Source: a virus (Duplodnaviria; Caudoviricetes). From it: DNA of 44,406 nucleotides. The notes beneath the pieces were generated by a model that worked only from the letters and a program-made list of their open reading frames with translations, did no database searches and was not told the DNA's origin. The stretch is from IMG/VR virus record IMGVR_UViG_3300031965_000059, positions 1 through 44,406 of that record; one strand, written 5' to 3'. Within the stretch, counting starts at the first letter, position 1; every line of letters begins with the position of its first letter. This document shows positions 1 through 44,406 of the stretch, in pieces. Both the position numbers and the translations under genes were made by a program.

Positions 1-127
1 TCCCGCCCTCCACGACGAGGCCGCGTCGAGCGAGATCTGGAGTTCGGCGTTGAACGTCCCCTGGACCGCAACCGGTGTCGCGGTCGCCTCCTCGATCTCC
101 AGCACCCAGACCAGTTCGCCGCTCAGC
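1..127. repeat. Terminal direct repeat copy 1 (circular assembly overlap)
   Basis: Bases 1-127 are identical to 44280-44406; a reading frame continues across the join; 127 is a common assembler k-mer length. Confidence 0.95.
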
Positions 128-264
128 GGCGTCGCGCCGGAGGGCTGGCCCTCACCCGCCGGCGGGTTCGGCACGACGCTCGTGCTGTTCGTGGCGCCCA
201 GGTTGGTGTCGACCGGGACGCTGAGCGACTGCCGGTTGGACATCGTAAGAACTTGGTCGCGCAA
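1..264 (-). CDS. Putative capsid cement/decoration protein, 5' part (continues at 44279..44061 across the circular join; about 160 aa total)
   Basis: GAGG SD then TTG at 264: MRDQVLTMSNRQSLSVPVDTNLGATNSTSVV...; same frame as ORF 44061..44384; directly after the capsid gene, the position of the BPP-1 Bbp16-type cement protein. Confidence 0.65.
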   Translation of the reverse strand, partial: MRDQVLTMSNRQSLSVPVDTNLGATNSTSVVPNPPAGEGQPSGATPLSGELVWVLEIEEATATPVAVQGTFNAELQISLDAASSWRAG

Positions 265-312
265 TGTGTTCCTCGCTTCCTTAGCTTCCCAGAAGGCTTC
301 GCAAAGCCCTCC

Positions 313-1293
313 TTAGAACGCCCGCCGCAGGACCGCGACCGCGAACGGGTTCGTAAGCTGGAAGCCGTACACCCACTCGTAGTTCGCGATCATGAACGGG
401 AAGTCCGCCGAGTTCTCGGCGAACTCGATGGTCTCGGGGGCCTGCTTCTGCAGCGCGCCGTGCATCGTCGACCCGAACTTCACGGCCCAGATCGAGTCGG
501 CCCAGTCGTCCGTGCTGGTGCTGGTCGGGATGACCTGGGAGCTGCGATCCAACGCGCCCGACGGCGAGTAGCCGACGTCGATGATCGGGATATCCTCCCA
601 GACCTCCATCCGGCGCCCGAACATGTCCTTGTCCGTGCGCATCTGACGCTCGCCGCGCGCCGCGGCCCCGAGCGCGAGCTTGCCCTGCCGGTTCGTCAGC
701 AGGACGTCGGGGTTGCCCCCGTCGATCAGCGAGATCAGCTCGTGGATGTCGTTGAGGAAGTCGAGCCTGGCCGCGGCGGCGGTCAGGTCGCGGTTCTGCG
801 CGTTGGCGTCGATGACCTGCTTCTGGGTTGCGGGAGCCGCCGATCCGCTGCTCAGGCGTAGGTCGGTCTGGAACCTGTAGATCAGCCCCGCCGGCTGATC
901 GGGGTTCGTGACCGGGTTGCCGTTGAAGTACTGGTTGACGACCTCGTAGGCAACCGCCCGCGAGTACTGATCGATGGCCGCCGTGCGCGGGTCGACGTGG
1001 GAGCTCTTGTTGTTCAGGAGCTGCCGGTCGACCCTGATCTTGTCGGAGATGATCTTCAGCGACTCCACGCGCTGACCGAAACGGGCCTGCGCAACGTTGA
1101 TAGCCGTCGGGTTGATCGCACGGTGGCTCGGCGTCGGAAGGCCGGTCGCCTCCATCACCATCGTGTTGATGTCACCCACTTCATCGAACGGGAGCCGCTC
1201 GAAGAGCTGGGAGTGGCTCAGCATCGAGTACACTATCGCCTGCGTGAACGGCGTCAGTGTGCTCAACTGGGCCATATCGGCCAGCGTGAGCAT
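313..1293 (-). CDS. Major capsid protein (HK97 fold, epsilon15 gp7/BPP-1-like)
   Basis: 326 aa; N-terminal MLTLADMAQL, LFERLPF, GLPTPSHRAIN, VDRQL and YFNGN...GL match this capsid family; AAGGAGG SD; follows the scaffold gene. Confidence 0.85.
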   Translation of the reverse strand: MLTLADMAQLSTLTPFTQAIVYSMLSHSQLFERLPFDEVGDINTMVMEATGLPTPSHRAINPTAINVAQARFGQRVESLKIISDKIRVDRQLLNNKSSHVDPRTAAIDQYSRAVAYEVVNQYFNGNPVTNPDQPAGLIYRFQTDLRLSSGSAAPATQKQVIDANAQNRDLTAAAARLDFLNDIHELISLIDGGNPDVLLTNRQGKLALGAAARGERQMRTDKDMFGRRMEVWEDIPIIDVGYSPSGALDRSSQVIPTSTSTDDWADSIWAVKFGSTMHGALQKQAPETIEFAENSADFPFMIANYEWVYGFQLTNPFAVAVLRRAF

Positions 1294-1321
1294 CGGGTTG
1301 TCCTCCTTCGCCAGCGCCTAG

Positions 1322-2146
1322 CTAGGCGCTGTCTTTCCAGGCGAAGTAGTCGTCGAGGACCTGGTCGGGTTTCTTGCCGGGCTCGATGGGGGGCGGGCCG
1401 CCGGCACTCGATGCGCCAGGAAGGTCAGGAGACCCGGTCGCGCGGTTCGCAGCTCCGACGGCCGCGTTATCACGCGCCCGCTGAGCTTGCTGCTCGCCCG
1501 TGGGGCTACTGCCTTCCCCTGCACCGTTGCCGTTCGCAGGGCCGCGGGCCGTGACGAGCTTGATCGCCTCGCTCACGGTTGCCTCCGCACCCTGCTTGCT
1601 GTAGACGTTCACAAGCCGCAGCCGGTCGGCCTCGGGAAGCTGCTGGATCTCCGGTGCCCGCAGGAACGACGCAAGCGCCTCTCCCGCGGCCTCTCCACGC
1701 AGCTTCTCTCGGACGCCGTTCTGCTGCTGCTGTTCGCGGTCAAGGCGTCGAAGCTCCTGTAGGGCATCGACGTCACCGTCGTCCGCTTTACGTTCGAGCT
1801 CAGCGCGATTCGCGTCCGCTTCTGCCGTGGACGCTCGGCTCGCGGCGGGCGCTGCCTGCTGGCTGCCACCCTCCCCCGAGCCTCCCCCGCGGTTCAGGCT
1901 GCTCGCGACGAGCGCGAGCGCTTCCTGACCATCCGGGTCGCTCAACAGGCTGGCGATGACTTCGTAGGGGTCTTGTCGCCCATCCGCGCCACCTGTGCCT
2001 TCGCCTGACGTCGCAGCGCCTTGGCCCGCCTGTTCGGCCGTCTGCTGCGCGGCGGCCTGCTGGCCGCTGTCTGACGAGGCTCGTGCCGCTTCCTGGGTCG
2101 CTGCCGAGGAGTCGCCGTCTCCGCCGGCCTGGCTGTTGTCAGCCAT
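1322..2146 (-). CDS. Capsid scaffolding protein
   Basis: 274 aa, acidic and Ala/Gln/Gly-rich with a coiled-coil centre; immediately upstream of the capsid gene; AGGAGG SD. Confidence 0.7.
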   Translation of the reverse strand: MADNSQAGGDGDSSAATQEAARASSDSGQQAAAQQTAEQAGQGAATSGEGTGGADGRQDPYEVIASLLSDPDGQEALALVASSLNRGGGSGEGGSQQAAPAASRASTAEADANRAELERKADDGDVDALQELRRLDREQQQQNGVREKLRGEAAGEALASFLRAPEIQQLPEADRLRLVNVYSKQGAEATVSEAIKLVTARGPANGNGAGEGSSPTGEQQAQRARDNAAVGAANRATGSPDLPGASSAGGPPPIEPGKKPDQVLDDYFAWKDSA

Positions 2147-2167
2147 TCCCTACCTCCTGGGGGCCGG

Positions 2168-2217
2168 CAAATAAGTCAGCCCCGCGTTGGGTTCTGGTGC
2201 AACCCTTCGCGGGGCTG
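2168..2217 (-). terminator. Intrinsic terminator-like hairpin in the scaffold leader
   Basis: Minus strand CAGCCCCGCG-aa-GGGTT-gcaccag-AACCC-aa-CGCGGGGCTG followed by ACTTATTT. Confidence 0.55.
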
Positions 2218-2288
2218 GTCGGTGCATCCGCTTCGATTGGCAAAGACTGCGGTGCAACCCCGCGAAGGGGATGCACCGATCATCTTCG

Positions 2289-2318
2289 ACGGTAAACCAT
2301 AACCCGCGATGCTGTCAA
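2289..2318 (-). promoter_or_regulatory. Putative sigma70-type promoter for scaffold/capsid genes
   Basis: TTGACA (2318-2313), 18-nt spacer, TACCGT (2294-2289); the -35 box overlaps the stop codon of the upstream gene. Confidence 0.45.
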
Positions 2319-5300
2319 GCGAGGGCGTGTTCGATCGCGGCGACGACCTCCGGATCCTGGCCCAGCGGCGTGGCGAGCAGCCGCGTCGAGAGCAAGAATC
2401 TAACCCTGTCCGGGTACATCTTGATGACGTCCGGGTTCTCGATCAGGATCAGGTCGCGCTCCGGGTTCCGGAGCTGCTCGGCCATCCGTCCGTTCGAGTA
2501 CATCATCAGCCAGTTCAGCAGCCGCTTGTCTTCCTCGCTGTCGGTGCGCGCCAGGATCTGCGAGATCGCGCTCCGCGTCGAGCCATCCGGCAGCTCGCGG
2601 CCGTACGTCTGGTAAGTCGCCCGCATCGGCGAAAGCACCTGCTGGACCGCAACGCGCAGCTCGCGCAGGCGCCGCACCTCCTCCGGCGTGAAGAGACCGC
2701 CGTTCAGGTGCCGGTACGGCGAGGTCTCGAAGAGCTTGTCCAGCGCCCGTTGCGCGCCGACGCGACGAACCTCGAGCTCCGACGCGCGGGGATCGCGCCA
2801 GCGCACCGAAGGCCAGTCGTGTAGCACGTACTGGCGAACCGCCTCCTCGGAGATGCCGAACTCGCTCGCACCCCTCGCCAGCACCGACTCGCGCGTCTCG
2901 CGGTACGCGCGCCAGAGCTGATCGCGGTAGGAGTCCGGGTCGACGTCGAGGAACGCCTGGTCGAGACTCCAGCGATTTCCGTCCTTGTCGACGAAACCCG
3001 GCTGTCCGGCGTCGTCGGGCCCGTCGGGCGAGAGGCCCCAGTACCTCCGCGCGATCTCGTCCAGGGCAAGCCCGGGGCGCTTGCCAAGCTCCTTCTTGAA
3101 GTCCTCCTCGCTTCCGAAGAGGGCGATCATCGCCGCGCGGTTCTCCTGCGCGATCGCCGTGAGGCTCGCGCCGGACAGCTTGGCGTACTCCACGAGCATG
3201 CCCGGCTGGCCCTGCTTCGCGTCCAGGAAGGCGCGGATCTGTTCGTTCGCCTTCCCGCGCGTGTCTTCAGTCAGGTTGAAGAACTGGTCGAGCCGGTCGC
3301 CGCGGCGCGCGCGGTACTCGTTCTGGCGCTCCCTCAGGTCCCGCAGCGTCTCGTGCTCCTGCTCGAGCTGCCGGCGCTCGACGGACGTCACGCTCTCGTA
3401 GTCCTTTCCGGTGAGCAACTCGATCTGCTCCCGGTAGAGCTGGAAGGGCGTCTTCGGGATCACCTGCGCACCCAGGAACTCGAGCGCGCCGCGCTGCGCC
3501 ACCTCGCCCGGCGGGATGTTCCCCTCGTCCATCGACTCCCACAGCTCTTGCGCGATGATCGGCATCATCTCTTTCACGACGAAGCGTTCCGGCGCGTCGA
3601 TCGTCCGGCCCAGGAAGTCCTCTCCTCGCAGCAGGTCGACGGCGATGCGCGGGCCCTGCGCGAGCCGCCCCTGGAAGAAGCGCTGCATCTCCGTAAGCGG
3701 CTGCTCCCACGCTGCCTCCTCAGCCCGGCGGTCGCCCTCCGGCCGGCCGGCCAGGATTCGGAACGGCAGCCGGAAGGCCGACATCGTCGGGAACAGGGCG
3801 AAGCGGAACGCCGGCGTCTGCACGTTCAGGAAGTCGGTCGACGTCGGGTCGAACTCGGGCATCTTGCCGGAGAAGGCCAGCGACAGCTTCGTCGCCAGCG
3901 AGGCCTGCAGCGCCAGCTGGTTCATGAACAGGTGCCGCGCGACGACGCCCTTCTGTCCCGCCTTCGGCGCGTTCAGGATCATGCCGATGTTGCCGCGCGT
4001 CCAGGATGGCGTCAGTAGCGCGAGCCGCTCGAGCATTCGCGGCCTGGCCTCGCCGGAGATCTTCGCGAACTCGACGGGGCCGATGTAGTTGTTGAGGCCG
4101 TCTGCAACGGCGTTGGCCAGCTCCTGCGCCGGCATCGCCCGCCACTCCTTCCCGGTCGTGATCGCCTTGAACATCGGCAGCGACTTCAAGAGGCCGAAGA
4201 TCTCCGGGTTCTCTTGCGCCATCAGGAGCGTCGAGTACGTCGTGTCGGCGACGTGGAGCTTGGCAAACGCGAGTGCGTCCATCATCTCGCGGTTCAGCGA
4301 GTCCCACGGCGGCAGTACGCCGGATGCTGTCCGGCGCCCCATCCATGCTGCGACGCTCTCGCCGGCCTTCCGTTCGATGTCGAGTTTGATGTCCATCGGG
4401 TGCCCCATCTGCAGCCCGCGGGCAGCCCAGAACCGCAGCCTTGGAGCGTTCTGGATCGCCGAGACGCGGCGCCCGTGCTGCGTCATCTGCCAGCCGGCCG
4501 CCGTCCCGATGGTACGCAGATAGCCGATCGGGTCCTGCGCGAAGACCCTGGCACCCTGGACGAACGCCACCGGCGACAGATCCATCGAGAGCAGCATCGA
4601 GCGCATCGCGTCGAGCGTCCGGCCGACGAAGTTCTCGTCGACCTCGACCGTGCGGGTGCCGCCGAAGAACGACTCCAGCTTCCGCACCGTCGCGCGCTCC
4701 GCGTCGTCGGTGAACTTCGACACCGGCTTCAGCGTCAGCTCGCGTCCCAGCAGTTGTTCCGCCTCCAGGATCGGCAGCTTCTCGGGAAGCTGGCCGATGA
4801 TGTCCGCCGCGATGTCGTCGGCGTTCTCGAACTCCCCCTTCAGCCCGCGCACGAGCGCCTCGCGGAACTCCTCGCTCCTCGTGTCGATCGGCCCTTTCAC
4901 GCGCGTGATCAACGGCCGCTCGACGTACTTCTGCGTCGCCTCGTTCGCATCCAGCAGCTTCATGATCACCTGGAAGGACTGCTTCTCTGCGCCCTGGCCG
5001 AGCCTCGTATCGAGCAGCCGGCTGATGTTGTACTCGGCCTCCTGGCCATCGATCGCCGCCGCGAAGACGAAGTCGTCGAAGTCCTCGATCTGCCGGCTCC
5101 GGAAAGCGCGCGGGAAGTGAGCGCGACCGCCGGTGCCCAGCCTGATCGGCTGCCCGGCGACGCGCCTGTTCGGCAGGTAGGCGCCATTGATTCGCCCAAC
5201 GCTCACTCCGAACGCTTGCAGGGCGTCGCGATCGGCGTCGAGGTTGTCGGAGACGAACCGGAACAGCCGGGTGGCATCCTCGTCGAGGTCGTACCAGTCC

Positions 5301-7627
5301 GGATGCTCGAAGGCCGACTTCACTGTGCCGACGTCGTCCCTGAACGCCTTCGTAGCCTGCGCCAGCATCTCCTTCTGAGCCTCGTCGTTGAACACGAGCT
5401 TCTTCTCGCCCTGAAATGCCACGTAGCGGTCGAGCGCTTCACGGGCGCGCTGCTCAACGCTCGGGCCGCGGTAGGCCGACTTCAGGAGCGGGAGGGCTTT
5501 GCCGTTGAGACCCTCGCCGAACTTGTTCTGCACGGCGATCTCGAGCATCGCCTTCCGCTGCATGTAGTTCTGGACTGCCGCGTTCCGATAGCGCGATGCC
5601 GTGATCATTGCTGCGGCCACCGGATCGTCCAGCGAGCCCAGGGGCTGGAACATCCGGCCTGCGCCTCCCACCACGCCGGCCAGCGGCTTCCCGACGATCG
5701 GGATATGGCGGAGCGGCTCCGACCCCCGGATGGCCCAGTTGAAGATCGTCCCTGGATTTGCCTTTGGGTCGAACGCGCCCTCGACCCCCAGGTTCTCTAT
5801 CCACTTCAGCGTGGCACGCCAGTTGCTTATATTATCCGCCGTTTGTTCCTCGGCCTCCTTCGCGAGCCTGACGATCACCGGGTCGTCCGGCGCGAGCCCG
5901 CCGATGTTCAACCCGCGGCGCGCGGCGAGGTCGTCGACGGAGAGTCGCAGGTGCGCCGGGGCATTGTCGGCCAGGTCCGGATTCAGCCAGCGGAAGGTCT
6001 GGTCCATCTCGTCGGACCAGCCGGAGACGTGCTGGCGCCAGAAGGCGAGTCTCATCGGGCTGTAACGGCTTGCGCGGTTGAAGTCTGGAACGCTCCTCAT
6101 CGCCGCTTCCGTCTTGTTTAGGGCTTCCGTGATCCCTGGATCGCTGGAAAGTCCCAAACCGACACGCTCGACATCGTGGCGCGTGGACGCGACTGCGCCT
6201 TGCTGGAGCGTGGCGATGCGCTCGCGCAGCTTTGCGGCCTTCGCTTCGAGCTGCTCTCGATTGACCGTCCCGACTGTCCGGCCGAAGGCGCGCAGCTCCC
6301 GCGTCGCGCCGGGGCGCAGACTCTGTATGTCCTCCAGCGTGCTCTTGAGCTGCCCCTGCAGCCGCTCGGACGAAACCCGGCGGCCGATCACCGCCGGCGA
6401 CTCCGCCGCGAGCCGGTTCGCGACTTGGATGCGGGAGGCGACTCCGACCTCGCTCGGGAACAGCACCCGCAGAACGAGGCGCGCGGACGCGTACTCCTGG
6501 CGGATAGCGTCCGGGTGCGCGAGCGAGCGGAGCGAAAACCGGCCGAGCACGCTACCCACCGTGATCGCCCTCCCCGCGTAGGGCATCAGGAACGTCGACG
6601 GCACCAGAATGCTCGACAGGACATCCTCAGTAATGCCGCGCGCCGGATCGGGCAGGAAGCGCAGCGGCGTCGCGGTGATCAGGCCGCGTGCGAGCGGCCG
6701 GCCGATCAGGTTCTGTTCGGCCTCCAGACCGCGGAGCACCGGCTTCACGACAGGACGCGCAACGTCGGCGATCCCGCCGCCCAGGTTCCGCGCGCCCTCC
6801 TGCAACGCCCCGACGATGCCTCCGAACTGCGCGCGCGACACCGGCGTCGCCTTCGCCTTGTCGATGAAGGTGCGCACGGCTTCGTCCGTCTGCAGCTCCG
6901 CGAGACGTCCGCGGATCTTCGCAACGCTCGGCTCCTCGAACTTCGCCAGGCGGTTCGTGGCCGAGATCGTGCTCGGCTGACCGGCGGAGATGCGCTCGAG
7001 TAGCTCCTGCGGCCGGCCGATGCCGCGTTGCTCCGCAGCCGCTACCAGGCGGGCGAGCGGGTCGAGGACCTGCGTGCGGGTTCTCTCGCTGGCGCCGAAC
7101 AGGTGCTGCTGGACGCTCTGGCGCAGCTGCTCGACCTGCTCTGGAGTGATCAGCGGGCTCGGGCTGCCGGTCTCGCCACCGTTTCCCGACACCTGTGGCA
7201 CGCTCGTCTGGCCGGCCTTGCTCAGCACGAGGTTCGCGTAGTACCGGCCATCCGCGCTCTGGCGGCCGCCCCAGCCGGCGTAGTAGCCCCCCAGCGCCTG
7301 GCTGTAGTCGCCGCCCGCCGCGCGCAGCATATCCGCGATGTGCGCAGCCGACGCGTAGAGCGCCGGCACGGGGTCGAAGCGGCCGGCCGACCCGCGTCGC
7401 GCGCCGTAGTCGCGGATCAGCTCCGGGTGCTGCTGTAGCACGCCGTCCCACGTCGGGGTCATCCACTGCGCGATCCCGCCGGCGCCGGCCGAAGACAGGC
7501 GTCGGCCGTAGATCACGTCGTCGTCCCAGCCCGACTCGACGTCGATCAGGGCAAGGAAGATGGCAGGCTGGAGTCCGTAGCGCTGTGCGGCCCTGACGGC
7601 CGTCGCGACGAGGTTGGGGCTGCCCAT
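2315..7627 (-). CDS. Large internal virion/DNA ejection protein with N-terminal lytic transglycosylase (SLT) domain
   Basis: 1770 aa; N-terminus has ALIDVESGW, SSAGAGGIAQWM, FDP..AL and ALGGYYAG SLT motifs; the rest is helical, as in podovirus ejection proteins. Confidence 0.75.
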   Translation of the reverse strand: MGSPNLVATAVRAAQRYGLQPAIFLALIDVESGWDDDVIYGRRLSSAGAGGIAQWMTPTWDGVLQQHPELIRDYGARRGSAGRFDPVPALYASAAHIADMLRAAGGDYSQALGGYYAGWGGRQSADGRYYANLVLSKAGQTSVPQVSGNGGETGSPSPLITPEQVEQLRQSVQQHLFGASERTRTQVLDPLARLVAAAEQRGIGRPQELLERISAGQPSTISATNRLAKFEEPSVAKIRGRLAELQTDEAVRTFIDKAKATPVSRAQFGGIVGALQEGARNLGGGIADVARPVVKPVLRGLEAEQNLIGRPLARGLITATPLRFLPDPARGITEDVLSSILVPSTFLMPYAGRAITVGSVLGRFSLRSLAHPDAIRQEYASARLVLRVLFPSEVGVASRIQVANRLAAESPAVIGRRVSSERLQGQLKSTLEDIQSLRPGATRELRAFGRTVGTVNREQLEAKAAKLRERIATLQQGAVASTRHDVERVGLGLSSDPGITEALNKTEAAMRSVPDFNRASRYSPMRLAFWRQHVSGWSDEMDQTFRWLNPDLADNAPAHLRLSVDDLAARRGLNIGGLAPDDPVIVRLAKEAEEQTADNISNWRATLKWIENLGVEGAFDPKANPGTIFNWAIRGSEPLRHIPIVGKPLAGVVGGAGRMFQPLGSLDDPVAAAMITASRYRNAAVQNYMQRKAMLEIAVQNKFGEGLNGKALPLLKSAYRGPSVEQRAREALDRYVAFQGEKKLVFNDEAQKEMLAQATKAFRDDVGTVKSAFEHPDWYDLDEDATRLFRFVSDNLDADRDALQAFGVSVGRINGAYLPNRRVAGQPIRLGTGGRAHFPRAFRSRQIEDFDDFVFAAAIDGQEAEYNISRLLDTRLGQGAEKQSFQVIMKLLDANEATQKYVERPLITRVKGPIDTRSEEFREALVRGLKGEFENADDIAADIIGQLPEKLPILEAEQLLGRELTLKPVSKFTDDAERATVRKLESFFGGTRTVEVDENFVGRTLDAMRSMLLSMDLSPVAFVQGARVFAQDPIGYLRTIGTAAGWQMTQHGRRVSAIQNAPRLRFWAARGLQMGHPMDIKLDIERKAGESVAAWMGRRTASGVLPPWDSLNREMMDALAFAKLHVADTTYSTLLMAQENPEIFGLLKSLPMFKAITTGKEWRAMPAQELANAVADGLNNYIGPVEFAKISGEARPRMLERLALLTPSWTRGNIGMILNAPKAGQKGVVARHLFMNQLALQASLATKLSLAFSGKMPEFDPTSTDFLNVQTPAFRFALFPTMSAFRLPFRILAGRPEGDRRAEEAAWEQPLTEMQRFFQGRLAQGPRIAVDLLRGEDFLGRTIDAPERFVVKEMMPIIAQELWESMDEGNIPPGEVAQRGALEFLGAQVIPKTPFQLYREQIELLTGKDYESVTSVERRQLEQEHETLRDLRERQNEYRARRGDRLDQFFNLTEDTRGKANEQIRAFLDAKQGQPGMLVEYAKLSGASLTAIAQENRAAMIALFGSEEDFKKELGKRPGLALDEIARRYWGLSPDGPDDAGQPGFVDKDGNRWSLDQAFLDVDPDSYRDQLWRAYRETRESVLARGASEFGISEEAVRQYVLHDWPSVRWRDPRASELEVRRVGAQRALDKLFETSPYRHLNGGLFTPEEVRRLRELRVAVQQVLSPMRATYQTYGRELPDGSTRSAISQILARTDSEEDKRLLNWLMMYSNGRMAEQLRNPERDLILIENPDVIKMYPDRVRFLLSTRLLATPLGQDPEVVAAIEHALA

Positions 7628-7628
7628 C

Positions 7629-9758
7629 TCACCTCGTCGCCGTTCCGAGCAACGTTTCGCCCGCGGAGAACGCCCTGCTCCGGCCCGTCTCGAAGAGGTC
7701 GACCAGATCGGCGATCACGTCGGCGCCGAAGAGCGAGCCCATCACCGAGAGCACGGCTGCACGTGATCCCGCTGGCAACTGGCTGATCTCGGCGAATGGC
7801 AGGTTCGTGCCCGATGCACCGAAATCGAGGAAGCCTCGGATGCCCTTCAGCTCCTCGGGCGTGATCGTCCGGGCCTCGAGCAAGTCGCGCAGTTCCGCCT
7901 CGGTCGTCAAGCCCGACGAGAAGCGCAGCAGGGCGTTCGCAACGCGATCGAGCCCGAGCTGCTGCGCCATCTGCGCCGCGATCGGGTCGCTCGCGATGCC
8001 CCGGTCGAGCAAGCCCTGGACGAAGTCGCGCTCCTCCGGCGTCAGCTCGTCGTTCGCGAAGGCTTCGGCCGGGCTGAGCGCGCCCTCGATAATCGAACGC
8101 ACCTCCGGCTCGTCAATCTGTCTGCCGGTGAGCTGCGTGATCGCGTTGCCGACCTCAGTGAGGCCCAGTTGCAGAGCCACCGACGCGGTCCTGGTGTCAA
8201 GCGGCCTCGTACCGGCCAGTAGCTCGTTGATGAACGCCGTCTGCTCCTGCGACCGGAGCGGGAAGAGCGCCTGGTTGAACGTCCGGTCCACGCCGGAGAT
8301 GTCTTGCAGTAGCGCCGCGATCATCGGATCCGCTGTCATCTGCTGCAGCCGGCTCGCGCGATCAGAGAAGTTCAATTCTGGAAAGGGGAAGGGCTGCAGC
8401 CGGAAGTCCCGAATGCGGTCGGCGAATCCCCGCTGCGGCTTCTGCAGCGCGGCCGCGGCGCCGCCGAGTCCTTCGAGAAAGCTCGACCAGAGGTCGCCCG
8501 GCAGATCGGCCTCGCTCGCCGGCATGATCGCTCCGTCCTGGGCACGGCGTGGCGAGTCGCCGTTCGTGCGACGCCCGTGCATCAGCACTTCCATGACGGC
8601 GCGCGACGCGTTCTCGCGCGTCTCTGGCTCGTCCTTCGAAGCCTTCGGCGCGATGATCGAGCCCGGCGCCAGCAGCGCAAACTCCGTGCCCGCCTCCCCG
8701 ACGGTGAACAGCTCCGGCCCTTCGACGACGGTCGCGCCCCCGGCAGCCTCGTAGACGCCATCCTTGCGGCGGCGCATCTCGACGACGGCCCCCCTCGCAG
8801 CCCCGATCGGCGGGACTGGCGGCGTGAAGCGCTGGACCAGTTCTTCGAAGGTCACGCGCGGGATGTTCGAGATCTGCCGCGCAAGGTCCTCGCGGGCCCG
8901 CTGTCCGCCCTCCAGCACCGACTCGACGTTGAACGCGCCGGTCCGGCGTGCAGGGGGAGTCTGGCCACCCGCCAGGAAGAGCAGCCTGATCACGTCGCGC
9001 GGCGACTGCGCAGCCTCGGCGATCAGCTCTTGCCGCTCGAGCGTCGGGAAGACGCCTTCGCCGGAGCCGAGCGCCTCCAGGATGGCATCGCGCAGTCCGG
9101 CAGGGTCGCCCGCGTTCGCAAGGAAGATCTGCGGCGCGGCCATCCCCAGCGCGGAGAGCGCTTCGCTGAAGCCTGAGCTGATCGATTCCGTGACGCCCTG
9201 TGCTCGCTCGCGGGCGCCGGCGCCGAGGGTCAGGTTCAGCTCGGTCATGAGACGTTCGAGCGCGGCCTCGTCTGCCAGCCGCTGCCGGTCGGTCGCGGCC
9301 TGCTCGCTCAGTTGGTCAAGCTGCCGCTGCTCTTCGAAGGTGAGGCCACCGGCCCCGCTTCGGTCCAGCTCCAGAATAAACTGGCACGAGAGAACGTCGC
9401 CCGCCGCGCACTGCCGCTCGAGCACTTCTCTCGGGGTACCGCCGGTCTCCGTCGTGCTCGTTGCCGTCGCGCCCGTCCCTCGGCCGCGGAGTCCCAGCAG
9501 ATTCGCGATGTCCCGCGCTTCGTCTCCGGTCGGCGGTCGCTGGGTCGTCGGGGCTCGCGGCGTCTGCTGCCCAGACTGAATCAGGATCGCGTTCACCCGC
9601 ACGACGCCGGCACCGCGTTGAATCACCTTTGTAACCCGGTAGATGTTCCCATTCTGGGAGAAGGTGCTGCCAACGTCAGCGCCGGGCTGATCTTGGAGGC
9701 GGAACTCCGGGCCGAGGCTGGTCTGCGGCGGCGGCGGGGTTGCAACTGGAGGCGGCAT
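7629..9758 (-). CDS. Putative internal virion/ejection (pilot) protein
   Basis: 709 aa, Ala/Gly/Gln-rich and helical; GAGGAG SD; between portal and SLT protein; contains an AAGG...GPELFTVGEAGTE motif. Confidence 0.55.
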   Translation of the reverse strand: MPPPVATPPPPQTSLGPEFRLQDQPGADVGSTFSQNGNIYRVTKVIQRGAGVVRVNAILIQSGQQTPRAPTTQRPPTGDEARDIANLLGLRGRGTGATATSTTETGGTPREVLERQCAAGDVLSCQFILELDRSGAGGLTFEEQRQLDQLSEQAATDRQRLADEAALERLMTELNLTLGAGARERAQGVTESISSGFSEALSALGMAAPQIFLANAGDPAGLRDAILEALGSGEGVFPTLERQELIAEAAQSPRDVIRLLFLAGGQTPPARRTGAFNVESVLEGGQRAREDLARQISNIPRVTFEELVQRFTPPVPPIGAARGAVVEMRRRKDGVYEAAGGATVVEGPELFTVGEAGTEFALLAPGSIIAPKASKDEPETRENASRAVMEVLMHGRRTNGDSPRRAQDGAIMPASEADLPGDLWSSFLEGLGGAAAALQKPQRGFADRIRDFRLQPFPFPELNFSDRASRLQQMTADPMIAALLQDISGVDRTFNQALFPLRSQEQTAFINELLAGTRPLDTRTASVALQLGLTEVGNAITQLTGRQIDEPEVRSIIEGALSPAEAFANDELTPEERDFVQGLLDRGIASDPIAAQMAQQLGLDRVANALLRFSSGLTTEAELRDLLEARTITPEELKGIRGFLDFGASGTNLPFAEISQLPAGSRAAVLSVMGSLFGADVIADLVDLFETGRSRAFSAGETLLGTATR

Positions 9759-10103
9759 CTAGAATATCTCCTCTCCGGCTGGCGCCTGCATGACTCCAGC
9801 GGGCGACGTCGGCTCTGGTTGCAGGTACGGCAACAGCGCCAGGCCGTGGGCCCCGAGTCGCTCCAGCGCCATCGCCGCCAGCGGCGTCTGCGGCGACGCC
9901 TGAGCGAGCGCGGCCGCTACTTCCTCGTGCGTCATCTCGAAGACGCGCTTCGCGAAGTCGCGCGGCGACACCTTTCGCGTGCCGACCGGCGTCGGCCCGG
10001 CGAGCGACGCCTGCAGGTATTCGACGTCCCCCTGCAGAAGCTCGTACAGGTCCTGCGCCAGCAGGTCGAGTTCGTGAACACCTCCGCGCCTGTTCGTGGC
10101 CAT
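9759..10103 (-). CDS. Hypothetical virion-region protein (114 aa)
   Basis: Coupled to the portal stop (TGATG) and to the next gene (TAG ATG). Confidence 0.6.
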   Translation of the reverse strand: MATNRRGGVHELDLLAQDLYELLQGDVEYLQASLAGPTPVGTRKVSPRDFAKRVFEMTHEEVAAALAQASPQTPLAAMALERLGAHGLALLPYLQPEPTSPAGVMQAPAGEEIF

Positions 10104-11935
10104 CAGACGAACGCCTGCGCTGTCAGCGGACGCTCCCCGCCGGGCTGTCGCGCCTCTCCCGGGTTCCTGCCGCCTTGCGGACGCGCCGTCGCCTCGTCAC
10201 CGTTCTGCGAGAACGCGCCGGCCAGCGCGGAACCGGCTGATCCGATGTCCCCCACCTCCTGCTGCGCCGCGGCGAAGAGCTCCTGCAGCGCCTCAAGCGG
10301 CGGCTGCCCGGAGATCGCCCGCTGCTCCAGGTACGCCTGAATCGCCGGCTGCTCCCTGATCCTGTCCAGCAGCACCATGCGGCGTTCCGCCTCCGGGTCG
10401 CGCACCCGCGACTCCCGCATCCCGCGCTCCTTCGACCACATGCCGGACTGGACCATCAGGACGTTGTGGGTGTCCCACGCGATCTTGTCCTGCAGCGTCT
10501 GGAAGCGGATATCGACCATGACGTCGGAGATCTTCGGAACGTCGCGGGGGGTCAGCACGGTCTCGGCAACGCGAGACCGGCCGCTGCGCTCTTCGAAGAC
10601 GAGCCCCGACACGCGCACCGGCGCCCGCACGGTGTCCTTCGTAAGCTCCAGGTACATCTTGCCCAGCTCGCCCAGCGTCATCTTTGCCTGGTCGACGCGC
10701 GGCTTCAGCACGGCCATGATGCGTTCGGCGACAGCCGAGAGCACGACGCCGGGCGTCCGCGTGCCCGCGAACTGCGGTACCGGCGAAAGCGTGAACCGCT
10801 CTGCGAGCTGCACCATCGAGTTGAACAGGTTGATCGCGCCACCGTCCAGCGGCGGAGAGACGAACTTCAGGTCCGAGCCCGGCGGCAGGTCGTGGTGCCG
10901 GCCGGCCTCGAAGTCGGTGATCACCGTCTCCGCGGCGGATGCCATCGTGCCGACCGCCTCATGCGTCGTCACGGGCGTCGGCGTGCTGGTCGCGGTCCCC
11001 TGCGCGACCAGTGTCGACAGGAACTGGTTCACCCACGGCTCCAGGTATTGCAACGGGTAGAGCACGCTCAGCGCCTGCAGGGTTGGGTCGGAGAACGCCA
11101 GCGCGCTCCCCGACGCCCACAGGTAGGGCAGCCGGCCCAGGTCGTTCTCGTACTGGAAGACGTTCCCGCCGATGCGCACGAAGACGTCCTGGTCGGTCCA
11201 GAGCTCGTCGACCTTGACGCGCGGCCCCAGTCGGAGGCCCGGCATGATCGTCGGCGTCGGTTCGTCCGCGCTGCGCACAACCTGAATGCTGCCGTTCAGA
11301 GAGGCGCGGAGCCCCATCTGCCGGAAGGCGTCCGCCGTCGGGCGAAGGCCCGTCTCGAGCGCGTAGCCACGGCCCCACTCCGACCGTGGCGGCTTGAAGG
11401 TCGCCCCGTCGACCACGCGCGTCTTGAACGGGACTGGCGGCGCGGCGCGCAGGTAGTCCTCCACGCGGTCGTTGTACTGCTCGTCCGACTCTTCCTCGTT
11501 GCGCTCCGGGAAGTCTGTCCACGCCCGGCGCAGCGTCTTGAACGCAACGAAGCCGTCCCCGATCAGCCCGTCCCAGAAGCGGTAGTACATCGCCGACTGC
11601 GACCATCGCTCCTGCCCGTCGAAGCAGAGCTGCAACCAGGTCCGCGCCCGCTGCGCGAGCTCCAGATCCGACGTCGCGACGTGGAACTCGGCACGCTCTT
11701 CGCCGGCCACCGCCCCGATCACCGTCTCGACCAGTCGGAAGCTGATCGGCACGCGCACGCCCTCTCCGAGATAGCGCTGATAAGCCTCCGGCGCCTTCGG
11801 CTTCAACCGCATGAACCGCTGCTTCCGCAAGCCGAGGATCAGGTTGTCGCGCTCGCGCGACTCCGCCTCGAGCCCCTGGATCGTTCGATCGACCCACGCC
11901 TTCACCTGGCCGCCGATTCTCTTCGGAGGAGTCAT
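10103..11935 (-). CDS. Portal protein
   Basis: About 610 aa from the ATGA overlap with the terminase stop (MTPPKRIGG...); position after terminase, size and Gln/Ala-rich C-terminal tail fit podovirus portals. Confidence 0.7.
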   Translation of the reverse strand: MTPPKRIGGQVKAWVDRTIQGLEAESRERDNLILGLRKQRFMRLKPKAPEAYQRYLGEGVRVPISFRLVETVIGAVAGEERAEFHVATSDLELAQRARTWLQLCFDGQERWSQSAMYYRFWDGLIGDGFVAFKTLRRAWTDFPERNEEESDEQYNDRVEDYLRAAPPVPFKTRVVDGATFKPPRSEWGRGYALETGLRPTADAFRQMGLRASLNGSIQVVRSADEPTPTIMPGLRLGPRVKVDELWTDQDVFVRIGGNVFQYENDLGRLPYLWASGSALAFSDPTLQALSVLYPLQYLEPWVNQFLSTLVAQGTATSTPTPVTTHEAVGTMASAAETVITDFEAGRHHDLPPGSDLKFVSPPLDGGAINLFNSMVQLAERFTLSPVPQFAGTRTPGVVLSAVAERIMAVLKPRVDQAKMTLGELGKMYLELTKDTVRAPVRVSGLVFEERSGRSRVAETVLTPRDVPKISDVMVDIRFQTLQDKIAWDTHNVLMVQSGMWSKERGMRESRVRDPEAERRMVLLDRIREQPAIQAYLEQRAISGQPPLEALQELFAAAQQEVGDIGSAGSALAGAFSQNGDEATARPQGGRNPGEARQPGGERPLTAQAFV

Positions 11936-13476
11936 TGGAATCGGTACCCCGTCACTGTGGCCGTTCGGCGCTGCACGCCGCGCATCCACTGGTGGCGCGT
12001 GAAGTAGTCCACGAGCCAGCACCCGACGCCCTTCAGTCCGTCGCAGTCGCGCTTCACCGGCTCGGTCCTGAGCGGCCGGCCGTCGGCGTCGGGGAAGTAG
12101 CGCCAGCTCTTCCACTCATGCGCGAAGTGCGGGCACGTCTCGGGGTTGAAGAAGAAGTTACAGCCACCGGTGTGCGGCCGCTCGAGGTAGTACCAGTACC
12201 GGTCGATGATCTGGTTCGGCGTCGGCGCCGGCTCCGCCATGCGCAGCTTGAGGCCGGTCTCTTCGTACCAGATATCGAGCGCCGACTTCGCGTTCCCCAT
12301 CCCGTGCTGGCGCGCCGCCCACGGGTCCATCACGCCGCCGACGACGTTGTCCCAGGCCGGCCGGCGCTTCACTTCGGCGATCACCGACTCGTGCGGCGTC
12401 TTCCGCGCGACCACCTCATCGATCACACAGATGTCATCTTCCTGAATCTGGATGAAGTGAACGGCGTAGTGCGACGGGTGCCAGCCGGGATCGATCGAGA
12501 TCTCAACGGGCAGCCTCTCGCCGTTCGCGGCCAGCGGCATCAGCCGGCGCCGCGAGTCGGCGCAGAACGGCAGCATCCCGCGGCGGAACGTCTTGTTGAA
12601 GACGAGCAGCTCCGAAGGCGCGGGTTTACCAAGCACACGGTGCGCAAACGTCGACGGCCGCAACGCCTTGCGCAGCGACGCGATCTCGAGGTTGTCGACG
12701 CCGCCGGGGAAGTCCTGCTTGTTCTCGTAGAGGGGTACGGCAATGCTCGAGCCAGACTCTTCGTTCGGCCACGCCTGCCACCGCTCGTACGCCGCCTGAA
12801 ACCACGGCGACGCATCTTCCAGTGTTCCCGAGAGCCATACGCGGCCGCGGCGCGTCGACACGCGGAGCCGCAGCTTCTCCAGCGGGTCCCGTGCGTTCAG
12901 GCCGGCCTCGACGACGAGGATCAGGTCCGGGGCCTCGGAGACCAGCGCGCGCTCGATGTCCCAGAGCGATCGCGTCTCAACGCGGCAGACCGTCTCCATC
13001 GTCTTCGGGTCGATGATGTCGATCGAGGACGGGCCCTTCTCGTTGATGCTCACCCGCTTCTTCGTGGTGATGCCGGCGTTCAGGCAGGCCTCCGCCATGT
13101 AGCTGAACTCCTTCATCGTGTCCCGGTACTGCGGGCCCGCGATCCAGATAAGCGTCGACACAGGCACCCAAGCCATCGCCTCCATCGCCGTCGCAACGCT
13201 CTTGCCGACGCGCTCGGCGCCGGAGCAGAGGACGAACGTCGCCGGGCTGTTGTGGGCCGACGAGAACGAGGGCCACGGGTGGTAGCCGGCGGCGCCACCC
13301 CCGATAGTAAGAAGCCGCAGTCTTGACCAGACCGCGGTTCGCATCTCGCTATCCGGGGCACGAAGCCCCACCTCAGCGCGGCGCTGCCAGATCGTCCTGC
13401 TGTCGGGTCGGCTCAGTACGGCCAGCGGATCCCGCTCCAACTCCGTCGTCGCCTCCCGCAGCGTGGGTGCGGCCAT
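11932..13476 (-). CDS. terL: Terminase large subunit
   Basis: Walker A GAERVGKS, Walker B-like PDLILVVE, motif III LSGT, RNase H-like nuclease SIDPG...VIDE; AAGGA SD before ATG 13476. Confidence 0.88.
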   Translation of the reverse strand: MAAPTLREATTELERDPLAVLSRPDSRTIWQRRAEVGLRAPDSEMRTAVWSRLRLLTIGGGAAGYHPWPSFSSAHNSPATFVLCSGAERVGKSVATAMEAMAWVPVSTLIWIAGPQYRDTMKEFSYMAEACLNAGITTKKRVSINEKGPSSIDIIDPKTMETVCRVETRSLWDIERALVSEAPDLILVVEAGLNARDPLEKLRLRVSTRRGRVWLSGTLEDASPWFQAAYERWQAWPNEESGSSIAVPLYENKQDFPGGVDNLEIASLRKALRPSTFAHRVLGKPAPSELLVFNKTFRRGMLPFCADSRRRLMPLAANGERLPVEISIDPGWHPSHYAVHFIQIQEDDICVIDEVVARKTPHESVIAEVKRRPAWDNVVGGVMDPWAARQHGMGNAKSALDIWYEETGLKLRMAEPAPTPNQIIDRYWYYLERPHTGGCNFFFNPETCPHFAHEWKSWRYFPDADGRPLRTEPVKRDCDGLKGVGCWLVDYFTRHQWMRGVQRRTATVTGYRFQ

Positions 13477-13804
13477 TTCCAGCATCCTTCTCGATCTTGT
13501 CGAAGAAGTCGTCCATCTCGGCTTCGTGCGCCATCGGCGACCGCTCGGCCGGACGTTCCGGGACCCTCCCCTTCGCCTGCTTCAGCAGCAGGTCGGCGAG
13601 CTTGTTCACGTCGATCGCGTCCTTTTCGTAGATCGCCCGGATCAGGTCGAGCACCTTGAACGCGCCCTCCATGTCGGCGATCTTGCCGCTCGCGATCGAC
13701 GTCTTCAAGGCCTGCGCCACCGCCGGCAGCGTCGGCGCGAGCAGCTCGTTCACCACGAGCTCGAAGAGCGCATCGCGCCGGCTGATCGCGTTCGGCGCCG
13801 TCAT
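13373..13804 (-). CDS. Putative terminase small subunit
   Basis: Helical protein of about 143 aa directly upstream of, and overlapping, terL; ATGA-coupled start. Positional call. Confidence 0.45.
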   Translation of the reverse strand: MTAPNAISRRDALFELVVNELLAPTLPAVAQALKTSIASGKIADMEGAFKVLDLIRAIYEKDAIDVNKLADLLLKQAKGRVPERPAERSPMAHEAEMDDFFDKIEKDAGNGRTHAAGGDDGVGAGSAGRTEPTRQQDDLAAPR

Positions 13805-14040
13805 CGCAGTGAGTGGATGACTTCCAGTTGGTCGATGCCGATGTCCCGCGGCAGGACCAGCGCACCGTTCTCGGCCCGCCGCACCACCTGCCCCGAACAC
13901 CGCGCCCCGAACATCCGGCGCTGCGCGCCCGTCAGAGGCGCTCCGTCGACCTGGCCGTCCTCGAGGATCTTGCAGGCCTTCTCTTGCGACATGTCGAGCT
14001 GCCCCGGCATGTCCATCATCTCCCCCTGTTCGTCAGCCAC
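13801..14040 (-). CDS. Hypothetical protein (79 aa)
   Basis: Coupled overlaps on both sides; KACKILEDGQVDGAPLTGAQRRMFGA resembles a small phage protein motif. Confidence 0.6.
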   Translation of the reverse strand: MADEQGEMMDMPGQLDMSQEKACKILEDGQVDGAPLTGAQRRMFGARCSGQVVRRAENGALVLPRDIGIDQLEVIHSLR

Positions 14041-14359
14041 GCGGCACCGCCCCCCGTCCCTCGCCCTCGAGCAGCACGACGTACTCCTCGAGGCCTCTGC
14101 CCGACCCCCACCGCTCTTCGCAGTAGGACAGGTGGGCGTTGAACGTCTGCGTGAGCCAGCGGTCGACCGCGTCCGCGCCCGGCCTATTCGGCGGCAGCAG
14201 CCCTTCCGGGATCCACGTCACCGGCGTCCGCGCCGCGATCGGCGGCTCCGTACTCTCCGATGCCTCCGGGCTCTCCGGCCCCTCCGGCGTCGTCAGCTCC
14301 GGACCCGTCTCCACCGGCGTCCCCGGCAGCTGGTTCCCCGGCTCCTCGCCCTGACCCAT
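14033..14359 (-). CDS. Hypothetical Pro/Glu-rich protein
   Basis: 108-aa ORF with an 8-nt overlap to the next gene; overlaps the upstream ORF by about 176 nt. Confidence 0.45.
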   Translation of the reverse strand: MGQGEEPGNQLPGTPVETGPELTTPEGPESPEASESTEPPIAARTPVTWIPEGLLPPNRPGADAVDRWLTQTFNAHLSYCEERWGSGRGLEEYVVLLEGEGRGAVPRG

Positions 14360-14579
14360 GCTTCGCCCTCGCTTTCCGCTCCCGGAAGTCCTCTTCCTTC
14401 ATCGCCCTCAGCTCCAGGAAGACCTCCTCCAGGCTGTTCGCCGACGGCACCACTTCCACCGCCTGCGCCCCCGACAACCCGAACTGCCGCCGCAACTCCG
14501 CCTCCGCCCACGCCCCAATCGCCTGCCCGGACCGCAGCACCACCGGCGCCGCCTCCGGCGTCTTCGTCCCTTGCGTCAC
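14184..14579 (-). CDS. Hypothetical protein
   Basis: GTGA-coupled start after a GGAGG SD; N-terminal half looks protein-like. Confidence 0.45.
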   Translation of the reverse strand: MTQGTKTPEAAPVVLRSGQAIGAWAEAELRRQFGLSGAQAVEVVPSANSLEEVFLELRAMKEEDFRERKARAKHGSGRGAGEPAAGDAGGDGSGADDAGGAGEPGGIGEYGAADRGADAGDVDPGRAAAAE

Positions 14580-14869
14580 TTCATCGCCTCCTGCAAGACT
14601 TCCCACGGGCTCCGCCCACCAAACGGCACGCCCGGCGCCCCCGCGGCAGCACCCTCCACCACCGCTCCCGCCTCCGCCCGCTTCGCCGCGCCCGTCCGAC
14701 GCGAACGCGCCGCCCCCCGCCGGCCACCGAAGATCTCATCGATCGCCGCCGTAAACGGCCCCTTGAACTCTCGCTGTGGCGTGATGAACGGAGTGCCTGG
14801 CGGTCGCGGAGGACGGCGGCTGTATCGCGGTGGACGACGGCTGTATGGACTAAGGGGTTGGGTGGCCAA
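14576..14869 (-). CDS. Hypothetical basic protein, first gene of the late operon
   Basis: TTG start after GGAGG; Arg/Pro-rich with duplicated YSRRPPR. Confidence 0.45.
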   Translation of the reverse strand: MATQPLSPYSRRPPRYSRRPPRPPGTPFITPQREFKGPFTAAIDEIFGGRRGAARSRRTGAAKRAEAGAVVEGAAAGAPGVPFGGRSPWEVLQEAMK

Positions 14870-14913
14870 GACCAGTACACCCTCCGAAAAGAGGACGCAC
14901 CGACCTCGCCGTC

Positions 14914-14944
14914 ATCATAACACCAAACCCACCCTTCCCCGCAA
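14914..14944 (-). promoter_or_regulatory. Putative late-operon promoter (extended -10)
   Basis: TGtTATGAT extended -10 with TTGCGG 19 nt upstream, just ahead of the first late gene. Confidence 0.4.
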
Positions 14945-15237
14945 GAGGGAAGGAAACGGGACGCTGGAAGGGCAGCAGTAGTAGCGTGGGGAGCCGAGGG
15001 GCCTGGGGTCTTTTGCCTCGGTCCGTCGAAGATCGGCGCTTGGGTCGATATAGACCTCCCGGCCAGACTCGCCGGTCCTGTCCGGCGGTAGACTCAGAGG
15101 CCAAGCCAGCGCATCTGGCCATTCGGTCGGTACCAGATACATAACCGCCGGTCGATCCAGCAGCTCCGAAAGGGTGAAGTCTACTTCCTGAATTGCATTT
15201 GTGGTAAGGCCTCCCGCGTGGGGTGTGTAAATTGCCC

Positions 15238-15493
15238 CTAACGTTGTCACCATGTCCCATGACAACGAGGGACAACGTCGGGCCGAAAAAGGTTGTCACC
15301 GAAAAGTGCTCTCCCCCCCTCCGCTCACATCTACGATATAGTTAACATGTTAACACATATCGTATCTAACGTTGTCACCCTTGTCCCCGCGTTGTCACCG
15401 TTTCTTGAGACAGCGTAGGGGGATGAGCAATAATGGTCATGTTGAATCTGAGGAGCTGGGGGGGGTAGGGGTGACAGGGTGACAGGGTGACAG
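15238..15493. repeat. Iteron-like repeats and AT-rich palindrome; candidate replication origin or packaging/terminus site
   Basis: GTTGTCACC at 15243, 15292, 15371, 15391; GACAAC at 15261, 15271; GGTGACAG x3 at 15470-15493; palindrome TACGATAT-a-GTTAACATGTTAAC-ac-ATATCGTA at 15332-15364; G/C skew flips here. Confidence 0.6.
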
Positions 15494-15545
15494 GGGTTAG
15501 TTAATGCTTCGGGAATTGTGTATCTGAATGATAAGGGAGGTTAGC

Positions 15546-15893
15546 ATGAAGGTCGTAGGAGTGGCGCTGGTGCTCGGGGTGGTGCTGGCCGGGTGTGCTG
15601 GGGGGTCGGGGCCGGGAGGTGGCGTGGCGCCGGCGTCGACGGTGGACCGTGCGCGGCTGTCGGAAGAGCAGGCGCGGGCGGTGTTGGTGGACGAGGTGTG
15701 CGCGATCATGCCGGGGCTGCTGGAGGAGCTGGAGGTGCGCTACGACGGGGATGGCTGGTGGTCGGCGGAGATGGCGGCCGGCGTGCATCCGGGGGCCCGG
15801 TTCCGGCTGGATGAGCGCTCGGGCGTGGTGTACCGGGAGAACGCGGCGGCGCGGCTGTTCGCGCGGACGTGCGCGCCGGAACGGCTGCGCTGA
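15546..15893 (+). CDS. Lipoprotein (possible superinfection exclusion)
   Basis: AGGGAGG SD; MKVVGVALVLGVVLAG-C signal peptide with LAGC lipobox. Confidence 0.7.
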   Translation: MKVVGVALVLGVVLAGCAGGSGPGGGVAPASTVDRARLSEEQARAVLVDEVCAIMPGLLEELEVRYDGDGWWSAEMAAGVHPGARFRLDERSGVVYRENAAARLFARTCAPERLR

Positions 15894-15934
15894 TTCCTGA
15901 ACGAGATTTCAGGTAAACTGGCCGGCCAGGGGGC

Positions 15935-15964
15935 TTGACAAGTCGTACGCTGTCGGAGTAGACT
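15935..15964 (+). promoter_or_regulatory. Putative sigma70-type promoter
   Basis: TTGACA-N18-TAGACT upstream of the plus-strand small-gene cluster. Confidence 0.55.
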
Positions 15965-16035
15965 TGTGCTACATAGTAGCAGTTGCCTGGACGGTGTTAG
16001 GGCGCCGTCGGGCGAGCGACTGGAAGGAGTGCTTC

Positions 16036-16257
16036 ATGGACAAGCTGGCGTGGATTCAGGAGCGATTGGCTGAAGGGCGAACAGTGTACGTCTGCACGTA
16101 CACACGGGCGACGAAGATCACCCCGAAGGCGGCGAAGCGATGGGCGGATGCCGGGCTCGCGCTGTTCAAGGTCGATGGCCGGGGGTCGCTGCTGATGGCC
16201 CGCGGTAAGCACTACGACTGCATCGACGGCTGCGCGCTGCGAGCGGGGCAATCATGA
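16036..16257 (+). CDS. Hypothetical protein (73 aa)
   Basis: GAAGGAG SD before ATG 16036; ATGA-coupled to the next gene. Confidence 0.7.
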   Translation: MDKLAWIQERLAEGRTVYVCTYTRATKITPKAAKRWADAGLALFKVDGRGSLLMARGKHYDCIDGCALRAGQS

Positions 16258-16466
16258 ACAAGCGACGCGCAATTCTGAACCTGATAGCCCTAGATGTGGC
16301 CGAGCATGGCAAGCTCTCGCGTGACGGTATCCGGCTCTACGTCGAGAACCGCATAAGCTGGGAGGCCATCCAGCCGTACATCCAGGCAGGGCAGGCCATC
16401 TACGACCGCAGGCCCGGTTGCGACTGCGAGGGCGCTTGCAAGATCGTTGACATGCCTATGGCGTAG
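16254..16466 (+). CDS. Hypothetical protein (70 aa)
   Basis: ATGA overlap; protein-like composition. Confidence 0.65.
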   Translation: MNKRRAILNLIALDVAEHGKLSRDGIRLYVENRISWEAIQPYIQAGQAIYDRRPGCDCEGACKIVDMPMA

Positions 16467-16539
16467 GGCGTTCGTTGGGAAGGGTGCGCGCCCCGGTTTA
16501 GGGACCGGGGCGCGCGTGGACAACAGAAGGAGTGCTTCC

Positions 16540-17037
16540 GTGTCCGAGAACATTCTACCATCGTGGATCAAGCGCCCGGTTCCCGAGAGCCGGCCGCGTG
16601 AAGAGCACGAGCTGATCGACACAACGGGTTTCGATGAGGCAAGGCGGGACATCGACGCAGAGCTGGAGCTCGTCGACGAGCTGCTGCAGTCGCCGCGGAT
16701 CAATGGCGGCCGGGGCGCCGTCGAAGCGCGCCGGCATGAGCTGGTCGCCGAACGAGCGATCCTAGACGCAGTCGAGGGCTTCCCGCTGGCACCTTCGGCT
16801 ATCGCCGCGCTCGAACAGGAACAGGCGACGCTGGAGTTTGAGGTCGAGCGCCGGAAGATCGGGTTCAATGGACGCGCGGGCTACACGCAGGCCGCGCTAT
16901 CCCGGCAACGCAGACTCGGGCAAGGCGCCACGCTCGCAGAGAGTCGTATCGCTGGCGCTCCGGGCGAGCTGGCCGCGCGGCTCGCCATGATCGCGGCGCT
17001 AATGCCGGCGCTGGTCGACAGGACATTCAGCGCATGA
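16540..17037 (+). CDS. Hypothetical coiled-coil protein
   Basis: AGAAGGAG SD before GTG 16540; ATGA-coupled to the next gene. Confidence 0.65.
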   Translation: MSENILPSWIKRPVPESRPREEHELIDTTGFDEARRDIDAELELVDELLQSPRINGGRGAVEARRHELVAERAILDAVEGFPLAPSAIAALEQEQATLEFEVERRKIGFNGRAGYTQAALSRQRRLGQGATLAESRIAGAPGELAARLAMIAALMPALVDRTFSA

Positions 17038-17591
17038 GCCGCTTCACGGTCAAGCAGCTCGACATCTTCGGCCGGGAGCATGACACGTTCCTTGCCGAGA
17101 ACGAACGAGACGAGACGCAGGCGCGCTTGCCTGTCAGCGAAGGGAGAACGACGGTGCAGACGTTCGACGTGTACGTTACGGAGCTCTGGACGCGGCGCTA
17201 CAGCGTCGATGCGGAGAGCGAAGAGGCGGCGATAGCGATGGTCAAGGATCAGGGCGATGACGTGATGGCGGTCCAGCTCGGGAAGGTGCCGGGCATGAGC
17301 GTCGGGGACCCGGAGCTCGAAACGACATTCGACCCCGACGGTACCGAGGTCGACGCGAAGGCCCTCTGCTGGACGGTCGAGAAATCACAGCACAACATCT
17401 CGCTGCCGACCGAGGTAGCACCGGGGGACTTTGTGGCCGTTGGTGGTGTCGTCGAGTACTACGAAGACCCGGTCGACGTGCTGGCGGAGATCATCGAGGG
17501 GCTCGACGCAGGCGGCGAGCAGAGCCGCGCGTTCGCCAGTGAGATCAGGCGCGGTCGCGCGGCCGTCGCGCAGGCGAGGCGGGCGTCATGA
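17034..17591 (+). CDS. Hypothetical acidic protein
   Basis: 185 aa; coupled on both sides; contains YSVDAESEEAA. Confidence 0.65.
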   Translation: MSRFTVKQLDIFGREHDTFLAENERDETQARLPVSEGRTTVQTFDVYVTELWTRRYSVDAESEEAAIAMVKDQGDDVMAVQLGKVPGMSVGDPELETTFDPDGTEVDAKALCWTVEKSQHNISLPTEVAPGDFVAVGGVVEYYEDPVDVLAEIIEGLDAGGEQSRAFASEIRRGRAAVAQARRAS

Positions 17592-17770
17592 CGGGCGAGC
17601 AGGTTCGAGAGGGGCGCCGGGGCCGGGGCTGGACGCAGGAGCGCCTGGCCTCGGCTCTCGGCGTGTCGGTGGCGACGGTGCAGTCGTGGGAGCAGGGCCG
17701 GCGAGGGGTTCCCCAGATGGCCGAGCGCCTGATGCGCCGGCTCGGGCTACGCTGGACGCTCGATACCTAA
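17588..17770 (+). CDS. XRE-family helix-turn-helix protein
   Basis: RGWTQERLASALGVSVATVQSWEQGRR is a canonical Cro/CI-type HTH. Confidence 0.85.
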   Translation: MTGEQVREGRRGRGWTQERLASALGVSVATVQSWEQGRRGVPQMAERLMRRLGLRWTLDT

Positions 17771-17822
17771 GTTTCGAAGCGAGGGGCGAAGCGATACTTT
17801 TGCAGGCGAGAGTATCGAGGGG

Positions 17823-18092
17823 TTAGCAGTCGCAGCGCCAGTACGCGCCGCAGGTGGCGCAAAGGTGGCCGTCGGGCGGGTCTACGAGCGCGATCGTGGG
17901 GTGCGTGGTGCCGTCGGGGTCGGAGACAAAGGCATCGGGCACGGGCATCCGGAGCGGTGGGTGAAGCGTTTCGCGGGTTCGGCGCTGGTTGTAGGCACGG
18001 CGGGCATCATCCAATATGGTCTCGAACCGCTGGCGTTCCGCTAGCAGTTGTGACACCCAGTCCTCGATCGGCGGCAGCTCCGAGGGGATCAT
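17823..18092 (-). CDS. Hypothetical protein with C-terminal Cys cluster
   Basis: ATGA-coupled; ends HLCATCGAYWRCDC. Confidence 0.55.
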   Translation of the reverse strand: MIPSELPPIEDWVSQLLAERQRFETILDDARRAYNQRRTRETLHPPLRMPVPDAFVSDPDGTTHPTIALVDPPDGHLCATCGAYWRCDC

Positions 18093-18328
18093 CGCGGCGG
18101 CTTCCTGTCCTTAGCAAAGAATGCCTCCCGATTGCGCGTGATCCGTTCGTGTTCGAGCTCCTCTGCTCGCTCGTCCCACTCCTCCGGCTTCGGCTTGTAG
18201 GCGCGGCAGAAGGGGCAGCTGACGCCATGCTCCGTTCGCCACCAGGTGTGCCGTCCGAAGCGGCAGAATAGACGGCCAACGAGGATTCGTACGCGCGACA
18301 GCTTACGGTAGGCAATCAATCCAAGCAC
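18089..18328 (-). CDS. Hypothetical small Zn-binding protein
   Basis: GGAGGAGG SD; LFCRFGRHTW...CPFC motif. Confidence 0.6.
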   Translation of the reverse strand: MLGLIAYRKLSRVRILVGRLFCRFGRHTWWRTEHGVSCPFCRAYKPKPEEWDERAEELEHERITRNREAFFAKDRKPPR

Positions 18329-18355
18329 CTCCTCCGGAAGAAGAACAAGGGCGAT

Positions 18356-18395
18356 TCCGCCGGAACCGGCATTCTCACGCCCCTGAATCGAAATC
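18356..18395 (-). repeat. 40-bp conserved motif, copy A (8 nt downstream of the recombinase 1 stop)
   Basis: Minus strand GATTTCGATTCAGGGGCGTGAGAATGCCGGTTCCGGCGGA; 33/40 identical to 35908-35947. Confidence 0.8.
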
Positions 18396-18403
18396 TGAGG
18401 CCA

Positions 18404-19378
18404 TTAGTAGTGATCCCCAGGGCTCACCCGCACGTGGGCCAGGATCGCGCGCTCTTCGGCCCCTGACATGGCGTAGCGCCGGAGCATCGCCGTGCTCTTC
18501 CAGCCGGCCAGCGTCATGAGGTCCGCGTCCCCGCCGCCGCGCTTGCGCCAGTTGTGAGACCACGTGTGACGCAGAACGTGGGGATGGAGGCCGATGATCC
18601 CTGCCGCTTGGCCCCGCTCGACAACGATGCGTTGGAGCTGGCTGAAGGAGAGGCGGCCGCCTATCCGCGAACCAATGAACAGCGCCGTAGCGTCGGGCTT
18701 GGCGTATTCGTCGCGGACGCGCAGGTAACGGTCGAGCTCGACTGCAGCCTTGGTGCCGATGGGAACGTGGCGGATCGCCCCGCCCTTCGCCCGGCGAACG
18801 TGGAGCAATGGTCCTGCCTGCGGTTCGCGTGACCCGCGCTCGCCCCACTGCACGTCGTCAACGTCGAGGGCTAGGAGCTCCTGGCGCCGTAGCCCCGTGT
18901 CGAGCATGATTCGGATGATCGCCCGGTCGCGTCGGTCGTACCACGACGTCCCTTTGCACGTAGCTAGGAGCCTCGTGCCTTGCGTATCGCTCAGGACCAT
19001 CGCCGGCGGTGGCGTCGACTGCGGGCGCTTCATGTTGCGCATCGGGCTGTCCGGGATCTCCTCCTCGTCCTTCAACCAGCGCCAGAACGTCCTGAGATGG
19101 TCGAAGCGTGTCTGCGCCGTGCCAGCGCTGCGGGTCTCCTGCTGGTCGATGACGTAGGACTCGATGTGCTCGCGCCGGATAGCGCTGGGGTCGAGGGGCA
19201 TCCCGCGGTCTGTTAGGAACCGGGACAGGGAGCGGAGGCTCTGCTCGTAACTGGAGAGTGTCATCGGCGAGACGTTGCGGGCGCGGAGATTGCGCAGGTA
19301 CGAGTCGGCGTAGGAATCGAGCGTTCTCCGGCTCGTGGCTGGCGGCTGGTCTATTATTCCAGGAATTATTCCGTTCAT
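18404..19378 (-). CDS. Tyrosine recombinase/integrase 1 (XerC/D-like)
   Basis: SAM-like N-domain; catalytic R (TGLRRQE), K (AKGG), HxxR (HVLRH), W (LAGW), Y (LRRY). Confidence 0.93.
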   Translation of the reverse strand: MNGIIPGIIDQPPATSRRTLDSYADSYLRNLRARNVSPMTLSSYEQSLRSLSRFLTDRGMPLDPSAIRREHIESYVIDQQETRSAGTAQTRFDHLRTFWRWLKDEEEIPDSPMRNMKRPQSTPPPAMVLSDTQGTRLLATCKGTSWYDRRDRAIIRIMLDTGLRRQELLALDVDDVQWGERGSREPQAGPLLHVRRAKGGAIRHVPIGTKAAVELDRYLRVRDEYAKPDATALFIGSRIGGRLSFSQLQRIVVERGQAAGIIGLHPHVLRHTWSHNWRKRGGGDADLMTLAGWKSTAMLRRYAMSGAEERAILAHVRVSPGDHY

Positions 19379-20544
19379 TCTTCGTCCTCCTCCTGTAGCA
19401 CGTACTGGATACTGGGCCCGCCAGCGGTCTTCTCGGCGCGCTTCTGCAGTCTACCAGCGGCCACGAGCGTTTGCAGGTACGGCTCGAGCGATCGCAGCGT
19501 CATCTTCGTGGCGCGCAGCAGGTCGCGCTGCTTCATCGTCCCGCCGCCGGCGCGCACGACGGAGACGACGCGGTCGAGGGCCTCGCGGTCCCGGTCGCGG
19601 TCGTTGCTCATGATCTGGCCGACCAGGTCGCGGGCGCAGTCGAAGGCGTAGGAGTACATCTGGATCGCCTGCTCGACGGCCTTCGGGTGCAGCTCGCCCA
19701 GCTCGGCGGTTCCCCGGCTGGCCATGATGCCGATCGCGAGCTTGACGATCTGCGTGCCGGCGCGCTGCGACAGGTCGGCCGGGTCCGCGTTCTCGTTCTG
19801 CCACGCCTGCTCGAACTTCACCAGCCAGCGCTCGAGCACCTCAATGCCGGCGCCGGCGCTGATCTCGCCCTCGTACTCGGAGAGCTGGCGCAGGTGCTGC
19901 ACGAGCGAGGCGCGCTGGTGGGCGGCGACGCTGCGGTCGCCGACGTCGTGCATGAAGTGGCCGAAGCTGTTCTCCGGGCGCTTGGCCGTGACGAAGAGCC
20001 ACCGGGAGATGAAGCCGCCGCGGACGTCCTCGCGCTGAGCGTCCTGGATGAACCAGATGGGCTTTGCGGCCGCGAGGATCGTGACGGCCGGCCGGTGGAT
20101 GCGGTACGTCTGGCCCATCGTGCGGCGCGTCACGGTCGGCTCAGAGTCCCAGAACTGGGTGATGGTCTCGATCGTGCCGGCGTTGTAGTCGCGGCGGAGG
20201 GCCTTCAGCACGGCGCCCATCTCGCTCCAGCGCATGATGCCGGATGGTCGCTCGGAGAGCTGGGAGTAGAGCGCCTCGCGGGTGAAGTCCTGTGGTAGTG
20301 GGAGCGTCTCGTCGACCTCATTGAGCAGGGAGATGGGGAAGCCGGTGGCCGTGGTCTTGCGGAGGCCGGAGCCGCCGTAGAAGCAGACCCAGATGGCCGG
20401 GTAGACGCGCTCCCAGCCGGCGTCGAAGTAGACGCGGTTGCCGAGCGCAGCGCAGCAGGCGGCGACGGCCGCGTACCTGTGGAACAGTACGGGCGCATCG
20501 GTGCGGGCGCTGCAGTAGTCTTCATACGCCTTGACGAACGCCAC
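19375..20544 (-). CDS. DUF3987/YfjI-like replicative helicase-type P-loop protein with C-terminal wHTH
   Basis: TDAP..FH N-terminus, GGSGLRKTT Walker A, FTREAL, GGFISRWLF motifs. Confidence 0.75.
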   Translation of the reverse strand: MAFVKAYEDYCSARTDAPVLFHRYAAVAACCAALGNRVYFDAGWERVYPAIWVCFYGGSGLRKTTATGFPISLLNEVDETLPLPQDFTREALYSQLSERPSGIMRWSEMGAVLKALRRDYNAGTIETITQFWDSEPTVTRRTMGQTYRIHRPAVTILAAAKPIWFIQDAQREDVRGGFISRWLFVTAKRPENSFGHFMHDVGDRSVAAHQRASLVQHLRQLSEYEGEISAGAGIEVLERWLVKFEQAWQNENADPADLSQRAGTQIVKLAIGIMASRGTAELGELHPKAVEQAIQMYSYAFDCARDLVGQIMSNDRDRDREALDRVVSVVRAGGGTMKQRDLLRATKMTLRSLEPYLQTLVAAGRLQKRAEKTAGGPSIQYVLQEEDEE

Positions 20545-20633
20545 ACGGCCTCCAGCCTGGTGTCATCGGCCTCCTGCCCTCGCGTATCCGGCGTAGCCGT
20601 GGGGACTGCGCCGGACGTGCGATCACAGGATCG

Positions 20634-20765
20634 CTACTCGCCCTCGGGCTTCTCCGGCTCGGTGCTGGGCTCCGGCGCCGTGGGCTCGTCGCCCTGCGGC
20701 TCTGCCGGCGTCTCAGGCTGGGCCTGCGGCTCGTCCGCCGTTGGTGCTGGCGTTTCTCCGAACAT
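20634..20765 (-). CDS. Small acidic Pro/Glu-rich peptide (43 aa)
   Basis: Perfect AAAGGAGGT SD; MFGETPAPTADEPQAQPETPAEPQGDEPTAPEPSTEPEKPEGE; below the ORF-track cutoff. Confidence 0.6.
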   Translation of the reverse strand: MFGETPAPTADEPQAQPETPAEPQGDEPTAPEPSTEPEKPEGE

Positions 20766-20801
20766 GGTGGTCTACCTCCTTTCGTCAGTTTCGAGTGGTG
20801 G

Positions 20802-21365
20802 CTAGGTGGGTAGCGGAAGCTGGGCCGCGTCGGGCTCGCGCTCTACGATGCGGGTGTCCTGCTCTTCGCGTTCCCAGACCACAACCGCGCTGGGGAACGG
20901 CGCTCCGGCGTTCGACCCGCCGAAGTGGACGCGGCCAGGCAGGAAGCGCACGAGGGTCAACAGCGGATGCGCAGCGATGCGGTCGTAGGCTGCTTCCTTC
21001 AGGACGAACCGCTGCCACATCTTCGTGTCGGTGCGAGCTGGGATCAGCGCGACGACGCGCTCGGCATGGCCAGCCTCGACCTCAGCGACCGCCTTCTCAA
21101 TCCACGCGGGCATCTGGCGACCGTAAGGCGGGTTGCAGTACACCCTTCCACGCCACGGAGCTGCTAGGCCGTCGAGCGCGGGGCACGAGCCGTCGTAGAA
21201 CACCCCGCCCCTGCTGTGGATGCGGTAGGCCGAGTAGTGGTGTTCTCGCTGGCCGCACGGATCGAGGTCGAAGGGGCCGAACTCGGCGTCCAGGGCGTCG
21301 AACAGCGCCTCCGGCGTGGCCCAGTCGGTTGTCAAAGCGACCTTCATGTAGCCTCGGTCAGTCAC
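20802..21365 (-). CDS. Phage DNA N6-adenine methyltransferase (Dam-like)
   Basis: DWATP..LF, FDLDPC, DGL..W, CNPPYG, LIPARTDT, FL.GRV.F and APFPS motifs. Confidence 0.9.
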   Translation of the reverse strand: MTDRGYMKVALTTDWATPEALFDALDAEFGPFDLDPCGQREHHYSAYRIHSRGGVFYDGSCPALDGLAAPWRGRVYCNPPYGRQMPAWIEKAVAEVEAGHAERVVALIPARTDTKMWQRFVLKEAAYDRIAAHPLLTLVRFLPGRVHFGGSNAGAPFPSAVVVWEREEQDTRIVEREPDAAQLPLPT

Positions 21366-21705
21366 CTGTCACCACCATGACGTAGCGCCGCGCTTCATCC
21401 GACCAGCGCCAGTCCAGCACCCTGTCCGTCAGCGAGAGCACGTCGCCCTCCGGCGCGCGTTCGTAGCGCAGCGCGATCTTCTGGCGGACCGGCTCAGCGT
21501 GCAGGTAGCAGGCGTACTCCGCGCCACGCCAGACCATGCGATGCCGCTCAGGGCACCGCGGCGGGCGTACGTCGCTCTCACGCAGCGCAGAGGCGGGCTC
21601 GGCCAGCAGGCCGGGGGCCTTGCGCAGCAGCCACGCGACCACTGGGTTGAGCAGGCTGTAGTGTCCGAGCACGGTGTTGCCGGCGTCGGGAGCGGGGTCA
21701 ACCAC
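21358..21705 (-). CDS. Hypothetical protein
   Basis: 8-nt overlaps on both sides; CPERH...YACYLH. Confidence 0.55.
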   Translation of the reverse strand: MVDPAPDAGNTVLGHYSLLNPVVAWLLRKAPGLLAEPASALRESDVRPPRCPERHRMVWRGAEYACYLHAEPVRQKIALRYERAPEGDVLSLTDRVLDWRWSDEARRYVMVVTGD

Positions 21706-22111
21706 GGTCGAGCTCCACCTTCGCTAGCAGGGGCTCGGCGAGGGCCAGGGCATCGTCAATGCGCGGGAGACTAGGGTGTTCCAAATGGAACATCGCATCA
21801 ACGAACACGTCATGTGCCTTATCGTTGTCTACCCCGTCATCTAGCGCATCGCTGTAGGCGTCCATGTTATCCGTGGCCCACAGCCCAGCAGATGTGACAA
21901 GATCATGCCTCGCTCCATCCAGCGCCCGTAGCGCCGCAGCCAGGGCGCGGGCGGCAGCCAGACCATCCGCCGTCGGGCTGAACCCTAAGCGTTCGAGCTT
22001 GTGTGAGGCAGGCGCGGTCTCCCACAGCAGCCAGGTATCCGGCCATTCGGGGTCGGCCTGCTCTGCTTCGGCTGCCGCTATCAGCGCCGCAAGCTGCGTG
22101 GGGTCAGTCAT
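21698..22111 (-). CDS. Hypothetical protein
   Basis: 137 aa; overlapping operon arrangement. Confidence 0.55.
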   Translation of the reverse strand: MTDPTQLAALIAAAEAEQADPEWPDTWLLWETAPASHKLERLGFSPTADGLAAARALAAALRALDGARHDLVTSAGLWATDNMDAYSDALDDGVDNDKAHDVFVDAMFHLEHPSLPRIDDALALAEPLLAKVELDRG

Positions 22112-22604
22112 GGCTCAGGGCCTCTCGTAGCTTCCGAATGCGTGTGTGGCCTGGACACTCACATTGTTCGCCTTGGCCATTCATCTCATGCCAAGAATCG
22201 ACCGCACGAATCGCGACAGACCAAGGACGACCTTCAGCCTCCAATTCTGCGATGCGTTGCTCCAGAGCGTCTACCTGGAGGAGGAGGCGGCGGCTGAAGT
22301 CTATGTCTGATTGCGTCCATTGACCGCCGGGATCGATTCCTTCCGGCAACGGGACCATCTCATTGAGAAAGGCGAGGTGCGCCTCCCGCTCCTCGCGTGT
22401 AGGGTGGGTGTGTACGCGGCAGGGATCGTCCGTATCCCCGCCCTTGCCTGTGAAACATGCGGCGCAGAGGTCGAGCGCATCCTCTGGCGGTACGCGGAGC
22501 GCCTTCCCGCAGCACCGGCATGGTGTGTCAATCAGGTCGTCACGTGTAGGCTGGCTGTCGGGACTCTGCCGTGTCACCTGGCTCCCAGGCCCGTCGGTGA
22601 TCAC
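22104..22604 (-). CDS. Hypothetical Cys-rich/coiled-coil protein
   Basis: GTGA-coupled start after GGGGGAG; CRCCG...CAAC and LEQRIAELEAE. Confidence 0.5.
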   Translation of the reverse strand: MITDGPGSQVTRQSPDSQPTRDDLIDTPCRCCGKALRVPPEDALDLCAACFTGKGGDTDDPCRVHTHPTREEREAHLAFLNEMVPLPEGIDPGGQWTQSDIDFSRRLLLQVDALEQRIAELEAEGRPWSVAIRAVDSWHEMNGQGEQCECPGHTRIRKLREALSHD

Positions 22605-22771
22605 GGTCTCACTCCCCCGTGATAGACCGCAAGCAAGATCGCGGCGTGCTCCCAGCAGATCAGTCTGATGCCAAGACCAGGTATTTCCCACGCATCTATT
22701 CCCCGCCGCGAACCCAGGCCGTCGAGTTCGCAGACGATACCGTAGATGCCTCCCTGCGTTATTCGCTTCAC
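22601..22771 (-). CDS. Hypothetical protein (56 aa)
   Basis: GTGA overlaps at both ends; MKRITQGGIYGIVCELDG... Confidence 0.5.
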   Translation of the reverse strand: MKRITQGGIYGIVCELDGLGSRRGIDAWEIPGLGIRLICWEHAAILLAVYHGGVRP

Positions 22772-23457
22772 GGCCACAGCCCGTGACACTCGGCTGAGAA
22801 CCGCCAGTGATACCACGAGCCGTAGTCGGCGTAGAGCTGGTAGCCCACGGCGATGTTCGTCGCTGGGTCGTACAGCGCCGCTGGCCCGTCCACCTTGTCC
22901 CAGTGGCTCGCGTAGTGAATCTGCATGAGGCCCAGGCTCCCTCCGTTCTCCGCGTTCGGGTCCCCGCTGCTCTCGCACTGGATCACGGCGAGCGCCTCCG
23001 AACAGGGCCAGGGGTAGGCGCAGACGAGCGGCTCCCATTGCGCCTCCACTGGGCCGTTCCCCACTGGCGGATAATCCGAGCGCGCAGCCGATGGTGGAGG
23101 CGCTCCTCTGTCCTCGAAAGGAGCCTCCACATCGAGGGCCACCGTCCCACGCCCCATAGGCCCAGGGCTAACAGGCCAACGATACACCCAGCGTAGAGTA
23201 GTGAGCGCATCTCCAACTCCTTCTATCCCCCACGCAGCATCGGCTAGGGCATTCGGCTCAGGCAAATCTCGCACGACAGCCGCTCCGCTTCGCGGAAACT
23301 GCCGCACGAATGTAGCGTGATCGGCCTGATAAGGCGTCTCACCCAGAGTATGAATCGTCTCACGCATTCCTCCTTCCCGCCCGGCGACTCCGGCAGCCGC
23401 CGCGACGATCATCGCGGCCAGGACTGCTGAAAGGAGCGACCGAGCTGGGCATCTTAT
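22768..23457 (-). CDS. Secreted/membrane-anchored lytic transglycosylase (SLT/Rpf-like), probable ATA start
   Basis: C-terminal AVIQCESSGDPNA, GLMQI, LYDPATNI and W..W motifs; extending to ATA 23457 (ATAA overlap, GGAG SD) adds the signal-like RCPARSLLSAVLAA. Confidence 0.75.
   Translation of the reverse strand: MRCPARSLLSAVLAAMIVAAAAGVAGREGGMRETIHTLGETPYQADHATFVRQFPRSGAAVVRDLPEPNALADAAWGIEGVGDALTTLRWVYRWPVSPGPMGRGTVALDVEAPFEDRGAPPPSAARSDYPPVGNGPVEAQWEPLVCAYPWPCSEALAVIQCESSGDPNAENGGSLGLMQIHYASHWDKVDGPAALYDPATNIAVGYQLYADYGSWYHWRFSAECHGLWP
22983..23210 (-). CDS. Possible nested alternative-frame membrane protein (75 aa)
   Basis: AGAAGGAG SD before ATG 23210; MRSLLYAGCIVGLLALGLWGV transmembrane segment then a basic tail; wholly inside the transglycosylase gene. 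Confidence 0.3.
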   Translation of the reverse strand: MRSLLYAGCIVGLLALGLWGVGRWPSMWRLLSRTEERLHHRLRARIIRQWGTAQWRRNGSRSSAPTPGPVRRRSP

Positions 23458-23633
23458 CTGTGTTCTCCGTCGCTAGGTTCGCGGCGCTTGGCGATGTCCA
23501 CCGTCTCGCCGCGAAACGTCATGCTGATGCCCGTGATGCCGCCCGGCTCGTCCACGAGCTTCTGCATCTCCCGCTGGAACTTGCGGACGGCGCTCTCAGC
23601 GACCGTCGGCCTCTTGCGCTTTCGCGTTCCCAT
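23454..23633 (-). CDS. Hypothetical small protein
   Basis: MGTRKRKR... after a purine-rich SD; in-frame GTG at 23741 is an alternative start. Confidence 0.55.
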   Translation of the reverse strand: MGTRKRKRPTVAESAVRKFQREMQKLVDEPGGITGISMTFRGETVDIAKRREPSDGEHR

Positions 23634-23737
23634 GCTTCCCTTCCCTTCTCCCGCTAGGCGGGCTAGGTGGCTGGCTGGCAGGGGCTTCGTGCGAGGCCCA
23701 CCCCTGATTCGGCCCCTCGCGGCCTCACAACGGGTAC

Positions 23738-24070
23738 TCACGCGCTTTCCCCGGTGTTAGCATCCTCTCCGGCCCCTACGTAGGACGCTGGGGGTTCGTC
23801 CACTCGGCGCAGCGCCAGTCCGCCAAGTTCATAGTGATCCTGCTCATAGTCCGAGGCGGCTGCGATCTCTTCCTTGCTTGGCCTATACCACTCGAACTCC
23901 GGCGTCAGACCGTCCGGCACCCTGTACCACGCTGATACCCCCGCTCCTTCGCAGTCCGTCTCAGATAAGACGCGGCACGGCACGATCATCGGCGTCGTTC
24001 CTTCGTCAACGTCTACCGTGACGGCGCGGTGTCCGCATTCGGGGCAGGTGTAGGTGTTGATCGCGCTCAT
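23738..24070 (-). CDS. Hypothetical Zn-ribbon phage protein
   Basis: ATGA-coupled; YTCPECG, D.D.GTTP, EWYRPS and H...GGL motifs. Confidence 0.65.
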   Translation of the reverse strand: MSAINTYTCPECGHRAVTVDVDEGTTPMIVPCRVLSETDCEGAGVSAWYRVPDGLTPEFEWYRPSKEEIAAASDYEQDHYELGGLALRRVDEPPASYVGAGEDANTGESA

Positions 24071-25086
24071 CGCGGCATCTCCTGATCCCCCAGGTCGCCG
24101 GGCAGCGGCTTCCCTGGCCGGACTCCGGCGTCTTGCTTCCCGTGCCACGGAACTCCCACGAGGCGGCAGTCCTCGCGCAGCGCACGCACCCATGCGAGGT
24201 CGAGCGGGCGATGGTGCGGTCCCGACTCGCCGCCGACGATAACGAGGTCGAGGCGGGGCACGAGCACCCTCATGCGGCCGCCGCTGTCCCCTCTGTCGCA
24301 ATCTCCGCCGCAGTATTCGTCATCGTGTGGTTTGTGCAGCACGTTGGGTTCCCTGCCGCCACACTGCGTACAATATGGCCCGCCGCGTCCTGTCGCCTTC
24401 GCCAGCCCTTCGTCCCACTTGCCTTCAAAGGCGTGGTGTATCCAGTCGCCGTCGGTAACGGCTTCTAGGTATTGGTCGAAGTCCACCGGCCCCAGGGCAG
24501 GCTCGTAGCTCACGAACCGCCGCGCCGCAGGCGTCTCCAGCAGCAGCGGGATACGCTCGTCTGCCGTCTCCTGGTCTTCCACCGAGACGCCCAGCATGAC
24601 GTTGGGGCAACCCGTCGGCGCTACGTCGCGCGGCAAGTCGTACTCGCGCTCGAAGGCCGATTGGAACCAGCCGATGTGGAACTGGAAGTCCTCGTCGGTG
24701 AGGAGGGCGCGCATCCGCTCGGGCCGCTTCGTGAGCAGCATGAACGTGTGCCAGTGGCACGCCGCCATCACGCCCCAGATCATCTGCAGCGCCTTCACGT
24801 CGATGTCCTCGTGGCACCAATCCGTCATGTCGCACACGAAGATGCGGCTCGGCGTCTTCAGCCGCGCCCACGCCGCGAACTCCGACTCCCTGAGCTTCCA
24901 CGTCACCCGCCCGCGGTTCGCCTCGGTGTACGGCACGCCGTTGCCGAAGCGCAGGTTCAGCGTCTCGGCGTAGCAGTTGCGGCACCCCCGCGATACCTTC
25001 GTGCAGTACCAGCCGCGCTGCCCGTCCGCCTCTGCGTAGAGGGGGTTCGAGCTGTAATCGCACCAGGAGATGCTTGTCCGCTGCAT
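24067..25086 (-). CDS. DUF5131 (phage Gp37/Gp68) radical-SAM-like protein
   Basis: TSISWCD..NP, CTKVSRGCRNCYA, FVCDMTD, LLTKRP, GVSVE, RFVSYEP and VIVGGESG motifs. Confidence 0.9.
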   Translation of the reverse strand: MQRTSISWCDYSSNPLYAEADGQRGWYCTKVSRGCRNCYAETLNLRFGNGVPYTEANRGRVTWKLRESEFAAWARLKTPSRIFVCDMTDWCHEDIDVKALQMIWGVMAACHWHTFMLLTKRPERMRALLTDEDFQFHIGWFQSAFEREYDLPRDVAPTGCPNVMLGVSVEDQETADERIPLLLETPAARRFVSYEPALGPVDFDQYLEAVTDGDWIHHAFEGKWDEGLAKATGRGGPYCTQCGGREPNVLHKPHDDEYCGGDCDRGDSGGRMRVLVPRLDLVIVGGESGPHHRPLDLAWVRALREDCRLVGVPWHGKQDAGVRPGKPLPGDLGDQEMPR

Positions 25087-26075
25087 CACCACTCCCCGAC
25101 CTGGCCGACGGGCTGGAGGTCCTTCACGGGCACGGGCCCCGCGCACGTCGCGCACCGGCCCTCGTGCTTGTCGAACTCAGCCTGCGACGTCAGCCGGCAG
25201 CAGCACGAGCACACGCACGGGTGCTCGCCGTGGATCGTCGGCATCGGTATCTCCTCTTCCCACTGCGCGAGCGCCGGCTTGTGCGCGCACCCGGCCGCTT
25301 CCTTCAGTTCCTCGAGAGCGAGCCTGTCCCCGCCGTCACCCAGGAAGTCGAAGGCGTCGCCGTGCGGCGGGGCCTCGTGCCACGCGATCACGCGCCACGG
25401 TATGCCGAGCTCCGTCAGCGTGGCCCCGACACGCTCCATGAGCTGCTGCCCCTGGTAGCCCTGCTTCTTGCCTTCCGGCGGTGGGTCCGCGTCCGGCCAG
25501 AGGTACACCACGCGCCCGGCGAGCGCGCGCAGAGCGGCCGCGTCCGGCGTGGCACCGGCGCCGCAGATCACGCCGACGGCCGGGACGCCGATGCCCTTCC
25601 AGAGCGCGTCCGCGGCCTTCTCGCCCTCGCAGACGATGATGGCCGAGCGCCACGACGCGATCTTGTGGGCGTTGTAGAGCGGCATGGACCCGATGGGGCG
25701 ATCGCCGAGGCTCATGGTCCCGTCCGGCAGCTCCCAGTAGAAGCGCTTGCCGGGGTCGGTGCGCACGTGGACCGCGACGAGCACGCCGTCGACGTCGCGG
25801 ATCTCCCAGCGCGTCTCGCGATCGCGCGGCGGGCCGGTGGGTTCTCCGGCCCAGAGCTTGCGTGCCTTCAGCACGTCGATGACGGCCTCCTGGTCGCAGG
25901 AGGCGTGGCAGTGTACGACGACGGGCTGCGTGGTGCCCGCCCTCACGCTGAGGCTGGGCGTGCGGTCATCATGGGCGGGACAGTGAGTGATCCCGTGGCC
26001 GCGCTGGGCGGCCTTGCCGCAGGCGCAGCCGGAGCGCCCGCAGGAGAGGGCATCGAGGATCGACATGGCGTTCAC
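25086..26075 (-). CDS. DNA primase (Zn-binding domain plus TOPRIM)
   Basis: CPAHDDRTPSLS...HCHASC Zn domain; IIVCEGEKAADA and VYLWPDAD TOPRIM motifs; GTGA-coupled start. Confidence 0.8.
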   Translation of the reverse strand: MNAMSILDALSCGRSGCACGKAAQRGHGITHCPAHDDRTPSLSVRAGTTQPVVVHCHASCDQEAVIDVLKARKLWAGEPTGPPRDRETRWEIRDVDGVLVAVHVRTDPGKRFYWELPDGTMSLGDRPIGSMPLYNAHKIASWRSAIIVCEGEKAADALWKGIGVPAVGVICGAGATPDAAALRALAGRVVYLWPDADPPPEGKKQGYQGQQLMERVGATLTELGIPWRVIAWHEAPPHGDAFDFLGDGGDRLALEELKEAAGCAHKPALAQWEEEIPMPTIHGEHPCVCSCCCRLTSQAEFDKHEGRCATCAGPVPVKDLQPVGQVGEW

Positions 26076-26692
26076 GACACCACCCGCATGAGCTGGGTGC
26101 CGATGTAAAGCGTGTAGGCTGGGGGGATGGCCTGGCTCATACCGTCGCGCGTCATTGCCGGCGTTCCCATCAGCAGCCGCGCTTCGTCGCGGTTCGCTGT
26201 CCTCATGCGCTGGCCAAGAAAGCCGGCAGAGCCGTGGCCGTAGACGCCAACCGCCACTCCGTTGTGCTGGCAGGACGGTGCGAGAATCAGCACGTTGCTC
26301 TCGAACAGCCGATGCCGGCGCAGGTAGCCGCGGTCGCTTCGTAGGCCAAACATCGAACCGCAGAGCATAAACACGGTTTCCAACGGGGCGCCAGGCACGT
26401 TCTCGATGACGTAGGGCTTGCCTGCGGCGCAGAGCCGAGCGCGGAGCGGAGCGATCAGGTCGGCATGCGCCCTCGCGTTGTGCAACGACTTCATGACGCT
26501 GAACGCCTGGCACGGCGGGCTCGCGTGGATCACGTCGAAGCCCTCCAGTGGGTACGTCATGGCGTCCGCCTGAATGAACTCGAACGGGTAGTGCGGCTGG
26601 GGCAGGTGATCGACGCCCACGACCTCGAAGCCCGCACGGTGGTAGCCCATCGCTGCCCCGCCAGCACCACAGAACAGATCGAGTAGCCTCAT
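26072..26692 (-). CDS. DNA cytosine-C5 methyltransferase (compact phage type)
   Basis: LLDLFCGAGG, HASPPCQ, YVIENV and RHRLFE motifs. Confidence 0.88.
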   Translation of the reverse strand: MRLLDLFCGAGGAAMGYHRAGFEVVGVDHLPQPHYPFEFIQADAMTYPLEGFDVIHASPPCQAFSVMKSLHNARAHADLIAPLRARLCAAGKPYVIENVPGAPLETVFMLCGSMFGLRSDRGYLRRHRLFESNVLILAPSCQHNGVAVGVYGHGSAGFLGQRMRTANRDEARLLMGTPAMTRDGMSQAIPPAYTLYIGTQLMRVVS

Positions 26693-26910
26693 AGTCGAAT
26701 CTTCCCGTGCCTGGCCTCTCTCTGCCGGCCATCGTCCGCGATCGGCTCCGCCACGGTGTCGTAGAAGACGAACCCGCAGAGGCATTGCCGATCGCCGTCT
26801 TGGTTGATGCTCATGAGAACGGGGTTGGCTCCGCACTTTGGGCAGCCACGGCTTCGCGGTTCCGGCGCTTGTGCTCGCGGTGCTTCGTGTTGCGGGGGTC
26901 GCACTGGCAT
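26689..26910 (-). CDS. Small Zn-ribbon protein
   Basis: CPKCG...QCLCGFV; start uncertain; resembles 29445..29639. Confidence 0.45.
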   Translation of the reverse strand: MPVRPPQHEAPRAQAPEPRSRGCPKCGANPVLMSINQDGDRQCLCGFVFYDTVAEPIADDGRQREARHGKIRL

Positions 26911-27137
26911 TCGTCGCACCACATCGCGCGACCGCTCGCTTTTGGGCGTGGCTTCGGCGGCTCGCTCTGCGTCTCTCGTTCCGGCGCTTGCTCAGGCTCA
27001 GCGGCGACGGTCTCCGGCAGCGCCATCGGCTCCGGCGCGGTCGGCGCGCCCGTGATGAACGCGAGGACGCTTGTCAGGTCGTCCTTCGCGCCCTCCATCT
27101 CGATTACGCGAATGCGAATGCGGTTGTTGTCGGTCAT
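26811..27137 (-). CDS. Hypothetical protein
   Basis: ATGA-coupled start MTDNNRIRIRVIEMEG; C-terminal CDEC...H...H. Confidence 0.55.
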   Translation of the reverse strand: MTDNNRIRIRVIEMEGAKDDLTSVLAFITGAPTAPEPMALPETVAAEPEQAPERETQSEPPKPRPKASGRAMWCDECQCDPRNTKHREHKRRNREAVAAQSAEPTPFS

Positions 27138-27388
27138 CCTTGCCTCCGTCTCCATGCTTCCTGCTCGCGGCCCATCGCGTTGTTGAGGTATGCGGCGAAT
27201 CGTCGCGTTACTGTCACAAGCATGAGGAGGGCACGTATTCGGATTCGCCATCCCAACGACATCGGGGGATCGAGACTGCGCCCAGAGGCAAGACGATCCC
27301 ATAGGGCTATCTCGTTGTAAAATGAGTCGAAATTGCCCTTCACGTGCTGATACCCCATCCGCTGGAAGCGCATTTGATGGCGGGGCAT
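27134..27388 (-). CDS. Hypothetical protein (84 aa)
   Basis: TAG-ATG junction upstream and ATGA overlap downstream; AGGAGG SD. Confidence 0.5.
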   Translation of the reverse strand: MPRHQMRFQRMGYQHVKGNFDSFYNEIALWDRLASGRSLDPPMSLGWRIRIRALLMLVTVTRRFAAYLNNAMGREQEAWRRRQG

Positions 27389-27865
27389 CTACCCCTGCCT
27401 CCTACGAAACTCCGCGATCAGCAGCGCCTCTGCCCGTCCCTGGTCGCTCCGCCGTCCGAGATCAACGCCCGGGAAGAGCCGCTGCGCCTGCAGGTACGAT
27501 GCGTTCTTGTCCTTGCCGTCCTTGCCCACGCCGTCGAGCATCACGCCCTTCCAGCGCTGAGGCGTCACGACCTCGAAGGGGATCGCGAGCGCCGTCAGCG
27601 CCATGAGGTAGATGCCCTTGCCGTAGCCGATCGACAGGCTCGACTGCGCGCTCTGGCCCGGCCGCGTCGACACGGCCTCGATCGCGGCGACGGCGTGGCC
27701 GGCGTGGCGAAGCAGTACGAGCACGTCTCCAAGGATGTACTCGCGCCGACGTCCCTTCCCCTTCGGTACCCACATCGTCGGCGCGTCGTAGACTTCGGCG
27801 CTGTAGCCCTCGCGCAGGATGGCGATGGCGCCCGAGAGGCCAGGGTCGATGCCTATGACGTTCAT
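27389..27865 (-). CDS. RuvC-like Holliday junction resolvase
   Basis: IGIDPGLSGAIA, AAIE, VTPQRWK and DQGRAEALLIA motifs. Confidence 0.88.
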   Translation of the reverse strand: MNVIGIDPGLSGAIAILREGYSAEVYDAPTMWVPKGKGRRREYILGDVLVLLRHAGHAVAAIEAVSTRPGQSAQSSLSIGYGKGIYLMALTALAIPFEVVTPQRWKGVMLDGVGKDGKDKNASYLQAQRLFPGVDLGRRSDQGRAEALLIAEFRRRQG

Positions 27866-29448
27866 GCCGTAGCTCCCGCGGCGGTCAGGCGCGCGAGAAC
27901 CTGTGACTCGACGGCTGAAACCTCGTCCTCCTCAGCGCCATGCGGTTGTAGCTCACGCTCGACGCCATTCCTGACGCCGGACTTCATGCCATGTCCGCCC
28001 TCGAGCAGGAGTCCGGCCTTTCTTAGATCGCCAGCGGCTTGCTTCCAGCGCTGGTCGGTGCCGCCGCCCTGGCTGCCGCTGAGCGCCCTGGAGATTTGCG
28101 AGACGGGGCAGTATCTGTCCTGGCCGATGAGGTACTCGATGAGCGTTAGCGCGTCGGGCGTTAGGCTGCCGATCTTGTCCATGAGGCGGTCGCTCGCCTG
28201 CTGGAGGTACTTCTTGCGGAGCGCCTCCGGCGGAGCAACCTGAGCAACGCCGTTGCCGCCACCGACGGGTATGCGCGCGAGCACTTCCTGGACGATCGCC
28301 TCTTGGTCGACATGGCCCACGGCACCGCCGGTTCCGTTCGAGCCGAGGAGCTGCTTGATCTTGCGGAAGCTCTCAGCATCCACCTTGCCCGCTCGCACCT
28401 CGGCGGCGAGCCGCTCGTTGTGCTCGGTGGTCTTCTTCAGCTCGCCCTCGAGGTCGCTGACCTTGTTGCGAAGCTCGACGAGCTCCTGCCAGCCAGGCCC
28501 GCCCTTCGTTGCAGGACCGCTCTGCTCCTCCTCTAGCTCTTCCGGCTTTGCCAGCCGAGCGCGCAACGCTGTGACGTCGGGCTTCGCCTGAATGAGCTGC
28601 ACTTCGCCAACCTGCGCCGTCGCGCCGCCGTGGAAGGTCCGCCGCTCACGCACCCGGATCGTCGTGAAGCACTTCAGTTTCTCCGGCGACCACACGAAGG
28701 CCGTGCCGTCAGGCAGGCGCGGAATGCGGGTCTTGAACTCCTGCAGCCGCGGCCAGTCGTCCTCTTCCAATACGCCCTCGAACATGTCGAGCAGCGCCTT
28801 TCGGTCCTGGGGACCGACGGTGCGAAGGGCGATGAGCGTGTCGAGCTGCGTGAGCACGTCCTTCGCCACGGCCGCGCTGCGCTGCGAGATGAGCGTGACA
28901 CCGAGGCCGCGGTTTCGGCCCATGCGCACGAGCCGCTCGACGGACTCGTAGACTTCCTGCATCTCCGGCCGGCGGGTCTGGGGGACGAACTCTGTCGCCT
29001 CCTCGATGAAGACGTGCCGGGCGCACGTGTTGCGGTTGCGCCGGTAGAGCTCGCGGCAGAAGTCGCGTGTGAACTGGCGCCACGCCGTCTTCGACAGCTC
29101 GCTCAGGTCGACGATGCAGGAGATGTTCTCCTCGACGACCGCGAGCGCAACGGCCGCGCCCATGTCCCGTTCGATGGGCACGTCCCCGTGCTCGCCGCCG
29201 AAGACGACGATCGGGTAGCCGCTCCTCTTTCCGTCCGCGTTCGACCGAAGGCCGTAGTGGACGCCGACCGGGTCCAGTACGATGAACGGCATCCCGCGCT
29301 CAGCGAACTCCTCTTCGATGACGCCGGCGGTGTAGGTCTTGCCCGCGCCCTTCTTCGCGAGGATCGCGATCGTGTGGGTGAGCACGTCCTGGGGCAGCTC
29401 GAACGGCTGTCCGTCCTCCGTGGTGCCGATGTTGAGTCCGCTGGTCAT
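27862..29448 (-). CDS. HerA-like (DUF87) P-loop ATPase with C-terminal wHTH
   Basis: AKKGAGKTY Walker A, VLDPVG, VFIEEATEF Walker B, GRNRGLG..LISQR. Confidence 0.85.
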   Translation of the reverse strand: MTSGLNIGTTEDGQPFELPQDVLTHTIAILAKKGAGKTYTAGVIEEEFAERGMPFIVLDPVGVHYGLRSNADGKRSGYPIVVFGGEHGDVPIERDMGAAVALAVVEENISCIVDLSELSKTAWRQFTRDFCRELYRRNRNTCARHVFIEEATEFVPQTRRPEMQEVYESVERLVRMGRNRGLGVTLISQRSAAVAKDVLTQLDTLIALRTVGPQDRKALLDMFEGVLEEDDWPRLQEFKTRIPRLPDGTAFVWSPEKLKCFTTIRVRERRTFHGGATAQVGEVQLIQAKPDVTALRARLAKPEELEEEQSGPATKGGPGWQELVELRNKVSDLEGELKKTTEHNERLAAEVRAGKVDAESFRKIKQLLGSNGTGGAVGHVDQEAIVQEVLARIPVGGGNGVAQVAPPEALRKKYLQQASDRLMDKIGSLTPDALTLIEYLIGQDRYCPVSQISRALSGSQGGGTDQRWKQAAGDLRKAGLLLEGGHGMKSGVRNGVERELQPHGAEEDEVSAVESQVLARLTAAGATA

Positions 29449-29639
29449 AGGCGTACCCCTCTCGTCATGGGCTGGCCGCGCGTGCCCCTGCTCCCGCTCA
29501 CCGGTGGCGGCTCCGGCGCCGCCGCCCCCAATGCCTGCTCGATCACGTGACCGCAATAGAGGCATTGCTGGTAGGGCCCGTACCAATCCTCAGACCGCTC
29601 CATCGCGTTCCGCGATCGACACCGTGGACACGGTGGCAT
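29445..29639 (-). CDS. Small Zn-ribbon protein
   Basis: CPRC...EDWYGPYQQCLYCGHV; ATGA-coupled to the ATPase gene. Confidence 0.65.
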   Translation of the reverse strand: MPPCPRCRSRNAMERSEDWYGPYQQCLYCGHVIEQALGAAAPEPPPVSGSRGTRGQPMTRGVRL

Positions 29640-29645
29640 CGGGAG

Positions 29646-30851
29646 CTACGCTTCTTCGGCGACGGCGACCGGCTCCAGACACGCCGCGATGACCGCCCGC
29701 GCGACGTCGGCGGTGATCCCTTTCGCGTGCCAGTTGCCTTGTTCGTTCACCGCGCCCGGCACGCTGCGCAGGAGCTTCGCGAAAGCGGGGACCCCGTGGG
29801 CCTTCTTGTAGTCCGCCACCGCGTTGTGCGCCTGCTTCTGGAGCTGCTCGAGGTCGGCCTCGTCTTCGGCTGGTGGCTCTTCGACGGCTACCGGCTCCGC
29901 GATCGGTTCCTCTTCCGGCTCCAACGTTGTAGGAGGAGAAATCGGAACCGGCGGCGGCTCGATGTCTGCCTCGCCCTCTTCCGTGAGCGTCGGCTCGATC
30001 GGCGGTAGATCGGTAACGTCGACGGCCTCGCCTTCGATGATGCTCGGGTCGTCGTCCGGGAGCATCTGCGCTGTCTGGTCGATCGCGGGGAGCTGTGCGA
30101 GCGCGAGGATGGCGTCCGGCGCCATGATGCGCACACCGGTGCGCGTCGCCGTCCACACGAGCATCTGCTTCGGGTACTTCTTCCAGTTGACGCCAGTAGC
30201 CAGGTCGGCACGCTTCGCGTCCTCCATCGTCGCTTCGAAGACCTGCGAGCGCCCCTTGTAAGTGACGCGTACCTTCGCGCGCTCGGTCGTGCGCTCGAGG
30301 ATCTCGACGCCGGCGTCCGGGTCGCGCGCCTGCATGAGCCCGACCTTGAGCTGCGTCGAGGTCTCCGGCCTGCCCTTCACGACGTAGATGTGCGAAAGCG
30401 CGGCCATCGGTTGCACGCCCAGCTCGCGGCCGTAGAGCATGATCACTGCCGCCTCGCCCGCCGTCATGGCCCTGTCGCCGATCTTGGGCAGCAGCGATTG
30501 GCCGGCTATCGCGGTGCCCGCGATGGCCTTGATCATCGACAGCTCGTCGCTCGTCGGCAGCAGCGCGGCCGGCGGCTGGACGCGGTAGGGGACGATCGCC
30601 CGGCTGTTCTCGTCTCCGTTCATCGTGTGCTCCTTCCGTGATGGTTCTAGGACGTTTCGCGCGTGCCAACAGTGGCCGTGCGTGCGGTAGCCCAGGCAGT
30701 TGCAGACCGCGTTCGGCGGCTCCAGGGTGTAGATCGTCTTGTACTCGCGGTCGGACGTACGCGACTTGAACGTGCGCTCGCGAACCTGCCGCCGCCGGGC
30801 GTCACGCCGGCGTTCGCTGGTACGCTCACGCTGTCGGGTGTCCGTTGCCAT
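29646..30851 (-). CDS. RecT-like single-strand annealing protein with in-frame N-terminal SWIM-type Zn finger (internal start at 30623)
   Basis: GRELGVQPMAAL.HIYVVKGRP, T.EDAKRA.L and NWKKYPKQML motifs; upstream CNCLGY..HGHCWH; AAGGAG SD before ATG 30623. Confidence 0.75.
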   Translation of the reverse strand: MATDTRQRERTSERRRDARRRQVRERTFKSRTSDREYKTIYTLEPPNAVCNCLGYRTHGHCWHARNVLEPSRKEHTMNGDENSRAIVPYRVQPPAALLPTSDELSMIKAIAGTAIAGQSLLPKIGDRAMTAGEAAVIMLYGRELGVQPMAALSHIYVVKGRPETSTQLKVGLMQARDPDAGVEILERTTERAKVRVTYKGRSQVFEATMEDAKRADLATGVNWKKYPKQMLVWTATRTGVRIMAPDAILALAQLPAIDQTAQMLPDDDPSIIEGEAVDVTDLPPIEPTLTEEGEADIEPPPVPISPPTTLEPEEEPIAEPVAVEEPPAEDEADLEQLQKQAHNAVADYKKAHGVPAFAKLLRSVPGAVNEQGNWHAKGITADVARAVIAACLEPVAVAEEA

Positions 30852-30858
30852 CGTGGGT

Positions 30859-31560
30859 TCATGCCCTTGCGGCGATGCCCTCTTCACTCACGGCCTGGAC
30901 GCCGGGGATATCGAGATCGCCCTTCATGGCGCGCGCGAGATTGTTCAGAAGCGTCATGTTCGGCGCGAGCAGCGCTGTCGCCTGACTGCCATCGGCAACG
31001 GCTTTCACCAGCGCCGCCAGGTCCGTGACCTCCGCACGCCACGTCACGCGCGTCGTGATGCCCGGTGCTGCCGGCGCCGGTGCCGTGACCTCAAGGGTCG
31101 GCACGTTTTCCGCCCGCTGTTCCAGCGTCTCCGCGCGAGTTTCCTTTCCCTTCTCCCTGGCGGCCTCGGCCTGCTTCCGCAGGCGTTCGCGCTCCGCCTC
31201 TTCACGCTGGCGGAGCTTCTCCTGCGCCTCCTGGCGCTGCCGCTCGCGGTCGCGGCTGAAGGTGAGCATCGCGTTCTTGATGGTCAGCTCGGCCTTCGAC
31301 AGCCGGTCGGTCGCCGGCTTGAACAGCCCCAGCACCCGCGTCTTCGCTTCGTCGAGCGGGCGAGTGACCGACTTGCGGAGGGACTCCATCTGCTTCTGCT
31401 GTGCCTTGATGGTCTGGAGCAGCTCGGCACTCGCCCCATATTGGATGTCGCTGGTGATCGTGAACTGTTCCGCCGACGCCAGGAGCGCGATGCTCTCCTC
31501 GTCAGCCCGCGCCGCCACCTGAGAGGCGGCTTCTATGGTCTCGGTGATGTCGGTGGTCAT
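30859..31560 (-). CDS. Coiled-coil protein of the recombination module (possibly Gam-like)
   Basis: 233-aa long helix with C-terminal W.AEVTD...IPGV; between exonuclease and annealase. Confidence 0.6.
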   Translation of the reverse strand: MTTDITETIEAASQVAARADEESIALLASAEQFTITSDIQYGASAELLQTIKAQQKQMESLRKSVTRPLDEAKTRVLGLFKPATDRLSKAELTIKNAMLTFSRDRERQRQEAQEKLRQREEAERERLRKQAEAAREKGKETRAETLEQRAENVPTLEVTAPAPAAPGITTRVTWRAEVTDLAALVKAVADGSQATALLAPNMTLLNNLARAMKGDLDIPGVQAVSEEGIAARA

Positions 31561-32591
31561 CTCTTCCTCCTAGACTTCAATAGTTTCTGTGCATCCTCTA
31601 GCGTGATCTCGTTCGTGTTTGCCTCAACCTCGGGCGCCCGGTGGGCCCAGTCTTCGTCCTTCGCAATCGCCTTCGCCTGGTCGCACCACGGCCGGGCGTC
31701 GCAATACCCCTGGCAGCGACGGCTCACGCCCGGCACATGCTCGACCCGTCCCTTGCCCGTGTCGTCGTTATCGTTCAGGAAGAAGATCGCATCCTCCCCA
31801 CCGCCACCCCGCGGCGCTTCCGCGCCGAAGACGGCCGTTGCGCGCTTCGCGGGCCTGCCGCCCTTCGTCGGCAGGTAGACCTTCCACTCTTCGCCGTGAT
31901 ACCAGCGCTCCTCCGGCGAACACGGGGGCCAGCGGTGGTGCTTGCGGGCGTTCTGGTGCAGCGCGACGCGGCTCCCCAGGTAGCTCTGCGCCTTCTCCTC
32001 CGACCAGAGCGGCAACGAGTAGCGAAACGATGGCGCCGGCGGGTAACGATCGCCGGGCGACTCCGCCGCCTTCTGCGCGCGGTCGGCCTTCCAATCGAAA
32101 GGCAGGAACGGTATCACCGCAAGGCTCGTCACGTCGAAGCCGTGCCGTCGGAACAGCTCGGCGTACAGGTTGAGCTGCGCGGCCCACTCGCGATCGCGGC
32201 TACCGTGGACGATCGACCAGACCGACGTCACCTTGTAGTCGACGACCGCGCCCTCCTGGTCGATCCCGATGATCTCGTACAGATCGGCCTGGCCCGTGAC
32301 GCGCCACCCCGCCACGTCCATGAAGAGGCGCTCTTCCGCGAGCACGTTCTCGGCCGCGAGCGCAGCGCGCTTGAGGTCGTTGTGCACGGCCTGCCCGACG
32401 CGACGCCGGATGAGTGAATAGTCGGAGGCGTCGTACACGATCTCGTGGTCGTGCAGCCGGCCCAGCTCCAGCACCTGCGGCGGCTGGATCAGCTCCGTGA
32501 CGCTGATGTCGCCCTGCCGCGGCCCGTAGGCGTCGTACGACAGCCACGCCATGACGGGCGCCGGGAGGTTGAACCTGTTGGTGAGGATCAA
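31557..32591 (-). CDS. Cas4-like PD-(D/E)XK exonuclease
   Basis: TTGA-coupled start MILTNRFNLP; ISVTELI, EERL, GQADL, VDYKVT, QLNLY and C-terminal RCQGYC...C. Confidence 0.85.
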   Translation of the reverse strand: MILTNRFNLPAPVMAWLSYDAYGPRQGDISVTELIQPPQVLELGRLHDHEIVYDASDYSLIRRRVGQAVHNDLKRAALAAENVLAEERLFMDVAGWRVTGQADLYEIIGIDQEGAVVDYKVTSVWSIVHGSRDREWAAQLNLYAELFRRHGFDVTSLAVIPFLPFDWKADRAQKAAESPGDRYPPAPSFRYSLPLWSEEKAQSYLGSRVALHQNARKHHRWPPCSPEERWYHGEEWKVYLPTKGGRPAKRATAVFGAEAPRGGGGEDAIFFLNDNDDTGKGRVEHVPGVSRRCQGYCDARPWCDQAKAIAKDEDWAHRAPEVEANTNEITLEDAQKLLKSRRKR

Positions 32592-32824
32592 CGCTCCTCC
32601 TCGTACGGCTCGTAGTGCGGAACGTCGGCGGAGCGCGCGAGCACGAAGTTGAAGGTGCGGGCGATGAAGGAGGCCGCGATCTCGGGGCGTTCGGAGTCCC
32701 GCCGCTCCTTCTCGAAGGCCTGGTGCGCCGTGTCGATCAGCTTGTAGCCGTGTTCGAGGTACGCGTTGGCCTTGCGCGGGCCGCACGTCTTGACTTCGAC
32801 AGCCCAGGTGAGATCCATCTCCAT
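32588..32824 (-). CDS. Hypothetical protein
   Basis: AAAGGA SD; ANAYLEHGYKLI motif. Confidence 0.6.
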   Translation of the reverse strand: MEMDLTWAVEVKTCGPRKANAYLEHGYKLIDTAHQAFEKERRDSERPEIAASFIARTFNFVLARSADVPHYEPYEEER

Positions 32825-32837
32825 GTCAGCATTCCTT

Positions 32838-33071
32838 TCACGGCAGCGTCTGCCCGTCAAATAGAGCCCGCCGCGCGAGGGCCTCGCGCCCCACGTCGTA
32901 GAGCGTGTAGTAGGCCCCGGCGATGCAGGCCATCAGGAACACGTGTCCCCGCTCGTTCAGCTCGCGGGCGAACTGTCGCCGGAGTTGCGACATTCGAGCG
33001 AGGCGGCGCGCGTAGAGCTCGGCTACCTCGTCCGGCGTCAGGTCGCGCAGCGTCAGGGTCGACTCGTTCAT
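32838..33071 (-). CDS. Hypothetical protein (77 aa)
   Basis: TAG-ATG junction; helical composition. Confidence 0.6.
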   Translation of the reverse strand: MNESTLTLRDLTPDEVAELYARRLARMSQLRRQFARELNERGHVFLMACIAGAYYTLYDVGREALARRALFDGQTLP

Positions 33072-33344
33072 CTACGTCTCGAACTGGCAGTTGCAGTGGC
33101 ACTCGCACTCGCAGTCGGGGCGATCCGGTTCGTCCTCTTCCCAGCAGGCCGCGCAATCGTCGTTGTCGGCGCATGTGCAGCGCCCCAGCCAGCAGGCGGG
33201 CTCCATGCGCGTCGCGGAATACGCCTCGGTGACGACGAGCGTGTCGTGGCCGCAGTCTGGGCAGCCGTCTTCGCGGACCCGGCGCGCGTAGTCGCGGGTG
33301 CGGGTGCTCGGTGACGCGCCCTCGGTGTAGGAAGGATCGCTCAT
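33072..33344 (-). CDS. Cys-rich acidic small protein
   Basis: 12 Cys in 90 aa including CECECHCNC; ATGA-coupled. Confidence 0.55.
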   Translation of the reverse strand: MSDPSYTEGASPSTRTRDYARRVREDGCPDCGHDTLVVTEAYSATRMEPACWLGRCTCADNDDCAACWEEDEPDRPDCECECHCNCQFET

Positions 33345-33559
33345 CGCGCCACGTATTCCCGCCCGGCGTCGGTCATGCTGTATGTCCTGATGCCGAGTCG
33401 GTAGTGGCGCTCTACGAGTCCGAGGCGGGTCAGCGTTTCCATCGTCCGTCGTTGAACGCCGAGGGGCGCTGTAACGTGCTGAGCGTCGAAGCTGACCAGC
33501 TTCCGCGCGGTGCGCAGCAGGGCATCCTTCTGCGCCGGGGTGATCGTCCCTGTAGTCAC
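33341..33559 (-). CDS. Small winged-helix DNA-binding protein
   Basis: ITPAQKDAL...RTMETLTRLGLVE...YSMTDAGRE. Confidence 0.7.
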   Translation of the reverse strand: MTTGTITPAQKDALLRTARKLVSFDAQHVTAPLGVQRRTMETLTRLGLVERHYRLGIRTYSMTDAGREYVAR

Positions 33560-33846
33560 GAAGATGCGTGCCCTTCGCGGATGCGCTTCCTCTGCTGGCG
33601 CCGCGGCTGTACCTCGTAGCCGTCCACGGACTGCGGCGTGACTTCGATGCTGTACTGTTCGCCGATCCAGAAGCGGGTCGGCTCGTCGACGGTCGGAAGC
33701 GCTTCCTTGATGACGCTGTCCGCCTTCCTGAACGCCTTCGCCGCTTCCTTGTTCTCGAGGTAGGTCTCGATCTCCTCTACGAGATCGAGACGGTCAAGCG
33801 GCTTATCCTCGAATCCCTTCTGGCCGCCGTCCGTAACCTTCGGCAT
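33556..33846 (-). CDS. Hypothetical protein, first clear gene of the early operon
   Basis: AAAGGAG SD; 96 aa; GTGA-coupled downstream. Confidence 0.7.
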   Translation of the reverse strand: MPKVTDGGQKGFEDKPLDRLDLVEEIETYLENKEAAKAFRKADSVIKEALPTVDEPTRFWIGEQYSIEVTPQSVDGYEVQPRRQQRKRIREGHASS

Positions 33847-34234
33847 GGGCGTCTCCTTTCATTGAGAACGCCCACCCTGCGACGGACCGGCGAAGGCACC
33901 TGAGGAGGCATGCCGAAGACGTCGCGGGGTCAGCGGGGAACAGCACCGGCGGCGTCCCTGCCGGCCCATCGCAGGATGGGCGTTGCTGCTGGGTGGTGTC
34001 GGGAGCGCCCCGGAGGAAGTCGAAGACCGGGGCGCCCCCTTGCGACTCGGGCGTCGGAGGGGGAGGATTCCGGCGCTCCGAGGGGGCGCGTTCGCTGATC
34101 GCTCTGAGCCGTGGCGGCGACTCGAACGGGAACGCGGCCCCTCGGAGGGTCGGACCTGGTGTTCGCTTCCCCTTACCCTGCCTATTTAGCAGGGCAAGGG
34201 GTGCGGTCATGGTCTCTTTGGCCTCCAACATCGT
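33847..34234 (-). ncRNA. Candidate structured leader RNA of the early operon
   Basis: Four long stems; nearly all non-Watson-Crick positions are G-U pairs on the minus-strand transcript. Confidence 0.55.
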
Positions 34235-34240
34235 GAGGCT

Positions 34241-34269
34241 ATTCTAAGAAACTTCCTATCCTTTGTCAA
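34241..34269 (-). promoter_or_regulatory. Leftward early promoter
   Basis: TTGACA-N17-TAGAAT on the minus strand. Confidence 0.85.
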
Positions 34270-34298
34270 GGGGCTTGGGGAGGAAAGTAGGAAATATC

Positions 34299-34327
34299 TT
34301 GACAGGCCGTCCTGGACGCCCTAGAAT
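34299..34327 (+). promoter_or_regulatory. Rightward (repressor) promoter
   Basis: TTGACA-N17-TAGAAT on the plus strand, back-to-back with the leftward promoter. Confidence 0.85.
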
Positions 34328-34334
34328 ACGTGGT

Positions 34335-34556
34335 GTGAAAGCTTACGCACGGCTCCTATGCGAGCGCGTCGACGGCCATGCCGTCGTAGACGTTGCGAAG
34401 GAATGGGGTATCCCGCGCTGGGTGCTGGATGATGGGATCAGCGGCAAGGTGAACGCCCCCAGCGCGAAGTACCTGCCCGCCGTGGCGCGCGGGCTCGGCA
34501 TGACGGTCGAAGAACTGCTCGCCAAGCTCTCCCCGCAGGAAGTACCAGCGACATGA
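34335..34556 (+). CDS. XRE-family repressor, probably leaderless (GTG start)
   Basis: VVDVAKEWGIP...ISGKVNAPSAKYLPAVARGLGMTVEEL HTH; GTG 7 nt after the -10 box; no SD. Confidence 0.75.
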   Translation: MKAYARLLCERVDGHAVVDVAKEWGIPRWVLDDGISGKVNAPSAKYLPAVARGLGMTVEELLAKLSPQEVPAT

Positions 34557-35056
34557 CAATCCGCGCCTCGGCCAGTGAGCGCTTCTGGGCCAAGACTACT
34601 TATCGCGGGGATGGGTGCATCATCTGGGGTGGCGCTACCGGGGGCGGGGGGTACGGACTCTTTACGTTCGAGGGTCGCCTACAGCTTGCCCACCGCGTTG
34701 CGTGGATGCTGGAGAAGGGCCCGATCCCTGTTGGACTGACTCTCGATCACCTGTGCAAGACGCGCCTGTGCGTAAACACGGAGCATTTGGAACCCGTGAC
34801 TGCGCTTGAGAATATTAGGCGGGCCAACGTCGGCCGCCGTCTCACGAGGTGCCGAAAAGGCCTGCATGAAATGTCTGGCGCTAACATCTACATCTGGAAG
34901 AATCAGAGGATGTGTCGTTCGTGCTTCCTAGAGGCCAATAGGCGCTACGGCAAGACCTACCGTGAACGGCATCCAGAGATCGAGGCTGCACGCTGGAAGC
35001 GAAAGCAGGCACGCCGCAAGGCGGCGGCGGCGCACATCGTGGAGGTCTCTGCTTAG
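34553..35056 (+). CDS. HNH endonuclease with C-terminal Zn finger
   Basis: RFWAK, CIIW.G...GYG, AHRVAW, LDHLC..RLCVN.EHLEPVT..EN, then CRKGLH...CRSC. Confidence 0.9.
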   Translation: MTIRASASERFWAKTTYRGDGCIIWGGATGGGGYGLFTFEGRLQLAHRVAWMLEKGPIPVGLTLDHLCKTRLCVNTEHLEPVTALENIRRANVGRRLTRCRKGLHEMSGANIYIWKNQRMCRSCFLEANRRYGKTYRERHPEIEAARWKRKQARRKAAAAHIVEVSA

Positions 35057-35899
35057 ATTCCTACGCGGCCTGATGAGCCGTGGCGGGATCGCTTCCGGCT
35101 CTACGAGGTCTCGCAAGGACGCGCCCGCTCCACCGCCCGCGCCTACGTCTACGACGCCGCGCTCTACCGCCGCTGGTGCTTCGCCCACGGCCTCGACCCC
35201 GATCATGCCTCCCGCGATGATCTCATGGCCTACCTCGACGAGCACCGCGCCCGCTACACGCAGGCGTCCGTCGTCCGCCGCCTCGCCGCGATTCGCGCCT
35301 ACTACGCCTGGCTCGGAGGGCACGATCCCAGCGTGGGCATTCGCCTGCACCAGCCCACCGATCCTGTGCAGGCCCCGTTCTCCGAAGATGACCTCCGGCT
35401 GATCCTCGCCGCCTGCCGCCGGGTCCAGGACCGGGCGCTCGTCCAGGTGCTGATCGACACCGGCCTCCGCCTCGGCGAGCTCGTGTCCTTCCGACTGCGC
35501 GATGTCGACTGGGGAGCGGGCAGGCTCAGGGTGCGCGGGAAGGGGGACAAGGTGCGATTGCTGGCGTTGGGCGATCAGTCGCAGGCAGCGCTCCGGCTCA
35601 GCATGGACGGACGCGACTACCCCTGGTACTCGCAGCGCCGCCACGGTCCCCTCACCGGCGACGGCGTGTACCGCCTGATGCGCCGGCTAGCCGCCCGCAC
35701 TGGGCTCCACGTCCACCCCCACCGCTTCCGCACGACGTTCGCGTGCCGGTTCCTCGAACGGTCGAACGGTGACGTGGAATCGCTGCAGGTGCTGCTGGGC
35801 CACAGCAAGCTCGAGACCACGCTGCGGTACACGCGCTGGGGCCGTGTCGAGCGCGCCCTCGCCCAGCAGCGCCGCGTCGCACTAGGCGACAAGCTCTAA
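35057..35899 (+). CDS. Tyrosine recombinase 2 (XerD-like), probable ATT start
   Basis: TGLRLGE, GKGDK, HPHRFRTT, LLGHS and LRY motifs; the open frame from 35057 encodes the first SAM-domain helices (GRARSTARAYVYD...) upstream of the first ATG; GGAGGT SD at 35041. Confidence 0.9.
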   Translation: MPTRPDEPWRDRFRLYEVSQGRARSTARAYVYDAALYRRWCFAHGLDPDHASRDDLMAYLDEHRARYTQASVVRRLAAIRAYYAWLGGHDPSVGIRLHQPTDPVQAPFSEDDLRLILAACRRVQDRALVQVLIDTGLRLGELVSFRLRDVDWGAGRLRVRGKGDKVRLLALGDQSQAALRLSMDGRDYPWYSQRRHGPLTGDGVYRLMRRLAARTGLHVHPHRFRTTFACRFLERSNGDVESLQVLLGHSKLETTLRYTRWGRVERALAQQRRVALGDKL

Positions 35900-35907
35900 C
35901 GCCCGTG

Positions 35908-35947
35908 GATTTCGATCTGAGGGCCTTAGAATGCCGGTTCCGCCGGA
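35908..35947 (+). repeat. 40-bp conserved motif, copy B (8 nt downstream of the recombinase 2 stop)
   Basis: GATTTCGATCTGAGGGCCTTAGAATGCCGGTTCCGCCGGA; inverted relative to copy A. Confidence 0.8.
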
Positions 35948-36066
35948 GGCGGCTCCGCGATCAGTAGCATCTGCCAGCCGCAGGGACAGGCGTAAGTGCC
36001 GGGCACAGGGTAGCGCCGTTCGTAGCCGCAGTTGCGGCGCGAGCAGCGGTATAGATAGTCGGGCAT
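35926..36066 (-). CDS. Small Zn-ribbon protein (46 aa), last late gene
   Basis: MPDYLYRCSRRNCG...CPCG; starts 2 nt after the endolysin stop. Confidence 0.55.
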   Translation of the reverse strand: MPDYLYRCSRRNCGYERRYPVPGTYACPCGWQMLLIAEPPPAEPAF

Positions 36067-36068
36067 CC

Positions 36069-36920
36069 TTAGAGAATCGCTGGCCCATCCGGGATCGCGA
36101 GGAACGTCTTGGCCGCCTCGCCCGTCAGGGCGATGGCTTCCTTCGGCAGCAGCCCCGCGTCCTGCCGCTTCCTGAGCGTGGTCCCGTTGAAGACGTAGTG
36201 CTTGACGATGCCGTTCGCGACGTAGACGAAGTAGCCGATGGGCCGTCGTACTCCGTAGAGCTTCATCTCGTGTTCCTCCACTGGCTGCGGCAGCTCGTGC
36301 GTGAGCCGCGGCAGGATCTCGTACAGGTACCGGCCGGGACAGGCCGTCGCGTTCAGGCCCGAGAACCGCGAGTAGTCCCGGTGGCCGCACACGGCCTGGC
36401 CGCAGACCGTCGCGGTCCCGATGTTCGGGAAGACGCTCTTCAGGTGCGCGCCCCACGCCTGCAGCGCCGGCAGCCACGACGTCAGGTCGATCGGGAGCTC
36501 GAAGTTGCCCTGCAGCGCCGTCGCGATCCCCGACACGTTGAAGTAGTTGTATGGGTAGGGCTGGCGGCCGTCCTCGCCCGCGGTGTGCGCGCCGGACCGG
36601 TCGTACCCGCGGCCTTCGCAGAACGCGATGGCGCTGCCCGGCATGAGGAACCCGACGAAGTTGTACGGGGTGTCCGCGCCCAGGTCGGGGCGGATGTTCT
36701 GCAAGCGCTGCGCGCCGGCCTTTACCTCGTCGGCGCTCTCCCAGACGCTCTTCGTGACGTCGGTGTCGACGACGACGGTGTGGTGCCGCATGTCGTAGAC
36801 GCGGCGCTCGCGCGGGATCAGCGCGTAGCCAGCCTCCGGGCCACCGAGCCGCGGCAGGTCAGCTCGCGCGCCCCAGTCTTCGCGTTCGAGCAGCACGACG
36901 TTAGGAGCGATCTGTTTCAT
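36069..36920 (-). CDS. Endolysin, N-acetylmuramoyl-L-alanine amidase (Amidase_2/PGRP type)
   Basis: REDWGA, HHT, YNF, EGRG, GAHT, GNF, GHRD and TACPG motifs; GGAGG SD before ATG 36920. Confidence 0.9.
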   Translation of the reverse strand: MKQIAPNVVLLEREDWGARADLPRLGGPEAGYALIPRERRVYDMRHHTVVVDTDVTKSVWESADEVKAGAQRLQNIRPDLGADTPYNFVGFLMPGSAIAFCEGRGYDRSGAHTAGEDGRQPYPYNYFNVSGIATALQGNFELPIDLTSWLPALQAWGAHLKSVFPNIGTATVCGQAVCGHRDYSRFSGLNATACPGRYLYEILPRLTHELPQPVEEHEMKLYGVRRPIGYFVYVANGIVKHYVFNGTTLRKRQDAGLLPKEAIALTGEAAKTFLAIPDGPAIL

Positions 36921-37000
36921 GTCAGGGCCACCTCCAACGCCCAAAGCAGTAGGCAGTGCGCCTCCAAGAGCATCAGCCCAACGAAGACGCAGGCGGGCAT
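36917..37000 (-). CDS. 27-aa hydrophobic peptide
   Basis: MPACVFVGLMLLEAHCLLLWALEVALT; TGATG and ATGA coupling on the two sides. Confidence 0.45.
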   Translation of the reverse strand: MPACVFVGLMLLEAHCLLLWALEVALT

Positions 37001-37242
37001 CACGCAGGCTCCGGCGTCCGGCGCCACGACTCCGCGAGCCGCTGCGCGGGGTCGACCTCCGACGCGATGAACGGCTCCGCGTCGTTGTGCTCCCTGATCT
37101 GCCCGAAGTGCCGCTGCATCGCGGGCTGGTCCAGCGGCGTGAGCTCCAGCCCCTTCGCGCAGAGGTCGTCGATGTCCCGCATGTGCTGCTCGATGGCGTC
37201 GAGAATCCCACCGATCGCTTCGCCCTGTTCCTGTGTTGCCAT
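37000..37242 (-). CDS. Hypothetical protein (80 aa)
   Basis: AAAGGA SD; acidic and helical. Confidence 0.6.
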   Translation of the reverse strand: MATQEQGEAIGGILDAIEQHMRDIDDLCAKGLELTPLDQPAMQRHFGQIREHNDAEPFIASEVDPAQRLAESWRRTPEPA

Positions 37243-37275
37243 GTCCGTGTCCTTTCGCTATGCCGCGCGGGGCTT

Positions 37276-37491
37276 CTATCTGGGCCGGTCGGCGTAGCCC
37301 TCGACGCCCAGTCGCATCAGGAGTGCGCCGACGAACGGCGTCATGCCGGCGAGCACGATCTGCTTGGCATCGTCGGTCTGCGACCAGGTGGTGAGCGCCG
37401 CCGCCGCGCCCACCAGGATCGCGGTGAGCAACGCCCGGCCCGCTGCCACCTGCCAGGATGTGCCGGTAACGAGGTACTTGCTAGTCTCCAT
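37276..37491 (-). CDS. Holin-like two-TM protein
   Basis: Two hydrophobic segments and a charged C-terminus; upstream of the endolysin; GGAGG SD. Confidence 0.65.
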   Translation of the reverse strand: METSKYLVTGTSWQVAAGRALLTAILVGAAAALTTWSQTDDAKQIVLAGMTPFVGALLMRLGVEGYADRPR

Positions 37492-37804
37492 TGCCGTTCC
37501 TCCGTCTGAATATCCAGGCTAGGTCTACGATCTGCGCGCCGAACACGCCGCCCATGATGGCGGCCCGGACGAGCACGGCCTGCTCCGATGTGAGCGCATC
37601 ATCCTGCACGTAGCGCAGCACGGTAGCGGCGTACACGCCCGATGCGGCGATGGCGTGAGCGAGCCGGAAGCCCAGCATCCACCACGCCACCGGCGGCCGC
37701 GGCGACGGCAGCCGGCCGTACTCCCGTACCCACCAGGCGAGTGCCGAGAGCCCGACAACGGGACCCGGCCAGTAGGTCAGCAGCTCAATGGTCAGGGCGT
37801 CCAT
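37481..37804 (-). CDS. Three-TM membrane protein (holin/antiholin candidate)
   Basis: Three hydrophobic segments and a basic tail; in the lysis cluster. Confidence 0.55.
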   Translation of the reverse strand: MDALTIELLTYWPGPVVGLSALAWWVREYGRLPSPRPPVAWWMLGFRLAHAIAASGVYAATVLRYVQDDALTSEQAVLVRAAIMGGVFGAQIVDLAWIFRRRNGNGD

Positions 37805-37952
37805 GCGTTTCCCTTCTAGGTAGCCGTTCGAATTCGTTCAGCTCCTGCCACAGCGCCCGCAGCCGCAGGTCACTGGAGCGTTCGTGCTCGGGGTCGTCGC
37901 CGGTGCGCCTCAGATGCCAGATGCGGACGATGACCATCAATAGCGAGATCAT
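37785..37952 (-). CDS. Small protein with hydrophobic N-terminus (55 aa)
   Basis: ATGA-coupled; MISLLMVIVRIWHLRR...; below the ORF-track cutoff. Confidence 0.45.
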   Translation of the reverse strand: MISLLMVIVRIWHLRRTGDDPEHERSSDLRLRALWQELNEFERLPRRETHGRPDH

Positions 37953-38104
37953 GACTTTCTCCGCGCGAGCTGCTCTATCGCGTCCGCCAGCCGGTCGATC
38001 TTCCGGCCCAGGGTGTCGAGCACCATCTGGAAGGCGCGTAGGAACACGAACGAAACGAGCGCCAGTGCGGGCACCTGGATCGCGACTTGCAAGATGGCCT
38101 CCAT
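37949..38104 (-). CDS. Single-TM plus coiled-coil protein (51 aa; holin-like)
   Basis: MEAILQVAIQVPALALVSFVFLRAF...KIDRLADAIEQL; below the ORF-track cutoff. Confidence 0.6.
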   Translation of the reverse strand: MEAILQVAIQVPALALVSFVFLRAFQMVLDTLGRKIDRLADAIEQLARRKS

Positions 38105-38146
38105 TAGGTCACGGTGTCCCCTACGCTAACTGCTTCCGTTCCCGGC

Positions 38147-38761
38147 TCACACGAACCTGCCCCTGCGCCGCTGGCCCGTCGGAGCCGTGTAGTCCACCGT
38201 GACCTTCGGCTCCGCGCTGCCTCCGTCGTATTCCTGGGAGCGCATGGAGCCACCTCTGCTAGAGCCGCTGGAGGACTCGTCGGACAGGAACAGGATGAGC
38301 GAGAGGATGCCGGAGCGGTTGTCGATGGCGTCCTGGGCTATCGTGACGAAGTTCGCGCTTGTGGGGATTGTCCAGGTGCCCGTGCCCGATGGGAACGTGC
38401 CGGTAACGGTGACGGTCAAGTCCCTGTCACCGCCCGCGTTCGTCCAGTTGTTCGTCCCGTCGTACTTGAGCCAGGTGACGCCCATCTCCGTCCATGTGGC
38501 GGGGCGAGTGCAGCGTTGGAGTTTGACAGCAGCGGAGGCATCCACGCCCCACACTTCTAAGGCGAGCGAAATGCTGTTGATGGTGGAGCCAGCAGGGATG
38601 GAGGAGAGGTCGAAGTTGAAGATGGTGCGTTCCCACTGAACCTTGAACCCTCCCACCATGATGAGGCGACAGGCTAGGCCCAGATCCGTGCCGTAGTTCG
38701 TCGTCGTCGCCTGGCCGGAGATGTACGAGTCTATCGAGGCGGCTTGGACAAGCGTGCTCAC
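38147..38761 (-). CDS. DNRLRE (CBM96-like) domain virion protein
   Basis: DSYI...TTNYG, R.IFNFDLSSIPAGSTI, WTE.GVTW, W..AGGD and SQE...PK motifs. Confidence 0.75.
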   Translation of the reverse strand: MSTLVQAASIDSYISGQATTTNYGTDLGLACRLIMVGGFKVQWERTIFNFDLSSIPAGSTINSISLALEVWGVDASAAVKLQRCTRPATWTEMGVTWLKYDGTNNWTNAGGDRDLTVTVTGTFPSGTGTWTIPTSANFVTIAQDAIDNRSGILSLILFLSDESSSGSSRGGSMRSQEYDGGSAEPKVTVDYTAPTGQRRRGRFV

Positions 38762-39183
38762 CTGAACCGCTCCAATGCTGCGATGAACTCAGCCAGGTCT
38801 ACCTCGAAGCGGTACTCCCCCACGCTGCCAGTGTCGAGGTTCGTCCCGTGCTCGGTGGTGGTGATGACCTTCCCGTGGTCACGCCGCAAGAGGTCGGCCA
38901 TGCGCTTGTCCGAAGACCAGGCGTAGCCACGCTTGTAGCCGTCTGCGAGCAGGGCTTCGGCGACGCCGAGGATCAGCTGGTAGAACAGCCGCCGGTTCTC
39001 GACGCGCGTGTACACCTCCCCCATGTAGGGGATGCCCGCCTGTGGCACCGCGAACAGCGCGTAGCCGTCGCTAGCACCTGTGTCGGCGACGATAGCGCGG
39101 AGCTTGCCCGCGTCCAGCGGGTCGGCCTGGACGCCACGGGCCTTGAGGGCTGGGATGTCGGTGGGCGTGGCTGGGCGGGTCAC
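38758..39183 (-). CDS. GNAT-fold-like protein
   Basis: RPATPTDIPAL N-terminus and a GNAT-like pattern; podoviruses often carry one in the tail module. Confidence 0.4.
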   Translation of the reverse strand: MTRPATPTDIPALKARGVQADPLDAGKLRAIVADTGASDGYALFAVPQAGIPYMGEVYTRVENRRLFYQLILGVAEALLADGYKRGYAWSSDKRMADLLRRDHGKVITTTEHGTNLDTGSVGEYRFEVDLAEFIAALERFR

Positions 39184-39407
39184 GCTGAATCTCCATCACC
39201 TTCCAGGCCCGCTTCCACGGCTGTCTCGTCGTATGCAAGCCCAACGGGCTCCTCCGCCTCGTTCCACACCACGGCGACATGAACGGGCTGCGCGAAGACC
39301 GCCTTGTGCCTATCCAGTTCACCGACCGGGTGCCCCTTCTCCTTTGTGCATCGGATCGGCTCGCCGTCTCGCCTTAGCGTCGGAGCCGTGGCTTGGCATC
39401 GGTCCAT
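39180..39407 (-). CDS. Hypothetical protein (75 aa)
   Basis: GAGG SD; C...C...GH...H...W motif. Confidence 0.5.
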   Translation of the reverse strand: MDRCQATAPTLRRDGEPIRCTKEKGHPVGELDRHKAVFAQPVHVAVVWNEAEEPVGLAYDETAVEAGLEGDGDSA

Positions 39408-39418
39408 CTTCAGCCTCT

Positions 39419-40630
39419 CTATCCTGCCGCGCGCCGGAAGTGGAGCGTCGTGGTCGCGTCTTTCGGGGTACCAACGATCGTGCCGTAATTCGTGCGGATC
39501 AGCCTCGACGCCGGGATGGTGGCGTTCGTCATCGAGCTCGTGGAGGACGACTTCTCAGAGGAGAGCGTCAACGTCGCGATCGTCGTCCAGGTCGCGACCG
39601 TGTCGAGATCGTTCGTGTCGCCGTACTCCCAGGTAACGGGCAGGCCGGAGGCACCTGGCGCTGTCTGGGCGTCAACCCTGAGGATGAACGCGGTCTCTGC
39701 CTTCGGTCCGCTGTGAAGGATGTCCCCTTGGGCGTTCCCCGCAACGACCGTTGCGCCCGGAGCAGCGTTCGGCGCGTTGACGTACCGGCTCTCGACCTTC
39801 AGCAGATTGACGCTGCGGAAGAACTCGAACCAGCTATTACCGTTGAACCAAAAGAGGATCCATGACGCGCCAACGAGATTCAGATCCAAAGCGTCCATCA
39901 TGAAGAACTGGTTAGCAGAGACGCCATGCTTGATCGTGATCGTGTCGCCTGTGTCCGCGGTCAGGAGACAGAACTCACCCGTAGCGCCGCCCGACATCGA
40001 CACGAGGTCGTCGGTCGTGCCGGTCTCAGCCGCGATGGCGTGCAGCGGGCCGGTCTGCGCTACCACCCCGCCACTGATCGTCAGTAGGACGAACGAGCCG
40101 GTGTTGAACGGGTTGGGGGAGTCCGACCCGCCGCCGAACGCGTTCCAGTTCACGCCGTCCGACCAGTACCAGCCCGCCGGCGAGTTCTCGTCGTAGACGA
40201 TGACGCCGCGCCCTACGGAGCGCGCCAGCGGCCGCGGCGCACCGGCGACGATCCACAGGTGCCGCCAGGCCCTGCGCTCGCTCCCTGTCGGGTCAGCGAG
40301 CGAGCCGTCGATCCACCTTCCGAAGTCGGCAAGGCCGCGCTCGTTCGGCTCCTGGCGAACGGGTCGGGCCGCCGGCTTGGGCGAAACCAGTACTCCATCC
40401 CTTCCCGGAGGGCCGGGCGGTCCTGGTGGCCCCGGCGTTCCCCGGTACTCCTCGAGCAGCTCGCGGATGATCTGCACACGGTTGGCCGCGGCCGGTTTCG
40501 CCAGCAGCAGATCGCCCTTGGGGACGGGAGTAAACAGGTTCGTCAGAATCTGGAGCAGAGCGCCATCGGCGGGCGCCTCGTCCTCGTCGTCCAAGCCCTG
40601 AAGCGGCGGCGGCAGTTCCCCGCCAGCCAT
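39419..40630 (-). CDS. Tail fibre/spike-like protein with short collagen repeat
   Basis: GTPGPPGPPGPPGRDG; WYWSDGVNW; TDDLVSMSGG...L.ADTGDTITIKHG beta-rich domains. Confidence 0.6.
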   Translation of the reverse strand: MAGGELPPPLQGLDDEDEAPADGALLQILTNLFTPVPKGDLLLAKPAAANRVQIIRELLEEYRGTPGPPGPPGPPGRDGVLVSPKPAARPVRQEPNERGLADFGRWIDGSLADPTGSERRAWRHLWIVAGAPRPLARSVGRGVIVYDENSPAGWYWSDGVNWNAFGGGSDSPNPFNTGSFVLLTISGGVVAQTGPLHAIAAETGTTDDLVSMSGGATGEFCLLTADTGDTITIKHGVSANQFFMMDALDLNLVGASWILFWFNGNSWFEFFRSVNLLKVESRYVNAPNAAPGATVVAGNAQGDILHSGPKAETAFILRVDAQTAPGASGLPVTWEYGDTNDLDTVATWTTIATLTLSSEKSSSTSSMTNATIPASRLIRTNYGTIVGTPKDATTTLHFRRAAG

Positions 40631-43089
40631 CAGAGCACCCGCATCACGACGCTGATGATGGACGCCGGCCGCTCCCGCCCGGTCGCTGGAGCGCGGTCAG
40701 CCGCCTCTACCTGCTCGACGTGAACGGTGTAGGAGGTGCTCGACTCCAGGAGCTCGAGGGTGACGTTGGTGCCCTGCAGCGCCTTCAGGGTGTTGAAGAT
40801 GCCGAGCCGGTCTGTCGTCGCCATGCCGCCGCGGACGTAGCCGCCGCGCGCGTCGACCTCGATCTCGATGCGACGTCCCGCCTCCGGCTCCTCGATGTAG
40901 TCGACGAACAGCGGCAGGAGAACGACGGGCCAGGATGGCGAGACCGCAGGGTAGACCGCTACCGTGAGGGCTTTCGAGTTCGAAGCGGGGCCCGTGAAGG
41001 GCACCGGGTTCTCACTGCTTGCGAACAGGTTCCTGATGGCCGTAGCGCAGTCGTGAGAGCCATTCGCTCTGGCGAACGAGCTGTAACCGCCGGGCGCAGC
41101 CGTGATCTCCCCGCTCTCAGCGCCCGCGACTGCGATCCACAGGTAGGGCTTCGGCCCACCTACGGGTACCAGGTTGGGCGGGTCTACTCCATCGGCGAAG
41201 CCAGCAACTACTGGGGCCGTCACGGCGGGATCGGCCATTCCCGAGATGCGCATGGCCACGTGCGCTGACGCCTCGTTGCCATTGATCGTCACTGTGATGC
41301 TGGCGCCTTCGCTGCCAGTCGCCTTTCGATAGGCGCAGGAGAGATCGTTGACTCCTGTATTCAGTTCCGTCCAGCCTGCCGGGAAGGTCACGTCGTCCGG
41401 CGCGAAGAAGAAGACGAGCAGGAGGTTGCCCGATACGATTCCCGACGGGAGATCGACAACTGAGGAGCCGTCAATCGTGTTGTCAAAGGAAGTGGCGGAC
41501 GCCTCTACCACCGGGAACGTCGCCCCGCTCAGCACGCTGTCGATCTTCAGCCCGAGCGCGCGTCCGATCGGCTGGTTCTCGCTCCCCACGAACGGCCCCG
41601 CCGCCTGCACGTTGTCGATCAGGGCGGCGTCGCCCGCGTTGTCAACGTTCGCCAGGATGCGCAGCTTGTCAGCGCCGGAAAGCGCGCTCTCCAGCCAGCC
41701 ACGCACCTGCAGGAAGATCTTCCGGCCCGGCGACGGCCCGTAGGTCTGGCTCAGCTGAATCGTGCCCGACTGCTGCGACAACGGTGCGCCGCCGTAGGGC
41801 GGCGGCAGGTCCAGCAGCCGCACTCTGCCTGCGGTCGTGTTCCCGCTCAGCATGTAGGTGCGCCCGTTCGCGAGCGACTCCATCGCGCGCATCACCGACG
41901 AGCCGTCCCAGTTACCCAGCGAGAAGTCGTGCAGCTCGTTGTAGAACGTGCCCTCTGGGTACTTCCTCATCACCAGGACGAACGGGGCGCTGCCGCTCGC
42001 GTCTGCAACCCTGTTCTTCGTTCCCACCAGCAGGTCGGGGCCGTAGGGCGTGACGCAGCTCGGCTCCATCGCCGATTGACCGAGGCCCGTCTGGATGTTG
42101 ATCGGCGAGATGTCCCGGAGCGCCGCGCCTGAGAGCGACAGCGCGATCAGGCCGCGCGCGCCCGGCACGACGAGCTGCTCCCCCCACATCCGTGCGCCCA
42201 CGCCGAAGCTACGATCAGCCAGAGACAGGCTGCCCGCCGGCACCAGCGCACGCATGTCGCCCTCGCTGACGGCGACGATCTCGCCGTGGTGCCCGAAGAC
42301 GAGTAGCCACCTTCCGAGAGGATAGATGGCGTTCGGCTGCGGCTCGTTCTTCTCGACCGTCACGTCGATGAAAGACGACTCCGGAGTAGCGTCGTCGGTG
42401 TCGGTGTACTTGATCTTCCACGTCACCGAGCCGTCGATGGTCGCCGCGGTCGCCACCTGCTCTAGACACCAAAGCCAGGTGTGAACGGAGAAGAACAGCG
42501 AGCCTTTCGCGTCGGTCCCACCGTTCTCCGTCGTCCAGATATCCGCAGAGGCGTCGTACTCCACGTGGCCGCTGGAGACGCCCGCGTTGGTCTCCAGGCC
42601 GATGAACCACTTGCCCCGGTAGAAGGCTGCCGGCCCGCGCATGTTGTCCGTCGTGGTGTGGACGACCGTTCCCGTCAGCGCCCCGCCGGCGAACTTGATG
42701 ATCTTGTTCGGCATGACGAAGAACACGCCGAGCGGCGTCTGGAAGGACGTCGCGTAGATGAACGAGTTGAGCACTTCCCGCGCCACCGGCCCGGTGTCGG
42801 CCACCCCGCCGATCAGGAGATCGCCGATGCTCTCCGCCCCGAAGGACTCGATCCGCCCCGGTCGCATCGCGGAGAAGAACGACGAGCGCTGGTAGACGTC
42901 CCCGTTCGGCGAGAACGTTGGGCCGATGCCGTGGTGGAGCTCGTCGAAGACGATCGTCCCCACGCCGCCGCGGTTCCCCGGCTCGTCCGGCGCGTCAAGG
43001 AAGCGGAGCTGCGGGATACGGTTCGCGTCCCGCATGAGCTTGTAGTTGGCACCGGCGATCTGGACGTCGTAGCCCTGCGTATCTGGCAT
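40630..43089 (-). CDS. Tail hub/nozzle protein (beta-propeller type)
   Basis: 819 aa, beta-rich, directly after the adaptor; inserted Ser/Thr/Gly domain (LPSGIVSGNLLLVF, PAGWT). Confidence 0.55.
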   Translation of the reverse strand: MPDTQGYDVQIAGANYKLMRDANRIPQLRFLDAPDEPGNRGGVGTIVFDELHHGIGPTFSPNGDVYQRSSFFSAMRPGRIESFGAESIGDLLIGGVADTGPVAREVLNSFIYATSFQTPLGVFFVMPNKIIKFAGGALTGTVVHTTTDNMRGPAAFYRGKWFIGLETNAGVSSGHVEYDASADIWTTENGGTDAKGSLFFSVHTWLWCLEQVATAATIDGSVTWKIKYTDTDDATPESSFIDVTVEKNEPQPNAIYPLGRWLLVFGHHGEIVAVSEGDMRALVPAGSLSLADRSFGVGARMWGEQLVVPGARGLIALSLSGAALRDISPINIQTGLGQSAMEPSCVTPYGPDLLVGTKNRVADASGSAPFVLVMRKYPEGTFYNELHDFSLGNWDGSSVMRAMESLANGRTYMLSGNTTAGRVRLLDLPPPYGGAPLSQQSGTIQLSQTYGPSPGRKIFLQVRGWLESALSGADKLRILANVDNAGDAALIDNVQAAGPFVGSENQPIGRALGLKIDSVLSGATFPVVEASATSFDNTIDGSSVVDLPSGIVSGNLLLVFFFAPDDVTFPAGWTELNTGVNDLSCAYRKATGSEGASITVTINGNEASAHVAMRISGMADPAVTAPVVAGFADGVDPPNLVPVGGPKPYLWIAVAGAESGEITAAPGGYSSFARANGSHDCATAIRNLFASSENPVPFTGPASNSKALTVAVYPAVSPSWPVVLLPLFVDYIEEPEAGRRIEIEVDARGGYVRGGMATTDRLGIFNTLKALQGTNVTLELLESSTSYTVHVEQVEAADRAPATGRERPASIISVVMRVL

Positions 43090-43092
43090 CGT

Positions 43093-43959
43093 CTACCACC
43101 TGTAGGAGCGCATCGCCATCTCGGGTCCCGGCTGCGCTCGGTCCATGTGCAGCGGCCGTTGCGAGACCTGCCGCACCTGCTGCTTCTTCGCGTCCAGCAG
43201 CTCCGCTTCCGCCTGTCGCATCTCCGCCCCGAACAGGTCCTTCGCGTGAGCATCGCCGATCATGTTCCAGATGCGCCGCAGGCCCTCAACCCTCGCCTGC
43301 GCCTTGATGAGACGCGCCGGACACGTGGTCGTCGACGCATCGGTGGCGAGCGGCTCGCAGAAGTGACGCGCCTCGATCTCGATCTCCGCGTCGACGTCGG
43401 TGGGCAGCACGGGGAAGTTGAGGCTGATGGCGTTCACGTCTTCGATCACGTCAAACACCGGCGCGTCCTGCTTCTCGATGGAGCCGTTCACGGTCCACTT
43501 GAAGACGACACGCTGGATCTGCTGCTCCGTCTGAATCCACTCGGCGCCGGTGGGCATCGCGTAGAGCGACTGGGATTCGACGATTGTGATGCTCACGTGC
43601 TCCGTGAAGTAGAGGGCGGCGAGCGCGTTGTTCACGACGGTCCGCCAGTCCGGCCGCGGCAGGATCAGGTAGATGTCGACAGGCTGGCCGTTCACGATGC
43701 TGCCGGGCACGGCGCGGTTCAGAGTCAGGACACCGGTCGTCTCATCGAAGGGCGGGATGATGCGCCGCCAGTCGCTGTTGCCGGCCGTGATCGGGGAGAT
43801 GTAGGCGGCCAGCGGCGCGAGCCCCTGCGAGAAGAGGTCGCTCAGCTCGACGACGGTCACGTTACTGGCGCTGACCCCACTCGCCGTGCCGCGAAAGCGC
43901 AGCTTCAGGTCGCCGGCGACCGCCTCGTAGATCTCTTGCAGGGTGATCGTCTCGGCCGT
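43093..43959 (-). CDS. Head-tail adaptor protein, probable ACG start
   Basis: GGAGG 9 nt before ACG GCC GAG...; (M)AETITLQEIYEAVAGDL N-terminus; VNNALAALY and Y.MP motifs; follows capsid/cement genes. Confidence 0.65.
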   Translation of the reverse strand, partial: TAETITLQEIYEAVAGDLKLRFRGTASGVSASNVTVVELSDLFSQGLAPLAAYISPITAGNSDWRRIIPPFDETTGVLTLNRAVPGSIVNGQPVDIYLILPRPDWRTVVNNALAALYFTEHVSITIVESQSLYAMPTGAEWIQTEQQIQRVVFKWTVNGSIEKQDAPVFDVIEDVNAISLNFPVLPTDVDAEIEIEARHFCEPLATDASTTTCPARLIKAQARVEGLRRIWNMIGDAHAKDLFGAEMRQAEAELLDAKKQQVRQVSQRPLHMDRAQPGPEMAMRSYRW

Positions 43960-43980
43960 GGTGCGCTACCTCCGTACCAG

Positions 43981-44025
43981 GAGAGAGGGGAGGGGCCGCC
44001 CCAGCAAGGCAGTCGGCCCCTCCCC
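43981..44025 (-). terminator. Hairpin after capsid/cement genes (terminator-like)
   Basis: 12-bp stem GGGGAGGGGCCG/CGGCCCCTCCCC followed by TCTCTC. Confidence 0.5.
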
Positions 44026-44060
44026 GATTCGTTCGTAACCCCTCAGCTGGCCTCCTCCGG

Positions 44061-44406
44061 TTAGGCGGCGGCTCCCCGCGTGAGGTAGCTCGTCACCGCG
44101 ACGGTCGCGGCGGCGTCGGCGGTCGTCCGTCCGGTCGTGCTGTACACCGTCCGGAACCGGATCAGCGTCGGGTCGACAACCGCCAGTTCGTCGCGGAACG
44201 CACGGCCGATGTTCACCCGCCGGACCACCTGCTGGTTCGTGGCGAGCGAAGGGTCGTCGAGCTGGACTTCGGTGCCGTCTCCCGCCCTCCACGACGAGGC
44301 CGCGTCGAGCGAGATCTGGAGTTCGGCGTTGAACGTCCCCTGGACCGCAACCGGTGTCGCGGTCGCCTCCTCGATCTCCAGCACCCAGACCAGTTCGCCG
44401 CTCAGC
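44061..44406 (-). CDS. Putative capsid cement protein, 3' part
   Basis: In frame with 264..1 through the terminal overlap; beta-strand-rich. Confidence 0.65.
   Translation of the reverse strand, partial: LSGELVWVLEIEEATATPVAVQGTFNAELQISLDAASSWRAGDGTEVQLDDPSLATNQQVVRRVNIGRAFRDELAVVDPTLIRFRTVYSTTGRTTADAAATVAVTSYLTRGAAA
44280..44406. repeat. Terminal direct repeat copy 2
   Basis: Identical to 1-127. Confidence 0.95.

Follow-up and report, generated by a model that had tools for sequence, protein, structure and literature searches.

Inverted copies of a candidate tyrosine-recombinase site follow two recombinase genes in a soil phage genome

Introduction

The complete soil phage genome analyzed here (the window; all 44,406 nucleotides of IMG/VR record IMGVR_UViG_3300031965_000059) carries two tyrosine recombinase genes, int1 and int2, each followed by a copy of the same short sequence, in opposite orientation. 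The locus raises the question of whether the two copies, A and B, are recombination sites and whether the block between them inverts. To our knowledge, the segments known to invert in phages are small tail-fibre cassettes; a flip of a whole control and replication block, if true, would mean a new wiring of lysis and lysogeny or a change of replication mode. It would also mean that an inversion site can double as attP and that another element family supplied one of the integrases. If no flip occurs, two enzymes of 26% identity beside one 34-bp site type would still provide a compact test case for shifts in recombinase specificity.

Results

Structure of the repeat pair

Sequence comparison within the window revealed that the 40-bp copies A and B agree at 33/40 positions, including perfect 9-bp and 15-bp blocks, and that the shared motif lies 8 nt past the stop codon of both recombinase genes; the sequence-only reading that had described the pair was reproduced in its letters, identity and positions (Table 1). 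No second ungapped match to either 40-mer exceeds 24–25/40 in the window, the second-best pair of 40-mers of any kind reaches 29/40, and the A/B repeat is the longest inverted repeat reported there (52 nt, 77%).

The site reaches 12 bp further to the left than the 40-mer, into the recombinase stop codon, and each copy forms a dyad in which imperfect 13-bp arms, starting in the stop codon, enclose an identical asymmetric 8-bp centre, ATTTCGAT. This putative spacer, placed by the dyad symmetry, has the same letters in A, B and the sister phage L173. The centre of symmetry of the site is the 9-bp perfect block, and the stretch that had been read as a divergent core is instead part of an arm; the related proposal of two sites that differ in their cores finds no support, since A and B are identical at the centre.

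Arm symmetry within a site is weak (6/13 in A and 9/13 in B), and 9/13 is reached at 139 of 44,245 positions in the window. Same-side arms of A and B are only 8/13 and 7/13 alike. Between the sites, however, the arms cross-match, with A-left against B-right at 11/13 and B-left against A-right at 10/13, and in a post hoc test none of 2,000,000 random 34-mer pairs reached an arm match of 21/26. A direct-orientation alignment of both intergenic regions gave an internal symmetry of 26/35. A simple crossover site does not account for the 17/18 identity of the outer flanks. A possible third site was noted by eye at 17772 and gained no further support.

Table 1. Positions of the sites, genes and other features in the window
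Feature	Position	Strand	Description
40-bp copy A	18395-18356	minus	Letters agree with the sequence-only reading
40-bp copy B	35908-35947	plus	Letters agree with the sequence-only reading
Site A dyad	18374..18407	-	13-bp arm from int1 stop codon, spacer ATTTCGAT 18394-18387, 13-bp arm
Site B dyad	35896..35929	+	13-bp arm from int2 stop codon, spacer ATTTCGAT 35909-35916, 13-bp arm
Outer flank of A	18356..18373	-	17/18 identical to B outer flank
Outer flank of B	35930..35947	+	First 6 nt alone kept in L173
Block between spacers	18395..35908		17,514 bp; predicted invertible segment
Int1	18404..19378	-	324-aa XerC/D-like tyrosine recombinase, tRNA-targeting integrase family
Int2	35057..35899	+	XerA/XerC-like tyrosine recombinase of 280 aa, no arm-binding domain
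DUF3987 primase/helicase-like gene	19375..20544	-	Directly upstream of int1
Promoter pair	34241..34327		Divergent, sigma-70-type, both TTGACA-17-TAGAAT
Repressor-like gene	34335..34556	+	Putative; GTG start by eye
HNH endonuclease gene	34553..35056	+	Between repressor-like gene and int2
Zinc-ribbon-like gene, 46 aa	35926..36066	-	3' end overlaps B right arm and flank
Likely endolysin	36069..37211	-	Late operon end, convergent with int2; by position and eye, no library match
Two small cysteine-rich genes, 89 and 79 aa	17823..18328	-	Downstream of A
Predicted replication origin	15238..15495		GTGACA/TGTCAC repeat cluster and AT-rich palindrome; outside block
Terminal repeat	44280..44406		127 nt, equal to positions 1-127; record closes into a 44,279-bp circle

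The recombinases and their neighbors

Both sites are adjoined by a recombinase with no arm-binding domain; the catalytic sets are intact, as the sequence-only reading had stated (R164/K198/H267/R270/W293/Y302 in Int1 and R138/K162/H222/R225/H249/Y258 in Int2). The two proteins match PF00589 and an N-terminal SAM-like domain, both resemble XerA/XerD, and they are as divergent as had been proposed (26% identical). The int2 frame has no ATG, GTG or TTG start and opens at ATT 35057, its predicted start; the protein matches PDB 5vfz Gp33, which we take to be the Brujita integrase. The sequence confirms that int1 overlaps the DUF3987 helicase gene by ATGA. The HNH gene lies between int2 and the presumed repressor gene, which had been described as co-transcribed. 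The presumed repressor gene has no Pfam or PHROG match; its position and conservation suggest its identity, and its relatives (53–64% identical) directly precede Int2 homologs. Possible insertion junctions were noted by eye at 19360/15515, likewise with no further support.

Proteins directly adjoining a tRNA at an element end share up to 46% identity with Int1. An upstream tRNA/att is found beside int at 69 of 80 genome loci of the Int1 family, and four duplications locate the crossover of Int1 relatives in the tRNA anticodon arm. In the window, Int1 lacks an upstream tRNA, an att duplicate and the 5' motif of its family, the motif score being −7.8 against a family median of 19.7 with a matrix trained on the same loci as were scored. 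Of 101 columns conserved in the family, the protein itself deviates from the consensus at 16, compared with a maximum of 13 in 55 relatives. Int1 has lost its family's att context.

Conservation of the site and search for a host attachment site

After the int2 stop codon, B is 36/36 identical in L173 (32/34 over the 34-bp dyad), whereas four-fold sites of the two phages are identical at 66/115 (57%) in int2 and at 104/138 in the lysin-like gene. L173 is apparently without an Int1 ortholog (no match >46% among the matches listed, and none listed on a contig of its length, 49,980 bp); B therefore does not need the A/B pair. No other locus among the 220 scanned holds the site. Of the 10 non-self Int2-family loci, the nearest alone bore out the idea that the motif might lie downstream of homologous recombinases, no Int1-family locus did, and the A/B-type site is no general feature of the Int1 or Int2 family. 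A search in Limnocylindria gave 14 loci, of which 13 were examined (one from G818 was left out); the site is absent from all 13, 12 of them closer to Int1. The exact consensus pattern had no match in viral contigs, and a looser pattern had 16, none near a recombinase, which were read as chance. Named phages include only distant relatives, at 33–35% for the best among the matches listed. The evidence base comprises one genome and one partial sister phage.

The host attB match envisaged for the motifs was not found in 401 Dehalococcoidia genomes. Six of these genomes match the site with two mismatches and were rejected as attB; five of the six matches resemble threonyl-tRNA synthetase codons by their letters and the sixth is unrelated. 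A further match with three mismatches was rejected because it lies inside threonyl-tRNA synthetase codons. No conserved, dif-like intergenic host match was found, and searches for integrated relatives gave 0/401 Dehalococcoidia genomes by Int2 alignment (E 1e-55) and 0/401 Chloroflexota genomes by helicase alignment. The motif has no tRNA, tmRNA or Rfam match. A likeness of the B flank to the 3' end of tRNA-Ser in L178 was set aside, being in the wrong orientation and lost in L173.

A predicted inversion and the sequencing run

The identical asymmetric spacer, the four related arms and the conservation of B in L173 strengthen the reading of A and B as recombination sites. Our preferred account, held tentatively and short of an even chance, is that they are copies of one tyrosine-recombinase site, with B acting as attP and A allowing a rare or regulated inversion. 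The arms would bind a recombinase and strand exchange would fall within the spacer. B, which has int2 on one side and the convergent late-operon end on the other, the classic position of an attP, is likely the attP of Int2 and would pair with a host attB, whereas Int1, the enzyme of the lytic operon, could drive the flip alone or together with Int2.

Strand exchange by tyrosine recombinases needs identical spacers, and since those of A and B are identical and inverted, inversion is predicted and not deletion. The block that would turn holds int1, replication and recombination genes, the divergent promoters, the repressor-like gene, the HNH gene and int2. A simulated spacer crossover raised the arm symmetry to 11/13 and 10/13, from 6/13 and 9/13 before. 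After a flip, the early operon would point away from the origin and the late genes, and the two small genes downstream of A, for which atlas searches named no family, would lie behind the repressor operon. No gene would be broken; an altered C terminus had been suggested for the zinc-ribbon-like gene, and crossover in the spacer leaves that gene unchanged.

Only one run, X1, possibly the source of the window record, contains this phage, as a single 44,307-nt circular contig at a depth of 145.9. The inverted junctions expected of a freely flipping segment were sought in X1, and none was found among the joints listed; the circle is unbranched, no other X1 contig covers B and no host-phage junction was seen, in a reading of contigs only, which drop rare variants, that covered about 66% of the run. 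An unbranched circle without an inverted junction argues against free flipping, and this part of the earlier interpretation is not supported by X1. No RNA holder of the phage was present among the matches listed.

A more specific proposal is that a captured, helicase-coupled recombinase inverts A against B and thereby generates concatemers by double rolling circle replication or a lysis-lysogeny lock, which we judge highly improbable. During theta replication, inversion between the origin-proximal A and the near-antipodal B would turn the two forks in the manner of the 2-micron plasmid. One round of such an inversion would leave mostly one isomer, and phage from a single induction could then appear unbranched.

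Alternative explanations

A and B might instead be dual att or resolution sites, with Int2 using B and Int1 using A, that match one host attB spacer or resolve dimers and whose arm differences prevent A x B recombination, so that no inversion occurs in vivo. Each site is indeed tied to the end of the gene for its own enzyme, the enzymes are divergent, same-side arms show low likeness, and the inverted form is missing from X1. Duplicated int-attP cassettes are moreover discussed as an evolutionary step in an excerpt of PMC3694055. We nevertheless consider dual sites rather unlikely: relatives of Int1 keep their att on the 5' side and cross over in the anticodon arm, unlike A, arm-less enzymes would be expected to cross-react at identical spacers with related arms, and neither an attB nor a host junction was found. 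The sites might also act without crossover, as an operator or activator that carries a LexA-type box and a −10-like hexamer or through a 3' mRNA hairpin controlling recombinase expression, but such a regulatory or RNA element appears doubtful as well. Both main phage promoters have TAGAAT as their −10 hexamer, which also occurs in B, and promoter-like sequence follows the stop codon in several Int1 relatives (by eye), but A has GAGAAT, neither copy has a −35 and no sigma-70 promoter was called at either. The GAAC-N4-GTTC box precedes lexA in 3/5 and recA in 1/5 Chloroflexota genomes and is matched at 7/8 by both outer flanks (A 18363-18374, B 35929-35940); such an operator was found neither above chance, with 17 one-mismatch boxes against 14 expected, nor conserved in relatives, its right half being lost in L173. 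Although B RNA forms a hairpin capped by UUCG (z −2.7) and a terminator-like hairpin overlaps the A flank, A folds poorly (z −1.0), the opposite strand of B folds equally well (z −3.2), and Rfam offers no match.

It is improbable that A is a relic copy of a B-type site with no present function, acquired by one recombination or gene-conversion event as int1 and a 3.9-kb block entered between helicase and origin. Such an entry is consistent with the absence of int1 after the helicase in both helicase relatives (2/2), with the origin-like GTGACA/TGTCAC repeats directly after the helicase stop in L205, and with Int1 being an outlier of its family in a single genome. The differences between A and B are not scattered, however: the spacer (8/8) and outer flank (17/18) are kept while inner arm bases differ, and the arms cross-match between sites. 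Int1 also retains an unbroken frame and its whole catalytic set.

Comparison with known systems

Cre/loxP and XerC/D-dif are built on a dyad of ~34 bp with an asymmetric spacer, and A and B share this form, together with a XerC/D-like fold and two paralogous enzymes. The arms of A and B are only 6–9/13 symmetric, and arm types are swapped between the sites, whereas dif would have them on the same side and a conserved match in the host. The promoter-bearing fim element of E. coli spans ~0.3 kb and does not include the recombinase genes; the phage resembles FimB/FimE in having two tyrosine recombinases and one pair of inverted sites, but its flip would span 17.5 kb including both genes, and its enzymes come from different families.

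The closed circle with two inverted sites of identical spacer and a tyrosine recombinase recalls Flp/FRT of the 2-micron plasmid, as does an origin, predicted from repeats, that lies near A (3.0 kb) and nearly opposite B (20.5 and 23.7 kb). Unlike Flp/FRT, the phage has two XerC-like enzymes, no long inverted repeats and poorly symmetric arms. Flp yields two isomers in equal amounts, according to an excerpt of PMC3147054, whereas the phage shows one isomer only, in contigs of one run.

BPs, Brujita and Charlie are described in the excerpt of PMC3694055 as having small arm-less integrases, integration-dependent immunity and an attP inside the repressor gene. Int2 agrees with that excerpt in being small, arm-less and behind the presumed repressor, with no evident directionality factor, and the phage differs from it in that the candidate site follows int and in its second enzyme and second site. 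Int1 groups by protein similarity with the tRNA-targeting XerC/D-family integrases of Chloroflexota and Actinomycetota elements, to which the recombinase of IME1 of Dehalococcoides may also belong (excerpt of bioRxiv 10.64898/2026.09.15.751708). Unlike these integrases, Int1 is coupled to a helicase gene and is followed by site A.

Two inverted sites follow the recombinase genes

Sites A and B proved to have the sequences and positions claimed for them in the sequence-only reading, being identical at 33 of 40 bases, inverted relative to one another, and each located 8 nt past a stop codon, that of int1 and int2, respectively. The next best match to the site in the window reaches 24–25/40; when all 40-mers are paired with one another, the runner-up reaches 29/40. 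Alignment of all intergenic regions also matched A with B in direct orientation (26/35), and each site is therefore a dyad. The perfect 9-bp block described earlier is real, but it forms the centre of this dyad, so that the divergent core is not central, and the proposal of different cores is not supported, since A and B share the spacer ATTTCGAT. In a 13-8-13 reading, which a 14-6-14 reading fits as well, the left arm starts within the stop codon and the spacer is asymmetric and identical in A, B, and the copy at L173, a sister-phage locus.

Coordinates of the recombinase genes, the paired sites, and the predicted origin in the window
Feature	Position	Strand	Basis
int1	18404-19378	minus	
int2	35057-35899	plus	
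Site A	18395-18356	minus	
Site B	35908-35947	plus	
GTGACA/TGTCAC cluster, predicted origin	15238-15495		repeats; like cluster in the helicase relative L205

Arm symmetry within a site is low, 6/13 for A and 9/13 for B, and nothing unusual, since 139 of 44,245 positions score 9/13 or better. Between the two sites, the left arm of A matches the right arm of B at 11/13 and the left arm of B the right arm of A at 10/13; this 21/26 match was reached by 0 of 2,000,000 random pairs, in a test picked after the pattern was seen and not independent of the repeat itself. An 18-bp flank beyond the right arms, outside the 17,514-bp block between the spacers, is identical at 17/18 positions. In this one genome, A and B form a genuine, non-random pair of what are probably recombination sites. 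A simulated crossover at the spacer gave more symmetric sites (11/13 beside int1 and 10/13 beside int2) and left intact the 46-residue gene at 35926-36066, whose C terminus, it had been suggested, could change. At 17766-17800 (plus strand), TTTCGA and then AGGGGCG follow the stop of an HTH gene (17588-17770), a sequence faintly like A and inverted to it, with the spacing off by one base.

The two recombinases and their relatives

Int1 and Int2 are 26% identical and comprise SAM-like and catalytic domains without an arm-binding domain; both retain complete catalytic sets, as claimed, and their nearest structures in the PDB are XerA and XerD. The motif was sought downstream of homologous recombinases and recurs at L173 only, the rest of the 220 scanned loci reaching at most 23/34.

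Among ten non-self Int2-family loci, the site is present in L173 alone, which belongs to a sister phage with an Int2 65% identical to that of the window. After the stop, 36/36 bases of B are identical in L173 and similarity then ends abruptly. Only 66/115 four-fold degenerate sites are identical in int2 and 104/138 in a lysin-like gene, so selection acts on B; the final six codons of int2, however, agree at 89% as well. In each of two virus records encoding an Int2 homolog, G001 (circular) and G002 (linear), there is one recombinase and no such site. The helicase of the sister phage is apparently the same as that of the window (52% identical). Neither of two protein searches returned an Int1 relative more than 46% identical, and no sister-phage Int1 was found among the matches listed (best 120 of 863 in one search; 10 clusters in a separate one); indirectly, then, the sister phage appears to lack an Int1 ortholog.

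The site followed the stop codon in none of 160 Int1-family loci (best 80 of 115 plus best 80 of 512). Of 80 genome loci of this family, 69 have a tRNA whose end lies no more than ∼330 nt before the recombinase gene, and four family loci have an att duplicate beginning at the anticodon arm. The family upstream motif has a median score of 19.7 over 75 loci, 41 of which trained the matrix, versus −7.8 upstream of the window int1; the highest score anywhere in the window is 8.2. Among 101 columns conserved in the family, the window Int1 deviates from the consensus at 16 (1–13 in 55 relatives), including the predicted DNA-recognition helix region, presumed from XerD. In neither of two viral helicase relatives does a recombinase follow the helicase, and each record encodes one recombinase. 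In one of them, L205, a GTGACA/TGTCAC cluster directly follows the helicase stop, which suggests, from one of the two relatives, that an insertion separating helicase from origin brought in int1, A, and the small genes.

Several further features were observed. The Int1-family genes at L083–L162 adjoin many different tRNAs (38 divergent and 31 co-directional), and their conserved upstream motif overlaps promoter-like spacing. The stretch at 15500-19375, which separates the helicase from the origin-like repeats, has the look of an insertion; besides int1 and site A it carries two small genes and six genes on the plus strand, and int1 codons 3–8 weakly resemble sequence at ∼15515. Just two copies of the 11-mer GATTCCTACGC exist genome-wide, at 19318-19308 (minus) and 35056-35066 (plus), both near the 5′ end of a recombinase gene and in different frames. 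Int2-family genes at window 35040-35060 and in L001, L173, L174, L175, and L179 have no ATG, GTG, or TTG start; by eye, frames in the family open at ATT, ATA, or ACG ∼10 nt past a GGAGG at the 3′ end of the preceding gene. This suggests that starting at non-AUG codons (or readthrough) is conserved in the family and would limit the integrase. L176 carries four tandem tyrosine recombinase genes (7073-12091), one with a duplicated N-terminal domain, and several Int2 homologs of ∼400 residues share its type of N-terminal extension. In L178 an atypical tRNA-Ser(GCT) (1845-1932) is convergent with an Int2 homolog, 30 nt past its stop.

Inversion, integration, and alternative roles of the sites

X1, a soil metagenome from which the phage record may derive, is the only sequencing run containing the phage, and ∼66 in 100 of it was read; its contigs were compared with window 17200-37100 and 35800-36060. 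The phage is a single 44,307-nt contig (depth 145.9) that closes the circle. The inverted junctions expected of a flip were not seen, none of the 15 joints listed of 17 linking A and B, and depth is flat at 145.9 over 35890-36060. The sole listed loose end inside B (six more are unlisted) reads as A and adds no depth, and is therefore the other copy of the site within the same contig. From the behaviour of such assemblies, an equal isomer mix should split the contig at both sites; the contig is unsplit, so the freely flipping, 2-micron-like segment suggested earlier is unlikely in this sample. Rare isomers may exist, as contigs drop rare variants. No host–phage junction was seen in X1 contigs. 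The search for attB yielded 6 of 401 Dehalococcoidia genomes with two mismatches (reversed control, 0), read as chance; these were rejected as attB, resembling conserved threonyl-tRNA synthetase codons (one related match opened).

A and B may instead be a regulatory element, a reading kept because it would account for their shared flank. Seven of eight positions in that flank fit GAAC-N4-GTTC, which PMC3323433 gives as the LexA box of Gram-positive bacteria. The box precedes lexA in three and recA in one of five Chloroflexota genomes, yet 7/8 matches occur at chance level in the window (17 versus 14 expected) and its right half is absent in L173. The −10 hexamer shared by the two main promoters, TAGAAT, is also present in B, although neither site qualifies by promoter score; B also folds as a UUCG hairpin (z −2.7), but equally well on the opposite strand (z −3.2), and A folds poorly (z −1.0).

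Most likely, B would be the attP core of the arm-less integrase Int2, whose gene follows the repressor and would be weakly expressed. A would be another compatible site, next to Int1, an integrase that was recruited and is expressed with the early genes. It is established for tyrosine recombinases that inverted sites sharing one asymmetric spacer can invert, but not delete, the DNA between them, as we infer here. A flip would turn the early operon away from the origin to face the end of the late operon, and two small genes would come to lie downstream of the repressor operon; such an event would have to be rare, directional, or state-specific. In the boldest version, the flip would start Flp-like double rolling-circle replication. 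A distance of 3.0 kb separates A from the predicted origin, and B lies within 1.6 kb of the origin's antipode, resembling the Flp layout that permits such replication as described in PMC3147054, where inversion occurs just after one site is replicated. Flp is also described there as giving equal isomers, whereas a single isomer was seen for this phage in X1, which counts against this version. No phage with this two-recombinase, two-site layout appeared among the papers listed in searches of the open-access literature.

Phage genome and origin region

The window (67% G+C) is a virus record encoding a capsid protein, terminase, and large internal virion protein, together with functions for replication and recombination and a pair of tyrosine recombinases; its 127-nt end repeat gives a closed circle of 44,279 bp. 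Because most Int1 relatives come from records titled as Chloroflexota or Actinomycetota, the host is probably a member of either phylum. No integrated form turned up in 401 Dehalococcoidia genomes searched with Int2 (E 1e-55) or in 401 Chloroflexota genomes searched with the helicase. The origin region has three 8-bp repeats in tandem (15469-15495) and an extended AT-rich palindrome (15325-15365), and the cumulative GC skew minimum is near 15 kb. A 28-bp stretch with a GCCTC-N9-GAGGC palindrome is identical in the window (34213-34246) and L173 (2420-2452); the palindrome overlaps the start of the leftward promoter and is a candidate operator.
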